In this document: piece after piece, positions 1 to 64,000 of the stretch | Position numbering within the stretch: the first letter of the stretch is position 1 | Layout: each line of letters begins with the position of its first letter | Program-made: the position numbers and the translations under genes | Notes under the pieces: generated by a model | What the model was told of the DNA's origin: nothing | Databases searched by the model: none | The model's input: the letters and a program-made list of their open reading frames with translations, nothing else | Assembly (NCBI GenBank): GCA_963721525.1 | Contig: CAVRJL010000015.1 | Span: forward strand, 1-64,000 | Length of the DNA: 64,000 bases | Direction: 5' to 3' | From: an uncultured Negativicutes bacterium | Lineage (GTDB): Bacteria > Bacillota > Negativicutes > JBAXTZ01

Positions 1-830
1 GTTCACCAGGTTGGGTAAATTTTATGGAATTATGTTATTCTGATCTTTTAGAATACTTATCAACTTGCAAATCACCTCAACAAATGTTTGGTACATTAGT
101 GAAAACATTTTATGCGCAGCAAAATAATATTGATCCAAAAAATATTATTTGCGTGTCAATAATGCCATGCACTGCAAAAAAAGCTGAAGCAATACGTCCA
201 GAAATGTTTTCAGACGGTAATCAAGATGTTGATTATGTTATAACAACACGTGAGCTTGCAAATATGATAAAAGCTATTGGGATTAACTTTAAAAATATTT
301 CTGAAGAAAAATTTGACGCTCCGTTAGGTATATCTACAGGCGCAGGCGTAATTTTTGGAGCAACAGGCGGAGTTATGGAAGCAGCTCTTAGAACTATTTA
401 TGAATCATTAACTAAAAAAACTTTAAAAGATATAGACTTTGTAGATTTTCGCGGCTTACAAGGAATAAAAGAAGCTACAATCAATATTAATGGACTTGAT
501 GTAAAAGTAGCAATTGCTCATACATTAAAAAACGCACGAAAAATAATGGACCTTGTCCGCACAGGTAAAGCCGATTATCATTTCATTGAAATTATGGCTT
601 GTCCTGGGGGTTGTATAGGTGGCGGTGGACAACCTTATACAAAAGAAAAAAATATTCGTCAACAACGAGTATATGCAATCTATGAGTGCGATGTATCGAT
701 GCCAATTCGTAAAGCTCATGAAAATCCGGCAATAAAATTTTTATATGAAAATTTTTTACAAAGGCCAAACGGTCCGCTAGCTCATAAATTATTACATACT
801 CATTATCACAAGCAAAGGCGCTGTTCATAA
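1..830 (+). CDS. [FeFe]-hydrogenase group A catalytic subunit, C-terminal part (5' end outside window)
   Basis: Frame is open from the window edge (SPGWVNF = end of H-cluster motif L1); L2 MPCTAKKAE, L3 EIMACPGGCIGGGGQP; small-subunit-like tail RKAHENP...LLHTHY. Confidence 0.95.
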   Translation, partial: SPGWVNFMELCYSDLLEYLSTCKSPQQMFGTLVKTFYAQQNNIDPKNIICVSIMPCTAKKAEAIRPEMFSDGNQDVDYVITTRELANMIKAIGINFKNISEEKFDAPLGISTGAGVIFGATGGVMEAALRTIYESLTKKTLKDIDFVDFRGLQGIKEATININGLDVKVAIAHTLKNARKIMDLVRTGKADYHFIEIMACPGGCIGGGGQPYTKEKNIRQQRVYAIYECDVSMPIRKAHENPAIKFLYENFLQRPNGPLAHKLLHTHYHKQRRCS

Positions 831-857
831 TTTTTTTAAAAAATTGAAATTTTATAG

Positions 858-885
858 TTGCAAGAAATAAAATTTAGGTTATAAT
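858..885 (+). promoter_or_regulatory. sigma-A-type promoter for tRNA-Leu
   Basis: TTGCAA-16 nt-TATAAT, 12 nt before the tRNA. Confidence 0.6.
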
Positions 886-897
886 AATATTTCGAAT

Positions 898-980
898 GCG
901 GGAGTGGCGGAATTGGTAGACGCGATAGACTTAGGATCTATTGGGTGACCGTGCGGGTTCAAGTCCTGTCTCCCGCACCA
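898..980 (+). tRNA. tRNA-Leu(TAG)
   Basis: GCGGGAG/CTCCCGC acceptor, ATAGA-CT-TAG-GA-TCTAT anticodon arm, GGTTCAAGTCC, encoded CCA. Confidence 0.97.
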
Positions 981-1001
981 TATTAATAAATGTTTTTATT
1001 T

Positions 1002-1035
1002 AAAGCTTTCGAAGTTTTTCTTCGAAAGCTTTTTT
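1002..1035 (+). terminator. intrinsic terminator
   Basis: AAAGCTTTCGAAG-loop-CTTCGAAAGCTTT followed by T run. Confidence 0.85.
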
Positions 1036-1125
1036 AGAGGTTAAATTTTTTTTAAAATATATTAAACTTATCATAATTAATTTTAATTTGTATAAAATAT
1101 TTATTTATTATAAAATACGGTTATT

Positions 1126-1574
1126 ATGAAAAAAAAATATTAGTATTAAATGGTCCAAATTTAAACATTTTAGGGAAGCGTGAACCCAATGTTTATGGGT
1201 ATAACAATTTAGACGAAATCAATATTGAGCTTAAAAATATTGGGGAAAAAAATTATATAACTATTGAATTTTTACAGTCTAATATAGAGGGGGAATTAAT
1301 TAATATTTTACAACATGCGGAAGAAAATTTTCAGGCAGTAATTTTTAATCCAGGTGCTTTTAGTCATTATAGTATTGCCCTTCGCGATTGTATATCGTCA
1401 GTTTCTTTACCTGTTGTAGAGGTACATATTTCTAATATTTATGCACGTGAGCAATTTAGACAATGTTCTGTTACTGCAGGGGTTTGTAGCGGTACAATAA
1501 TTGGTTTTGGCGTTGATAGTTATCGTTTAGCGTTGATAGCAATAATGAAAAAATTTAAGGATATACAATGTTGA
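1126..1574 (+). pseudogene. aroQ: type II 3-dehydroquinate dehydratase, frameshifted in an A9 tract right after ATG (otherwise intact)
   Basis: ATG-A9-TATTAG gives MKKKY*; the -1 frame reads ILVLNGPNLNILGKREPNVYG...NPGAFSHYSIALRD...EVHISNIYAREQFR to TGA 1572-1574; absent from ORF track. Confidence 0.92.
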
Positions 1575-1690
1575 ACTAAAGAATAGAAAGTTTGAATACT
1601 TTATGAAAATGGTTTTATTTATAAAAAAATTACTTATATGTATAGATGGATGGTATATAGAACGAGTAATAAGTAAATGCGTAAATTGAG
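1568..1690 (+). pseudogene. remnant of Xaa-Pro aminopeptidase (YqhT/PepQ-like) N-terminus
   Basis: KKLLICIDGWYIERVISKC* resembles the 'xITDGRYxEQA' motif; aroQ-pepQ-efp synteny. Confidence 0.4.
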
Positions 1691-1895
1691 TACTCGTTAA
1701 AATATAACGAATTTCAATATTTGAGAAAAATTTAGCAAAAATAGAGCTTAATATCTTGGAATATATACGCAAGGAGTTTATAGCATTTGTATCGACAATC
1801 AATCGATAATATTACAATCTTACAATATTCATTAGAAAAAATCTTGATCGAATTTTAAATGGCTAAAATATAAATTTTTGGAGGTGAAAGGTAAA

Positions 1896-2462
1896 ATGAT
1901 TTCAAGTAATGATTTTCACAATGGTTTAACTATAGAAATTGAAAATAATATATGGCAAATTATCGATTTTCAACATGTTAAACCCGGTAAAGGGGCAGCA
2001 TTTGTCCGTACTAAATTAAGAAATGTCAAAACAGGTGCTGTTGTTGAACGAACTTTCAATTCCGGAGAAAAAGTAGCTAAAGCGCGGATTGATCGCCGTA
2101 AAATGCAATATTTATATTCCAATAATATACAATATACTTTTATGGACAATGAAACATTTGAACAAATAGAAGTTACAAAAGAACAATTAGGAGATGTAAT
2201 TAATTTTCTTAAGGAAAATATAGATATAGAGTTTATGTTCTTTATGGGAAAGATAATAGGAATAGAGTTACCTATTTATGTTGATTTGAAAGTCATTGAA
2301 GCAGACCCTGGAATAAAAGGAGATACAGCAACAGGAGGCAATAAATTAGCTACATTGGAAACAAGGTACGTAGTTCGCGTTCCATTATTTATCGTACAAG
2401 GAGATATTCTTAAAATAGATACTCGGTCTGGTGAATATGTTGAAAGAGTAAATAGCAAATAA
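1896..2462 (+). CDS. efp: elongation factor P
   Basis: FQHVKPGKGAAFVR, YVER; GGAGG RBS before ATG 1896. Confidence 0.98.
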   Translation: MISSNDFHNGLTIEIENNIWQIIDFQHVKPGKGAAFVRTKLRNVKTGAVVERTFNSGEKVAKARIDRRKMQYLYSNNIQYTFMDNETFEQIEVTKEQLGDVINFLKENIDIEFMFFMGKIIGIELPIYVDLKVIEADPGIKGDTATGGNKLATLETRYVVRVPLFIVQGDILKIDTRSGEYVERVNSK

Positions 2463-2482
2463 CAAATAAGGTACTTTAATTT

Positions 2483-2731
2483 ATGAATAATTTAACACTA
2501 GTTGACAAAAATATTATAGGCCCAATAATTATAACTGAACAAGCAATTGCGGCAATTATAATTAGTATTATTGAAAATGATGAAGAAGTTTTTGGTTTTA
2601 GCGGCGGATTTATAAGTGAAATTAAACATAAAATTAATGTCAATACTGTGCAAGGAATTAATATCAGTTTAAATCTTGAAGTTAGCGAAGTTAATGTGAA
2701 TATAGAAGGATTAAAATTTAGGAATGATTAA
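2483..2731 (+). pseudogene. Asp23/Gls24 (YqhY-like) protein with internal deletion, 82 aa
   Basis: N-terminal GPIIITEQAIAAI..GFSGGF and C-terminal LEVSEVNVNIEGL both present, middle missing; efp-yqhY-nusB synteny. Confidence 0.65.
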
Positions 2732-3170
2732 AAAAAAAATAACGAGGAGAAAATTAAGAGAACTAGCATTACAGATATTATTTGCTTCTGAATTTCAAAA
2801 AAATAAGATTGACCCCATAAATTGGGAAATAGTTATAGAATTATTAGAAGAAAATTATGGAGAAGAAAAATACGAATTTTCTAAAGATCTATATAAAGGT
2901 ACTTTAAAAAATTTACTTAAAATTGATTCTATAATAGAACGCTCAATAATAAATTGGGAAATTAATAGAATTACCATTATTGATAAAAATATTATTCGTT
3001 TAGCAATTTTCGAAATGTATTTTTCAAATGAAAAAACTAAACTAGAAATTGCTATCAATGAAGCAATCGAATTAGCAAAAAAATTTGGAAATGAGGATTC
3101 ATCAAAATTTGTTAACGGAGTATTATCAGCGGTAGTAAAAAATAAATTATACAATGAAGAATTTATATAA
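2724..3170 (+). CDS. nusB: transcription antitermination factor NusB
   Basis: RRKLRELALQILF, IDKNIIRLAIFE, INEAIELAKKFG, FVNGVL. Confidence 0.97.
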   Translation: MIKKKITRRKLRELALQILFASEFQKNKIDPINWEIVIELLEENYGEEKYEFSKDLYKGTLKNLLKIDSIIERSIINWEINRITIIDKNIIRLAIFEMYFSNEKTKLEIAINEAIELAKKFGNEDSSKFVNGVLSAVVKNKLYNEEFI

Positions 3171-3313
3171 TAAAAATAATCTGACAAATGGAGAAACGAA
3201 GATTTATTTTTCAACGAAGAATTAGGTGAATTTTAAATTGGAATAAAAGTTTCTCATATTAAAGAATGTATGAATAGCATAAGATTAGGATAATTGTCTT
3301 TAACGAGGTATTT

Positions 3314-4189
3314 ATGGAACAATCAAAAATAAAAAAAAGAAAAGAATTAATTGAAAAACGTTTAAATGAGCTTATTCCGCAAAATTGTTACCCGCAGAAA
3401 ATTCATGAAGCAATGCGATATAGTTTATTGGCAGGTGGCAAAAGAATACGACCTATATTTTTTATTTCAAGTGCTGACGCAGTGGGAGTAAATGGAGAAC
3501 AATTTTTAGACGCAGCATGTGCGCTAGAAATGATTCATACTTATTCCTTAATTCATGATGATTTACCTGCTATGGATAATGACGATTATCGTCGAGGACG
3601 CTTGGCAAATCATAAATTTTTTGGAGAAGGCATAGCAATTTTAGCAGGAGATGGATTGCTTACTTTAGCTTTTAAAACTCTTTTGCTTCAGCCTAAAATT
3701 AACGCTAAAAAACTAAATGAAATAGCAATTTTATACGCAGATTGCGCCGGCTCCACAGGAATGATAGGCGGACAAATTCTTGATATAGAAAATACAAATA
3801 AGGTTATTACTGATACCGAATTAGAATATATGCATCAAGCAAAGACAGCACAATTATTTCGCGCTGCTTTAATAGGTGGGGTAATAGCTGCAGGCGGTGA
3901 TGAAACAGAGATCGAATCAATAGATAATTATGCAAAACATTATGGTTTAGCTTTCCAAATAACAGATGACATTTTAGACGTTATAAGTAATATAGAAAAA
4001 TTAGGTAAACCTATCGGTTCTGATAAGAAAAACCTAAAAAATACTTATGTTTCTCGCTATGGAATTAATAAAGCAAAAAAATTAGCACTAGAAGCTGTTC
4101 AAAAGGCACAAAATTGTCTAACTATTTTTAACGGAAATAGCGATTTTTTAAAAAATGCAGTCGAACAGTTATTATTTCGAAAAATATGA
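3314..4189 (+). CDS. ispA: farnesyl/geranylgeranyl diphosphate synthase
   Basis: GGKRIRP, LIHDDLPAMDNDDYRRG, FQITDDILD. Confidence 0.97.
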   Translation: MEQSKIKKRKELIEKRLNELIPQNCYPQKIHEAMRYSLLAGGKRIRPIFFISSADAVGVNGEQFLDAACALEMIHTYSLIHDDLPAMDNDDYRRGRLANHKFFGEGIAILAGDGLLTLAFKTLLLQPKINAKKLNEIAILYADCAGSTGMIGGQILDIENTNKVITDTELEYMHQAKTAQLFRAALIGGVIAAGGDETEIESIDNYAKHYGLAFQITDDILDVISNIEKLGKPIGSDKKNLKNTYVSRYGINKAKKLALEAVQKAQNCLTIFNGNSDFLKNAVEQLLFRKI

Positions 4190-4224
4190 GAAATTATATT
4201 GGCATGTATAATGGAGGCTCGTAA

Positions 4225-6114
4225 ATGAGCAATTGGATTAACACAATAAATTCTTTAAATGACTTCAAAAAAATTCCTATTCAATATTATTCCCAACTCG
4301 CTGAAGAAATTCGCGAAATGCTAATAAATACTACCTCTGTCAATGGCGGACATTTGGCTTCAAATTTAGGAGTAGTTGAATTAACGTTAGCGTTGCATAA
4401 AATTTTCAATTGTCCTGTCGATAAAATAGTATGGGATGTAGGACATCAGTCTTATACTCACAAAATCTTAACGGGCCGTAGAAATAAATTTACAACTTTA
4501 AGACAATTTAACGGATTAAGTGGATTTCCAAAGCTTGAAGAGAGTATTTATGATTGTTTTGGCACAGGGCATGCTGGAACATCGGTTTCAGCTGCGCTTG
4601 GATTTGCTTTATCTAGAGATATAGATAATGATAACTTTTCCTCTATAGCTATTACTGGAGACGGAGCATTTACTTGCGGTATGATTTATGAAGCTTTAAA
4701 TCAAGCGGGGCACTCCGGAACTAATATTACTATTATTTTAAATGATAACGCTATGTCTATTTCTAAAAATGTTGGTGCTTTATCCAAATACTTTCTTAAA
4801 CTGAGAACAATGCCAGTTTATTCAAAAGTCAAAAAAAATTTAGAAACTTTTCTACGAAAAATTCCTGCATTAGGCAACAGTTTCATCGATTATGGCGAAA
4901 AATTTAAAGATATAGTAAAACATGTAATAATGCCTGGTGCTTTTTTTGAAGAAATAGGATTTAAATATATTGGCCCTATAAATGGACATAATATACAAGA
5001 AATGTTAGAAATTTTTGAAAATACAAGAAAAGAAAAAGGACCTATTGTTTTACATGTACTTACACAAAAAGGAAAAGGATATAAGCCTGCTGAAACCAAT
5101 TCTGATAAATTTCATGGGATCGGTCCTTTTTCAATTTCTACAGGAAAGAAAATAAAAAAGAAAAATGCTCCTGAAAGTTATACAAAAGTTTTCTCTAATA
5201 TATTAGTTCACGAGGCACAACGAGATAAAAACATTGTGGCTATTACAGCTGCAATGAAATATGGTTCAGGATTAGAAAAATTTGCTGAGATATTTCCTAC
5301 GAGATTTTTTGATGTTGGTATTGCTGAAGAACATGCGGTAACATTAGGATCAGCTATAGCATCAACCGGGAAAAAAGTTATAATTTCTATATACTCTACT
5401 TTTTTACAAAGATCTTACGACAATATTATTCACGACGTATGTTTGCAAAATATACCAGTAATTTTTATGTTAGATCGAGCCGGTGTAATCGGAGAGGATG
5501 GACCAACTCATAATGGTGTCTTTGATTTATCATATTTAAGACATATACCTTTGATGAATATTGCCGCGCCAAAAGACGAAGTAGAACTAAAAGCACTATT
5601 TAGATGTGCATTAGAACTTAATAAACCAATCGCTATTCGTTATCCGAAAGAAAATGGGGTAGGAATTGATTATATGGCAAATAATGAAAAAATTATTTTT
5701 GGTACAGGTGAAAGATTAATAGAAGGTCAAGAAATTGTTTTATTAGCTATAGGTTCTATGGTGCAAGAAGTAATAGAAGCTGCGCGACTATTACAAGTCA
5801 AAAATATATATGCTAGCGTTATAAATATGAGGTTTATTAAACCTCTTGATGAATATTTATTATTAAATTTAGCAAAAAAAAATAAAATTTTTTTTACAAT
5901 AGAAGATAATATTATCCAAGGTGGTTTCGGTTCAGCCATTTTAGAATTTTTTAATGAAAACAATTTAATGAAAAAACTTATAAGATTAGGATTTCCTGAT
6001 AAATTTATTGAACAAGGACCAAGAAAGTTTATTTTAGAAAAATACAACTTATCAGCAAAAAAAATAGCTGCTAAAATATTACGATATATACAAATTCAAA
6101 ATGAAAATGAATGA
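4225..6114 (+). CDS. dxs: 1-deoxy-D-xylulose-5-phosphate synthase
   Basis: GGHLASNLG, WDVGHQSY, GDGA..ND, GIAEEHA, GEDGPTH. Confidence 0.98.
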   Translation: MSNWINTINSLNDFKKIPIQYYSQLAEEIREMLINTTSVNGGHLASNLGVVELTLALHKIFNCPVDKIVWDVGHQSYTHKILTGRRNKFTTLRQFNGLSGFPKLEESIYDCFGTGHAGTSVSAALGFALSRDIDNDNFSSIAITGDGAFTCGMIYEALNQAGHSGTNITIILNDNAMSISKNVGALSKYFLKLRTMPVYSKVKKNLETFLRKIPALGNSFIDYGEKFKDIVKHVIMPGAFFEEIGFKYIGPINGHNIQEMLEIFENTRKEKGPIVLHVLTQKGKGYKPAETNSDKFHGIGPFSISTGKKIKKKNAPESYTKVFSNILVHEAQRDKNIVAITAAMKYGSGLEKFAEIFPTRFFDVGIAEEHAVTLGSAIASTGKKVIISIYSTFLQRSYDNIIHDVCLQNIPVIFMLDRAGVIGEDGPTHNGVFDLSYLRHIPLMNIAAPKDEVELKALFRCALELNKPIAIRYPKENGVGIDYMANNEKIIFGTGERLIEGQEIVLLAIGSMVQEVIEAARLLQVKNIYASVINMRFIKPLDEYLLLNLAKKNKIFFTIEDNIIQGGFGSAILEFFNENNLMKKLIRLGFPDKFIEQGPRKFILEKYNLSAKKIAAKILRYIQIQNENE

Positions 6115-6915
6115 AAAAAAACGGTTAGATATATTATTGGTAGAAAAAATGTTTGCTCCAACTAGAGAAAAAGCTCAAGCATATATATTATCTGGAATGG
6201 TTAAAGTAGACAATCATATTTCTACTAAAGCAGGAGTAAAAATAAGTATAAATTCAAATCTTGAGCTAATAAATAAAAAAAGAATATATGTATCTCGCGG
6301 GGGATTAAAATTAGAAAAAGGATTAAAAATATTCTCCATTAATTTAGTAAATAAAATTGTAGCGGATATTGGGGCATCAACCGGTGGATTCACTGACTGC
6401 GCGTTGAAAAATGGGGCAATCAAAGTTTATGCTATTGATGTTGGATATGGTCAGTTAGATTGGAAATTGCGCACTGATGATCGCGTAATTAATATGGAAA
6501 AAGTAAATGCTAGGTTTTTAACTGAGAATTCTCTAGAAAAAGTTGATTTTGTATGCGCGGATGTTTCTTTTATTTCATTGGAAAAAATATTGCCAATAAT
6601 TTACTTAATATTTAAAGAAAATAGCGAAGCAATACTTCTCATTAAACCACAATTTGAAGTAGAAAAAAAAATATAGGGAAAAAAGGAGTAGTTAAAGAAC
6701 TTAAAGCTCATATTAGCGTAATTAGAAAAATTATAGTTTTTGCTAATAAAATTGGTTTTACGATAAAGGGTTTAACTTTTTCCCCTATAAAAGGACCTGA
6801 AGGAAATATTGAATATTTATTATATATAAAAAAGGCAATTGTTAAAAAAAAGATGGAAAGTGAATTAAATATTGAAAAAATAGTTTATGCTGCTGGCGTG
6901 GAATTAAATAAATAA
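6101..6915 (+). pseudogene. tlyA: TlyA rRNA methyltransferase, frameshifted at A9 tract 6663-6671
   Basis: S4 domain, YVSRGGLKL, DIGASTGGFTD, KPQFE, then stop at 6676; shifted frame continues IGKKGVVK...FSPIKGPEGNIEYL to TAA 6913-6915. Confidence 0.92.
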
Positions 6916-6951
6916 TGTATATAGTTGTTATTGGAGGTTTATCAAGTAATT

Positions 6952-7776
6952 ATGTTAAAAATAGGTTTATTCCCTAATTTACTCAAAAAAGAAGTTTTAA
7001 ATTCTATAGACCTAATAACAAATCTTTTGAAAGAATGCGGCTTAAACATAATTTTGTATGATAATAAAACAAATGAAGTTATAAATAGAAAAAATATTGA
7101 TATAGCGATTTCTATAGGCGGCGACGGAACAATGATAAAAAATATTCGGGAATTATCTAAACATAATATACCTGTTTTTGGTATTAATATGGGACGTATA
7201 GGATTTTTAAACGAAATAGAATTAAAAGAACTTAAACAAGTTGGTATAAAATTATTTAATAAAGAGTACACGATAGAAAAACGTATAATGACAAAAATTA
7301 ATATTTATCGTAATTTAGAGAAAATTTTTTCTGATATTGCCTTAAACGATGTAGTAATTTGTAAAACAGGATTTTTAAGATTGTTACGTTCTTTTTTATA
7401 TATAAATGAAAATTTTATTGAATCATATCCTGCAGATGGAGTAATTATAGCTACTCCTACGGGTTCAACAGGATATGCACTTAGCGCAGGGGGACCTATT
7501 ATATCGCCATCATTGAATGTATTAACAATTATTCCTATCTGCCCACATTTGCTGCACATAAGGCCTATAATAATCCCCTCCAAAGAAAAAATAAAGGTAA
7601 CTTTTGAACCTACAGAAGATGGAGCAGAATTATTATTGGACGGACAGGTAGGATTTCCTTTAAAAAATAATGATACAATAGAAATTACACAAGCTAAGTA
7701 TCAAGCTCGATTTTTAAAGTTTTCACAAAATAAATCTTTTTACGAAGCAATTAGAACAAAATTACATCTGCTTTGA
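6952..7776 (+). CDS. nadK: NAD kinase
   Basis: GGDGT, GINMGRIGFL, ALNDVV, DGVIIATPTGSTGYALSAGGP. Confidence 0.97.
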   Translation: MLKIGLFPNLLKKEVLNSIDLITNLLKECGLNIILYDNKTNEVINRKNIDIAISIGGDGTMIKNIRELSKHNIPVFGINMGRIGFLNEIELKELKQVGIKLFNKEYTIEKRIMTKINIYRNLEKIFSDIALNDVVICKTGFLRLLRSFLYINENFIESYPADGVIIATPTGSTGYALSAGGPIISPSLNVLTIIPICPHLLHIRPIIIPSKEKIKVTFEPTEDGAELLLDGQVGFPLKNNDTIEITQAKYQARFLKFSQNKSFYEAIRTKLHLL

Positions 7777-7789
7777 ATAAAATATAAAA

Positions 7790-7945
7790 ATAGATTTATT
7801 ATCTAAGGGGAACTTGCCAAACTTTTATTAAAATCTGAATTAAAAGGTGTAAAGTTAGTTATTTAATCAGCATGTGTGACTAGATATGATACTTTATTTA
7901 TAGCGAAAGAAATTAAAAATAAAGCAAAATATATTTTTTTATCAA
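7790..7945 (+). pseudogene. argR: arginine repressor remnant
   Basis: II*GELAKLL...VI*SACVTRYD aligns by eye to ArgR 'TQEELxxxL...VTQATVSRD'; nadK-argR-recN synteny. Confidence 0.55.
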
Positions 7946-8163
7946 TGTGGATGTGTTTAATTTAGAATATTTAGCTATAATCGCATATAATAATATATAA
8001 ATAGTTATAGAGTTATACTTCAGTAATTTAAAACTTTAGGAATTTTATGAATTAATATACACAGCTAATATAAAAATCAGTCTTTATCAATTCCAAAAAA
8101 AACATATAAAATGTTTAACAAATTGTTTAAAGACTATAATAAAAGCTAATAAAGATTATGAAA

Positions 8164-8435
8164 ATGTTTTTATCAAAATTACAAAATAAAAAACGAATTA
8201 TAAAAAACACAGATAAAAACAAAATTAGATTAGAAAATTCAGTTAAAATTTTAAAAGACTCAGGAAAATCGTAGGATTGTTAAAAAAATATACGATTTAG
8301 TAATGCCTAATACTAATTTTTCGGTTGTTTTTAAATTAATCTAACAACTTGCTCGTTATGAAAAAAATAAGATCATTAAGTAAATTAATGGATATTGAAA
8401 ATAATTCTGGGCCTGGTGTAAATATGGAAGAGTAA
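8164..8435 (+). pseudogene. recN: RecN remnant fragments
   Basis: MFLSKLQ...IRLENSVKILKDSGKS* resembles the RecN N-terminal Walker A region; DIENNSGPG resembles 'VEFLxSxNPG'; synteny. Confidence 0.4.
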
Positions 8436-8493
8436 TTAATTGAAGAAATAAAAAATAATTTAAAAAATATTATTTTATAACAAATTAGCATTA

Positions 8494-8522
8494 TTGACAC
8501 TTAGAAAAAACTTTGATATAGT
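8494..8522 (+). promoter_or_regulatory. sigma-A promoter of iscS operon
   Basis: TTGACA-17 nt-TATAGT with TG extended -10. Confidence 0.75.
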
Positions 8523-8560
8523 CAGAATATGGGTTATATAAGCTGTAATGGAGAGTTTTT

Positions 8561-9727
8561 ATGATCAAAATATATTTTGATAACGCAGCAACGACAAAAA
8601 TTGACGATAAGGTTGTTGAAATTATTAATCAGGCTATGATTAATAATTATGGAAATCCGTCAAGTATACATTCTTTTGGTAGTCAAGCCAGAAAATTAGT
8701 TGAAGAAGCAAGAGAAAAGGTTGCAATTTTATTAAATGCAAAACCTATTGAAATAGTTTTTACAAGCGGAGCTACAGAATCTAACAATTTAGCAATAAAA
8801 GGTGTAGCTGATGCTGCTATAAAAAAAGGTAAGCATATAATAACTTCAGCAATTGAGCATCATGCAGTTTTACATACTGTTGATTACTTGGTTAAACACG
8901 GATGGGAAGCTAGTATATTACCTGTTAATGAATATGGATTAATAAATCCGGAAGAAGTAGCTCAAACAATAAGGACTGATACAGTTTTAGTCTCAATTAT
9001 GTTTGCAAATAATGAAGTCGGAACAATCCAGCCCATAAAAGAAATAGGGGCTATTTGTAGAAAAAAAAACGTATATTTTCATACAGACGCTGTTCAAGCA
9101 GTAACAAATATTCCTGTTGATGTTGAAAAAATGAATATTGATTTATTGTCTTTGAGCGGACATAAAATTCATTCTGTTAAGGGATGTGGAGCATTATACA
9201 TCAAGAAAGGAGTAAAAATATTTCCAATACAGCATGGTGGGAGTCACGAACGAAATCTCAGAGCTGGAACGGAAAATGTACCTGGAATCTCAGGATTGGG
9301 AAAAGCTGTTGAAATTGGGTTAATAGAGTTGCAAGACAAAAAAAAACATTTGGAAAAATTACGAAATAAAATGATTAGAGGGATATTTGATAAAATTAAT
9401 TATGTGAAATTAAATGGACATCCTGAAAAAAGATTGCCTGGGAATGTTAATTTTAGTTTTAAATTCATCGAGGGAGAGTCTTTGTTACTAAATTTAGATT
9501 TACAAGGTATTGCAGCTACAAGCGGTTCGGCTTGTACTTCTGGTTCTTTAGATCCTTCGCATGTTTTGCTTGCTATGGGATTAGACCATGAGACTGCTCA
9601 TGGCTCTTTACGGTTATCTTTTAGTAAGTTTAACACCGAAAAAGAAGTTAATGAATTTTTAAAGATTGTTCCAGGCATCGTTGGAAAATTAAGAAAAATG
9701 TCTCCTTTATATAAAAATAATAAGTAA
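8561..9727 (+). CDS. iscS: cysteine desulfurase IscS/NifS
   Basis: YFDNAATT, FTSGATES, HTDAVQA, SGHK, SGSACTS. Confidence 0.98.
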   Translation: MIKIYFDNAATTKIDDKVVEIINQAMINNYGNPSSIHSFGSQARKLVEEAREKVAILLNAKPIEIVFTSGATESNNLAIKGVADAAIKKGKHIITSAIEHHAVLHTVDYLVKHGWEASILPVNEYGLINPEEVAQTIRTDTVLVSIMFANNEVGTIQPIKEIGAICRKKNVYFHTDAVQAVTNIPVDVEKMNIDLLSLSGHKIHSVKGCGALYIKKGVKIFPIQHGGSHERNLRAGTENVPGISGLGKAVEIGLIELQDKKKHLEKLRNKMIRGIFDKINYVKLNGHPEKRLPGNVNFSFKFIEGESLLLNLDLQGIAATSGSACTSGSLDPSHVLLAMGLDHETAHGSLRLSFSKFNTEKEVNEFLKIVPGIVGKLRKMSPLYKNNK

Positions 9728-9754
9728 TTTTAGAGTTAAATAAAGAGGTGTAAA

Positions 9755-10132
9755 ATGTATTCAGAAAAAGTTATGGATCATTTTCAACATCCACGAAATT
9801 GCGGTGAAATCGATAATCCCAGTGGAATAGGAGAGGTTGGGAATCTTAAATGTGGCGATATAATGAGAGTATTTATTTTAGTGGACAAAAATGATATTAT
9901 TACAGATATAAAATTTAAAACATTTGGCTGCGGAGCTGCTATTGCTACAAGTAGTGTTATGACTGAAATGGTTAAAGGCAAACCATTGGATGAAGCAACA
10001 ACACTCACAAATAAACAAGTAGCTGAAAAACTAGGAGGATTACCCCCAGTGAAGCTTCATTGTTCAAATTTAGCTGCTGATGCTCTTCATAAAGCGATAA
10101 AAAATTATATGGAAAAAAAGAAAAAGGCGTAA
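9755..10132 (+). CDS. iscU: Fe-S scaffold IscU/NifU-N
   Basis: MYSEKVMDHF, CGD, FGCGAAIA, LPPVKLHCS. Confidence 0.97.
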   Translation: MYSEKVMDHFQHPRNCGEIDNPSGIGEVGNLKCGDIMRVFILVDKNDIITDIKFKTFGCGAAIATSSVMTEMVKGKPLDEATTLTNKQVAEKLGGLPPVKLHCSNLAADALHKAIKNYMEKKKKA

Positions 10133-10135
10133 GTT

Positions 10136-11224
10136 GTGAAGAAGAAAAAAAGAGTAGTTATTGCTATGAGCGGCGGAGTAGATAGTGCTTTAGCAGCTTT
10201 TTTATTGCATAAAATAGGTTATGAGTGTATCGGCATTACAATGAAATTATGGGATAATGAGATTTTTTATCATGATAACCGTGGATATTGTTCGTTAAAT
10301 ACTGTCGAAGATGCGCGTAATGAAGCTACTAATTTAAATATTCCTTATTACGTATTAAATTTTAAGAAAAAATTTAAAGAGAAAATAATTGATTATTTTA
10401 TTGGAGAATATTTAATAGGTCGTACTCCAAATCCTTGTATAGCCTGTAATAACTGTATTAAGTTTGGATGTTTATTTCAAAAAGCTATGGATTTAGAAGC
10501 AGATTATATAGCTACCGGACATTATGTCCGAAAATTATATAATTTTTCTACAAATAGATATGAGTTATTAAAAGGAATTGATGAAAAAAAAGATCAATCT
10601 TATGCTTTATATGGAATAAAACAGCAAGTACTTAAGAGGTGTTTGTTTCCTTTAGGGGAAATGACAAAATTTGAAGTTAGAAAATTAGCTAAAAAATGTG
10701 GTTTAACAGTAGCTGAAAAACCTGATAGTCAAGATATATGCTTTATTCCTAATAATAATTATAAAAAATTTTTACAAATACATGCACAAGATAAAATAAA
10801 AGAAGGAAATTTTATTGATAAAAATAAAAAGATAATAGGGAAACACAAAGGAATCCCTTATTATACATTAGGACAGCGCAAGGGGTTAGGTTTAAATATA
10901 GGAAAACCTGTTTTTGTATCTAAAATAAATTTAGATACAAATGAAGTTATAATTGGTGAAGAAGAAGATCTTTTCTCTTCAGAATTAGTTGCAAGTAATG
11001 TTAATTGGATTATGTTTGAAAAATTAGTGACTAAAATAAAAGCAGAAATAAAAATAAGATATCACTCACAAATACAACCAGGAACTATTTATCCACATAA
11101 AGATGAATTGATTATTGTAAAATTTAATAATCCTCAAAGAGCCATTACTCCCGGACAATCAGTTGTTTTTTATGAAAACGATAAAGTTATCGGAGGAGGA
11201 ATAATAAATTCAACAAATCAATAA
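10136..11224 (+). CDS. mnmA: tRNA 2-thiouridylase MnmA (CxxC type)
   Basis: AMSGGVDS, TPNPCIACN, ATGHY, KDQSY, DSQDICF, TPGQ. Confidence 0.98.
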   Translation: MKKKKRVVIAMSGGVDSALAAFLLHKIGYECIGITMKLWDNEIFYHDNRGYCSLNTVEDARNEATNLNIPYYVLNFKKKFKEKIIDYFIGEYLIGRTPNPCIACNNCIKFGCLFQKAMDLEADYIATGHYVRKLYNFSTNRYELLKGIDEKKDQSYALYGIKQQVLKRCLFPLGEMTKFEVRKLAKKCGLTVAEKPDSQDICFIPNNNYKKFLQIHAQDKIKEGNFIDKNKKIIGKHKGIPYYTLGQRKGLGLNIGKPVFVSKINLDTNEVIIGEEEDLFSSELVASNVNWIMFEKLVTKIKAEIKIRYHSQIQPGTIYPHKDELIIVKFNNPQRAITPGQSVVFYENDKVIGGGIINSTNQ

Positions 11225-11347
11225 ATAAGAATAAAAGGAGGCTCCTCTACACAAAATGATTATTATACGCTATTATTTAGGTAATCAAAACAGATTTAAG
11301 AAAAGATGATCTCTATTTTTAAAATTAAAAATTAATTTGGAGGATCA

Positions 11348-13972
11348 ATGACAGGAAACGAACTGCGAAAGTTATATTTAAAGTTTTTTGAAGAAAAAAA
11401 TCATTTAATTCAACCAAGTTATTCGCTTATACCTGATAAGGATCCTTCCTTACTACTTATAGCGGCAGGAATGGCCCCATTAAAACCATTTTTTTCTGGG
11501 GAAATAGTTCCTCCTGCTCGTAGAATAACAACATGTCAAAAATGTATTAGAACAAATGATATAGAAAATGTAGGGCATACAACAAGGCACCATACTTTTT
11601 TTGAAATGCTAGGAAATTTTTCTTTTGGTGACTATTTTAAAAAAGAAGCAATAGAATGGGCCTGGGAATTTGTAGTAAAATATTTAAAACTTGACCCTAA
11701 CAGAATATATGTGAGTATACATACAAACGATGAAGAAGCTTTTATAATTTGGTCTCAAAACGTTGGTTTGCCTATCAATAAAATAGTTAGATTAAAAGAT
11801 AATTTTTGGGAAATTGGTCCTGGACCATGCGGCCCATGCTCGGAACTTTATTATGATCGCGGGCAAGAATATGGATGCCTTTCAGAAAAGTGTGGGGTAG
11901 GATGTAATTGTAATCGCTATTTAGAGTTTTGGAACCTTGTTTTTACACAATTTAACAAACAAGAAGATGGTAGATATATTCCTTTAAATAAAAAAAATAT
12001 CGACACTGGAATAGGGCTGGAACGTATATTATCGATTATTCAAAATACTCCTTCAAATTATGAAACTGATTTAATATTTCCTATAATTCAGTGGATAAGT
12101 AATTTGACTAATTATAAATACGGAATTGATAAAAATTTTGATATATTTTTAAAAGTGATAGCAGACCATAGTCGAAGTTTTATTATCATGTTAAGTGATG
12201 GAATACTACCTTCAAACGAAGGACGAGGGTATGTGCTTAGAAGAATATTAAGAAGAGCAATAAGATATGGAAAGCTCTTTGGAATTAGTGAACCATTTTT
12301 AGTAAATATCGTTGATACAGTAGCTGAAATTTTTCAAGAACCTTATCCACAAATACAGCAAAATATTGAGCATATAAAACAAATAATATATAACGAAGAA
12401 AAAAAATTTAACGAAACTCTATTACAAGGGTTAGAAATACTAAATAAAAATATCAATGAATTAAAATTTAAAAATGAAAAAGAACTTTCAGGAGAAAAAG
12501 TTTTTAAGTTATATGATACTTATGGATTTCCATGGGAGCTTGTGCGCGAAATAGCAAATGAAAAGGGTATTTCTATTGATGAAAAAGGCTTTCATCGTTC
12601 AATGGAAAAACAAAAATTAAGGGCACGTTCTGCTCGTAAAGAATTATCGCAAAAAATTAATTTACCTGAATTTTCCGACTTAATAAAAACTCCCACAAAC
12701 TATTCGTCAAAATTTTCAGAAGGAGAAATAAAATTAATTTTTATTGAAAAAAAAATATTACGACGAGCAAGCGAAAATCAAGAGGTTTCAATTATTTTAG
12801 ATAAAACATCATTTTATCCCAAAGGTGGAGGTCAGATTTACGATACTGGAAAAATAATTGGGAGAAATGGTATTTTTGAAGTTGCAACTGTAGAAAAAAT
12901 TTCTGACGGAATAATATTTCATACTGGAAAAATTATTAGGGGGTATTTTGATTTAAACGAAAATGTCAACTTAGAACCAGATGTTGAAAAAAATAAATTA
13001 ACTGCTTATAATCATACCTCAACACATATTTTACATTCTATTTTAAAGAAGATTCTTGGAAAACATGTTAATCAAGCAGGTTCGTTAGTAACAGCTGAAA
13101 AATTAAGATTCGATTTTACTCATTACGAACCACTTACATATGTACAACTACAATTAATAGAAGAAGCAGTGAATAAAATTATTTTTAAAGGTTTAAAAAT
13201 TTTATCATATTATCAAACTACTAAGGAAGCAAAAAAATCAAATGCTATAGCACTATTTAGCGAAAAATATGGGAATATTGTTCGAGTAGTAGAAATAAAT
13301 AATTTTAGCAAAGAATTATGCGTAGGTTCCCATGCTAAACAAACTAATGAGATAGGTTTTTTTAAAATAATTAATGAAGAAAGCGTTGCTGGTGGAATTA
13401 GGAGAATAGAGGCAGTTACAAATGTGGTAGCTGTTCAAGAGATACAAAAAAATTTTAATGTAATTCTTAAAATATGTGATATTCTTAAACTAAAAAACAA
13501 TAAAGAAAAAATTTTAGAAAAAATAAAACAACAGTATGAAAAAATCATCTCTTTAGAAAAAACAATTGAAAAGCTTAATTTTAAATTATCGAAAACACAA
13601 GTTGAATTTTTATTAAAAAATATTGAAAGCTGTAGTAATTTAAATATATTAATCAGCGAAACAAACATTGATAATATTAATAATTTAAAATATAGTATTG
13701 ATATATTAAAAGAGAAAATTTCAAACGGATTTACTTTATTAGGCGCTAATATTAATAATAAAGCATATTTTATTTGTTATGCTGGGGAAAAAGCGCAACA
13801 TTTTAAAGTTTACGCAAAAAATATAATAAAAATAGTAGCTCAAATTAGTGGGGGAAAAGGTGGCGGGAAAAACGACTTAGCTCAAGCAGGAGGAGGCAAT
13901 CCTAATTTAATTATTAAAGCATTAGAAAAATCCTCACAAGTTATAAAAAAAATAATAAAAAACAAAGGATAA
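11348..13972 (+). CDS. alaS: alanine--tRNA ligase
   Basis: AGMAPLK, RHHTFFEMLGNFSFGDYFK, IDTGIGLER, LYDTYGFP. Confidence 0.99.
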   Translation: MTGNELRKLYLKFFEEKNHLIQPSYSLIPDKDPSLLLIAAGMAPLKPFFSGEIVPPARRITTCQKCIRTNDIENVGHTTRHHTFFEMLGNFSFGDYFKKEAIEWAWEFVVKYLKLDPNRIYVSIHTNDEEAFIIWSQNVGLPINKIVRLKDNFWEIGPGPCGPCSELYYDRGQEYGCLSEKCGVGCNCNRYLEFWNLVFTQFNKQEDGRYIPLNKKNIDTGIGLERILSIIQNTPSNYETDLIFPIIQWISNLTNYKYGIDKNFDIFLKVIADHSRSFIIMLSDGILPSNEGRGYVLRRILRRAIRYGKLFGISEPFLVNIVDTVAEIFQEPYPQIQQNIEHIKQIIYNEEKKFNETLLQGLEILNKNINELKFKNEKELSGEKVFKLYDTYGFPWELVREIANEKGISIDEKGFHRSMEKQKLRARSARKELSQKINLPEFSDLIKTPTNYSSKFSEGEIKLIFIEKKILRRASENQEVSIILDKTSFYPKGGGQIYDTGKIIGRNGIFEVATVEKISDGIIFHTGKIIRGYFDLNENVNLEPDVEKNKLTAYNHTSTHILHSILKKILGKHVNQAGSLVTAEKLRFDFTHYEPLTYVQLQLIEEAVNKIIFKGLKILSYYQTTKEAKKSNAIALFSEKYGNIVRVVEINNFSKELCVGSHAKQTNEIGFFKIINEESVAGGIRRIEAVTNVVAVQEIQKNFNVILKICDILKLKNNKEKILEKIKQQYEKIISLEKTIEKLNFKLSKTQVEFLLKNIESCSNLNILISETNIDNINNLKYSIDILKEKISNGFTLLGANINNKAYFICYAGEKAQHFKVYAKNIIKIVAQISGGKGGGKNDLAQAGGGNPNLIIKALEKSSQVIKKIIKNKG

Positions 13973-13980
13973 TATTTAGA

Positions 13981-14241
13981 ATGGATGATAAATTTAGTCA
14001 AACAATGCATTTTAAATCTTTAAATGAAGAAAATTTGAATATTCGCTCAATTCTTAATTGGGTAGTAGATGCTCTAAAAGAAAAAGGGTATAACCCACTA
14101 AATCAAATAGTAGGATATTTAATTACTGGAGACCCTACCTATATTACAAGTCATAATAATGCACGTTTATTAATAAGGAAAATTCAAAGAGACGATATAC
14201 TCGAAGAAATATTACACCATTATTTAATAGAAAATAGATAA
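13981..14241 (+). CDS. IreB/ReoM family (UPF0297) protein
   Basis: ALKEKGYNPLNQIVGYLITGDPTYITSHNNAR. Confidence 0.95.
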   Translation: MDDKFSQTMHFKSLNEENLNIRSILNWVVDALKEKGYNPLNQIVGYLITGDPTYITSHNNARLLIRKIQRDDILEEILHHYLIENR

Positions 14242-14255
14242 GGAATTTTAGTTTT

Positions 14256-14678
14256 ATGCGTTATCTTGGTTTAGACTTGGGAAATGAAAAAATAGGAATT
14301 TCACTTAGCGACGAGTTACTGATAACTGCGCAACCTTTAATTGTTCTTACAAGGCAAGGATGGAAAAAAGATAGGGTAACTTTACAAAAATTAATAGAAC
14401 AATCTTCTATTAAAAGAATAATTGTTGGGTTGCCTAAAAATATGGATAATAGTTATGGGGAAAGGGCAAAAATTTGTCAAAACTTTGCGATAAAATTATC
14501 AGGCGCATTTAATAATGTTAAAGTGTATTTATGGGATGAAAGATTAACAACAGTTCAGGCAGAAAAAATCTTAATTAATGCCAATGTAAAAAGAAAAGAA
14601 AGAAGAAAAATAATTGATAAAACAGCAGCTGCGTTAATTTTACAAAATTACTTAGATTCGAATAAAATTAATAAATGA
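14256..14678 (+). CDS. ruvX: YqgF/RuvX pre-16S rRNA nuclease
   Basis: LGLDLG, VGLPKNMD, WDERLTT, IDKTAAALILQ. Confidence 0.96.
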   Translation: MRYLGLDLGNEKIGISLSDELLITAQPLIVLTRQGWKKDRVTLQKLIEQSSIKRIIVGLPKNMDNSYGERAKICQNFAIKLSGAFNNVKVYLWDERLTTVQAEKILINANVKRKERRKIIDKTAAALILQNYLDSNKINK

Positions 14679-14691
14679 TAAAGAGGACGAA

Positions 14692-14976
14692 ATAGACAAT
14701 ATAGGCAATGACGAATTTAAGAAAAAAATAGCATTGCGCAAGATAATCAAGAAAACATTGTTATTTTTACTGACGAAAAAGAAAAGAACATTACTATTAT
14801 GAAATTGTGATTATAACAATCATTCTCAAAAGAACTATACTTGTAATTGTCAAAAAGAAGTATTTATATCCAAAATAGAAAAAGATGAAAAAGATGAGCT
14901 TGTTTATGTAGATACAACGGAAGAAGATTTTAAAGTTATTAAAAAAATTTACGAACAACTACATTATGAAAAATAA
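14692..14976 (+). pseudogene. DUF1292 family protein, degraded
   Basis: RBS GAGG then ATA instead of ATG; fragments ENIVIFTDEK / EHYYYEIVII / EVFISKIEKDEKDELVYVDTTEEDF in different frames; follows ruvX as in Firmicutes. Confidence 0.75.
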
Positions 14977-14996
14977 AAATTACACTTATAATGTTT

Positions 14997-15881
14997 TTAT
15001 TTATTTAATGCGATTAAAAGATTACTTAGGTTTTCTTCCATGAACTTTAGATAACTTTTCCCTAAATTGTTTTCTTTTTCTGTTTGTCCTTCTATTGGAT
15101 TTAAAGGCATAATCGAAGCTCCAACTTCTTTTGCTATTAAGTTTGACAATTTTGGGTCAGATAAAGACTCATAGAAAATCACTTTGATTAAATTTTTTTT
15201 AGCAAAACGTATTATTTTAGTTATTTTTGATGGATTTGGCTCTTCTTCAGGAGATAAACCCATAATTGCGTGTTGAGTCAATTTATAACGTTTTGCTAAA
15301 TATTGGAAAGATGCGTGCGCAGTAATAAAATCGCGTCTTTTTACATTAGAAAAACTTTTCTCATATTTTTTGTTTAATTTATCAAGTTGGCTTACGATAA
15401 TTAAAGAATTTTGTTCATAATACTGTTTATTCCGAGGATCAATCTCAGAAAGTTTGTTTGTTATTTCTTTTGTAGCAATTGACATGTTTACAGGATCAAG
15501 CCAAAGATGAGGATCAGGAATAGTGGGATTAAACTCACAAGATAATAGATTTACTTTTGTACTTATATCTATAATTTTATTTTTATCTTTAACCTCATTT
15601 AAAATATCATTAATATGTTCTAATCCACCACCATTTATAATTATTAAATCCGAATTTTTAAGTCTAATTACATCTTGTGAATTTGCTATCCATTCATGAG
15701 GTTCAATACTATGAGGTATAAGCATAATAATATTACATTTATCATTGGCTATCAATTTTGTAATGTTAAAATATGGAAAAATTGTTACAATTATATCTTT
15801 TTTACTATTTTTTTCTCTACTACAACCTGAAACAATTAAGCAAAAAATAACTAACAAAATAATAAACCTGTTTTTACGCAT
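14997..15881 (-). CDS. Zn/Mn ABC transporter substrate-binding lipoprotein (ZnuA/AdcA family)
   Basis: lipobox VSGC, EPHEW, DPHLWLDP, AHASFQYL. Confidence 0.93.
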   Translation of the reverse strand: MRKNRFIILLVIFCLIVSGCSREKNSKKDIIVTIFPYFNITKLIANDKCNIIMLIPHSIEPHEWIANSQDVIRLKNSDLIIINGGGLEHINDILNEVKDKNKIIDISTKVNLLSCEFNPTIPDPHLWLDPVNMSIATKEITNKLSEIDPRNKQYYEQNSLIIVSQLDKLNKKYEKSFSNVKRRDFITAHASFQYLAKRYKLTQHAIMGLSPEEEPNPSKITKIIRFAKKNLIKVIFYESLSDPKLSNLIAKEVGASIMPLNPIEGQTEKENNLGKSYLKFMEENLSNLLIALNK

Positions 15882-15968
15882 AGATACTCCTTAAAAGTAT
15901 TCATATTATATATAGTAATGTTTTTATAAATTTAAAGCAATAAAAAATTTTACAAGGGGAATTTTAAC

Positions 15969-16289
15969 ATGATAAACGTTACAGATAAACAAGATTTAGA
16001 AAAAATTTTAATTTCTAATCAAATTGTAGTAGTTGATTTTTTTGCTGAGTGGTGTGGACCTTGTCAAGCATTATTACCAATTATTAGGTCAATAGCTGAA
16101 AAAATGAAAGATAAAGTTACCATGGTAAAAATTAATATTGATCAAGCAAGTAGCTTAGCTCGTCAATATAATATTCGTAGCGTGCCTACGATATTGTTAT
16201 TTAAAAACAATAATCTTCTAAATCGTTTAGTAGGTTTTCGGGATGAATCGGAGTTAGTTTTAGAATTAAATAAATTGTTTATTAAATAA
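15969..16289 (+). CDS. trxA: thioredoxin
   Basis: DFFAEWCGPC, IRSVPT. Confidence 0.96.
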   Translation: MINVTDKQDLEKILISNQIVVVDFFAEWCGPCQALLPIIRSIAEKMKDKVTMVKINIDQASSLARQYNIRSVPTILLFKNNNLLNRLVGFRDESELVLELNKLFIK

Positions 16290-16879
16290 ATTTTAAAGAA
16301 ACAAAAATAATAAATTGTATCTCAAAATAAAGAAACTCAAATTAATATTTATCAACTATATGTTACTATACATAATTTCCCCCTGCTAATAATATTGTAG
16401 AAACGTTAAATAAGGAAGAAAAACATATATGTTGATATGCACATAAGATACTCACCATATGGAATAATAATTAGTGTATTAGGAAAACTGATATAACTCA
16501 AATTTTATATTTTTGTAAAGGATATTTAGTATCTAGTCGTAAAATAAATAATCTAGAATTTAAAAAATAATATATAAGCAAATTATTTAATCTATTTAGC
16601 ATAGATCTATGGAGACAATTTGTCGTATTAAAAAGATATAAAGTTTCAATCTTATATACACGTGATTACAAGTGATCTATAAAAACCTGAAATTAATAAA
16701 ATTTGTGTTTGATAAAATATTTTTGTTCAGGAAGATGTTATTCAAGTAATCATTTATACAATAATAATATGTATATATCTTAAATACAGAAAAATCTTAC
16801 AGAATTTGTTGTGAATTACAAAAACGTGTATTGAGATAGAATTATGGATTAAAGTAAAATTAATTTAGGAGAATAAATC

Positions 16880-18589
16880 ATGATATTAATTATCACAAGT
16901 ATTCTGACTATCTTTTTTCTAGCTAATTACCTACCTGTTTTTGCTTTCGGATTTACTGATTGGTCATTTATGTGTTTAATATGGGGATTTTCCTTGCTAT
17001 TTATCTCAATTAAAGTACTGTTACAACGTGGAGGAAGAGCGTTAGTAACAGGTACTTTTGTCAATTGGATTATTGTAAAGTTATTTGGCGATAAATTAAA
17101 AATACACAATGTTGTACTAAAGGATAAAATAGTTCCACGTAAATATCAGTGTTTTGCTTGGTTAGGATTAATATTAGTTATCATAGCTATAATAAATACT
17201 TCAATACTTCCTTTAATTTTATCTACACCGATTTTTTTTAGTCACCGTTATCATAATTTATTAGGAAAAGTAGAAGAAAGCGAATTTTCTAAAAATGTAG
17301 CCCCCTTAAATCCTAATCAAATTCGTATAGTTGATGAAGAAATGGCAAGAAAATTAGCTGATAAAAAAATTGGAGAAATACCTGCATTAGGCTCGGAAAT
17401 TACCCTAGGAAGTTTATTTCTACAAAAAGTTAACAATAAATTATATTATATTGCTCCCCTTGAACATAGAGGATTTTTTCAATGGATTAATAATTATTCT
17501 AAAGGGAGCCACGGATTTATTATGGTAAGTGCAACTAATCCACTAGATGTAAAGCTTATTCAAGAACTAAACGGAAAACCAGTATATATTAAATATCAGA
17601 TTAAGGGATATTTATTTGATTATTTACCTCGTTGGATATATATACATGGTTATATAAATATGGGAATTGCCGATTATACTTTTCAACTTGATGAAAATTT
17701 AAAACCATTTTGGGTTGCAACATTATATAATAAAATGATTGGCTATAAGGGAGAAAATGCTGTAGCATTAGCGACAATAGATGCTCAAACTGGTGAAATA
17801 AGAAAATATACTATTAATCAAGCTCCAAAATGGGTAAGTAGAATACAACCTAAGGAATTTATTTACAATCAAATAAAACAATGGGGAATTTATATTCACG
17901 GTTTTTGGAATTCTTTATTTGCCAAAACAGGAACCTTAAAACCATCGAGTAATAATATGCATATTATCTATGGGAATGACGATAGAGTGTACTGGTATAC
18001 GGGTATTACGTCAAGCGGAAGTGATGATAGTACTGTTGGTTTTATGCTTATAGACTCGGTAACAAAAAAAGCAAAATTTTATAAAGTTGCTGGAGCAACA
18101 GAAATGGCTGCAGCAAAATCAGCAGAAGGACAAGTACAAGAGAAATCATATCATAGTGGATACCCTTTACTCTATAATATAAATGGGATACCTACTTATG
18201 TAGCACCTTTAAAAGATAAGGAGGGATTATTAAAACTTATTTCATTTATATCAGTAGAAAACTACAATGTTGTAGGAGTAGGTCCAGATATTAAACATAC
18301 TATGTCCTCATATGAATCAAAAATAACTAATAAAGAATGGAACAACATTGCTTTAAACGAAAAGGAAGAAAAAAAAATAAACGGGAAAATTTCTAGAATA
18401 TCTCAAATTTTTAAAGGACAAGATACATATATTTATTTTATGATTGAAAATGATAAACGTGTTTTTTACAGTTTAGCAACATTATCTCCAAAATTACCGT
18501 TAGTAAAAATACATGATATCGTTGAAATAATATTTCTTAACACTAAAGAAAAATTAATAGAAATAAGAAGCTTTAAACCAAATTTTTAA
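16880..18589 (+). CDS. uncharacterised membrane-anchored protein (about 3 N-terminal TM segments plus large soluble domain)
   Basis: 569-aa intact ORF with GGAG RBS and hydrophobic N-terminus. Confidence 0.85.
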   Translation: MILIITSILTIFFLANYLPVFAFGFTDWSFMCLIWGFSLLFISIKVLLQRGGRALVTGTFVNWIIVKLFGDKLKIHNVVLKDKIVPRKYQCFAWLGLILVIIAIINTSILPLILSTPIFFSHRYHNLLGKVEESEFSKNVAPLNPNQIRIVDEEMARKLADKKIGEIPALGSEITLGSLFLQKVNNKLYYIAPLEHRGFFQWINNYSKGSHGFIMVSATNPLDVKLIQELNGKPVYIKYQIKGYLFDYLPRWIYIHGYINMGIADYTFQLDENLKPFWVATLYNKMIGYKGENAVALATIDAQTGEIRKYTINQAPKWVSRIQPKEFIYNQIKQWGIYIHGFWNSLFAKTGTLKPSSNNMHIIYGNDDRVYWYTGITSSGSDDSTVGFMLIDSVTKKAKFYKVAGATEMAAAKSAEGQVQEKSYHSGYPLLYNINGIPTYVAPLKDKEGLLKLISFISVENYNVVGVGPDIKHTMSSYESKITNKEWNNIALNEKEEKKINGKISRISQIFKGQDTYIYFMIENDKRVFYSLATLSPKLPLVKIHDIVEIIFLNTKEKLIEIRSFKPNF

Positions 18590-18620
18590 AACTTTAAAGT
18601 GTTTATGTTGTTTGATTATC

Positions 18621-18649
18621 TTGACATTAATCGTATATTTGCTTATAAT
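18621..18649 (+). promoter_or_regulatory. consensus sigma-A promoter of rpsU
   Basis: TTGACA-17 nt-TATAAT. Confidence 0.85.
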
Positions 18650-18725
18650 TATCTGAATTGTGGGATATTAAAAATATAGCTACTGTTAAAAGTTCCTAAA
18701 CCTGAAATAGAGGGGGGAGTTATAG

Positions 18726-18902
18726 ATGGCTGAAGTAAAGTTACTAAAAGGGGAAACTCTTGATAGTGCTCTGAAAAAATTTAAGCGAGCTTGTCAAAAA
18801 GATGGAGTTCTTTCAGAGTGTCGTAAACGTGAGCATTATGAAAAACCCAGTGTTAAACGTAAGAGAAAATCTGAAGCAGCGAGAAAGCGTAAAATGAAAT
18901 AA
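18726..18902 (+). CDS. rpsU: 30S ribosomal protein S21 (below ORF-track cutoff)
   Basis: [58 protein letters not shown]; GGAG RBS. Confidence 0.98.
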
Positions 18903-19041
18903 TTATAATTAAATGGTGTTACTGGACTGATAAAAATATTAAACTTATATAAATAAAGGACAAATTGAGGGTAAATTTATGAACCTGTTATATGAACCTA
19001 TTAATAGTAGCAAAAATAAAGTTATTTAAAAATATAATTAT

Positions 19042-19075
19042 AAAAGCAATTCCAGGAATAATAATTGCTTTTTTT
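19042..19075 (+). terminator. probable intrinsic terminator
   Basis: AAAAGCAATT...AATTGCTTTTTT. Confidence 0.6.
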
Positions 19076-19110
19076 ATATACAATTGTTGTAGCTATTAAA
19101 AGGAAAATAC

Positions 19111-19557
19111 GTGAAAAAACCGCTTATGAGATATACTATAACTGATTTTTATTATTGTAAAATCCAATTTAATGAAAATAATATAGTTTCAATAGTAACT
19201 GAAATAATTAGTAATATAAAAGAAAAACAAATATTTATAAATTATTTTAGCGACAAAAAAAAAGACGTACACTTATTTACATCAACTGATGATTTACATA
19301 TAAGTTTACATACGAAAATAGAAATTAACTTCATTTCATTAATAATATATCTACCAGCAAATAATCTAAACTCTAAATTATTAATTAGATTATTCCGAAA
19401 AGAGTTTAAAGCGGAAAGTATAAAAATCATTAATCTTAACACAGCAGATTTTGATACGATAAGAAATATTAGACCCAAAACTCAAATAAAAACAAATTCC
19501 ATACGTAAAGTAAAAAATGTCTCAAATAAAGTTATCAATTATATAAAGTTAAAATGA
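19111..19557 (+). CDS. degenerate S-adenosylmethionine decarboxylase (SpeD)-like protein lacking the ES cleavage site
   Basis: RYTITDFYYC ~ RHLxxDxYGC; DDLHISLHT ~ AESHISIHT; basic tail ADFDTIRNIRPK..SIRKVKNVSNKVI resembles the Negativicutes SpeD extension. Confidence 0.7.
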   Translation: MKKPLMRYTITDFYYCKIQFNENNIVSIVTEIISNIKEKQIFINYFSDKKKDVHLFTSTDDLHISLHTKIEINFISLIIYLPANNLNSKLLIRLFRKEFKAESIKIINLNTADFDTIRNIRPKTQIKTNSIRKVKNVSNKVINYIKLK

Positions 19558-19795
19558 TCCTGTTAGAGCTAAAAAAACGAATTAAAAAGATTAATAAAAT
19601 ATTGCTATTTTATGATAAGCATATACAAATCAATGGTTACTAGATTTATTTTTTATGCTACCTGTAAACGCAGGAACGATGCTTAATCAAGTAGGTCCTC
19701 TAAGTAACAACGATTTAGTTTGTGTTTGATATTTTTTAAATTCAATATTTAGGCTATGGTGAGTAAAGAAATTGCCTAAATAAAATATAAAATAT

Positions 19796-19824
19796 TTGAC
19801 TAAATAAACTTACGAAGTTAGAAT
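19796..19824 (+). promoter_or_regulatory. sigma-A promoter of rplM-rpsI
   Basis: TTGACT-17 nt-TAGAAT. Confidence 0.7.
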
Positions 19825-19926
19825 GATTAGATATTGTCTTATACATTGGTATCTTTAGTTTCAGTGATAATATTATTTAGTTTAAATTCTATACGCTTTA
19901 AACATATAAATATGGAAGGAATTAAA

Positions 19927-20370
19927 ATGAAAACATTCATGGCTAAGAAGGCTAGTATTGAACGTAAATGGTATGTAATTGATGCTAAAAATCAAGTACT
20001 CGGAAGAATAGCTGTAGAAGCTGCGAAAATCCTGCGGGGAAAACATAAACCTATATTTACACCTCATGTTGATTGCGGAGATTATATTATTGTTATCAAT
20101 GCTAATAAAATTAAGGTTACTGGGAAAAAACTTCAGAAAAAAGTTTACTTTCGCCATAGTGGATATATTGGCGGTACAACATATACAAGTTTAGAAACAA
20201 TGATGAAAAAAAAACCTCAACAAGTTTTTGAGCTTGCAGTAAAAGGAATGCTACCGAAAAATACCCTTGGTAGACAAATTTACAGAAAATTAAATGTATA
20301 TATCGGACCTAATCACCCACATCAAGCTCAAAAACCTAAAATGTTAAAACTTAGTTCAACATTCAATTAA
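19927..20370 (+). CDS. rplM: 50S ribosomal protein L13
   Basis: [25 protein letters not shown]; start at MKTFMA after GGAAGG. Confidence 0.99.
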
Positions 20371-20400
20371 ATAGGTAGTAGGTAGAAGGAGAAATAATAG

Positions 20401-20793
20401 ATGGTACAGCTAGAATACTATGGAACGGGTAGAAGAAAAACATCAATAGCTCGTGTATATATAAAAAATGGAAATGGTAAAATTGTTGTTAATGAAAAAT
20501 CATTTGAAGAATATTTTCCGCAAAGAACTTTGCAACTTATTATAAAACAACCGTTAGAGGTTACTAAATCTAAAGATAAATATAATATAAACATAACTGT
20601 AGCAGGTGGTGGATTAACAGGACAAGCGGGTGCAATAAGGCATGGAATATCAAGAGCACTATTAACTATAAATCTAGAACATCGTTTACCTTTGAAAAAG
20701 CTTGGTTTTTTAACACGCGATGCTCGTGAAAAAGAGCGTCGCAAATATGGGCTTAAGAAAGCTCGTAAAGCAAGTCAATTTTCTAAAAGATAA
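20401..20793 (+). CDS. rpsI: 30S ribosomal protein S9
   Basis: [27 protein letters not shown]. Confidence 0.99.
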
Positions 20794-20822
20794 GAACGAT
20801 AATTTAATTAAGTATTAAAACA

Positions 20823-20869
20823 AAACAAAGAATCCGTATAGAACAAATGTCTATACGGATTCTTTGTTT
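20823..20869. terminator. bidirectional terminator between convergent genes
   Basis: 20-bp perfect inverted repeat AAACAAAGAATCCGTATAGA / TCTATACGGATTCTTTGTTT. Confidence 0.9.
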
Positions 20870-20899
20870 AAAACCTTTTTTAGGTACTAATTTTAGGTA

Positions 20900-21187
20900 C
20901 TAATACCGATTATTGCTATTACGTTTACTTTGAAAACAATCACGACAATACACCGGCTTATCATTTTGAGGTATAAACGGAACTGTAGCAGTTCCACCGC
21001 ATTGTGAACAATTTACCTTATGAAATTCACGTAAATCATCCTGTTTAGCCTTACGATTGCGACGACATGCTGGACAACGAGCTGGTTCATTTTGAAATGC
21101 TTTTTCTTTGTAAAACTCTTGCTCCCCCACAGTAAAAGTAAACTGGTCCCCGCATTCCTTGCAAGAAAGTTGCTTGTCTTGGAACAT
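20900..21187 (-). CDS. zinc-ribbon protein (zf-trcl plus CxxC-x17-CxxC domains)
   Basis: DKQLSCKECG..FTVGEQEFY..PARCPAC; CSQCG...VPF.P...KPVYCRDC. Confidence 0.93.
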   Translation of the reverse strand: MFQDKQLSCKECGDQFTFTVGEQEFYKEKAFQNEPARCPACRRNRKAKQDDLREFHKVNCSQCGGTATVPFIPQNDKPVYCRDCFQSKRNSNNRY

Positions 21188-21419
21188 TTATAACGTTCTC
21201 CTTTAAAATATTACGAATATAACATTTCCGTTCTATTCATTAACTTAATTTTAGCTTAAATATTTTTAAAAGTCAATTATAAGTATAGATTAAAATACAA
21301 TCAGATTTACACAGTATGTATTGTTAGAGATTAATTATTATTTTTAAATATTGAATTTTTTTTTTTATTATGGTACCATTTATTGTAGTGGAAATTATTT
21401 ACCCTTGATATTCAATAAT

Positions 21420-21763
21420 GGGGGCGTGTTGGTTTCGACGAGGATATTTGTGGCAAAATAAGCAAGCCGGGGTTACATTAGCCCGTAAAACGGTGTAAAA
21501 AAACTAAACGCAAATAATAACTTAGTATTAGCAGCGTAGAACTGTTTTCCTTTATCTTAGATTCTCCCATGATTTAAGAATAGGGGTCATTTGATGGGAT
21601 TACTTTAGATTCGCTTCGAAATTTAAAGGAAATGTAAGAAGTAAGTTTTAGGTAGGCTTGACCATAAGTGTACTTTAAACTAAATATAAAAAATGGTCTA
21701 AGCTTGAAGAAAGTTTTGTGGCAAAGTTTTCGGACAGGGGTTCGACTCCCCTCGCCTTCACCA
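21420..21763 (+). ncRNA. ssrA: tmRNA; tag (A)ANNNLVLAA
   Basis: 5' GGGGGCG..GGTTTCGAC, internal tag ORF ending LAA-TAG, 3' CGGACAGGGGTTCGACTCCCCTCGCCTTCACCA. Confidence 0.97.
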
Positions 21764-21818
21764 AATTAGAGAGTAATAATGCGATAAACAACTTACGTTA
21801 AGTTGAATTGAGTTGAAT

Positions 21819-21851
21819 AACAAAACAGCACCGAAGGTGCTGTTTTGTTTT
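21819..21851. terminator. bidirectional terminator ssrA/htrA
   Basis: AACAAAACAGCACC-GAA-GGTGCTGTTTTGTT. Confidence 0.9.
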
Positions 21852-21864
21852 AAGTTTTAGCAAT

Positions 21865-21902
21865 TTATATTCAAATTATATTCAAACTTACTATCTTACT
21901 AT
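21865..21902. repeat. two adjacent tandem duplications
   Basis: TTATATTCAAA x2 (21865-21886) then CTTACTAT x2 (21887-21902). Confidence 0.85.
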
Positions 21903-21913
21903 ATCAATCATTA

Positions 21914-23080
21914 TTAATCATTATCATTATTATCATCATTAGTCTTTTTATCAGGGATAGTGTCTTTTTGAGGCTCTTCTAATATTAATTTTAAATTCAT
22001 ATTTTTTTCTCCTCGCTTTATTTTTACCACTATCGTTGTTCCTATAGGAAGTGCCGAAGTTATAGCTAATATATCAGTAGCGCTATTTATTTCTTTTTCG
22101 TTTATTTTTTGTATTATGTCTCCTTTGTGGATGCCTGCCTTATATGCAGGTGTTCCACTCTCAACACTGTTTACAAGTACTCCCTGATCGATTATATCTG
22201 TAAAACCATACTGTTCTAAAGTTTTTTTCTCATATAATTTTAGACCCAGGTACCCTCTAACTACTCTTCCTTTAGCAATTAATTGGCTGACAACTTGTTT
22301 AACAGTATTTATTGGAATAGAAAATCCCAATCCCTCATATCCTTCTGCCACTATTTTTAAAGTATTTATCCCAATAATTTCTCCATCGGCGTTAACTAAT
22401 GGACCACCAGAATTGCCAGGATTTATTGCAGCATCTGTTTGTATAAACGAAGATATTTGTTGCCCAACATCTTCAAATCTTCGATTAATAGCACTTATTA
22501 AACCCGCAGTTATTGTCATAGTGTTATTTTTCATATCTGTTCTTGGTATACCAGGACAGCCTATAGCTATAGCAGGCTCACCAATCATAATATTATCTGA
22601 ATTTCCAAGCTTGGCAGTAGACAATTTATTATCATCTTTTATACTAATTACTGCTAAATCTGTTGCTGCGTCTGTTCCGACTAATTTTGCATCAACAGCT
22701 TGATTAGTAAATAATAATACTTTTAAATTTTGCGTTCCACGAATAACATGGTTATTTGTAACAATATAAATTAATCCATTGTGTTTACTAAATAATATTC
22801 CTGAACCACTTGCCGTAATGTCTATAATACGTTCACCAGACCAAAAATCTTGTATTTTGCCTTTATAATTTATAATTCCTACTACGCAAGGCGAAACATT
22901 TTTTGCAACTTGCACAATATAAGTATTTCGATAACTTTTACCATCAGGAGTAGATGTTTGTAAATTTTTATTATCTATACACAAACCTCTATTGTAACCC
23001 AAACCAAGTAAAAAAGAACCTGAAGCTACTGATAATATCAACACAATACTTAAAAGATATATTGTTTTTTTAGGCTGCAT
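21914..23080 (-). CDS. htrA: HtrA/DegP serine protease with PDZ domain
   Basis: VTNNHVI, TDLAV, IQTDAAINPGNSGGPL. Confidence 0.96.
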   Translation of the reverse strand: MQPKKTIYLLSIVLILSVASGSFLLGLGYNRGLCIDNKNLQTSTPDGKSYRNTYIVQVAKNVSPCVVGIINYKGKIQDFWSGERIIDITASGSGILFSKHNGLIYIVTNNHVIRGTQNLKVLLFTNQAVDAKLVGTDAATDLAVISIKDDNKLSTAKLGNSDNIMIGEPAIAIGCPGIPRTDMKNNTMTITAGLISAINRRFEDVGQQISSFIQTDAAINPGNSGGPLVNADGEIIGINTLKIVAEGYEGLGFSIPINTVKQVVSQLIAKGRVVRGYLGLKLYEKKTLEQYGFTDIIDQGVLVNSVESGTPAYKAGIHKGDIIQKINEKEINSATDILAITSALPIGTTIVVKIKRGEKNMNLKLILEEPQKDTIPDKKTNDDNNDND

Positions 23081-23093
23081 CTGATTTCCTCCA

Positions 23094-24929
23094 TTATTCT
23101 ACGGTAACGCTCTTTGCTAAGTTGCGAGGTTTGTCAACATCACAATTTCTATTAATTGCCGAATAATAGGCGTAAAATTGTAAAGGAATTACGGCTAATA
23201 TTGGTGCTAACAATTCATTTATGACAGGTATATAAATGGTATGGTCGACATATTTCTCAATTTCTTCATTCCCAGCAAAAGTTATTCCAATAACTTTTGC
23301 TCCACGAGCTTTTACTTCTTTTACATTGCCCATCATTTTATTGAAAACACATTTTTGTGTAGCAATAGCGAATACTGGTATTCCCTCTTCAATAAGCGCT
23401 AATGTTCCATGTTTTAATTCTCCGGCTGCATATGCTTCAGCGTGAATATAAGATAGTTCTTTCAGTTTTAATGCTCCTTCTTGAGCTACAGCATAATCTA
23501 GCAATCTACCTAAATAAAAAATATCATTAGTATTATTATATAAAGCAGCAATAGTTTTTATAGGAGCTATATTTTTAAAAATCTCATGAACTTTATTTGG
23601 TAAATTTTGTAAATCTTTTAAAAATTTATTAAGGTTTTTATTAGAAATATTTTTTCTAATAAAAGAAAAATATAATGCAAACAAACATAACAAAACTATT
23701 TGGGTAGTGTAAGCTTTAGTTGAAGCAACAGCAATTTCTGGACCTGCCCATGTATAAAGCACATTGTCAGCTTCACGTGCTGCTGTTGATCCAACTACAT
23801 TAGTTATTGCTAATGTTAATACACCAAGCTTTTTAGATTCCCTCAATGCAGCAAGTGTATCCAAGGTTTCTCCTGATTGACTTATAAATATAGCCAATGT
23901 TTTATTGTCTATAACATGGTTAGAATATCGAAATTCCGAACCTAAATATACTTCTACAGAAATTTTAGAAAATTCTTGCAAATAGAATTTTCCTATTAAG
24001 CCCGCATAGTAAGAAGTTCCGCAAGCTACTATGACTATCTTATTAAAATTTTTAACAAAATCAAAAGTCCAGTTAAGCTCATCTAAAACAATATTATTTT
24101 TTATTTCGATTATTCTTCCACGCATTGTTTCTTTGAGAGCCTTTGGTTGTTCATATATCTCTTTTAACATAAAATGTTCGTATCCGCTTTTTTCAGCAGC
24201 TTCAGCATTCCAATTAACTTCGAATATTTTTTTCTTTATTTTATTTCCTTCTAAATCTGTTACATGAATTTTATCGTAACTTATAATTGCCACTTCTTCA
24301 TCATTTAAAATATATGCTTTACGAGTATGTCTTATAATTGCTGGAATATCTGAAGCGATAAAATTCTCTTCTATGCCTATACCTAAAACCATTGGATTAT
24401 CTTTCTTTGTACAAATTATTTTATCGGGTTCGTCAGAACATAAAAAAGCTAAAGCAAAAGATCCCTTCAATAATTTAATTGCCTCAATAACGGCTAAACG
24501 GAAGTCTTTTTTATATTCATAACATTCTTCTACAAGATGAATTAAAATTTCAGTATCTGTCTCAGACTTAAAGTTGTGATTTTTTTCAAGTGCTTGTCTT
24601 ACTTCTATGTAATTTTCAATAATTCCGTTATGAACTACTGCAAATTTTCCTGTACAATCTGTGTGAGGGTGCGCGTTTTCATCCGAAGGACAACCGTGCG
24701 TTGCCCATCTAGAATGACCTATTCCAATATTCCCTTCTGGCGTAAATTTTTCTATCTGCGCTTGTAAGCAGCTTATTTGTCCTAACTTTTTTGTTACATC
24801 TATCTTTTTATCTTTACTTATTACCGCTATACCCGCAGAATCATACCCTCTATACTCTAATTTTATTAAACCTTCAAGTAAAATATTAGCTGCTTGCTTT
24901 TTACCTACATATCCTATTATACCGCACAT
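23094..24929 (-). CDS. glmS: glutamine--fructose-6-phosphate aminotransferase
   Basis: starts MCGIIG; EYRGYDSAG; SQSGET; PRNLAKSVTVE. Confidence 0.99.
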   Translation of the reverse strand: MCGIIGYVGKKQAANILLEGLIKLEYRGYDSAGIAVISKDKKIDVTKKLGQISCLQAQIEKFTPEGNIGIGHSRWATHGCPSDENAHPHTDCTGKFAVVHNGIIENYIEVRQALEKNHNFKSETDTEILIHLVEECYEYKKDFRLAVIEAIKLLKGSFALAFLCSDEPDKIICTKKDNPMVLGIGIEENFIASDIPAIIRHTRKAYILNDEEVAIISYDKIHVTDLEGNKIKKKIFEVNWNAEAAEKSGYEHFMLKEIYEQPKALKETMRGRIIEIKNNIVLDELNWTFDFVKNFNKIVIVACGTSYYAGLIGKFYLQEFSKISVEVYLGSEFRYSNHVIDNKTLAIFISQSGETLDTLAALRESKKLGVLTLAITNVVGSTAAREADNVLYTWAGPEIAVASTKAYTTQIVLLCLFALYFSFIRKNISNKNLNKFLKDLQNLPNKVHEIFKNIAPIKTIAALYNNTNDIFYLGRLLDYAVAQEGALKLKELSYIHAEAYAAGELKHGTLALIEEGIPVFAIATQKCVFNKMMGNVKEVKARGAKVIGITFAGNEEIEKYVDHTIYIPVINELLAPILAVIPLQFYAYYSAINRNCDVDKPRNLAKSVTVE

Positions 24930-24930
24930 T

Positions 24931-26271
24931 TTATATATTCTCCTTTTCAATGACAGAAGCTATTTGATTCGCATATTTTTCTATTGTTTTAATATTATAA
25001 CCTTCAATCATAATTCTTAATACGGGTTCTGTTCCTGATTTTCTTAGCAAAATTCTACCCTTATTTCCTAATTTTTCTTCTATATTTTTGATAATCATCT
25101 TTAATGTTATATTATCCTGCCAATTTATATTTGATTTTATATAAACATTTTTTAAAATTTGAGGATACTCTATCATACAGTTTGCTAGCTTACTTATAGG
25201 CATTTCTGTTTTTTTTAATATAGCCATTAATTGAATACTTGTTAATATACCATCTCCTGTAGTCGACAAATTAGAAAAAATTATATGTCCTGATTGTTCT
25301 CCGCCTATAATATAATTTTTTTCAAGCATACGTTCGATAACATGACGGTCCCCTACAGGTGTGATTTCTAAATTTACTCCTTTATTTCGAAAGGTAGAAC
25401 GCATTCCAATATTACTCATGACCGTAGTAACTAGTCCTTTACCCGGAAGTTTATTTTCTTTAAGCAAGCTTTCGGCACAAATCAACATTATTTTATCGCC
25501 ATTAACAATATCCCCTGTTTCATCTATAGCTATGCAACGATCAGCATCTCCATCATAAGCTATACCAATATCTGCTTTATACGACATTACTGCTTCTTGT
25601 AATTGCTTTAGGTTTGTAGAGCCGCAATTATCATTTATATTAATTCCATTTGGTTTGTTATTAATTACAATAACTTGTGCTCCCAGTTTTTTAAATATTT
25701 TAGGAGCTATTTTATATGCAGCACCATTAGCACAGTCCAAAACAATTTTTATTTTTTCTAATTTAATAGAAATAGAGTTTAGTATAAAATTAATATAAAT
25801 TTGCAACAAGTTTTTATTTTCTTTATATTCTCCCAAATCTTTTCCTGTAGGATAATAAAATAAATTACTAAAAATTAATTTTTCAAGTTCGTCTTCAATA
25901 TGGTCAGAAATCTTATATCCATTTTTAGCAAAAATCTTGATGCCATTATCATGAAATTTATTATGAGATGCTGAAATAACCACTCCTACATTAATATTTT
26001 TCTTATTTTTTACTAAAAATGCAACTGCAGGTGTAGGGGCTATACCCAAGCTTATCGCGTTTCCGCCTGAGGAGCAAATACCTGCTGCTAAAGATGCTTC
26101 AAGCATTTTACCAGATTTTCTAGTATCTCTTCCTATCAAAATAGAAGGTTTATTCCCTTTTCCCCCTCTAAAATATTGAGTTATTGCTTTCCCAATTTTA
26201 AAAGCTAATTCTGAAGAAATTTCTTTATTAGCAACTCCTCTTATACCATCTGTTCCGAATAATCTTGTCAT
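24931..26271 (-). CDS. glmM: phosphoglucosamine mutase
   Basis: LFGTDGIRG, ISASHN, DGDADR, GGEQSGH. Confidence 0.98.
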   Translation of the reverse strand: MTRLFGTDGIRGVANKEISSELAFKIGKAITQYFRGGKGNKPSILIGRDTRKSGKMLEASLAAGICSSGGNAISLGIAPTPAVAFLVKNKKNINVGVVISASHNKFHDNGIKIFAKNGYKISDHIEDELEKLIFSNLFYYPTGKDLGEYKENKNLLQIYINFILNSISIKLEKIKIVLDCANGAAYKIAPKIFKKLGAQVIVINNKPNGININDNCGSTNLKQLQEAVMSYKADIGIAYDGDADRCIAIDETGDIVNGDKIMLICAESLLKENKLPGKGLVTTVMSNIGMRSTFRNKGVNLEITPVGDRHVIERMLEKNYIIGGEQSGHIIFSNLSTTGDGILTSIQLMAILKKTEMPISKLANCMIEYPQILKNVYIKSNINWQDNITLKMIIKNIEEKLGNKGRILLRKSGTEPVLRIMIEGYNIKTIEKYANQIASVIEKENI

Positions 26272-26324
26272 TAATCCCCCACACGTATTTAAAAAATGAT
26301 AATATTCTTATCATCCTTTATTAT

Positions 26325-27236
26325 TTAATCATATAAAATGCAATAAAAAACTTGGTCGCTAGGATATGTTTTTATTTTTTTAGGTATGTTTAAACTAATA
26401 GGATACTTTTTATTTGTGTTTGAAAAAATTTCAATGTCAATCGGTAAAGTTTCAATAAAGTTTATCTTATCTATTTCTTCTTTTTCACCAAATATCAAAA
26501 TATTTTTCGGCTCTATTTTATAATGATTTTCTTTATAATTTGTAGTATTTACCTTAAATTTAGCTTTTATAAGAAATACTTTTTCGTTATAAAATTTAAT
26601 AATAACAGGAATTTTAACGGGGACAGAAGATAAATTGTTTATTTCATTTCCTTTAAAATCAATAAACATTGGCTCCACTTCTATTACTATATCAGATGAA
26701 ATATTTATAATATTCTTTAAATTAACATTTAACATAGCTTTAACGATATTATTAACATTATCTTCCATACCATAAACACTAATATTTTTTACAGCTCTTA
26801 TTTCTTTAACTAAATATATTTTTTTACTTTCTTTTATAATATTTATTTTAACAGGAACATTTTTTCTTTTTAAAGCTTTAATATCTAAATATACTTCAGG
26901 CGATAAAGTAAGTAATTGTATTTTGTCTGGTATATTTATATTAATTTTGAAATTTTGTTTGCCTAATAAACGGACATCCTTTAAATCCACGGTACCAATA
27001 ATGTTATGGTCTTTTAAGTTTGCCATATTATCCCGAGATCCTCTAATTTTAATTTCTATTTTATCAGGCTTATTAGCAACTACATAATTGATAGATAAAT
27101 TTTTTATTTCTAACGGAATTTGTATTACTTTTTCCACAATCGGATTACTATCATCCATTGCAAAAATCCAAAATGCATAAGCAGCAATGAAAATAATTAC
27201 CCATTCCAAAATAGACTTATAGTAACTTTTTCCCAT
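26325..27236 (-). CDS. cdaR: CdaR/YbbR-like protein
   Basis: N-terminal TM, YbbR-like repeats, position cdaA-cdaR-glmM. Confidence 0.8.
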   Translation of the reverse strand: MGKSYYKSILEWVIIFIAAYAFWIFAMDDSNPIVEKVIQIPLEIKNLSINYVVANKPDKIEIKIRGSRDNMANLKDHNIIGTVDLKDVRLLGKQNFKININIPDKIQLLTLSPEVYLDIKALKRKNVPVKINIIKESKKIYLVKEIRAVKNISVYGMEDNVNNIVKAMLNVNLKNIINISSDIVIEVEPMFIDFKGNEINNLSSVPVKIPVIIKFYNEKVFLIKAKFKVNTTNYKENHYKIEPKNILIFGEKEEIDKINFIETLPIDIEIFSNTNKKYPISLNIPKKIKTYPSDQVFYCILYD

Positions 27237-28074
27237 GCTGTTTTATCCTCCGTGTAAATATCTCGCTAATACTTTTTGATTCAATAATAAATAAATCATA
27301 TAAATATTTCTTTAAACTATCAATATTTAAAGCCCTATATAAATGCCCATTTTTCACTAAAGATATTTTCCCATTTTCTTCGCTAACAACCAAGGAAATA
27401 GAGTCTGTTTCTTCACTTATACCTATAGCTGCTCTATGTCTTGTTCCTAAATCGCTTGCCAACTTTTTACACGACAATGGTAAGTAACATCCTGCCGCAA
27501 CAATTAAATTCCTACAAATTATGACAGCCCCGTCATGTAAGGGAGAATTTTTAGAAAATATACTACCCAATAATTCTTCTGAAACTATAGCATTTATTTT
27601 TATCCCTCGTTCAACATATTCATTTAATCCTGTTTCTCTTTGTAATATAATTAATGCTCCTATATTTGCATTGGAAAAATTTTTAATACTACTTAACAAT
27701 TTATCAATAACTCCAAGAGCCTCTTCCTTAGTTTTGAAATTATCCACTCCTGGGAAACGATTGCCGATCTTTTCTAATGTATTACGTAATTCGGGTTGAA
27801 AAATAACAGGCATCGCTATTAATAGTAGACTTATTGATTTTGAAAGTAGCCAATACATAGCGTATAATCTTAATTCTTTACAAATAGGGGCAAGCACGAT
27901 AAGAACAAGTATTCCTTTTAGTAATTGTAATGCTCGCGAGCCTTTAATAATTTTATAAAGAACTTTAAATAAAATAGCTATAAAAATTATATCTATAACA
28001 TCGATAAAAGATATTGTAAAAAATAGAGATTTAGTTTTTTCAAGTATTAACATACTAACACCATAAAAAATCAT
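27217..28074 (-). CDS. cdaA: diadenylate cyclase CdaA
   Basis: 3 TM, FQPELR, PLHDGAV, GTRHRAA. Confidence 0.97.
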   Translation of the reverse strand: MIFYGVSMLILEKTKSLFFTISFIDVIDIIFIAILFKVLYKIIKGSRALQLLKGILVLIVLAPICKELRLYAMYWLLSKSISLLLIAMPVIFQPELRNTLEKIGNRFPGVDNFKTKEEALGVIDKLLSSIKNFSNANIGALIILQRETGLNEYVERGIKINAIVSEELLGSIFSKNSPLHDGAVIICRNLIVAAGCYLPLSCKKLASDLGTRHRAAIGISEETDSISLVVSEENGKISLVKNGHLYRALNIDSLKKYLYDLFIIESKSISEIFTRRIKQHGKKLL

Positions 28075-28775
28075 TAAGTAAACGGTAATGCATTTTATTT
28101 TAATTTATTAATTATTGTTAACATTTTTATAGTAATTTTCCCCCCCATTAATTTTTTTAAGTTCTTTAATCACTTCTATAAACCGCTCAGTGATTAGACA
28201 TACCAAACTATTTTTAATAACGCGACAATCCATGGTTATCAAATATTTACTATAAATATCACAAAATATCACACTAATTGCAGTATAAGTAAAATGAAAT
28301 AAATAAACTTTCAGTAACTTGCATTCCGTTTTTTTAATACACTCTAAATTTGTAATTTCTTTTAAACAATGTAATTGGGGGAAATAGTTAACTTATTATA
28401 TTGTAATTGTTAATAATTTATTCCGCCACAAGTCCAGCATCGCTTAATATTATATTTCTGCTTAGTACTTACCTATTATTCATATCGACTTTTATAACTA
28501 TATTACATAAATATTTTAAAGATTTAATACGAGGGGATACCATATTCTCATACATTATTCTCATATAAAAAGTTGTCCTTTTTAATCATTTTTCGTAATA
28601 TTCTAAAAATTACAACAGATATAACGTCATATTAGAAACAATTCCCCAAACTGAAAAATTCTATTTTCGTTCGTAGCGCGCATTTCTTATTTAAAAAAAT
28701 ACTTCTACTTCAATCCTCTTTTATTCCTCTATTAATTAAATTATTTTATCATATATTTATAATGAACGCAAAAAT

Positions 28776-28815
28776 AATCACTCTCTACTTATTCCAATCA
28801 CTCTCTACTTATTCC
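28776..28815. repeat. perfect 20-bp tandem duplication
   Basis: AATCACTCTCTACTTATTCC x2. Confidence 0.95.
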
Positions 28816-28846
28816 TTAGAAATATTAGAAATAATAGAAATAAAAT

Positions 28847-29569
28847 CTATGTTTGACAACGTCTTTTTATAATATCATAAATGAGTATACCTGCAGCCAC
28901 AGATACGTTCAAAGAATTTATTTTTCCATACATCGGAATAGCTACTATATAATCACATTTAGTTTCTAAAAGATGTCTAACTCCTTTTCCTTCATTTCCC
29001 AATATAAGAACGATAGGCATATTCAAATCTTGAATTTTATTAATATTTATACCTTCTGCATTTGAACCTATTATCCAAAAACCTTTTTTTTTTAAATAGT
29101 TGATAGTATTTATTAAATTATTTACCCTGGCTATTGATATATGTTCAATTGCTCCGCTTGAAACTTTTGCTACTGTCTCATTTATTTGGCAATTACGCCG
29201 ATTAGGAATAATAATTCCCTTTATTTTTGCAGCTTCTGCTGTTCTTATAATTGCTCCCATATTATGAGGGTCATGAATTTCATCAAGCATCAAAAAAAAA
29301 GGAAGTTCATTTTTGACAGAATTAACAAGCGTTTCAATACTTAAATATTGTATAGTGGTTGTAAAAGCTAAAATTCCTTGATGATTACCCGAGCAGAGCC
29401 TTTCGATAGCAGATTTTTCCACAAATTGTATAGGGATTTTTTTATTTTTACATAAGGATACAATTTCATTGAAATTAGCCAATTTAGATCTTTTTGTAAT
29501 TAAAATTTTGTTTATAGATCTGTTTTCTTTTAGTGTTTCCAATACGCTATTTCTACCAAATATTATCAT
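28847..29569 (-). CDS. rlmB: 23S rRNA (G2251-2'-O) methyltransferase
   Basis: GRNSVLE, NHQGI, DPHNMGAIIRTA, GNEGKG, SLNVSVA. Confidence 0.96.
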   Translation of the reverse strand: MIIFGRNSVLETLKENRSINKILITKRSKLANFNEIVSLCKNKKIPIQFVEKSAIERLCSGNHQGILAFTTTIQYLSIETLVNSVKNELPFFLMLDEIHDPHNMGAIIRTAEAAKIKGIIIPNRRNCQINETVAKVSSGAIEHISIARVNNLINTINYLKKKGFWIIGSNAEGININKIQDLNMPIVLILGNEGKGVRHLLETKCDYIVAIPMYGKINSLNVSVAAGILIYDIIKRRCQT

Positions 29570-29597
29570 ATGCTCCTCCTTATTCTATTTAAATATT

Positions 29598-31784
29598 TTA
29601 TATTTTTGTTATAGGAGCATATTTTGCCATTAATGATTTAATTCCTATATTTGCGAAAGCTACTTTAATTATTAATTCCCCATTAGTTTTTTCTAGATCT
29701 ACTAAAGTCCCTTGACCGAATTCTTTATGAAAAATTTTATCTCTAATTTTCCAACTATTAGATTGGTTTTTATTTATTTGGTTTATATCTAAAAAACTCT
29801 CGATATTTTTTGATAAAATAGTATTTTTTTTATGTATATTAGATTTTTCACTCTGGATAACTTTTATTATACAATTTTCAGGTATTTCATTTAAAAAGCG
29901 TGAAGGCATGTTACAAGATAGATTTCCAAATAAAGAACGCATACGAGTATAAATAATAAATAAATTATTGCAAGCGCGCGTAATTCCCACATAACAAAGT
30001 CTTCTTTCTTCTTCCATTTCTTTTTCATTTGTTAAAGAACGAATATGCGGAAGTACTCCTTCTTCCATTCCAACTAAAAATACGTTTTTAAATTCTAATC
30101 CTTTTGCAGAATGGATAGTCATTAAAAAAACTTTGTCCTCGTTATTGCCTAAAATATCCAAATCAGTTATTAATGACACATGTGTAAGAAATTCTTCCAG
30201 TGTTGCTTTATTCCCTTTTTTTTTGATAAAATCTTTTGCTACTCCGATAAATTCTTTTAAATTTTCTATTTTTAACTGCAATTCCATAGTATTGTTTTGT
30301 TCAAACTCAATGAGATATCCTATTTTTTTCAAACAGTACTCAATAAAATCATCTAATTGTTTTTTATTCTTTTCTTCATCAAATTTAAAAACTAAACTTA
30401 GAAATTCTTTTATTCCCATTTTTGCTTTAGGAGTTAAATTGGATATTTCTTCTACAAAAGATAATGCTTCAAAAAAAGATATATTATTATGTTTAGAAAA
30501 ATCATCTATATGTTTAATAGATGTATTCCCTATTCCGCGTCTAGGTATATTAATTATACGTTGTAAACTTATTAAATCATTTGGATTGTTAACAACTTTT
30601 AAATAAGCTAATATATCTTTAATTTCTTTTCGCTCATAGAATTTTATACCACCTACAATAGTATAAGGTATTCCTGCTTGTAAAAATCCTTCTTCAATTG
30701 CTCGCGATTGAGCGTTTATTCTATATAATACAGCATAATCGTTATAAAAAATTTTCCCCTTCTTTTTTTTCACAAGAGTTTTTACAATAAAATTCGCTTC
30801 GTCTTTTTCATCACTGGCATTGTAAACTATTATTTTTTCACCTTTTTTATTTTCTGTCCAAAGTTTTTTTGGAGTACGCTCTATATTATTTTTTATAATC
30901 GCATTTGCTGCATCTAATATGAACTTTGTTGAGCGATAATTCTGCTCTAATTTTATTATATGTGCTTCAGGATAATCTTTCTTAAATTGAAGTATATTAC
31001 TAATATCGGCTCCGCGCCAACTATAAATACTTTGGTCAACGTCACCTACAGCAAAAAAATTTTTGTTTTTTTGCGCTAAAATCTTTAACAAATTATACTG
31101 CACCTTGTTTGTATCTTGATATTCATCAACTAAAATATATTTAAACTTATTTTGATATTTATTTTTTACATCACTATTTTCATTTAAAAGCTTTATAGTA
31201 TACAGTAATAAATCATCAAAATCCATAGCGTTTCCAATAATAAGCTTTTTTTCATAAAGTTCGTAAATTTTGGAAATTTCCTTATTAAAAAAATCATTAC
31301 AATTATTTCTAAATTCATTATACGAAACCATATTGTTTTTACTTTTAGATATAATTGATTTTATTAGAGTCGGATTAAAAAGTTTCTCATCTAAATTTAA
31401 TTCATTTAAACAATTCTTTATTATCAAACGTGTTTCTTGTTCGTCATATATAGTAAAAGTAGAACTATGATTTTTTAAATTTTCTACCTCCATTCTTAGT
31501 AAACGTGCACAAAATGAATGAAATGTGCTAATCCACGAATATTCAATATTTATATTAGAATTTTCTTTTACTCTTTTTTTTATTTCATTAGCAGCTTTAT
31601 TTGTAAATGTAATTGCTAAAATATTATTTATATATATTCCATTTGTAATCAATTGTAAAAATCTGGCAATCAGAACTGAAGTTTTCCCTGAACCCGCTCC
31701 AGCAATAACTAAAATAGATCCTTCTGTTTTGAGTACAGCTTCTTTTTGTCTATTATTTAACTTTTCTAATAAAATTTTTTTCAT
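29598..31784 (-). CDS. pcrA: ATP-dependent DNA helicase PcrA/UvrD
   Basis: AGAGSGKT, VDEYQDTN, VGDVDQSIY, NYRST, HSAKGLEF, EEERRL. Confidence 0.98.
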   Translation of the reverse strand: MKKILLEKLNNRQKEAVLKTEGSILVIAGAGSGKTSVLIARFLQLITNGIYINNILAITFTNKAANEIKKRVKENSNINIEYSWISTFHSFCARLLRMEVENLKNHSSTFTIYDEQETRLIIKNCLNELNLDEKLFNPTLIKSIISKSKNNMVSYNEFRNNCNDFFNKEISKIYELYEKKLIIGNAMDFDDLLLYTIKLLNENSDVKNKYQNKFKYILVDEYQDTNKVQYNLLKILAQKNKNFFAVGDVDQSIYSWRGADISNILQFKKDYPEAHIIKLEQNYRSTKFILDAANAIIKNNIERTPKKLWTENKKGEKIIVYNASDEKDEANFIVKTLVKKKKGKIFYNDYAVLYRINAQSRAIEEGFLQAGIPYTIVGGIKFYERKEIKDILAYLKVVNNPNDLISLQRIINIPRRGIGNTSIKHIDDFSKHNNISFFEALSFVEEISNLTPKAKMGIKEFLSLVFKFDEEKNKKQLDDFIEYCLKKIGYLIEFEQNNTMELQLKIENLKEFIGVAKDFIKKKGNKATLEEFLTHVSLITDLDILGNNEDKVFLMTIHSAKGLEFKNVFLVGMEEGVLPHIRSLTNEKEMEEERRLCYVGITRACNNLFIIYTRMRSLFGNLSCNMPSRFLNEIPENCIIKVIQSEKSNIHKKNTILSKNIESFLDINQINKNQSNSWKIRDKIFHKEFGQGTLVDLEKTNGELIIKVAFANIGIKSLMAKYAPITKI

Positions 31785-31940
31785 AATTACTCCCAGAAAT
31801 TATATTAAAAACATCATATGAGAATTAATAATTTTTTGCAATTACAGTAATTATAATAACTATATTTTATTTGACGAGAAAAAACAATAATTATATAATA
31901 TAATAATTTAAAAAATAATCTTATTATCAGGAGTTTTATT

Positions 31941-33353
31941 ATGTATAACTTTTTTCGTACAAAAAATATTAAGGAAATAGAAAAAACAGTCCCCAACACT
32001 AATTTAGCGCGTACTCTAACAACCTTTGACCTTGTATTAATGGGTATAGGTGTAATTATGGGTACAGGGATATTTGTTTTTACTGGAATAGGCGCAGCAA
32101 AATATGCTGGCCCAGGTATTATTGTATCCTTCGTATTATCAGGCTTAACCTGCGCTTTTTCTGGTTTAGCGTACGCTGAGTTATCATCTATGGTTACTTT
32201 AACTGGCAGCGTATATACATATGCTTACGCTACACTCGGAGAATTAGTAGCTTGGACTGTGGGTTGGGCTCTTATTGTAGAATATTCATTCGCAGCGGCA
32301 ACAGTTGCTGCAGGATGGTCCCAATATATTATAGGCTTAATCAATAATACAACTTTAGGAGCAAAAATTCCTCTGTTTTTACAAAAAGTCCCCGCTGAAA
32401 ATGGTCTAATTAATTTAACTGCTGTTTTTTTAGTTATTTTACTGTGCGCTATATTATACATAGGAACTAAGGCAAGCGCTCGATTTAATAAATTTTTAGT
32501 TTTTTTAAAGCTTTCTACAATAATTATTTTTATAATATTTGCAGCTCCTCATGTAAATCCAAAAAATTGGAATCCATTTTTTCCTTTCGGTCTTAAAGGG
32601 GTTTTATCAGGTGCATCGATTGCGTTTTTTGCCTATATAGGTTTTGACGTATTAGCAAATAGTGCGGAAGAATGTAAAGATCCTGTAAAATCTATTCCGC
32701 GAGCAATATTCTTTTCTCTTCTTATTGTAACTATCTTATATATAATTGTAACAGCAATTATGACAGGTGTGGTTCCTTATTATAAATTGACTGCAGCTCC
32801 TGTTAATGTAGTTTTAAGCTCTATAGGATATAATTTCGGGAAAACCCTTTTAGGCTACGCTATAATATTTGGCTTAACAACAGTTGTGCTTTTAATGTTA
32901 TATAGTCAGATAAGATTATTTTTAGCTATGTCACGGGATGGATTGTTACCTCGTTTTTTAGGGAAAATACATTCCCAATTTAAAACTCCTCATATTTTAA
33001 CTTTTATTACCTGCATATTTGTTTCATTACTAGTTGGTTTTATAAAGTTAGAATTACTTGCAGAATTAGTTAACACAGGAACTCTATTTGCTTTTATTGT
33101 AGCATCAATCGGAGTAGCTTTTCTTAGAATTACAAAACCAGATATCCCCCGTCCGTTTAAATGCCCTATTCCTTATATTATAATGCCTTTATCTATAATA
33201 TTATGTCTTATATTAATGTTTACTTTATCATTACATACTTGGTTAGCATTTACCGTTTGGACATTTATAGGCTTGCTAATTTATTTACTCTATGGGTATA
33301 AAAACAGTGAATTATCTTCTCCTTGCATAAAAATTTTTAAACCTAACGAATAA
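31941..33353 (+). CDS. APC-superfamily amino acid permease (YfnA/CAT-like)
   Basis: GVIMGTGIF, AYAELSS, GSVYTY, FFAYIGFD, RPFKCP; about 12 TM. Confidence 0.95.
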   Translation: MYNFFRTKNIKEIEKTVPNTNLARTLTTFDLVLMGIGVIMGTGIFVFTGIGAAKYAGPGIIVSFVLSGLTCAFSGLAYAELSSMVTLTGSVYTYAYATLGELVAWTVGWALIVEYSFAAATVAAGWSQYIIGLINNTTLGAKIPLFLQKVPAENGLINLTAVFLVILLCAILYIGTKASARFNKFLVFLKLSTIIIFIIFAAPHVNPKNWNPFFPFGLKGVLSGASIAFFAYIGFDVLANSAEECKDPVKSIPRAIFFSLLIVTILYIIVTAIMTGVVPYYKLTAAPVNVVLSSIGYNFGKTLLGYAIIFGLTTVVLLMLYSQIRLFLAMSRDGLLPRFLGKIHSQFKTPHILTFITCIFVSLLVGFIKLELLAELVNTGTLFAFIVASIGVAFLRITKPDIPRPFKCPIPYIIMPLSIILCLILMFTLSLHTWLAFTVWTFIGLLIYLLYGYKNSELSSPCIKIFKPNE

Positions 33354-33472
33354 TTACTAAGTAAAAAATATGACTAATTTTTTTCGAATTCAAATAACAG
33401 AGAGCACTTATGGCTCGCGCAGCTTTAGGGTAGCTATTGCGCAGATTTATTAAATAAAGTAATTATATAATT

Positions 33473-33796
33473 TTATTTACCTACCAAGTTTTTAAGTTCT
33501 TTAACTATTTTTTTTATAAACTCCACAAGGGTTCTTTTATTTATTTTCTGTTTAACTTCATAAATAAAAGTAGTTTGTTCTTTAGTATTTTTAACAGGAA
33601 TGGCTAAATTTAATAATTCTACCCCATATGCTTCCTCGAGTTTTTTAATGGTTTTTTCGGCTGCGGGTTTTTTATTAAACCAAAGCAACTTTAGCTCATG
33701 TTCGTTTACACTACTAATTTGCGCTATTTGCCGTATATTAAGTTTAGTTAATTTTTGCGCATTTCTCATTGCATCACGTATAAAATATTTTTTCAT
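33473..33796 (-). CDS. hypothetical protein, XRE/Cro-like HTH N-terminus
   Basis: LNIRQIAQISSVNEHELKLLWFNKKPAAEKTIKKLEEAYGV fits the XRE HTH pattern. Confidence 0.6.
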   Translation of the reverse strand: MKKYFIRDAMRNAQKLTKLNIRQIAQISSVNEHELKLLWFNKKPAAEKTIKKLEEAYGVELLNLAIPVKNTKEQTTFIYEVKQKINKRTLVEFIKKIVKELKNLVGK

Positions 33797-33814
33797 AAAA
33801 TTTAATGTGTCTAC

Positions 33815-34681
33815 TTACATTATGCTCAACTTTTCCAAAAATTTTTCAAAATAAACTTGCTCTGATTTTGAAAACCACTTAAATTCTGTTAATTTTTTTT
33901 TTATCATACACTTATGATTTGTTCTTACATTATTTTTTAAACTTAAAACTATTTCCTTTAAATAATTACTCATTTGTTCGGTTAATATGACATTTTTATA
34001 CACACATTCATGCCAAGCATGCATACTAACGGGAAATAATTCTTGAAGTATTTCCTCAATGGCCTGAGCGTAGACATATATCTCATATTGCGCATGTTCT
34101 GTAAGCCGTAAAGATAAAAAATGTAATAAATTATGTAAATTCACGCTAGCTATTACCTCAGTATATAAAGCCAGTGGTAAATTTATTCTTGCTAACTCAC
34201 GAGCTAATCCGTTTTTTAAATATCCACGATAATTAGAGAATAGTTTTTCTTGTTCTTTTTTTATTGATTCACTCATACATGGTACAATATCTGTAGCATT
34301 ATTTGTACGATATTGTTTATTGTTTTGTTCTTGCGAAGTTATACAATTTTCAGGTACATAAGCTTGCTCTACCATTTCAGAATATCTACCAGAAACCTCA
34401 TTATAAGACCATGTACGATGCCTCATCCATTGACGCATAACAAATATTGGAGCCTTTATATAAAATTGTATTTGTACCATCTCAAATGGGGATGTATGCT
34501 TATTTCGTAATAAATACCTAATAAGTTGCTCATTATTTCGTATTTTATTTGTTCCTTTACTATAACTTACGCGAGCTGAATCTGCAATACTATCGTCACT
34601 ACCCATCCAATTAATTATTCTTATCTCTCCATGTTTAAAAATTTTTTTAAAATATCTACTATTATTCATTTTTATCCCCAT
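33815..34681 (-). CDS. thyX: flavin-dependent thymidylate synthase
   Basis: ARVSY, HTSPFE, RQWMRHRTWSYNEVSGRY, ARELAR.NLP, HAQYEI. Confidence 0.97.
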   Translation of the reverse strand: MGIKMNNSRYFKKIFKHGEIRIINWMGSDDSIADSARVSYSKGTNKIRNNEQLIRYLLRNKHTSPFEMVQIQFYIKAPIFVMRQWMRHRTWSYNEVSGRYSEMVEQAYVPENCITSQEQNNKQYRTNNATDIVPCMSESIKKEQEKLFSNYRGYLKNGLARELARINLPLALYTEVIASVNLHNLLHFLSLRLTEHAQYEIYVYAQAIEEILQELFPVSMHAWHECVYKNVILTEQMSNYLKEIVLSLKNNVRTNHKCMIKKKLTEFKWFSKSEQVYFEKFLEKLSIM

Positions 34682-34689
34682 TAAATTAT

Positions 34690-35254
34690 TTTAATTTAAT
34701 TCTACTTTAGTAACTCCATTTCCACTCTCATTATATGAAACAAACTGTATATTTTTTATTAAAAAGTTTTTTTAAAGTGTTTTTAGTACCCCTTCATAAT
34801 ATTCCTGAAATTTATCTATTTTATCCTTATAAAGGAGGGAATGCCTTACTTTTATTAGATTTTGCTAATAAAAAATCAAACTCAACTAATATACTATAGG
34901 TTATTAATATATCTGGCACAACAACGGCAATTTTAAAACCTAAATTTTTAAAATTTTTTTCTACTTCTTCCTGTTCAACACAATTTAATCTTTTTATATC
35001 ATTATTAATATTAATTTAAGAAATTTTTAATTTTGTGAGCTATATTTGTGAGCTATATTTAAAGTTTTGCTTATTTTCAGGAATTCTTTTGTTTCGATAA
35101 CTGCATTTTTGCTTATTCTAATTGGTATTTCTTTAAGGTTAAAAAAAATCGGTTCGGGAATCTCATAAGATTGGGTTAATATTTCCCACATTTCTTCTGT
35201 TTTATTTTTTGTTATTAAATCAAAACTTAATCTTAATATAGTGGTTTTTCCATA
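34690..35254 (-). pseudogene. unidentified decayed gene
   Basis: several broken coding-like stretches on - strand (GKTTILRLSFDLI...; DIKRLNCVEQEEV...; DKIDKFQEYYEG) and a 13-bp tandem duplication at 35032-35057. Confidence 0.35.
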
Positions 35255-36451
35255 CTATAACCTAAAATTTAAAAAATTAGTTTTAACGACGTTAACTATA
35301 GCATAAGCTTCTATTCCTTCTTTACGTCCTACAAATCCTAATCTTTCGGTTGTTGTAGCCTTTATATTAATATTTTTTTCTAGCATGTTACATGCGTAAG
35401 CTATAGTTGTTTTCATTTGATTTATATAAGGACTCATTTTTGGTTCTTGCGCTGTGATAGTAGCATCAATGTTTATTATTGAATACTCTTTTTGAATTAA
35501 CAAATGTATTACTTGCTCAAGTAATAGAATACTTGAAATGTTTTTATAATAATTATCATTATCAGGGAAATAACGACCAATATCTCCTAATCCGGAGGCT
35601 CCAAGCAATGCGTCTATGATAGCATGTATTAAAACGTCGGCATCACTATGACCAAGCAATCCCTTTTCAAAAGGGATCGCTACTCCGCCTATTATTAATT
35701 TTCTTTTTTCAATTAATTGATGCACATCATATCCCAATCCCGTTCTCGGATATATTTCAGTCGATTCTCTTTGTTTTTTTCTTTTATTTATTATAGCACG
35801 AGCAAAAATAATATCTTCAGGCGTAGTTATTTTAATATTTTCATAACTTCCGGGAATTACTTTTACCTTTTCTTTCAAATTTTCAACTAAAGCGGCATCA
35901 TCAGTAAATAGTAAATTTTCTTTAACTGCTTTTTTATGCGCTTTCATAATAGTTGATCGCTTAAACGCTTGAGGGGTTTGTATACAATAAAACTTCTCTC
36001 TACTTAATGTATTTATTACACAATTATTGTCGTCTATTTCTTTTAGTGTATCTTTAAGCGGAACACCTACAATAACAGCTTTTTTATCTTTTATTTCATT
36101 TAAAACTGTCTCTATAGTTGTTTTTTTAACTAAAGGACGCGCTCCGTCGTGAATCATAACATATTTACATTTACTATCTAATTTTTTTAAAGCATTATAT
36201 ATAGATTGTTGTCTTTCTGGTCCTCCTTGAACAATTTTTATTTTTTCTTTATTGTTTCTAAATATAGTTTGTATAGTTCTTATATCATTTTTATTTGCGC
36301 ATATAATAATTTCATTTATTCGTGGATTACTAATAAATTTTTCTACTGTTATATATAATATTGGTACATGAAATAAAGGTATAAATAATTTATTTTGCAT
36401 GCTTCCCATTCTACTACCAATGCCTGCTGCTGCAATAATAACCGATACCAT
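35255..36451 (-). CDS. ispDF: bifunctional IspD/IspF
   Basis: [27 protein letters not shown]; GYDVH, GHSDADV, KATTTE. Confidence 0.98.
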
Positions 36452-36486
36452 TGTATTTTCTTCCTTGTTAAATAACTTATTTTATC

Positions 36487-37155
36487 TTACCAAAAAGCGT
36501 CCGACATAAATTTTGTTAATTGACGTATAGGTCGTCCAACACAATCTTTGTCCTTAATTAAATTTGCCAGCCTTTTTTCTATAGAACTACCAATATACTC
36601 TATACCTAATACATCAGCTGCTTTTTTTACTCCAGAACAACCTTTATTTACTATTTCTATAGTTGTTTCATTTCCAATATGAGTATTATTTAAAAGACAA
36701 TCCACTCGACCAAAACATTTTATATGTTCTACAATTAACTCAATTGTTTGAGTCTGCGGTCTTTTCATATTTATGACACCGATTATTTTTAAATTAGGAT
36801 GGTTTAGTGCTCCTTCAATTAAGTTAAAAATTTCTGCACCATGAACTCCGTAACCTACATCCATGATAATATGCCCTTTATTCTTTAAAACCCAACGCAT
36901 TTCTCCAGAAATTGTACTTCCTGCTTCCCCTAGTCCAAATATATTGTTATTCCCCCAAGCTATTACATTAAGACCTAAATTCTCCAATTTATTTTTTATC
37001 GGACGTAAAGTATAACAAGGTTCAACAGTATCCAAATCTGCTAAAGTTACAGGACAAACTCCATCAATTTTTAATTGTAATGCTCTATTTATAGCATTTT
37101 CGCTTTTCCCGCTTGCATATTCGCCAATATATGCTTCAATAATTAAATTTTTCAT
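36487..37155 (-). CDS. uncharacterised P-loop NTPase
   Basis: GEYASGKSE Walker A, LADLDTVEP, DVGYG. Confidence 0.85.
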   Translation of the reverse strand: MKNLIIEAYIGEYASGKSENAINRALQLKIDGVCPVTLADLDTVEPCYTLRPIKNKLENLGLNVIAWGNNNIFGLGEAGSTISGEMRWVLKNKGHIIMDVGYGVHGAEIFNLIEGALNHPNLKIIGVINMKRPQTQTIELIVEHIKCFGRVDCLLNNTHIGNETTIEIVNKGCSGVKKAADVLGIEYIGSSIEKRLANLIKDKDCVGRPIRQLTKFMSDAFW

Positions 37156-37174
37156 AAATTTACTAATTTCTTTT

Positions 37175-37780
37175 CTATATTATTTCTTTTCTATTTTCAA
37201 AAGCTTTTGCTAATGTTGCTTCGTCGGCAAATTCAATATCCCCACCCATAGGTAACCCGTGCGCCAACCGTGTAACTTTAATGTTTAGAGGTTTTAATAA
37301 ACGCGAAATATACATTGCCGTAGCTTCTCCCTCCACTGTTTGATTTGTCGCCATAATTATTTCGCTTACTTTTACTTCATAACTTTGCAGTCTTTCTAAA
37401 AGCTCTTTTAACTTTAAATCATTTGGAGTAATACCTGCAAGCGGTGATAATGCCCCGTGTAAAACATGATAAAGACCCTTATATTCATGAGTTTTTTCTA
37501 TATAAATTAAATCTCGAGGCTGTTCTACAACACAAATAATGTTGCGCTTACGCTGGTTACTACTACAATATCTACATAACTTTTCATCTGTAAAATTAAA
37601 ACATTGTTCGCAAAAGCGAATTTTAATTTTAGCGTCTTTCAAAGCAATTATAAACTGTTTTAAATAATTTTTTTCGCACTCTACGATATAATATGCCAAT
37701 TTAATAGCTAATTTTGGACCAATTCCTGGTAACCCTCTAAAAGCTTCGATAAGCTTTTCTAATGGAGATATATGACTCAT
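37175..37780 (-). CDS. recR: recombination mediator RecR
   Basis: LPGIGPK, C4 zinc finger, YHVLHGALSP, VEGEATA. Confidence 0.98.
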   Translation of the reverse strand: MSHISPLEKLIEAFRGLPGIGPKLAIKLAYYIVECEKNYLKQFIIALKDAKIKIRFCEQCFNFTDEKLCRYCSSNQRKRNIICVVEQPRDLIYIEKTHEYKGLYHVLHGALSPLAGITPNDLKLKELLERLQSYEVKVSEIIMATNQTVEGEATAMYISRLLKPLNIKVTRLAHGLPMGGDIEFADEATLAKAFENRKEII

Positions 37781-37806
37781 TATTTATTATCCTATAAAAA
37801 TTATAT

Positions 37807-39225
37807 TTATTTATATTCTATATTTACGCCAAAAAATTTTTCTATATTCATTTTATCTTTAGTATCTGCTAAAATATATCTTACCCTTTTGTTACCACAA
37901 ATTTTTTTTACCACCATATCTATGTATTTATGGTAATCTTCTCTTTCTAATCTTTCCTTATGGAATTTATTTTCTACAGAAAATTCTACAACGATTTCAT
38001 TGTCACCTACGTATTGCAAGACGCCTAATTTTGCGCATTCACAAATTAGACGTTTTTTCATTTTATCTAATTCATCTATAACTAATTTCCAGATAGTTGA
38101 ATATTCTTTTTTATCTATATTTTCAATATTTGCTTTTTCTATAACATTTTTTGAACCCGCTTTGATATTTTCTGACTCGCAAAATATATTATTATTTTCA
38201 CTTAAAAACTTAATCAAAGACGATTCTATGACTATATCATAATTTGATATAAAGCGGCAATTACTTAATATTTCATTTCCTTGTACTATAATTTTACTGA
38301 TTGTTATAACGTCCTTCTGTTTATTATTTTTCATAGCTTTAAATATTTCTTCATGTAATTCTTTTAATGCATTATTTAAAAGTTGTTTATGGTCATTATA
38401 CCGTGAATTTCTAAAACTAATAAAAAATGCAATTAATTTTTGTAAATTTCCGCTTAATAGAATTTTTATGAAGTTTTCTAAAATTTCTTTATTTGCTAAT
38501 CCTAATAAAAATCTCGCTGAATCTTCATCAATGTTATCTGAGTTAAATATTGCACATTGCTCTAAAAAACCTAAAGCATCACGAACACTTCCTTCAGAAT
38601 AATCCACAATAAGCTTTAACACATTATCGTCAATATAAATATTTGTTCTTGTTGCTACCTCTTTTAAATGGCATAACAACTCATTTTTCCCTATTTTATG
38701 AAAATCAAATCGTTGACATCGAGATAAAATAGTTACTGGTATTTTCGCAAATTCCGTTGTTGCTAAAATGAAAATTACATATTTTGGAGGTTCTTCCAAT
38801 ATTTTTAAAAAAGCATTAAAGGCTTCAACAGTTAACATATGCGCTTCATCAATAATATACACTTTATACTTATTTTCTTCAAGACAAGAAAATTTGAGTT
38901 GTTCAATAATATCTCGTATTTCATCAATACCGCGATTAGATGCTGCATCCATCTCAAAAACATCCATATTAGAACAATTATTAATTGATAAGCAATTGAC
39001 GCATTTATTGCAAGGTTCATTTTCATTCAATGAAAGGCAATTTAAAGCTTTAGCAAAAATCCTTGCAATGCTTGTTTTTCCTGTTCCTCTAGTACCAACG
39101 AAAAGATAAGCATGCGATACTTTTTGTCTGGAAATAGAATTTTTTAAAGTCTGTACAACATGTCTTTGTCCTACAATCTCTAAAAATGTTTGTGGCCGCC
39201 ATATTCTATACAGAGATTGATACAT
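37807..39225 (-). CDS. dnaX: DNA polymerase III gamma/tau
   Basis: LYRIWRPQTF, GTRGTGKT, DAASNRGID, IIDEAHML, SRCQ. Confidence 0.98.
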   Translation of the reverse strand: MYQSLYRIWRPQTFLEIVGQRHVVQTLKNSISRQKVSHAYLFVGTRGTGKTSIARIFAKALNCLSLNENEPCNKCVNCLSINNCSNMDVFEMDAASNRGIDEIRDIIEQLKFSCLEENKYKVYIIDEAHMLTVEAFNAFLKILEEPPKYVIFILATTEFAKIPVTILSRCQRFDFHKIGKNELLCHLKEVATRTNIYIDDNVLKLIVDYSEGSVRDALGFLEQCAIFNSDNIDEDSARFLLGLANKEILENFIKILLSGNLQKLIAFFISFRNSRYNDHKQLLNNALKELHEEIFKAMKNNKQKDVITISKIIVQGNEILSNCRFISNYDIVIESSLIKFLSENNNIFCESENIKAGSKNVIEKANIENIDKKEYSTIWKLVIDELDKMKKRLICECAKLGVLQYVGDNEIVVEFSVENKFHKERLEREDYHKYIDMVVKKICGNKRVRYILADTKDKMNIEKFFGVNIEYK

Positions 39226-39246
39226 ATATATCCTTATATATTTATA

Positions 39247-39389
39247 TTTTACCGCTCGAATGCGTCATTTATTAAATTAACCTATAGCACATGAACTAAA
39301 CTACTTATTGCTGCTTCCTTCCGGACCTGACAAGATTCATAACCGTTCATTGCTCAATTAAAAACAAATGACGCATTCGAGCGGTAAAA
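39247..39389 (-). ncRNA. ffs: SRP RNA, shortened form
   Basis: helix-8 core TCAGGTCCGGAAGGAAGCAGC on - strand; ends form a 24-bp perfect helix; tRNA-Ser/ffs/dnaX synteny. Confidence 0.95.
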
Positions 39390-39391
39390 CA

Positions 39392-39482
39392 TGGCGGAGA
39401 GAGCGGGATTCGAACCCGCGGTACAATCTACTTATACACACACTTTCCAGGCATGCTCCTTAAGCCACTCGGACATCTCTCC
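39392..39482 (-). tRNA. tRNA-Ser(GGA)
   Basis: GGAGAGA acceptor, CATGC-CT-GGA-AA-GTGTG, long variable arm, CCA. Confidence 0.96.
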
Positions 39483-39571
39483 CTTAAATTATTTTTAACA
39501 AGTATATTATACTTACTAATTATTTAAAAGTCAATTTTCATATTAATTTATAGGAATAAAGAATTACTATT

Positions 39572-41380
39572 TCAAAAGATGTTCTCGTAAGAATGAGTCA
39601 TTTTTACATCACTTCCTATTTTTCTAAAAAAAATACTTTCTATAATTTTTCTTCCTATAGGTGCCGCAATGTCCGCACCAAATCCTCCTTCTTCTACAAT
39701 AACTGCTACAACCACTGAAGGTTTATCAAACGGAGCATACCCTACAAACCAAGAATGTTCTTTTTTCCCTAAAATTTCGGCTGTACCAGTTTTTCCCGCA
39801 ACATCAACACTACATTCACAAAAAGCATTCTTAGCTGTTCCTACTTTAATAACATCCCTTAATGACAATCTCATCAAATCTAAAGTGTTTTTACTTATAT
39901 TAATATTAGATATCATTTGTGGTTGTATTTCTTTTATTAAATTCCCATTAAAATCAACAATTTTTTTCATTAAATAAGGTTTAAATAATTTTCCTCCGTT
40001 AACTATTTGGCACATAAGTTGAGCCGCTTGCAAAGGAGTTACTAAGTTAAAACCTTGTCCTATAGCCGTATCAAAAGTTTCTGATAAATACCAATTTTCA
40101 TTGTAAACTTTTTTCTTATATCTACGATTTGCAACTAAGCCATCTGCTTCACCATTTAAATCAATACCCATAATTTTACCCATTCCAAATTTACGAGCAT
40201 ACATCTCCATATTATCTATTCCAAGCCTATTCCCCATTTCATAAAAATAAACATTATCAGATTTTGCAAAAGCTGTACTGAAAGAAATCCATCCTAATGC
40301 TTCTCCTTGAGCATTCCCTTTAGGTATAAGCCAATGCTTTCCAGAATCAAAAATCATTTCATTTTTTTTTACTTTTTTCAATTCTAAAGCTGCAGTTCCA
40401 GTTACTATTTTAAAAATAGATCCTGGTGGATATTCAGCGGAAATAGCTTTATTCCCTAGTACATTAAATTTGTTATTAATATAATAATTCCAATCTTTTT
40501 TTGATATACCATTAACAAATAAATTAGGATTAAAATTTGGTCGGCTTACCATTGCTAAAATTTCACCTGTTTGTGGTCTCATTACTATTACTGCCCCACT
40601 ATGAAGTAAATTTTGTTTTAGGGACTTATCTAAGATTGCTTCCGTAGCTTGTTGTATATTCTTATCCATAGTAAGAATTATATTATTCCCTGGATAACTT
40701 GTCTGTTCTCCTAAAACTTTAACAATGTTTCCTTTAACGTCTACCTCTACCTGTTCAGCTCCATTAATTCCTCTAAGAAACATATCATAATAACTTTCTA
40801 ATCCTGTTTTACCTATTATATTTCCTGCTTTATATCCATATTTTGTATATTTTTTTAATTCATAATCATTAATTTCTCCTATATAACCAAATATATGTGA
40901 AGCTAGATCATTATAAATATATTGTCTTACCGGACAACTATTTACTATTATACTTGGAAATAAATACTTATTCTCTTGAATCTTAGCTATTATTTTTATA
41001 TCTACGTCGTTTTTTAAAATAATAGGTTCAAAAGATCTTTTTTTTTCTTTCACCTTTTGTTCAATTGTTTTTACTGGCATTTTTATAATTGCGCATAACC
41101 GAGTAATTTCCTCATAAGTGGGTATTTTTAAGTAAGGAATAATAGAAATTACATAGTTTATTCTATTTGTCACTAATAATTGACCGTTTTTATCATAAAA
41201 GTTACCGCGAGGCGCTAGTGAAATAAAATTACGTAACCTATTGCCCTCGGCCATTTCTTTGTAATAACTTCCTTTATAAATTTGTAAATAAAACATTCTC
41301 GAAAATAACAGTACAATAATAATCAACGAAAATATCAATAATATATTTAAACGAGAATAGCTTCCTCTTTTAACAAACAT
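39572..41380 (-). CDS. mrdA: penicillin-binding protein 2
   Basis: APRG, YPPGSIFK (SxxK), SDN, KTGT. Confidence 0.96.
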   Translation of the reverse strand: MFVKRGSYSRLNILLIFSLIIIVLLFSRMFYLQIYKGSYYKEMAEGNRLRNFISLAPRGNFYDKNGQLLVTNRINYVISIIPYLKIPTYEEITRLCAIIKMPVKTIEQKVKEKKRSFEPIILKNDVDIKIIAKIQENKYLFPSIIVNSCPVRQYIYNDLASHIFGYIGEINDYELKKYTKYGYKAGNIIGKTGLESYYDMFLRGINGAEQVEVDVKGNIVKVLGEQTSYPGNNIILTMDKNIQQATEAILDKSLKQNLLHSGAVIVMRPQTGEILAMVSRPNFNPNLFVNGISKKDWNYYINNKFNVLGNKAISAEYPPGSIFKIVTGTAALELKKVKKNEMIFDSGKHWLIPKGNAQGEALGWISFSTAFAKSDNVYFYEMGNRLGIDNMEMYARKFGMGKIMGIDLNGEADGLVANRRYKKKVYNENWYLSETFDTAIGQGFNLVTPLQAAQLMCQIVNGGKLFKPYLMKKIVDFNGNLIKEIQPQMISNINISKNTLDLMRLSLRDVIKVGTAKNAFCECSVDVAGKTGTAEILGKKEHSWFVGYAPFDKPSVVVAVIVEEGGFGADIAAPIGRKIIESIFFRKIGSDVKMTHSYENIF

Positions 41381-41430
41381 TTTTCACCATTATTAAAAAT
41401 AGTTAATGAATATCCTTGAGCATCAAACTT

Positions 41431-41916
41431 TTAAAAACATTGCTTAAAATTTTTTATTCTTCCAAATATAATCAAGAACAAATATACACTAACTAGGTTA
41501 AGTAAAAAATTTATAATAAATACTTTAAATAAGACCGCAAAAAATAAAAAATCATAACTATAGTAAAAATTAATAAGTATTAAAAATATCAAACGAATCA
41601 AAAAAACAGAAAAAACTATTACAATATTAATTATACTTGTTCGAAAAATATTTTTTTCGTTTACTTTACCAATAAATAAGCAACTTAAGCTCAAACTCAG
41701 CACATTCAGTCCAAAGTTTACACCTGTCAAACCGTCTAAAATAGAGCCGCTTATTAAACCTAAAATGAAAGTTGTTTTACTTCCATAAAATATACTGCAT
41801 ATAATAATTATAAGGGATGTAAGATGTATACTTCCATAAACAGAGAAATAAGGGAAGAAACTTGTATCCAAAAAACAAGCAATAATTGCTATAAAAATTA
41901 AGTAAAAGTAATTCAT
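41431..41916 (-). CDS. mreD: rod shape-determining protein MreD
   Basis: hydrophobic, GSILDGLTG..FG, between mreC and mrdA. Confidence 0.85.
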   Translation of the reverse strand: MNYFYLIFIAIIACFLDTSFFPYFSVYGSIHLTSLIIIICSIFYGSKTTFILGLISGSILDGLTGVNFGLNVLSLSLSCLFIGKVNEKNIFRTSIINIVIVFSVFLIRLIFLILINFYYSYDFLFFAVLFKVFIINFLLNLVSVYLFLIIFGRIKNFKQCF

Positions 41917-41937
41917 AAGTACCTATTAGATATTTTG

Positions 41938-42819
41938 TTATTCGCTTTCCGAATTATAATTTAACACAACTAACACATTTTCAAGTGAAGTAATATTTAT
42001 CGCAGATTTAACATATACTTTTTGAAAGCTCGTCAAATTTCTGCTTATTTCTTCTACTTCTCCTATAGATAATCCCTTGGGATATTTCCCCCCAATACCT
42101 GCACTTACTAGTTTATCACCTTTATTTATATTAAGATTAATTGGTATATTATTTATTATAAGTTTAGAAGAATTATTTCCTATTCCTTGAGCTATAAAAA
42201 ATATTCTATTATTTTCTTTTTGAAAAACGACATCTGTAAAACTGTTAAATGATGTCAATAATTGTACCCGAGAGCTTAATCTATATACCTCGCTTATGAA
42301 CCCTACTAATCCATCTTTTGAAACGACAGGCATATTAATTTTTATTCCATCTTTATTCCCTAGATCAATTATAATTGATTCCAATCCATCGTTATTATTA
42401 ATAGCAATAACATTTGCTCCCCTAATTTTAAATAATAGAACTTTATTTTTAAAGTATAATAATTTTTTTAAGTTTCTGTTTTCTATCTCTATTTCTATTT
42501 GTTTATTTTCTTTTTCTTTAAGGATTTGTATTTCATTTTTTAGCATTCTATTTTCTATATATAAATTTTTTATATCATAAAAAAAATTCTCAATATTTTT
42601 AGTCTTTATTACGAAAAAACTGCCAATTTTTTGAAGAGGAAAGCCTATTGTAGCTACAGTGTTATTCCAAAAAGGAAAGACCCCATCGGAAAATTTTAAA
42701 ATTATAAGAAGTGCAGTAAAAATAATACTACTTATAAGATAAATAAGAATTTTTTTATATTTTTTGCGATAAAACATTTTTTTAACATCTTTTAATATTA
42801 TTTTCTTTTTATTATACAT
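41938..42819 (-). CDS. mreC: rod shape-determining protein MreC
   Basis: coiled coil ENRNLKKLL, IDLGNKDGI..NMPV...GLVG, GGKYPKGL. Confidence 0.95.
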   Translation of the reverse strand: MYNKKKIILKDVKKMFYRKKYKKILIYLISSIIFTALLIILKFSDGVFPFWNNTVATIGFPLQKIGSFFVIKTKNIENFFYDIKNLYIENRMLKNEIQILKEKENKQIEIEIENRNLKKLLYFKNKVLLFKIRGANVIAINNNDGLESIIIDLGNKDGIKINMPVVSKDGLVGFISEVYRLSSRVQLLTSFNSFTDVVFQKENNRIFFIAQGIGNNSSKLIINNIPINLNINKGDKLVSAGIGGKYPKGLSIGEVEEISRNLTSFQKVYVKSAINITSLENVLVVLNYNSESE

Positions 42820-43185
42820 TTAATATCATACATACTTAATTTATAAGATAAAACTGAAATAATTAAATATTTCTAATATTACCATACATTTTCTAGATTA
42901 TAAGCTTAATAAAACAGATACATTTGAACATTCCTATAAGAAGGATAAAAGGATAGCTTTGTAATAATTGAATTTCTATTTTAACAATTTAAAATATATT
43001 TTTTCTATTTAACATTATCCAATTTATTTTTTATTTCTTTTATAAATTAAAAATTTATTTTAAAGTAAATAATTGTAAAGTTATTGAATTTTTTCGTATA
43101 AATCAGATATATATTTTAATTTTTCTCATTTTCTATTAACGTAATTTTTTGAACTATTGTTTATTCTTTTTCATTTTGACTCATC

Positions 43186-44313
43186 TTATGAGCTTATCTG
43201 CGAAATTATTTTTTTTATTACTTTATCAGGGGCTTGTTTTAAATTTGATAATTTTCCTATACTTTCTATTAGTACCCACCTTATTTTATTCCCATAATTC
43301 TTTTTATCATTTAGTAATAAATTGAATAAGATCCTACTATTACAATTATTTACTTTTATAGGTAAATTAAAAGCTGTTAAACTTGCCTTTATTTTTTTCG
43401 GCATATCTTTATCTTTAACTATTCCAAGTTCATAGCTTAAAAGAGCAGCAGCATACATACCTATTGATACAGCCTCTCCATGCAGGTAACTATAATTACT
43501 TTCTATTTCTATTGCATGGGCTAAAGTATGCCCAAAATTTAAAATGTTTCTATGCCCTTTTCCCCACTCATCTTTTTGTATTATTTTAGCTTTAATTTTA
43601 CAAGTGTCAAGAATAATTTTATTAACTTTTTGCCAATTTCTTTCTTGTATAAATTTTAAATTATCGTTAATATAAGAAAATAAATTTTTATCTATTATTA
43701 TACTAGTTTTAATAATTTCAGCTATTCCAGCAAAATACTGCCTATTACATAAAGTCTCTAAGAATAAGCTATTTATTATAACTGCCTTAGGTTGATGAAA
43801 AATTCCGATTAAATTTTTACTTGTTTTATGATTTACAGCTACTTTACCACCAATACTTGAATCCACTTGTGCTAACAAAGTTGTAGGTATTTGGATAAAA
43901 TCTATTCCACGCATATAAGTAGCTGCAATAAAACCTGCTAAATCGCCTATTACTCCGCCACCAAACGCTACTATCAAAGATTTTTTATCGATATTATATT
44001 CTATAGCTTTGCCATATAAATATTCAGCATATTTCAATGATTTACTATTTTCTCCCGGTCTAACAATTATTATATTTACATAATCAGTTATTCTCTTAAA
44101 ACTTTGTAGTATTTCTTTTCCATAGAGCTTAAAAACGTTGTTGTCTGTTATAATTAATATTTTTTTATTAAAAAATCCGATATTATCAACTATTATACTT
44201 ACATCTCTAGAATAATCATTAATAAAAAAAATAGGATAAGGACTGGTCGTATTTACATTGATTATCTTATATTTTTTTTCTTTTAAATTTAACATGTTTA
44301 ATATATATTCCAA
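43186..44313 (-). CDS. aroB: 3-dehydroquinate synthase
   Basis: GGGVIGDL, PTTLLAQVDSSIGGK, LNFGHT, HGEAV. Confidence 0.97.
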   Translation of the reverse strand: MEYILNMLNLKEKKYKIINVNTTSPYPIFFINDYSRDVSIIVDNIGFFNKKILIITDNNVFKLYGKEILQSFKRITDYVNIIIVRPGENSKSLKYAEYLYGKAIEYNIDKKSLIVAFGGGVIGDLAGFIAATYMRGIDFIQIPTTLLAQVDSSIGGKVAVNHKTSKNLIGIFHQPKAVIINSLFLETLCNRQYFAGIAEIIKTSIIIDKNLFSYINDNLKFIQERNWQKVNKIILDTCKIKAKIIQKDEWGKGHRNILNFGHTLAHAIEIESNYSYLHGEAVSIGMYAAALLSYELGIVKDKDMPKKIKASLTAFNLPIKVNNCNSRILFNLLLNDKKNYGNKIRWVLIESIGKLSNLKQAPDKVIKKIISQISS

Positions 44314-44318
44314 ATAAT

Positions 44319-45512
44319 TTACATCTGTTCTATTCTGCTTTTATATGCTGATATCGATTGTTTTAAATCTATCATACAATCTTTTGAAAATTTTCTTAAA
44401 ATTTCTTTTGCTAATACAAAAGAAACCATACTCTCTACTACATAGGCACAAGAAGAAACTGCATACGCATCACTTCTTTCCGTACTAGCTTTTACCTGTT
44501 CTTTTGTTTCTATATTAACAGTTTCCAAAGGGTGCATTAAAGTTGGTATAGGCTTCATTACAGCTTTTATAATAATTCTTTCTCCATTACTCATACCGCC
44601 TTCAATTCCCCCCGCATTATTTGTTTTTCTGTAATATTTTTTTTCTTCCTGAGAATAATTTATTACGTCATGCGCCGCACTTCCCAAAGTATGCGCATAA
44701 TGGAATCCTAATCCAAACTCTACGCCTTTTATTGCTGGAACAGATACTATTTCTCGAGCAAGCAAAGCATCAAGTTTTTTATCATATTGAACAAAACTTC
44801 CTAGCCCTATTATACAATTAAAGACAGCTACAGCTACGATTCCACCTAAAGTATTTCCTTTTTGTTTAACGTTAAAAAATTTTTTTACTATTGTTTTTTC
44901 AACTTTTTTATTTAAATCTCCTAATTTAGATTTATTTTTCAAGTTGGTTAATTGTGAGAAAGATAAATCATTTAAAATCTTTTCCTCGCTTATTTTTATC
45001 CCGCCAATATTAAGAACACAAGAAAAAGTTTTCATTTCTAATTCTTCTAGAAGCTGATTAGAAATGTTCCCCATCACAACCCTAGCGGCTGTTTCTCTTG
45101 CGCTTGCTCGCTCTAAAATATCTCTACAATCGTCCCGGTTATATTTCAATATTCCAGATAAATCGGCGTGTCCGGGGCGTGGAGACACTAATTTTTCTGT
45201 TTGGATTTTTTCTAGTCTTTCTCTATCTTTAATAAAATTTAAAGACATTTTTTCTTTCCAATTAATGTTATCCTTATTTTTAATAAGCACACAAACAGGA
45301 CTACCCAAAGTTTCTCCCAAACGTACGCCTGAAATTATATGTGCTTGGTCCTTTTCTATATTCATTCTTTGTCCGCGCCCTAACCCATACTGTCTCACCT
45401 CTAAAGCTTTATTGATTTTATCAATATTAATTTTCAATCCGGCAGGTAAACCATCAATTATTACACTTAAGCTTTCTCCATGCGATTCTCCTGCAGTTAA
45501 AAATCTTAACAC
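44319..45512 (-). CDS. aroC: chorismate synthase
   Basis: TAGESHG, RPGHAD, ERASARET, GGIEGGMSNG. Confidence 0.98.
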   Translation of the reverse strand: MLRFLTAGESHGESLSVIIDGLPAGLKINIDKINKALEVRQYGLGRGQRMNIEKDQAHIISGVRLGETLGSPVCVLIKNKDNINWKEKMSLNFIKDRERLEKIQTEKLVSPRPGHADLSGILKYNRDDCRDILERASARETAARVVMGNISNQLLEELEMKTFSCVLNIGGIKISEEKILNDLSFSQLTNLKNKSKLGDLNKKVEKTIVKKFFNVKQKGNTLGGIVAVAVFNCIIGLGSFVQYDKKLDALLAREIVSVPAIKGVEFGLGFHYAHTLGSAAHDVINYSQEEKKYYRKTNNAGGIEGGMSNGERIIIKAVMKPIPTLMHPLETVNIETKEQVKASTERSDAYAVSSCAYVVESMVSFVLAKEILRKFSKDCMIDLKQSISAYKSRIEQM

Positions 45513-46045
45513 TTTTTGAGAACCTCCATAATATGATAAATTTTACAGATGACAAAAACTATTTCATTAAAAGTTAATTTTTTTGTCGTTATCTGCACAT
45601 CAGAGATTGATTTGTATATCTCCAGCCTTTTTTTAAACTTTTCTTTAAGCTTCAGTTCAAAAAAAGGATCGTTGATATTGGCTAAAGGCCTATTTTTACT
45701 ATTTTTTTTTATTCTTTTCAATATTATATCGAATTCTGTGTTCAACCATATGATGTACACATTGCTTTTTTTTAATAAGTCAATATTTTTTTGCAACTCA
45801 ATAATTCCGCCACCTGTAGAAATGAAAGCATTTTTTTCTAAAAGGGACTTTTCTAAAATCTTATGTTCCAAATTACGGAAATAATTTTCGCCAAAATTAC
45901 TAAAAATAGAATAAATAGGCATTTTATTATTTATCTCTACACATTGATCTATATCTATAAAATTTTTACACAAAATTTCAGCTGACTTTTTTCCTGCTAT
46001 TGTTTTCCCACAGGACATAAACCCTATTAATATTACATTTTTCAT
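45506..46045 (-). CDS. aroK: shikimate kinase
   Basis: IGFMSCGKT, GENYFR, STGGG, RPL. Confidence 0.95.
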   Translation of the reverse strand: MKNVILIGFMSCGKTIAGKKSAEILCKNFIDIDQCVEINNKMPIYSIFSNFGENYFRNLEHKILEKSLLEKNAFISTGGGIIELQKNIDLLKKSNVYIIWLNTEFDIILKRIKKNSKNRPLANINDPFFELKLKEKFKKRLEIYKSISDVQITTKKLTFNEIVFVICKIYHIMEVLKKC

Positions 46046-47340
46046 AATAATATTTTTTTAAAAACCTTATAAAATCCCGGGAAAGATATATTAATACATT
46101 CTTCATCAGATATATTATTATTGCCTTTCGATCCAAATCCTGCAACTGTAAATGCCATAGCAATGCGATGGTCTTTGTGTGTTTCTATAAAAGCGCCGTT
46201 ATATCCTTTATCGCAGTAATTTTTTCCATATATTATCAACCCGTCAGCTAATACCTCGACTTCTCCTCCCATTGCTTTGATTGCTTCGGCAATAACTAAT
46301 AATCTGTTACTTTCTTTGTTTATCAATTCTTCAGCGTTTCGAATTTCAGTTATTCCTTCAGCATACATAGCCAATACTGCAATAATGGGTATTTCGTCAA
46401 TTAACCTAGGTATTATGAATCCGTTTATTTTTACACAATTTAATTTACTATACTTGATTTTAATATCTGCAGTCATTTCTTGCGAAACAATTTTCGTATT
46501 TATTATTTCTAAATCAGCGCCCATCATTTTAACAACGTCCAGTATCCCAGTCCTAGTAGGATTTATTCCTACATTTTCAATAATAATTTCTGATCCATTT
46601 ATTATTAACGCACTCGCTATTAAAAAAGCTGCAGAAGAAATATCTCCCGGTACTTCAATTTTCTGTGCCAATAATTTATTTATAGGCTTGGTAATTATTT
46701 TCTTTGTTGTATTTATACATTCAATAATTTCTAAATTTGCATTAAATTGTTTTAGCATTAATTCTGTATGATTTCTTGAAATAACGTTTTCAATAACAGT
46801 TGTCTGAACCCCTGCACATAAACCAGAAAGTAAAATTGCTGATTTCACCTGAGCGCTTGGTATAGGTAAACTATAAATTAAAGGATAAAACTTAGTAGTT
46901 TTTTTTATTTTGATATACCCATTTTTGTTTTCTATTTTTGCGCCTAATAAACTTAACGGTTCAATAATACGGCTCATTGGACGCTTTTTTATAGAATTAT
47001 CACCTTCTAAAGTAACATCTATATTTTGAGAGCACAAAACACCACTTAACAATCTAATAGTTGTTCCCGAATTTCCTACATAAATCAACTTATTAGATTG
47101 TTTTATTCCTCGTAACCCTACTCCAGATACAATTATCTCATTCTCTTTTTGCTCGACATCGATACCTAGATGTCTTAAACATTTAACAGTTGATAAACAG
47201 TCAGTACCTGCTAAAAAATTGCTAATAATGGTCGTTCCGTAGGCAATAGCCCCTAAAATAAGGGCTCTATGAGTTATCGATTTATCGCCTGGAACTTTAA
47301 CTTTTCCTTTCAAAGGTTTCATATTAATAAAATTTAACAT
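46042..47340 (-). CDS. aroA: EPSP synthase
   Basis: PGDKSITHR, GNSGTT, SAQVKSA, IDEIP, DHRIAM. Confidence 0.98.
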   Translation of the reverse strand: MLNFINMKPLKGKVKVPGDKSITHRALILGAIAYGTTIISNFLAGTDCLSTVKCLRHLGIDVEQKENEIIVSGVGLRGIKQSNKLIYVGNSGTTIRLLSGVLCSQNIDVTLEGDNSIKKRPMSRIIEPLSLLGAKIENKNGYIKIKKTTKFYPLIYSLPIPSAQVKSAILLSGLCAGVQTTVIENVISRNHTELMLKQFNANLEIIECINTTKKIITKPINKLLAQKIEVPGDISSAAFLIASALIINGSEIIIENVGINPTRTGILDVVKMMGADLEIINTKIVSQEMTADIKIKYSKLNCVKINGFIIPRLIDEIPIIAVLAMYAEGITEIRNAEELINKESNRLLVIAEAIKAMGGEVEVLADGLIIYGKNYCDKGYNGAFIETHKDHRIAMAFTVAGFGSKGNNNISDEECINISFPGFYKVFKKILL

Positions 47341-47358
47341 TGCAATTAATCCTTAAAT

Positions 47359-48372
47359 TCACTCTAAAGTTTTTAGAAAATCAGAAAGAGCTTTTATTTG
47401 TTGCATTAATTGCAAATAATTTTCAGGGTTAAGAGATTGTTGTCCGTCACATAAAGCTTTCTTAGGTTGAGGATGCATTTCTATCATTAGTCCATCCGCT
47501 CCAGCAGCTATAGAAGCCATAGACATTGGTTTTATTAATCTCCATAGTCCTGTACCATGGCTTGGATCTACGATAATAGGAAAATGACTCAATTTTTTTA
47601 TTATACCAACTGCACTAATATCTAAAGTATTTCTTGTGTATGTCTCATAAGTCCTTATTCCGCGCTCGCAAAAAATAATCTGATCATTTCCTTCACGAAC
47701 AATGTACTCTGCTGCGTTTAGCCATTCATCAATAGTAGCTGCTATACCACGTTTTATTAAAATCGGCTTATTTATTTTTCCTACTTCTTTTAATAACCTA
47801 AAATTCTGCATGTTACGCGCGCCTATTTGTAAGATATCAGAATATGTGGTAGCTAATTGAATGCTGTCAATATCGGTAACCTCTGTCACTATTTTCAATC
47901 CAGTATATTTACCTATTTCGAATAAATATTTTAAACCTTCTTCTTCTAATCCTTGAAAAGCGTAAGGAGAAGTACGCGGTTTAAAAGCTCCTCCTCGTAA
48001 AAATTGAGCTCCTCCCTGTTTAACAATTTTTGCTGCTTTAAATAATTGTTTACGCGATTCTACAGCACAAGGTCCTGCTATAATTACCGGATTGCCTGCT
48101 CCAATTTTTATTCCTCCGACATCTATTATCGAACAAGTACTTCTAAATTCTCTACTTACCAATTTATATGGAGCTGAAATAGAAACTGTTTTCTCTACAC
48201 CATCAAGCGCTTCAAAATTTAAAGGTAATATTTTTAGCTTATCACCAATAATACTAATTATTATACGGGAATATCCTACAACCATATGCGCTTTTAATCC
48301 ATTTTCATTAATATAATTTATTGCTTTTTCTATTGTGCTTTCTTTTACATCAGTCTCCATTATCACAAGCAT
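47359..48372 (-). CDS. aroF: DAHP synthase type I-beta with N-terminal regulatory domain
   Basis: AGPCAVE, RGGAFKPRTSPY, QIGARNMQN, VDPSHG. Confidence 0.97.
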   Translation of the reverse strand: MLVIMETDVKESTIEKAINYINENGLKAHMVVGYSRIIISIIGDKLKILPLNFEALDGVEKTVSISAPYKLVSREFRSTCSIIDVGGIKIGAGNPVIIAGPCAVESRKQLFKAAKIVKQGGAQFLRGGAFKPRTSPYAFQGLEEEGLKYLFEIGKYTGLKIVTEVTDIDSIQLATTYSDILQIGARNMQNFRLLKEVGKINKPILIKRGIAATIDEWLNAAEYIVREGNDQIIFCERGIRTYETYTRNTLDISAVGIIKKLSHFPIIVDPSHGTGLWRLIKPMSMASIAAGADGLMIEMHPQPKKALCDGQQSLNPENYLQLMQQIKALSDFLKTLE

Positions 48373-48589
48373 AATTTTTACTCCACTTTTACAATATGAA
48401 CGTTAATTCTAACATATAAACACTAGGTTGTCATTTATAATGTACATTATAAGGGTATAACAAAATACTATCGATACGTTCATATAATAATTCTTTTAAT
48501 GCTTGATTCTACTATTTTTATAATTCTTAAGTTTTCATATTATCATAATTTATAATTATAATATGAAATATGATAATACAAGGAATACT

Positions 48590-49915
48590 CTATTTAATAA
48601 TCTTTCCAATTTTATCGTATGCAAATCCATCAATTATTTGAACTTTTATTTTATCTCCAATTTTTATATTTTTATTTTTACTGTCTAAAAAGATTTTTCC
48701 ATCTACTTCTATAGCTTCATATTGGGAACGTCCATAAAATTGCCCCCTTCTTTTTCCCTCGATTAATACTTTTGTTACTTTTCCTATCCTTTTCTTATTT
48801 TGTATCTGAGATATTTTACTTTGTATAGACATAAGTTTATTATATCTTTCTTCTTTGATAATATTATTTACAGTATCTTTAAATTCAGCTGCTAATGTTC
48901 CTTCTTCAGCAGAAAACTTGAATGCTCCTACATGATCAAACTGGTTTTCTTGTATAAAATTAGTCAACTTTTTAAACTTTTCTTCTGTTTCGCCTGGGAA
49001 CCCTACAATAAAAGTAGTCCTAAGAGCAATATCAGGTATTCGATTTTTAATTTTATTTAATAAAATTTTTATTTCTTCATGGGTGTCTTTACGATTCATC
49101 TTCTTTAAAATATCATCATCTATATGTTGTAACGGAATATCAATATATTTACAAACCTTAGGTTCATTAGCAATTAACTCTATCAACTCTTCGTTAAAAT
49201 ATTTAGGATAACAATACAATAATCTTATCCAAAAATCTCCTTTTATAGCCGTTATTTCTCTAAGTAGATTAATTAACTGTGGTTTATTATATAAATCATA
49301 TCCATAACTTGTTGTGTCTTGTGCTATTAAAATTAGTTCTTTTACTCCTGATGAAACTAGTCTATTTGCTTCTATGCTAATACTAGCAATATCTCGACTT
49401 TTCATATTACCCTTAATTAAAGGGATTGCACAATATGAGCACCTATTTGAGCATCCGTCCGCAATTTTTATATAAACACTTTTTTTAGCAGTAAATATTG
49501 TCCTTGTATCTCCATTTTTTTGTAAGCTAACAGGTTCCCCTATACATATTATTCTTTCTTTTAAAAATTTTTTATCAATAACTTTAACAATTTCTCTCCA
49601 TTTACCTGTCCCAACAATAACATCTATTTCGGATATTTTTTCATATAAATCTTCAGAATAACGTTGAGCTAAACATCCTGCTATAATAAGCATTTTGCAT
49701 TTTCCCGTTTTTTTATATTCCGCCACTTCTAATATTGTATCTATAGCTTCTTGTTTAGCTGCTTCAATAAAGCCGCATGTATTTACGATTATAACGTCTG
49801 CTTCTTTTTGTTGTTTGACTAATATATAATTATTTTTTATCAACTGCCCGGCAATTAATTCTGAATCTACTAAGTTTTTTGAACATCCCAAACTTATAAT
49901 TTTTACCGTCTTCAA
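48590..49915 (-). CDS. rimO: S12 methylthiotransferase RimO
   Basis: SLGCSKNLVDSE, NTCGFIE, CSNRCSYC, TRAM tail. Confidence 0.96.
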   Translation of the reverse strand: MKTVKIISLGCSKNLVDSELIAGQLIKNNYILVKQQKEADVIIVNTCGFIEAAKQEAIDTILEVAEYKKTGKCKMLIIAGCLAQRYSEDLYEKISEIDVIVGTGKWREIVKVIDKKFLKERIICIGEPVSLQKNGDTRTIFTAKKSVYIKIADGCSNRCSYCAIPLIKGNMKSRDIASISIEANRLVSSGVKELILIAQDTTSYGYDLYNKPQLINLLREITAIKGDFWIRLLYCYPKYFNEELIELIANEPKVCKYIDIPLQHIDDDILKKMNRKDTHEEIKILLNKIKNRIPDIALRTTFIVGFPGETEEKFKKLTNFIQENQFDHVGAFKFSAEEGTLAAEFKDTVNNIIKEERYNKLMSIQSKISQIQNKKRIGKVTKVLIEGKRRGQFYGRSQYEAIEVDGKIFLDSKNKNIKIGDKIKVQIIDGFAYDKIGKIIK

Positions 49916-49935
49916 CTAATACCTACCAATACATT

Positions 49936-51742
49936 TTACTTATTTTTTATGTTTACCTCTTTTTTTATCAAACATTTTTCCTTAGATCCTATTAAATCTG
50001 TTCTATGTAAAATTTTTAAAGCTTGCACGACTAATTTATGATTTTCTTTTTTCTTATACTGCATCAGAGCTCTTTGCATTTTTCGTTCTTTTATTGATCT
50101 TGCTACATATACTTTTTCTCCAGTAAAAGGATTCATTTTTGTGTAATACATACAAGTCGCTAAACTTCCTGGAGTAGGTATAAAATCTTGTACTTGCTCA
50201 GGATGATATCTGTAGTCGCGTAAAAATTCTGCTAATTCTAATGCTTCGCGTAATCCTGATCCTGGATGGTTTGCCATAAAATAAGGTACTAAATATTGTT
50301 CTTTTTTTACTTTACATGTTGTTTTATAAAATAAGTTGGAGAATTTTAAAAATATATCTTTCCCAGGTTTTCTCATTAAATTAATTACTTTTTTAGATAT
50401 GATCGGGAGCAACTTTTAATTGTCCGCTTATATGATATTCACAGATTTGTTCAAGAAATTTATTATTTTTTTCTTCAAGTAAATAATCATATCTTATTCC
50501 AGAACGAATAAAAACTTTCTTCACTTTTGGCAATTTTCGCAGTTTATTTAATAAATCGGAGTAATCTCTATGATTTACTTCCAAATTTTCACATTTTTTT
50601 GGAAATAAGCATTGTTTATACTTGCAAGCTCCTTTTTCTAGCTGTTTTTTACAAGCTTTATTACGAAAATTAGCAGTAGGTCCGCCCACATCGTGAATGT
50701 AACCTTTAAAATTTTTATCATTTATAAATATCTTTGCTTCATTAATAACAGACTCGTGGCTACGTTTTTGTATTACTCTACCTTGATGAGAGTATAAAGC
50801 GCAAAAACTGCACCCTCCAAAACATCCTCTTGAAGAAACCAGACTGAACTTAACTTCTTCTAAAGCTGGCACTCCCCCCTTTTTATCATACTTAGAATGC
50901 CATGTCCTCATGAACGGCAAATCGTAAATTTTATCCATTTCACTTTCTGTTAAAGGCATTGAAGGAGGATTTTGTATTAAATACTTATTATTGTGCTTTT
51001 GTACTAAAACATTTCCTCTTATAGGGTCTTGTTCTTCATATTGGATTTTAAATGATTTGGCAAACAATATTTTACTTTCTTTTATTTCTTCAAATGAAGG
51101 TATAAAAAAGGCTTTTTTGACATCCTGCTCCTCTCCTATATAGCATGTACCGGGAACATCTTTTATTTGTTCTATTTTTTTACCTTTAGAAAGTTTTTTT
51201 ACAATTTCTACAATTGATTTTTCTCCCATGCCATATACTAATAGATCGGCATTCGAATCGATAAGTATTGAACGACGAATATTGTTGTCCCAATAATCAT
51301 AATGGGCAAAACGACGCAAACTTGCCTCAATACCTCCTATAATAATAGGTAACTTCTTCCAAGCCTCACGCACACGATTTGAATAAACTATTGTTGCTCT
51401 TTCGGGTCTTTGCCCTATAATTCCTCCTGCGCTGTAATTGTCTTTAGAACGAATTTTCTTTGCAGCTGTATATTGATTTAACATTGAATCCAAGTTCCCT
51501 GCAGTTATAAGAGCCGCATATTTAGGTTCTCCAAATTGCTTAAAATCCTTTATATTTCTCCAATCTGGTTGCGCTATTATGGCTACCCTAAATCCCACGC
51601 TTTCTAACACTCGTCCTATAATAGCAGCTCCAAAAGAGGGATGATCTATATAAGCATCCCCGGTAATTAATATAATATCAGGTTTTTCCCAACCTAAACT
51701 TTTCACTTCTTCAACTGTAATCGGTAAGAAATACTTTACCAT
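49936..51742 (-). pseudogene. ygiQ: YgiQ-family radical SAM protein split by a frameshift near 50395
   Basis: [33 protein letters not shown] then [11 protein letters not shown]...QVQDFIPTP in another frame. Confidence 0.9.
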
Positions 51743-52778
51743 AATCCTCTTTAAGTTTTGCTATTAATTTTTCTATTGCATTATCAATATTGTCGCTATC
51801 GATAATACATTGATAGTGTTCTTTATTATATTTTTCATATCCATATAAAGGGTCATAATAATCATTTAATAAAATTTCTACAATTTCATCATATTTTTTA
51901 CTTTCTAAAAAATTTTTTAAAGTTTTGTATTTTTGGTTTTCTATTTTGTGAATTAATTTATATAACGCTTGAGATAATTCAACATTAACAGTAGTTTCAT
52001 CAACATCAGTATATTCATCTACTATACGCCGTATCCTCTTGCTCATAGAAGATTTTAATAACACCCTTTTCCCATTATTCATAGCTTTAAATAGTTTTTT
52101 AGGTATATAAACATTTCCAATTCTTTTACTTTCACATTCAATAAGCAAATAAGGGGAAGAAGAAAATTTTTCTAATTCGCTAAGCAATAAAGAGTCAAAT
52201 TTTTTTGCACTTTGACTTTTTCCCATACCTGCATGTCCGAATACCGAACCTCGATGATTAGCTAAGGCTTCTAAATCAATTGCCGCACCACCTAATGCTC
52301 TAAATTTTTTTATCAATTCAGTTTTCCCCGTACCCGTTGAACCGCATAAGACGATAATATCTTGTTTTATTTCATATTCCGATAATTTTCTTATTATTTC
52401 TGTGCGATACAATTTATATCCGCCAATTAATTTCTGTATGTTTAAATTTAAAGCCATATTTACCAATTGTAAGGCAATGTTTGAACGCATACCTCCGCGC
52501 CAACAATAAACAATAACCTTCTTTTTTACATCTAAATTTGCAAACTGGTTGATAAAATTCGGCAATTTTTGCGACATAATAAGCATCGCAATATATTTTG
52601 CTTCTGCTTTGCCTTTTTCCTTATATGTAGTTCCTACAACCATTCTTTCTTGATTGTTTAAAAGAGGAATATTTATAGAATTTATTATTTGTCCAGCTTC
52701 ATATTCTTTCTCTGAACGAACATCCACAAATATAGCATTTCCCAAATTCAAAGTACTATTTTCATCAACTTTTTTCAT
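51711..52778 (-). CDS. selU: tRNA 2-selenouridine synthase
   Basis: rhodanese [41 protein letters not shown]. Confidence 0.96.
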
Positions 52779-52967
52779 TTTTTTAATTTATTATTTTGTT
52801 TTATTTTCATTGCATTTAAATATTTTTCATGTATATGTTGCTCATTATTATTTTTTTGTGTTAGAGTAAAAAATCTATATCCAAAATTATCTGTATATTT
52901 TCCCAAATAATTTATGTTGAGTTACAGCTATTTCCTTTATTATCTATGAACGATTATTTTACTCAAC

Positions 52968-54827
52968 TTAAATATAATTTTTAACATCTTCTTTGTATTC
53001 TGTTTCACATTGTTTTTTTACATGATCTATAAGTAATTCTAATTCATTATCCGAAACAAATACACCTTGTACTCGCATAGGCTTTATAGAACTAAAAGGA
53101 CTAAATAACATATCTCCTTTTCCCAATAATTTTTCTGCTCCGCCTATGTCTAAGATAGTTCGCGAATCAACTTGTGAAGCAACAGAAAAAGCTATTCTAG
53201 AAGGAATATTATTGCGAATTGTTCCGGTTATAATATCAATTGAAGGTCTCTGTGTAGCCAATATAAGATGAATTCCTGCCGCTCTGGCCTTTTGTGCTAA
53301 TCTGCATACGGCATTCTCCACATCTACTGGAGCTACCATCATCAGGTCAGCTAACTCGTCTATAATTATTACAATAAAAGGTAATTTTTCTTGTTCATTC
53401 TTTTGATTATAACGATTAATATCTCTTACAACCGCTTTAGCAAATAAATTATAGCGTTTATTCATCTCTTTAACTGCCCAATTAAGGGCATTTGAAGCAC
53501 GCTCAGCGTTAGTCACAACAGGAACAAGTAAATGAGGGATACCGTCATAATTAGTTAATTCTACCATTTTCGGATCAATCATAATAAATTTCACTTCGTT
53601 AGGTCGAGCCTTATATAAAATACTGCTTATTATAGAATTAATGCATACGCTTTTACCCGAACCGGTCGAACCTGCGACAAGCAAATGTGGCATATTCGAT
53701 AAATCACTTGTTACTGTATTACCAGTAATATCTTTTCCCAATCCTATGGTTAAAGGTGATTTTGACATACGAAATTCATTGCTGTCAATGATATCATATA
53801 AAGACACGTTAGTAATTATTTTATTTGGAACTTCAATTCCTATGGCAGCTTTACCTGGTATTGGAGCCTCAATTCTTACTGCACCTACGGCAAAGTTTAA
53901 AGCTATATCATCAGCAAGATTTGTTATTTTGCTTACTTTTACGCCAAGCGCCGGTTCCAATTCATACCGCGTAACAGCTGGTCCCACTGCAATGTTTATT
54001 ACTTTAGCTTCTACTCCAAAACTAGCTAAAGTTTCTTCTAAAAATTTCACTAATTCATTAAAGACATCCTTATTTGTGCTTTTTATTTTTACAGGCATAT
54101 GTAATAAATTTAATGATGGTAATTTATATTTATTGTTGTCAGTATTTTTAATTTCACCTTTTAACTCGGAGATTGAAACTATATTATTTTGCTTTGTTTT
54201 AGTGTCTTCTGCTCTTTTAATTTTTTCTACATCAAAAATTTCTTGAGTTTTTTTTATTTTTTTTTCTGGCGTAAATTTTTCACGTTTTTGATGCATTTTA
54301 TCTATTGTATTCGTGTAAATTTTGTTTAAACGTTTTTTATTATCAATAACATAATCTGTTATGGACCATGTTGTAGCTGATATTATAGCTATTAAATTCA
54401 AAAAAAGCAAAACTATATTTGCTCCTATTAGTCCAAATAATTTACGCATTCCTAAAATAATAAACCCAGAAAAAATACCACCGTAATTTTTTATTGTTGC
54501 AGGATTATTAATTGGAATTAATTCTTGTTTTTCAGGAACAAATATTCCGTGGTAAAGTGACAACGAAAATAAAAAAAGACTTATTATAGCTAAAAATCTT
54601 AAAGAGTACTTTATAGGACGTCGCGTGATAATATATTTAAAGCCTATAACTATAAAAATAATAGATACAACATATCCTCCTATTCCAAATCCGTAAACTA
54701 AAAAATATTTAATAAATTCGCCTACAAATCCAATATTTTTTACTAACAAAGTAGATAATGAAAATACACCAAACCCTGTGTATATTATACCAATAATCTC
54801 ATACTTTATTTTTTGCGCATTCGCCAT
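52968..54827 (-). CDS. ftsK: FtsK/SpoIIIE translocase, lacking C-terminal gamma domain
   Basis: N-terminal TMs, [38 protein letters not shown]; stops about 25 aa after RVQG. Confidence 0.95.
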
Positions 54828-54951
54828 ATGTCACCATAATTATTATATTTTTTATTATTATAACAAACGTAATATAATAAAGCTAGGTTTTCTATTTTTA
54901 AATTATTCTTATTTGAATACAACCTATCTTTATATCACAAAATAGAGCAGA

Positions 54952-54988
54952 AATAAAAACCAATGTTAAACTAACATTGGTTTTTATT
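54952..54988 (-). terminator. terminator of tRNA operon
   Basis: 17-bp inverted repeat AATAAAAACCAATGTTA/TAACATTGGTTTTTATT. Confidence 0.9.
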
Positions 54989-55001
54989 ATGTTAATATTT
55001 T

Positions 55002-55090
55002 TGGTGCCGAGGACCGGAATCGAACCGGTACGAGTATCACTACCCGAGGGATTTTAAGTCCCTTGCGTCTGCCAGTTCCGCCACCCCGGC
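55002..55090 (-). tRNA. tRNA-Leu(TAA)
   Basis: AGGGA-CT-TAA-AA-TCCCT; CCA. Confidence 0.97.
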
Positions 55091-55098
55091 TTTTTTTG

Positions 55099-55172
55099 TG
55101 GAGGCGGCACTCAGATTTGAACTGAGGATAAAGGATTTGCAGACCTCTGCCTTACCACTTGGCTATGCCGCC
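55099..55172 (-). tRNA. tRNA-Cys(GCA)
   Basis: GAGGT-CT-GCA-AA-TCCTT; CCA. Confidence 0.96.
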
Positions 55173-55178
55173 AAAATC

Positions 55179-55253
55179 TGGAGCGGAAAACGAGATTCGA
55201 ACTCGCGACCCTCGCCTTGGCAAGGCGATGCTCTACCACTGAGCTATTTCCGC
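55179..55253 (-). tRNA. tRNA-Gly(GCC)
   Basis: TCGCC-TT-GCC-AA-GGCGA; CCA. Confidence 0.97.
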
Positions 55254-55263
55254 AAGTGCTTCA

Positions 55264-55339
<76 letters not shown>

Positions 55340-55350
55340 ATTAACATAAA

Positions 55351-55427
55351 TGGCGACCCCGAAGGGATTTGAACCCTCGATCTCCGCCGTGACAGGGCGG
55401 CATGTTAAACCACTACACCACGGGGCC
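55351..55427 (-). tRNA. tRNA-Asp(GTC)
   Basis: CCGCC-CT-GTC-AC-GGCGG; CCA. Confidence 0.97.
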
Positions 55428-55449
55428 ACATTTATTTAAGACAAACGTT

Positions 55450-55478
55450 ATTATATTCAATAACCGCTAAATTGTCAA
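55450..55478 (-). promoter_or_regulatory. consensus sigma-A promoter of tRNA operon
   Basis: TTGACA-17 nt-TATAAT on - strand. Confidence 0.88.
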
Positions 55479-55527
55479 CCTTAATTAAATTAATATATTT
55501 TTCTCCTATTTTAAATCTCATTTTTTA

Positions 55528-56112
55528 TCATTTATCATTATCGATTTTTCCTATTTTTTTACCCAATATTCTATCTAAAACTATAGCAACTGCTGATCGA
55601 ACGCAAAGATGATTATAATTTGTTTCAGTTTTTATCGGTTCTAATATATAATCAAATTTTTCTATTATGTTTTTCGCTAAACCATTACCTGTACCAAACA
55701 ACAATAATAATGGATTTTTTTTATTTGTTGCCAACGTTCTTGCCTGATCATAAGTTATTGTATTAGGATATATTCGAGCATCAGTGATAACTACTACAGG
55801 TTTTTTGTTTTCTTTTTGCATAATTTTTTCTATAACTTCCTCAATGTCTGATACGATCATAGTTGATGTCAAGGCTTTATTTCTATCAGGATTGTATATA
55901 GATCCGAAACCGTTTTGCCAATAATCCAATATTTTTTGTACGATTTCTACCTGTTTACGCTGCGGATGAATAATAAAATAGTTTTTTATTCCGTAAGTTA
56001 TTGCTGTGCGCGATATATCATGTACATCAAAATTGGTTACAGCAGTTGTTATTATATCATAGTTTTTATTATACACGGGATAATGCACAAGTCCTATATA
56101 TACTTTACTCAT
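55528..56112 (-). CDS. SPOUT RNA methyltransferase (TrmD-associated family)
   Basis: YIGLVHYPVYNK, VTNFDVHDISR, LLLFGTG.GL, YNHLCVRSA. Confidence 0.93.
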   Translation of the reverse strand: MSKVYIGLVHYPVYNKNYDIITTAVTNFDVHDISRTAITYGIKNYFIIHPQRKQVEIVQKILDYWQNGFGSIYNPDRNKALTSTMIVSDIEEVIEKIMQKENKKPVVVITDARIYPNTITYDQARTLATNKKNPLLLLFGTGNGLAKNIIEKFDYILEPIKTETNYNHLCVRSAVAIVLDRILGKKIGKIDNDK

Positions 56113-56806
56113 TAATTTCTTCCTTAGCATCTAATAAATCAGGACGCAATTCTTTAGTTATTTTTTTTGACTCTTGTACCCTCCATTTTTTTATCTGCTC
56201 ATGATTCCCGCTCAATAGAACTGCCGGGACTTTTTCATTTAAATATTCACGCGGACGCGTATATTGCGGATATTCTAAATAGTTGTTGTTAAATGATTCA
56301 TTATCAATGCTTTTTTTTGATCCTAATACTCCAGGAACTAAACGTGCGATAGAATCAATTATTACCATTGCAGGCAACTCTCCTCCTGTTAAAATATAAT
56401 CACCAATAGAATAAGTATTTGCGTCTAAAATTATTTTTACCCTTTCGTCAATCCCTTCATAATGTCCGCATATTAATATCAAATGTTGTACCAATGAAAA
56501 TTCTACCGCATCTTTTTGTTTAAATAATTTCCCTGCAGGACTTAATATTATTATTTTTACATTTTCCTTATTTGTTTGCTTTTTTATATATTCAACAGCT
56601 TGTACAATAGGTTCAGGCATCATAACCATTCCTGCTCCTCCGCCATAAGGATAGTTGTCAACCTTATTATGTTTATTAACTGCAAAATCGCGTAAGTTAA
56701 TCAGCTTTATAGATATTAATTTTGTTTTTATAGCACGTTTAACTATACTATATTCAAAGGGGCCGTTAAACATTTCAGGGAACAATGAAATAATGGAAAT
56801 TTTCAT
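56105..56806 (-). CDS. trmD: tRNA (G37-N1) methyltransferase
   Basis: PYGGGAGMV, CGHYEGIDER, SIGDYILTGGE, LEYPQYTRP. Confidence 0.98.
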   Translation of the reverse strand: MKISIISLFPEMFNGPFEYSIVKRAIKTKLISIKLINLRDFAVNKHNKVDNYPYGGGAGMVMMPEPIVQAVEYIKKQTNKENVKIIILSPAGKLFKQKDAVEFSLVQHLILICGHYEGIDERVKIILDANTYSIGDYILTGGELPAMVIIDSIARLVPGVLGSKKSIDNESFNNNYLEYPQYTRPREYLNEKVPAVLLSGNHEQIKKWRVQESKKITKELRPDLLDAKEEINE

Positions 56807-57300
56807 TAAATTTCTTTCAAAATTTTTACTTTAATTTGTTTATTTATTATATCTATATGTTTCACAACTCTTTTTATTGCAGGAATTAGAATACATTCGT
56901 TTTGTTCGCTTTCAACAATATATATATCATTACTTATAGTTCTATAAACATCAATTATTTTGCCTAACAAGCGCTTTTCTTCATATACTTTACAGCCGAT
57001 AATTTCGAATATATAATATGTTCCCTCACTCAAAGGAGTAAGCTCGTTTTGTGTTATTTCTAAATATTGATTATTGAATCGCTCTGCGCTTGTTCTATCA
57101 TTTATATTAGCTAGTTTAATAAGAAAATATTCTTTATTTTTTATTTGAGCCACTTTCTCAATATTATACTTTTTACCATTTATAACTACATCATTCATTT
57201 TTATAAAACGTTTGAGAAAATCTGTAAGTGGTTTTATTTTCATTTCTCCCTTGATACCATGAGCACAACAAATAATCCCTATTTTTATTAATTCATTCAT
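56806..57300 (-). CDS. rimM: ribosome maturation factor RimM
   Basis: IGII..AHGIKGE, YYIFEIIG, NDIYIV, LIPA. Confidence 0.95.
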   Translation of the reverse strand: MNELIKIGIICCAHGIKGEMKIKPLTDFLKRFIKMNDVVINGKKYNIEKVAQIKNKEYFLIKLANINDRTSAERFNNQYLEITQNELTPLSEGTYYIFEIIGCKVYEEKRLLGKIIDVYRTISNDIYIVESEQNECILIPAIKRVVKHIDIINKQIKVKILKEI

Positions 57301-57305
57301 AGCGA

Positions 57306-57437
57306 TTATTGCTGTAACCTGATAACAATAATTTTTCTGTCTCCAGGTAATATATGTTAACATATAATTTCTTCAAAGTTATTACCTACTCCAACTTTCA
57401 TTTCGAATTTCAGCTCTTATTTTTATCTCATAATCCA
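57306..57437 (-). pseudogene. YlqD-like C-terminal remnant
   Basis: MKVGVGNNFEEIIC*HILPGDRKIIVIR ~ YlqD 'VKVGDNFxxIxxxEIxxxDGKIxxIR'; between rpsP and rimM. Confidence 0.55.
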
Positions 57438-57743
57438 TTATTTACTTGACCATTTTTCATTTACAGTAACTTTATTAACGTCTTTGTTTGAACTGTTATT
57501 TTTACTAATATTATTTTTCTTAAGTAAACTTTTTACGGTATCAGTGGGCTGAGCACCTTTATTAAGCCAATGTACAAGTTTATCAATTTTGATATTTACT
57601 TCAGCAGGATTTTTTGTAGAATCATATGTTCCTAAAATTTCAATAAAACGACCATCGCGAGGCGAACGGGAATCCGCTGCTATTATACGATAAAAAGGTT
57701 TTTTGTTTGATCCAAAACGGCTTAAACGAATTTTTACTGCCAT
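57438..57743 (-). CDS. rpsP: 30S ribosomal protein S16
   Basis: [29 protein letters not shown]. Confidence 0.99.
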
Positions 57744-57811
57744 ATATAATTTCTCCTTAAGTTTTTATTTTTTTCTTTTTTATTTTTTATATTTAAGATA
57801 TTTAAAAAGGA

Positions 57812-59155
57812 TTAAAATCCATTAAATATCTTAGGTATTCCTTTAAAATTTTTTCCAGACACTTTTACCATTTTTTTCATCATTTTTTTTGTTGACTCAA
57901 ATTGGTTAAGTAATCTGTTTATATCTTGAACATCAGTTCCACTTCCTTTTGCTACTCTTTGTTTGCGGTGGGCATTCATTATTTCCGGTTTTCGTTTCTC
58001 CTGAAGAGTCATAGAGTGAATAATTGCTTCTATTTTTACTACTTGACTATTATCAACTGGAGAATGTTTGCACTGAGCTAATTTACTACCTATACCAGGT
58101 ATTAGTCTCATAATTTGCGATAATGAACCCATTTTTTTTATATTCTGTAATTGATCAAGTAAATCATCAAGAGTAAATTCTTGTTTACGTAATTTATTTT
58201 CTAAAACAGAATTATTTTTTTCATCAAACGCAACTTCAGCTTTTTCCACAAGAGATAATATGTCTCCCATACCAAGTATTCGAGAAGCCATTCTTTCTGG
58301 ATGAAATTGTTCTATACCATCAACTTTTTCGCTTATACCTATATATTTAATCGGCTTTCCTGTTATTGCTTTTGCGGATAATGCTGCTCCGCCACGAGCG
58401 TCCCCATCTAACTTAGTTAATATCATGCCGGTTATATCCAATTTTTTATTAAATGTTTCGGCAATATTTATTGCGTCTTGCCCTGTAATAGCATCTATGA
58501 CCAACAAAATTTCGTGTGGCTTGACACAACTTTTTATATCTAGTAACTCCTGCATTAAAATTTCATCAATATGCATCCTTCCAGCGGTATCAATAATGAT
58601 AATATCACATGCATATTGAGCTGCATATTTTAGGGCATTTACTGTAATTTCTTGCGGCTTTACTTTGTTTCCCATTTGAAAAACATGAATCTTAGTTTTT
58701 TCTCCTAGTACCTGCAATTGTTTTATTGCTGCTAATCGATAAATATCGGCAGCTACAACCAAAGGGTTTTTTCCTTGTTTTTTAAGTTCCTTTGCCAATT
58801 TAATAGATGTAATTGTTTTACCGCTTCCTTGTAAGCCAACCATCATAATTATAGTTGGAGGATTTGAAGACATTGATATTTTATTATACTTTTCTCCCAT
58901 CAAAGAAGTTAATTCTTTATAAACTATTTTTATTATGTGTTGGACAGGAGTTAAACTTTCTATTACTTGCACTCCTACTGCCTGATTTTTTACCTTTTCT
59001 ATAAATTCTTTTATAACTTTAAGGTTCACATCAGCTTCTAATAAAGCCATCCTAACATCACGAAGAGCTTCAGCAATATCCGTTTCTCTTAATTTCCCTT
59101 TACTCCGTAATTTTTTAAACGTTAGTTGTAATTTTTCTGAAAGCGCGCTAAACAT
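57812..59155 (-). CDS. ffh: signal recognition particle protein
   Basis: ALLEADV, GLQGSGK, DTAGR, TKLDGDARGG, SRILGMGD. Confidence 0.99.
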   Translation of the reverse strand: MFSALSEKLQLTFKKLRSKGKLRETDIAEALRDVRMALLEADVNLKVIKEFIEKVKNQAVGVQVIESLTPVQHIIKIVYKELTSLMGEKYNKISMSSNPPTIIMMVGLQGSGKTITSIKLAKELKKQGKNPLVVAADIYRLAAIKQLQVLGEKTKIHVFQMGNKVKPQEITVNALKYAAQYACDIIIIDTAGRMHIDEILMQELLDIKSCVKPHEILLVIDAITGQDAINIAETFNKKLDITGMILTKLDGDARGGAALSAKAITGKPIKYIGISEKVDGIEQFHPERMASRILGMGDILSLVEKAEVAFDEKNNSVLENKLRKQEFTLDDLLDQLQNIKKMGSLSQIMRLIPGIGSKLAQCKHSPVDNSQVVKIEAIIHSMTLQEKRKPEIMNAHRKQRVAKGSGTDVQDINRLLNQFESTKKMMKKMVKVSGKNFKGIPKIFNGF

Positions 59156-59159
59156 TAAT

Positions 59160-59397
59160 AATTCCTCCGTCTATTGTAATTAATAATTAAACTTCAGTTC
59201 TATAAAAGCTAATTTTTAACTATTTATTCAAAATTTGTTACTTGACTAATTTAATCGCAATAACTTTTCTATTTTATTCATTATATACCTTAATAACACT
59301 TAATTTTAGAATTTCTGAGTATTTTGTTGTTAGTAATAAATAATATTTGTCAAATAATTATGTTAAATAAAGATTTTTATTTATCGTAAACACCATT
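59160..59397 (-). pseudogene. YlxM remnant
   Basis: LFDKYYLLLTTKYSEILKL ~ YlxM 'LFDFYxxLLTxKQxxxLxL'; directly upstream of ffh. Confidence 0.6.
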
Positions 59398-59451
59398 CTA
59401 TTATGAACAAAGTTATTCCGTCAAGTAAACTGCACTCTTTACAGGTTAAAT

Positions 59452-60720
59452 TTATTTACGTTTTTTAATTTTTACAATTATATTTTTATCAGTTAAAAAA
59501 TCCTTATAATTTAGCGCACGACTATGTTCTGTATGAACCCATTTAGAATTACGATGGTGAAAAAGTCCGATAAAAGCGATAGGTATCCAGCTAAGCATAA
59601 ATACTGGATAAAAAGGTAAATAATACCATATTTTCCCTTTTGCTCTCATTCTTATAAGAATATAAGTCATTATAATATATTGAACATAAGTAAACATTTG
59701 TTGTAAAGATAATGGCAACAAATAATGTAAAATAAAAGTATATTTTATAGTTACCTGCGAAATAATCATAAAAATTGTTGATGATATTAAAAATAAAGGT
59801 TGTAATAAAATTGTTATTATCTCCAATAGACGAATATCAAATTTTTTTATTCCAGACTTTATGATTTTCGGAATATACCTAAATGCTACATCAAATTGAC
59901 CTTGCAGCCACCTTTTTCGTTGTCGCCAACTTTGTATGAAAGTAAGTGGTTTCTCATCATATACTATAGCTTCATGAGCCCAAGTTGTTTTACATCCTAT
60001 GAGCATAGCTTTCATAGTAAATTCCATGTCTTCAACAAGACAAGTTGTTTCCCATCCAATCTTTTTTAATAAGTCATAAGATATGCACATACCTGTTCCA
60101 CCTAAACAGCAAGATAATCCCATATTATATTTAGCTAAATGCCAAACATGATTTACTACCCAAAACATCATAGAAAAATTTGCTGATATCCAGGTATCAT
60201 TAGGATTTTTACTATCAATAAATCCTTGAATAACTTTTTCTCCGCGCGATAATCGATTATTCATTACGAGCAAAAAATCCGGATGAACAAAATTGTCAGC
60301 ATCAAATACACATATTCCGTTATATTCTTTATCTATTTTAGCCATTTTTTTTAACAGCCATTCTAGCGCATATCCTTTACCTCGTTTGTTAGTATTAAAA
60401 CGCTCAAATACTTTTATTCCTGTTTCTTTAATTATCTGCGCTGTTTTATCTGTACAATTATCTGCTACCACATATATATCATATAAGTAATTAGGATAAT
60501 TTAAAGCTTGTAAATTTTTAATAAGCTGACTAATTACTTTTTCTTCGTTATGAGCTAGGATAAATAAAGCGAATCTATTTTTAGGATCAATATTTTTTTT
60601 TTCTTTTCTATGCCATAACCCAAAAAAACCTACTATAAAATAGTACCATGAAAACAATATTATAAATATTTGTAAAGGCACCATAATTATATCAAGAACA
60701 TGCATTAAATAACCTTCCAC
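59452..60720 (-). CDS. GT2 family membrane glycosyltransferase
   Basis: AHNEE, ADNCTD, GKGYAL, FDAD, ED, QRKRW. Confidence 0.93.
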   Translation of the reverse strand: MEGYLMHVLDIIMVPLQIFIILFSWYYFIVGFFGLWHRKEKKNIDPKNRFALFILAHNEEKVISQLIKNLQALNYPNYLYDIYVVADNCTDKTAQIIKETGIKVFERFNTNKRGKGYALEWLLKKMAKIDKEYNGICVFDADNFVHPDFLLVMNNRLSRGEKVIQGFIDSKNPNDTWISANFSMMFWVVNHVWHLAKYNMGLSCCLGGTGMCISYDLLKKIGWETTCLVEDMEFTMKAMLIGCKTTWAHEAIVYDEKPLTFIQSWRQRKRWLQGQFDVAFRYIPKIIKSGIKKFDIRLLEIITILLQPLFLISSTIFMIISQVTIKYTFILHYLLPLSLQQMFTYVQYIIMTYILIRMRAKGKIWYYLPFYPVFMLSWIPIAFIGLFHHRNSKWVHTEHSRALNYKDFLTDKNIIVKIKKRK

Positions 60721-60723
60721 TCT

Positions 60724-61386
60724 TTAATTTGCTAAAAAATTTATAAAACCAAAACATATATAACAAATCGTTATGCTAAATAAAACAAGATAGACTGAAA
60801 AAGAAAAAGAAATCAAGATTATTAAAGCCAATAATGATGAAGGTATCCAAAGCAATTTTCGAAAACAATTATTTTCCCTTTTAAAATCAGGTAATTTTAA
60901 AATACTCACCATTAAAATCCCTACTAGCAAGACATATATTACATTTATCCATATAGGTAAAGATAAATCGCTAAGTGCATAACTTACTATAGCAATACCT
61001 GCTATTGGAGTAGGTACTCCTTGAAAATAGCCCTTTATGCTATTTTCAGTAATATTAAAACGAGCTAATCTCCATATTCCGCATAAAACAAATACTGCAG
61101 CAATTACTGCCCCAAGCCAATTTAATGACTTTAAGCATTTAAAATATACTAAAATTGCTGGTGCTGCTCCAAAAGAAATAGCATCACATAATGAATCAAG
61201 TTCTTTCCCCATATCGTCTGATACATTAAAAAATCTAGCTATACGACCATCAAGCACATCTGCTACAGCAGCTAATAATATTAATAACGCTGCTAAAGTA
61301 TAAAAGCCGTTTATAGTAGCGATAATAGCTAAAACTCCGAATAAAGCATTAGACAAAGTAAATATATTAGGTATCAAGTTTTTCAT
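60724..61386 (-). CDS. pssA: CDP-diacylglycerol--serine O-phosphatidyltransferase
   Basis: PNIFTL, DVLDGRIAR..GKELDSLCDAISFG, RLARFN. Confidence 0.96.
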   Translation of the reverse strand: MKNLIPNIFTLSNALFGVLAIIATINGFYTLAALLILLAAVADVLDGRIARFFNVSDDMGKELDSLCDAISFGAAPAILVYFKCLKSLNWLGAVIAAVFVLCGIWRLARFNITENSIKGYFQGVPTPIAGIAIVSYALSDLSLPIWINVIYVLLVGILMVSILKLPDFKRENNCFRKLLWIPSSLLALIILISFSFSVYLVLFSITICYICFGFINFLAN

Positions 61387-62030
61387 TACTTCACCTTAGG
61401 TAAAATACCTATAATAGTTTCACCGCAACGCACTTTATCTCCTTTTTTTACCTTTATATCAACAAATTCAGGGACAATAATTTCAGTACAAGAACCAAAT
61501 TTTATCATTCCGTACTCTATTCCTTTTTTTAATTCGCTTCCTAATTTTACCCAAGAAACAATTCGTCTAGCTAATATTCCTGCGATCTGAGTAACTAATA
61601 CTTTTATTTCCCCATTATCTATTCCTATAGAATGACGTTCGTTTTCCCAAGAAACAAAAGACTTGTAAGCTGGAAAAAACCGCCCTTGACAATATTGCCG
61701 AAATTTTATTTTTCCTTCAATAGGGCTTCTGTTTATATGCACATTAAATGGGGATAAAAAAATTGTTATTTTTATTCCTGGTGCATCTATAAAATCCCCC
61801 TCAAAAATTTTTTCAACACCCATAACCTTACCTTCTGCAGGGGAGACAATAAAAAATTTATTTATCGGAATATTTCTTTTCGGATTGCGAAAAAACCAAA
61901 ACATATACGCAGTTAAAATAAAAAATGGGCTACTTGACACTAAATTAATATATTTATAAACACCTATTGTTATTAACATAAAAACGATAATAAATAAAAA
62001 TCCTTCTTGAACAATAATTCCTTTTTTCAT
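61386..62030 (-). CDS. psd: phosphatidylserine decarboxylase
   Basis: FFRNP, FNVHINRSP, QIAG..ARRI, KFGS cleavage motif. Confidence 0.96.
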   Translation of the reverse strand: MKKGIIVQEGFLFIIVFMLITIGVYKYINLVSSSPFFILTAYMFWFFRNPKRNIPINKFFIVSPAEGKVMGVEKIFEGDFIDAPGIKITIFLSPFNVHINRSPIEGKIKFRQYCQGRFFPAYKSFVSWENERHSIGIDNGEIKVLVTQIAGILARRIVSWVKLGSELKKGIEYGMIKFGSCTEIIVPEFVDIKVKKGDKVRCGETIIGILPKVK

Positions 62031-62063
62031 ATTTTAAAACCAAAATAATTATTCATTAAACCT

Positions 62064-62801
62064 TTAATTATCACCATTTTTTTTATTCTTTAATATTGCC
62101 AAAACAAATTTAGGTAAAGTTAATACTCTTTTGAAACGATAAGGTTCTTTTATTAATCTATAGAACCATTCCAGATGTATATTCTGCATCCACAACGGAG
62201 CTCTTTTAGCTGTTTTAGCCAAAATATCAAATGTTCCTCCTACTCCGATTGCAAGTGAAATTTTCAATTTATCAGCGTTATTTGATATCCAAAATTCTTG
62301 TTTTGGCACTCCTAAACCAACAAGTAAAATATCGGGAGTAACTTGATTGATTTTTTCTATAATTTTTTCATTATCTTTTGGAATAAAATATCCATCATTA
62401 CAGCCACATATCAATATTCCAGGGAAATTATTTTCAACATTAATTTTAGCTTTTTCTATTATCTCTTTGGTTGCTCCTAAAAAAAAAAGTCGATATTTTT
62501 CTTTAATTGCTTGGGTAAATAACTTTTTCGCTAAATCAAATCCTGTAACTCTTTCATAAATAGAATGTCCATAATATTTTGCTGCTAAAACTACACCTGC
62601 TCCATCAGGAATGGCTAAATAAGCTTTATTGATAATTTCAGCCAGTTTTTTATTTTTTTGTGCTTGCATAATCATTTCGGTATTTACAGTAACTATATGG
62701 GAAAATTGCTTACTAGAAATTATTTTTTTACAATAAGCAATTGTTTCGTTCATTGTTACAATATCTACTCGCATACCTAATAATTTTAGTGATTTCAACA
62801 T
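62064..62801 (-). CDS. WecG/TagA/CpsF glycosyltransferase
   Basis: VTVNTE, PDGAGV, ERVTGFDL, VGLGVPKQE, VGGTFD, LEWFYRL. Confidence 0.95.
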   Translation of the reverse strand: MLKSLKLLGMRVDIVTMNETIAYCKKIISSKQFSHIVTVNTEMIMQAQKNKKLAEIINKAYLAIPDGAGVVLAAKYYGHSIYERVTGFDLAKKLFTQAIKEKYRLFFLGATKEIIEKAKINVENNFPGILICGCNDGYFIPKDNEKIIEKINQVTPDILLVGLGVPKQEFWISNNADKLKISLAIGVGGTFDILAKTAKRAPLWMQNIHLEWFYRLIKEPYRFKRVLTLPKFVLAILKNKKNGDN

Positions 62802-62859
62802 TCATTAATCCTTTAATTTTAACTTATTAAAAATTTGAAAAATTTTTTCTTATAAAATT

Positions 62860-63345
62860 ATTTATTATTGTATGGGCTAATTTTAAATATTCTTTTCTTT
62901 ATTTTCTCAATTCTACTGTTAAATCTATTTTTTTATACTTTTAAAATTATTACATTTACAATATCTCCATTATTATATTTTTGTATAATTTTAAATCAAA
63001 GCTCAGACTGCAAAGCTTTTATGTTCAAACTTATTCGCTTACTTTTAATATTTCGTTGGTACTATTAATTTTTCAATTAGCTCTAGTAAAATAAACTTCG
63101 ATTAATTATCAAGATTTTTAACATACTCTAAAGCTAATTGCGAAAAAGAAAAAACTCCTTTGCATAAATGCTTAATTGTTCGGAATAAATTTTTTTAGTA
63201 TGTATCATGCTAGTGTTTTATATTCTTTTATTTTTGGCAAAAACACCCTGACCTACAAAAACAATATTTTTTAATATACTTATAATTTCTATTCGAAAGA
63301 TATCACTTTTACGAATATTTTTACTTTCTTTGGTACGTTCTTTCA
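62860..63345 (-). pseudogene. rpsA: ribosomal protein S1 remnant (former C-terminal half of IspH-S1 fusion)
   Basis: NIRKSDIFRIEIISILKNIVFV and KSKRISLNIKALQSEL*FKIIQKYNNGDIV match S1 repeat motifs; stops and deletions. Confidence 0.75.
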
Positions 63346-64000
63346 TTAAATTTGTTTTTCTAAATTTTTTTCTACCCCTTTTATAATCCAATCTGGAGTC
63401 GATGCTCCAGCTGTTATTCCTACTATATTTTTATTTTTAAACCATTCGATTTTTAATTCGTCAGGTTGTTCAATATGGTAAACTATACAAGAAAATTGTT
63501 TGCATAATTGAGCTAGATGTTTTGTATTAGCACTATGCTTTCCACCTATTACTAACATTATATCACTTTGTTTTGCAACTTCCACTGCTGCTGCCTGACG
63601 TCTTATTGTTGCTAAACAAGTTGTTCTTTTTACTTTTATGTTTTTACATCTTTTTTTAAACTCAGTTATTATCGCATTAAATTGCTCACCTATAAAAGTG
63701 GTTTGCGCTACAATACCCACGCAATCTAATGTTGGTAGGTTATTTACTTCATCTACATCTCCTATTACATAATAATTCCTTCCAGACCACTCCATAATGC
63801 TTTTTACCTCCGGATGGTTTTTATCTCCGACTATTATAACATGTTTAACCTCCATAGCCGATTTATAAGCTTCATTTTGTACTTTTTTAACATCAGGGCA
63901 AGTGGCATCTACTATTTTAAAATTTTTCTTTCTTCCTATTTCATAAATTTTAGGGCCCACTCCATGAGAACTTATTACAATTGTTCCTTCATTTTTTTCT
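63346..64000 (-). CDS. ispH: HMBPP reductase IspH (5' end outside window)
   Basis: SHGV, VDATCP, HPEV, AQTT, TCLAT, SANT, GITAGASTPDW. Confidence 0.97.
   Translation of the reverse strand, partial: EKNEGTIVISSHGVGPKIYEIGRKKNFKIVDATCPDVKKVQNEAYKSAMEVKHVIIVGDKNHPEVKSIMEWSGRNYYVIGDVDEVNNLPTLDCVGIVAQTTFIGEQFNAIITEFKKRCKNIKVKRTTCLATIRRQAAAVEVAKQSDIMLVIGGKHSANTKHLAQLCKQFSCIVYHIEQPDELKIEWFKNKNIVGITAGASTPDWIIKGVEKNLEKQI

Follow-up and report, generated by a model that had tools for sequence, protein, structure and literature searches.

A 29% GC Negativicutes genome of an estimated 0.7 Mb points to a probable obligate, host-lipid-dependent symbiont with a probably LPS-free outer membrane

The window, i.e., the whole stretch of 64,000 nucleotides analyzed here, covers positions 1..64000 of contig C15 of bin G000 and belongs to the low-GC core of this bin. 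It was compared with G001 and G002, two relatives sharing one common GTDB family with G000. At its start, the plus strand encodes the C-terminal part of the FeFe hydrogenase HydA (3..830), the N-terminal part of which lies together with NuoE- and NuoF-like subunits near the end of contig C6, followed by an intact type II dehydroquinase (1131..1541); pepP, the next gene in both relatives, is unmatched here. Downstream on the same strand are EF-P (1878..2462, 71% identical to both relatives) and an eroded Asp23-family remnant with a weak match (2480..2731, E 0.02). From the nusB-ispA junction of 143 bp (3171..3313), xseA/xseB, present at this site in both relatives, have been deleted in place, and the AT-rich gap of 784 bp between nadK and nifS (7777..8560) corresponds to recN and one or two further genes in the relatives, the 202-aa gene beside recN being an rRNA methylase and not ArgR. 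Two genes are broken by single frameshifts which may reflect either decay or assembly errors, namely a TlyA-family rRNA methyltransferase (6101..6912, plus strand; A9 run near 6663) and a YgiQ-type radical SAM gene (49936..51742, minus strand; split near 50400). The DUF1292 gene of the preliminary description turned out to be a DUF1292-like remnant spread over three frames (14680..14975, plus strand) with a Pfam E value of 0.007, below the cut-off, while the SpeD-like reading was borne out for a divergent S-adenosylmethionine decarboxylase-like ORF (19111..19557, plus strand), matching the AdoMet_dc profile above cut-off (E 5e-6). The ORF at 20900-21187 is not a ghost but an intact zinc finger. 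Just 3' of the tmRNA gene (21420..21763, plus strand), gene strand and GC skew flip sign.

Further downstream, a gap (28075..28846, minus strand) contains the ghost of a class IV aminotransferase (28283-28561, 36% identity, E 1e-9), and the sigma-70 factor adjoining this gene in the relatives has no orthologue in G000. A BcaP-like amino-acid permease (31941..33353, plus strand) belongs to the six APC-type permeases that the core encodes. All remaining features are encoded on the minus strand: mreC-mreD-PBP2 (39572..42819), syntenic with the relatives and carrying the PBP2 motif DSGKHWLIPKGNAQGEALGW as quoted previously, which is almost identical in the two relatives; an intact shikimate operon aroF, aroA, aroK, aroC and aroB, named from translations (43186..48372); an FtsK lacking the gamma domain (52968..54827), matching over residues 7-648 of 743 and with no counterpart of the final 93 residues anywhere in the G000 assembly; Ffh (57812..59155), used for placement; a GT2-pssA-psd-TagA-like block syntenic with G001 (59452..62801); and IspH without its S1 half (62802..64000), the S1 part fused to IspH in G001 being replaced by a gap of 544 bp.

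At 28.7% GC, the window is far below sampled regions of G001/G002 (44-46% GC, GC3 42-50%) and close to the core (29.2% GC, GC3 18.4%), although the AT bias called extreme in the preliminary description is not so for Firmicutes in general. Likewise, of the long A tracts noted there, A/T runs of at least 6 (430 versus 211 ± 16 in 50 block shuffles) and at least 7 nucleotides (178 versus 84 ± 10) are enriched, but runs of at least 10 are not (6 versus 5; longest 11). Ghosts are real but few, and ORFs of at least 80 aa still span 85% of the window. Gene loss in the window is mostly clean deletion, as seen for pepP, xseA/xseB, recN, the sigma-70 factor, the S1 half of IspH-S1 and the FtsK gamma domain. 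The reduction deduced earlier holds, but ghosts were given too much weight, with deletion dominating and some breaks being assembly errors.

The complete bin of 769 kb consists of a 552.6-kb core with 29.2% GC and about 217 kb of foreign DNA. With 44 of 57 essential genes present in the core and 13 missing, a genome size of about 0.72 Mb can be estimated, about a quarter of which would be absent from the assembly; groEL was also not found in the latter. Accordingly, the genome reaches only a third to a fifth of the size of its closest relatives (2.4 and 3.4 Mb) and is far smaller and AT-richer than these, a trait of endosymbionts, while the smallest near-complete Negativicutes genomes among those listed have 1.3 Mb. 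This is not the free-living low-GC clostridium with a normal genome against which the preliminary description was set, as about 0.55 Mb are assembled and about 0.7 Mb estimated. Self-BLAST revealed no IS-like repeat family in the core, and two rRNA operons are likely.

Assembly quality limits how individual breaks can be read. At three spots in the spc ribosomal operon, the assembly has extra bases that RNA contigs from the public run X1 do not have, so that single frameshifts, as in tlyA and ygiQ, are unsafe as evidence of decay and are partly assembly errors; among the orthologues kept from the G001 sample, 10 of 155 are frameshifted. Consequently, split rpoC, dnaE, rplB, rplE, fusA and pyrG were not accepted as pseudogenes but are likely assembly errors, shown as such for the spc operon only. 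A 1460-aa MutS-MutL fusion was dismissed as well, its join coinciding with an A9 run and the two genes being separate neighbours in the relatives, and a true loss of ftsZ was discarded since contig C11 ends within the cell-wall operon, past murF. Moreover, rplU-rpmA-obg, directly following ruvX in the relatives, is missing mid-contig and from the whole core, indicating that blocks can leave their old site and sit in unassembled DNA. In 21 records, separately assembled RNA contigs are at least 99% identical to the window. Run X1 contains a fraction of 0.09 of the sampled words, might depend on the G000 assembly, and its record gives neither habitat nor host.

Assignment to the Negativicutes, as proposed before, is corroborated by a tree in which Ffh of G000, 68-69% identical to family members, joins G001/G002 with support of 100/99, and by identity of the G001 Ffh with a protein labeled 'Negativicutes bacterium' by its source; the tree is built on Ffh alone and does not itself tie the family clade to named Negativicutes. 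The G000 branch is long (0.68 versus about 0.18 to the relatives), the proportion of FYMINK residues is 0.356 versus 0.30, and the sequence deviates at 17 alignment columns that do not vary among the other 20 sequences, in agreement with the invariant-residue changes already described; of those 20, 19 deviate at 0-5 such columns and the most distant one at 15. Thus, accelerated protein evolution and a bias for residues with AT-rich codons, both endosymbiont traits, are found in Ffh, i.e., in one gene only. Among 5.8 billion proteins, the nearest shows 69% identity, hence no close relative was found, and screening metagenome contigs for a 16S motif yielded a single locus, 88.5% identical, also not representing a close relative. 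No assembled 16S was found in five relatives searched, scanning named genome contigs for Ffh gave 80 loci sharing 54-58% identity (from Ruminococcus, Bacillales and other taxa) of no help for placement, and the Atlas placed neither PBP2 nor the IleS of contig C7 below phylum level. From 579 sampled G001 proteins, 155 (about 27%) are kept in G000 at a mean identity of 56%. The shuffling of operons claimed previously was confirmed by comparison with the relatives. Loss of sporulation is not a specific trait, as spo0A is absent from all three family genomes.

Several losses can be seen in place, i.e., dnaA and tamB (both as ghosts), xerC, the FtsK gamma domain, ribosomal S1 and fabF. An HMM search of G000 found no dnaA, and a ghost with 60% identity (C3 11885-11999, E 6e-5) lies upstream of dnaN, the site of dnaA in both relatives, with no match in the reversed-gap control. 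The relatives have fabD-fabG-acpP-fabF-rnc, whereas acpP and rnc are 611 bp apart in G000. With the dnaA ghost and fabF deleted in place, functions of free life have been lost, as is typical of endosymbionts. No fatty-acid synthesis genes were found in assembled G000, with fabD, fabZ, accC and plsY (several loci) giving no match; the 340-aa gene of G001 is FabD, not PlsX. The purine block of G001 also lacks an orthologue match in the incomplete G000 assembly. Lipid salvage by Aas and LplT is kept and was not gained by transfer, as LplT-like genes occur in 44 of 151 genomes of the class, both relatives included. G000 also retains RecA, AddAB, MutS/MutL and RelA, as well as genes for peptidoglycan and one toxin-antitoxin pair, a fuller set than in old insect symbionts, which counts against an obligate symbiont.

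Energy metabolism is represented by lysine fermentation genes and butyrate kinase, identified by family scan, by acetate kinase, pyruvate kinase and genes of glycolysis, recognized through BLAST against G001 or directly from their translations, and by a bifurcating FeFe hydrogenase with its maturases. Lysine fermentation is not a new gain, since KamD is 78-79% identical in the relatives. Pyruvate:ferredoxin oxidoreductase was not found in G000 and Rnf gave no match, leaving the redox balance incomplete. A nucleotide (ATP/ADP) translocase was detected in none of the three genomes, with the control silent and the assembly incomplete, and no host-interaction proteins were noticed in G000.

The Negativicutes outer-membrane proteins OmpM, BamA (631 aa, C-terminus intact) and OmpH are all present and intact, and the OmpM porin was confirmed by its predicted fold (pLDDT 76, 16 strands; best match Veillonella OmpM1, E 5e-17). 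CsaB is also present, and the relatives have a full lpx/kds/lpt cluster. In contrast to 390 of 401 Negativicutes genomes searched, and 347 of the 352 high-quality ones, lpxC was not found in G000; of a further 15 lipid A/Kdo/Lpt genes, 12 were unmatched and three matched paralogues only, with about a quarter of the genome being unassembled. The flanks of this block, ppdK-ompH and ompM, are in the same order and 5 kb apart on one contig. The mlaEFD-tolC-tamB operon before bamA, a Negativicutes feature, is not present as such: MlaE, MlaD and TolC have no match in G000, and of TamB, 1480 aa in full, the C-terminal 52 residues are all that remains, immediately in front of bamA (E 1-2e-4 when searching the gap set, 0.003 when searching the entire assembly). 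The genes gmhA, hldE, hldD and gmhB of the ADP-heptose pathway appear undamaged; G000 also has a GT9 heptosyltransferase, and the only break in an O-antigen-ligase-like gene lies at an A13 run. Such genes normally serve the LPS core. HldD is of the Negativicutes type (57-61% identity), and with named Negativicutes as nearest matches it is not supported as a foreign gain. We regard loss of LPS in G000 as quite probable, our confidence being limited by the roughly one quarter of the genome outside the assembly and by the intact ADP-heptose pathway.

The same reduced symbiont might still make LPS from a block now sitting in the unassembled quarter, a reading we consider rather unlikely. The LPS block could have moved just as rplU-rpmA-obg did, lpxC is nearly universal among the high-quality genomes of the class, and the intact ADP-heptose operon, Negativicutes-type hldD, GT9 and ligase-like genes also speak for it. 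However, fabF was removed with its neighbours left in place, and tamB eroded in situ, neither of which is a block move; lipid A requires 3-hydroxyacyl-ACP from fatty-acid synthesis; and the GT9 protein does not reach the WaaC/WaaF cut-offs and shares no more than 23-28% identity with the nearest copies in the relatives. Still less probable appears a dependent extracellular anaerobe with a small genome, e.g., a scavenger in gut, biofilm or on surfaces that neighbours or a host supply with lipids and amino acids. Its retained peptidoglycan, repair, stringent-response and oxygen-detoxification genes would suit such a life, as would the lack of noticed host-interaction or translocase genes, and reduced extracellular Firmicutes are described in the accessible part of bioRxiv 2025.05.29.656868. 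Against it stand a genome about half as large as the smallest near-complete Negativicutes genomes listed, the isolation at 69% best identity among 5.8 billion proteins, and the erosion of dnaA, an endosymbiont trait according to the available portion of PMC10579323.

That an ordinary free-living low-GC anaerobe merely appears small and ghost-ridden due to an incomplete, error-prone bin is highly improbable. The bin is indeed chimeric, and indel errors as well as the frameshifted orthologues mentioned above fit this notion, but gene-by-gene deletions within long contiguous syntenic blocks largely refute it. Moreover, 77% of essential genes but only 27% of all sampled genes are kept, GC drops by 15 points along with the long branch, and the separately assembled RNA contigs match the window.

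The favored reading, which we hold to be moderately probable, is an obligate, intracellular, H2-producing symbiont from the Negativicutes living on host lipids and likely LPS-free. Obligate host dependence, already proposed in the preliminary description, is likely in view of the gene loss; we infer that life is likely intracellular, with an anaerobic protist as the most likely host. The symbiont would import amino acids, sugar and nucleobases and gain ATP from substrate-level steps of glycolysis and lysine degradation, the latter putatively via KamA, KamDE, Kdd, Kce, Kal, Bcd/Etf, CoA transferase and butyrate and acetate kinases. NADH and reduced ferredoxin would be vented as H2 via HydABC, and butyrate, acetate and ammonia released. 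Since fatty-acid synthesis was not found, host lysophospholipids, fatty acids or diacylglycerol would be taken up and channeled via LplT, Aas and a lipid kinase into CdsA-PssA-Psd. Without fatty-acid synthesis, 3-hydroxyacyl-ACP for lipid A would also be missing, hence we predict, with fairly good confidence in this step, that the outer membrane is an LPS-free bilayer tethered by OmpM.

Reduced-genome symbionts in general are a known kind. TC1 is likewise a low-GC (32.8%) reduced Firmicute from an anaerobic setting, with two rRNA operons likely in G000 too, but has 1.59 Mb and 182 IS-related ORFs, whereas G000 has about 0.7 Mb without an IS-like repeat family, is a diderm Negativicute, and its family includes no 1.6-Mb genome. 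As far as the accessible text of PMC10579323 goes, Clostridia of termite-gut parabasalids, a small-genome 'Acutalibacteraceae' clade, are also reduced Firmicutes with little biosynthesis, one without dnaA; these belong to another class and are energy parasites with ATP/ADP translocases and no net ATP-generating route, whereas G000 keeps glycolysis, lysine fermentation, kinases, F1Fo and H+-PPase. Endomicrobiellum of termite flagellates, in the available part of PMC11257099, resembles G000 in being fermentative, with about 1.1 Mb and 32% GC and many members lacking key LPS genes, but belongs to the Elusimicrobiota and was seen in its host, while for G000 neither host, host DNA nor habitat was observed. 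The diderm envelope of Veillonella parvula shares OmpM fold, BamA, OmpH and CsaB, and in the accessible portions of PMC5007114, PMC10665443 and bioRxiv 2021.05.31.446380 mlaEFD-tolC-tamB and the Lpt cluster are called conserved in all Negativicutes; in G000, tamB is a ghost and mlaE, mlaD, tolC and the Lpt cluster were not found.

No Negativicutes endosymbiont was found described in the literature searched, which excluded most subscription journals. We tentatively suggest that G000 may be the first obligate one, with the smallest genome of the class: an H2/butyrate partner of an anaerobic protist, itself lacking fatty-acid and lipid A synthesis as well as the two phospholipid bridges TamB and Mla, with an OmpM-tethered LPS-free outer membrane, ADP-heptose going to a non-LPS acceptor, and thus a living intermediate in outer-membrane loss. 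The G000 16S sequence, located on contig C12, is a ready FISH target for a host search. How Firmicutes repeatedly lost the outer membrane is posed as an open question in the available parts of bioRxiv 2021.05.31.446380 and PMC5007114. With TamB lost, Mla and LPS likely lost, and BamA and OmpM kept, G000 suggests that lipid supply and LPS go first and the tether last. Near-complete large relatives in the same family let these losses be read gene by gene, and G000 would offer a rare view of outer-membrane loss in Firmicutes.

The assembly that carries the window comprises 769,348 bases in 16 contigs at a completeness of 81% and a contamination of 2%, and the bin contains more than one organism. 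Low-GC DNA credited to a reduced Negativicutes bacterium (the core) was separated from foreign DNA on the basis of tetranucleotide profiles, steps in GC and the genes carried, with borders drawn by eye, and about 217 kb were dropped ahead of every core count. The core totals 552.6 kb and consists of contigs C3, C5, C6 to 90.0 kb, C11, C12, C15 up to 209.5 kb (the window being its bases 1-64000) and C16 beyond 4.45 kb; C5 and C6 overlap by 1.6 kb, and hydA spans from C6 into the window. Contig C8 is phage, with PHROGs matches in 15 of the 29 ORFs tested, including tail tube and UvsX; at C8:1-83287, this 83-kb piece of a large phage, binned with the symbiont, also bears a primase and a split DNA polymerase. 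C7 encodes a second beta subunit of ATP synthase (61% identity to the core copy) and C13 a second RpoD (40% identity), and C2 and C7 may, by impression, resemble Patescibacteria.

Only two other genomes belong to the same family, G001 (2.4 Mb, 97% complete) and G002 (3.4 Mb, 98%), and their Ffh proteins share 68-69% identity with that of the core. Among 5.8 billion proteins, the top Ffh matches are three at 66-69%, one of them labelled 'Negativicutes bacterium', followed by the next at 61%; the Ffh of G001 is identical to a protein so labelled. In a 35-row Ffh tree, the bin is grouped with these family sequences with 100/99 support, its branch measuring 0.68 versus about 0.18 to the relatives, and this single-gene tree with its long branch resolves this clade but not its link to named Negativicutes. 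A motif scan of metagenome contigs for the 16S gene gave a single match, at 88.5% identity. The smallest near-complete Negativicutes genome among those listed has 1.3 Mb. The core represents a genuine new Negativicutes lineage that is strongly reduced.

Genome reduction is real. The core has a GC content of 29.2% and a GC3 of 18.4%, compared to 44-46% and 42-50%, respectively, in sampled regions of the relatives, and an orthologue-like core match at a mean identity of 56% was found for 155 of 579 G001 proteins (those of at least 120 aa encoded in some 0.7 Mb of retrieved sequence), which bears out the AT-rich reduced genome proposed in the preliminary description. In the window, GC is 28.7% and ORFs of at least 80 aa cover 85%. 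Synteny with the relatives persists in extended blocks from which genes were removed singly, within the window pepP, xseA/xseB, recN, a sigma-70 factor, the S1 half of IspH-S1 and the FtsK gamma domain. From 57 essential genes, hand-picked from fetched regions of the relatives, 44 are present in the core and 13 absent (ftsY, murC/D/G, ftsZ, tyrS, leuS, ftsH, rplU, rpmA, obg, nadD and coaBC); groEL is likewise absent. Hence, roughly a quarter of the genome is unassembled and its size would be about 0.72 Mb (0.65-0.8 Mb, a spread given because missing genes cluster in operons). Two window ORFs of 569 aa (16880-18589; 61% identity in G001) and 222 aa (36487-37155) have no Pfam/NCBIfam match. At 21764-21914, GC skew and gene strand both switch, and compared with G001 the orientation of the aroQ-ruvX block is reversed with respect to ftsK-rimO; this site may mark the edge of an inversion or the terminus. 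The xerC gene survives as a ghost, and the gamma domain of FtsK is missing.

When 585 proteins of the relatives were compared by BLAST with 159 gaps, in-place ghosts emerged for dnaA, a nucleoside kinase and other genes, among them xerC and dtd, which were identified by eye; reversed gaps gave 0 matches. dnaA, found in both relatives, has no HMM match in the bin. Frameshifts affect 10 of the 155 retained orthologues, and several essential genes are split. Contigs from the public RNA run X1 cover window positions 40-60 kb with 21 records at at least 99% and the ribosomal operon with 23; they are identical to the core except at three spc operon sites, where extra bases of the assembly are missing from them. 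Consequently, single frameshifts, several of them at A runs, were not scored as decay. The ghost count is limited by assembly errors, and the gene ghosts previously described, though real, are not numerous. At C16:75601 (L028:16181), within a ribosomal protein gene, an A8 run has an extra A in one RNA contig but not in another, representing slippage or error. MutS and MutL read through as a single ORF of 1460 aa, with the join at an A9 run (C15:84396-88778; L017:2259-6638); a genuine fusion was rejected as a likely assembly error, the relatives having two adjacent genes.

Where G001 has the order fabD-fabG-acpP-fabF-rnc, acpP and rnc are separated by 611 bp in the bin. No match to fabD, fabZ, accC or plsY was found in the core, and the sole protein resembling FabG is the EF-P reductase YmfI. 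Retained are Aas, LplT, a YegS-type lipid kinase, CdsA, PssA and Psd.

In both relatives, ppdK and ompH precede lpxD-lpxC-fabZ-lpxA-lpxI-lpxB-msbA-waaA-lpxK-kdsB-kdsA-kdsD-lpxL-lptC-lptA-lptB-lptF/G (waaA, lptB and lptC named from position), followed in G001 by two ompM genes. On C16, ppdK-ompH and ompM are kept in this order, 5 kb apart, with four unrelated genes between them. lpxC, present in 390 of the 401 Negativicutes genomes that were searched (347 of the 352 of high quality), is absent from the bin, and of 15 further genes of the block 12 have no match there and three match paralogues only. These genes could persist in unassembled DNA, into which blocks did shift, as rplU-rpmA-obg demonstrates; the ADP-heptose genes, moreover, look intact and Negativicutes-type, and a GT9 and a ligase-like gene are present. 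Against this, fabF and tamB were lost in place: tamB lies upstream of bamA in the relatives (in G001 as mlaE-mlaF-mlaD-tolC, tamB, bamA), whereas just upstream of the whole bamA of the bin, the 1480-aa TamB is legible only as its last 52 residues. Lipid A synthesis requires 3-hydroxyacyl-ACP. Mainly for these reasons, loss of lipid A is considered probable. OmpM is whole, with signal peptide, SLH domain and 16-strand barrel, its closest structural match being Veillonella OmpM1. Altogether, the outer-membrane system is likely in decay (envelope context from PMC10665443, PMC5007114 and bioRxiv 2021.05.31.446380). The intact ADP-heptose operon is located at C3:17944-21050 and is missing from both larger relatives (hldD), and the GT9 (C16:12497-13618) has one homologue, at 32%.

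The family scan was positive for the lysine route, Bcd/EtfAB, butyrate kinase, PduL, HydABC-type subunits with HydEFG, F1Fo, H+-PPase, NadA/B, a sugar porter and nucleoside, nucleobase and peptide transporters, and six APC-type permeases are encoded. Glycolysis, acetate kinase, the MEP route and the shikimate operon were seen in translations or by BLAST to G001. 2-Oxoacid:ferredoxin oxidoreductases number zero versus three in each relative, one such operon having been excised in place, and Rnf gave no match in the bin. Judging from the genes seen, the cell would likely make ATP through substrate-level steps, with electrons vented as H2, a flux that we infer. The shikimate operon (window 43186-48372) is retained along with a chorismate mutase and a TrhP-like prephenate-dependent tRNA hydroxylase, these two on C6 (6397-6774 and 57563-58792), while no end steps to Phe, Tyr or Trp were noticed in the bin; the products of the pathway may go to tRNA modification or to the host. 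An intact 976-aa PreP-type M16C peptidase (C15:128376-131306) and a POT peptide transporter on C16 fit peptide feeding. Also kept are a molybdoenzyme/AllG/AllH/cyclase/nitrilase operon (C15:183925-194798), despite the small genome, and a MazF-like toxin (C15:106496-107052) with a small partner ORF upstream.

The literature searched, with most subscription journals outside its coverage, describes no Negativicutes endosymbiont, and the main text of a symbiont catalogue does not mention the class (bioRxiv 2025.05.29.656868). A ciliate survey reports Negativicutes as prevalent in a cluster enriched for anaerobic ciliates (PMC11127453). Protist endosymbionts offer comparisons in TC1 of Trimyema (PMC5034148), in termite-protist Clostridia with one member lacking dnaA (PMC10579323) and in Endomicrobiellum, many of which miss LPS genes (PMC11257099). 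A strictly anaerobic metabolism, the loss of dnaA and a dependence on lipids are in line with such a life style. The earlier proposal of a probable obligate symbiont within the Negativicutes is supported, and the core organism is, as predicted from its genes, likely an obligate intracellular symbiont.
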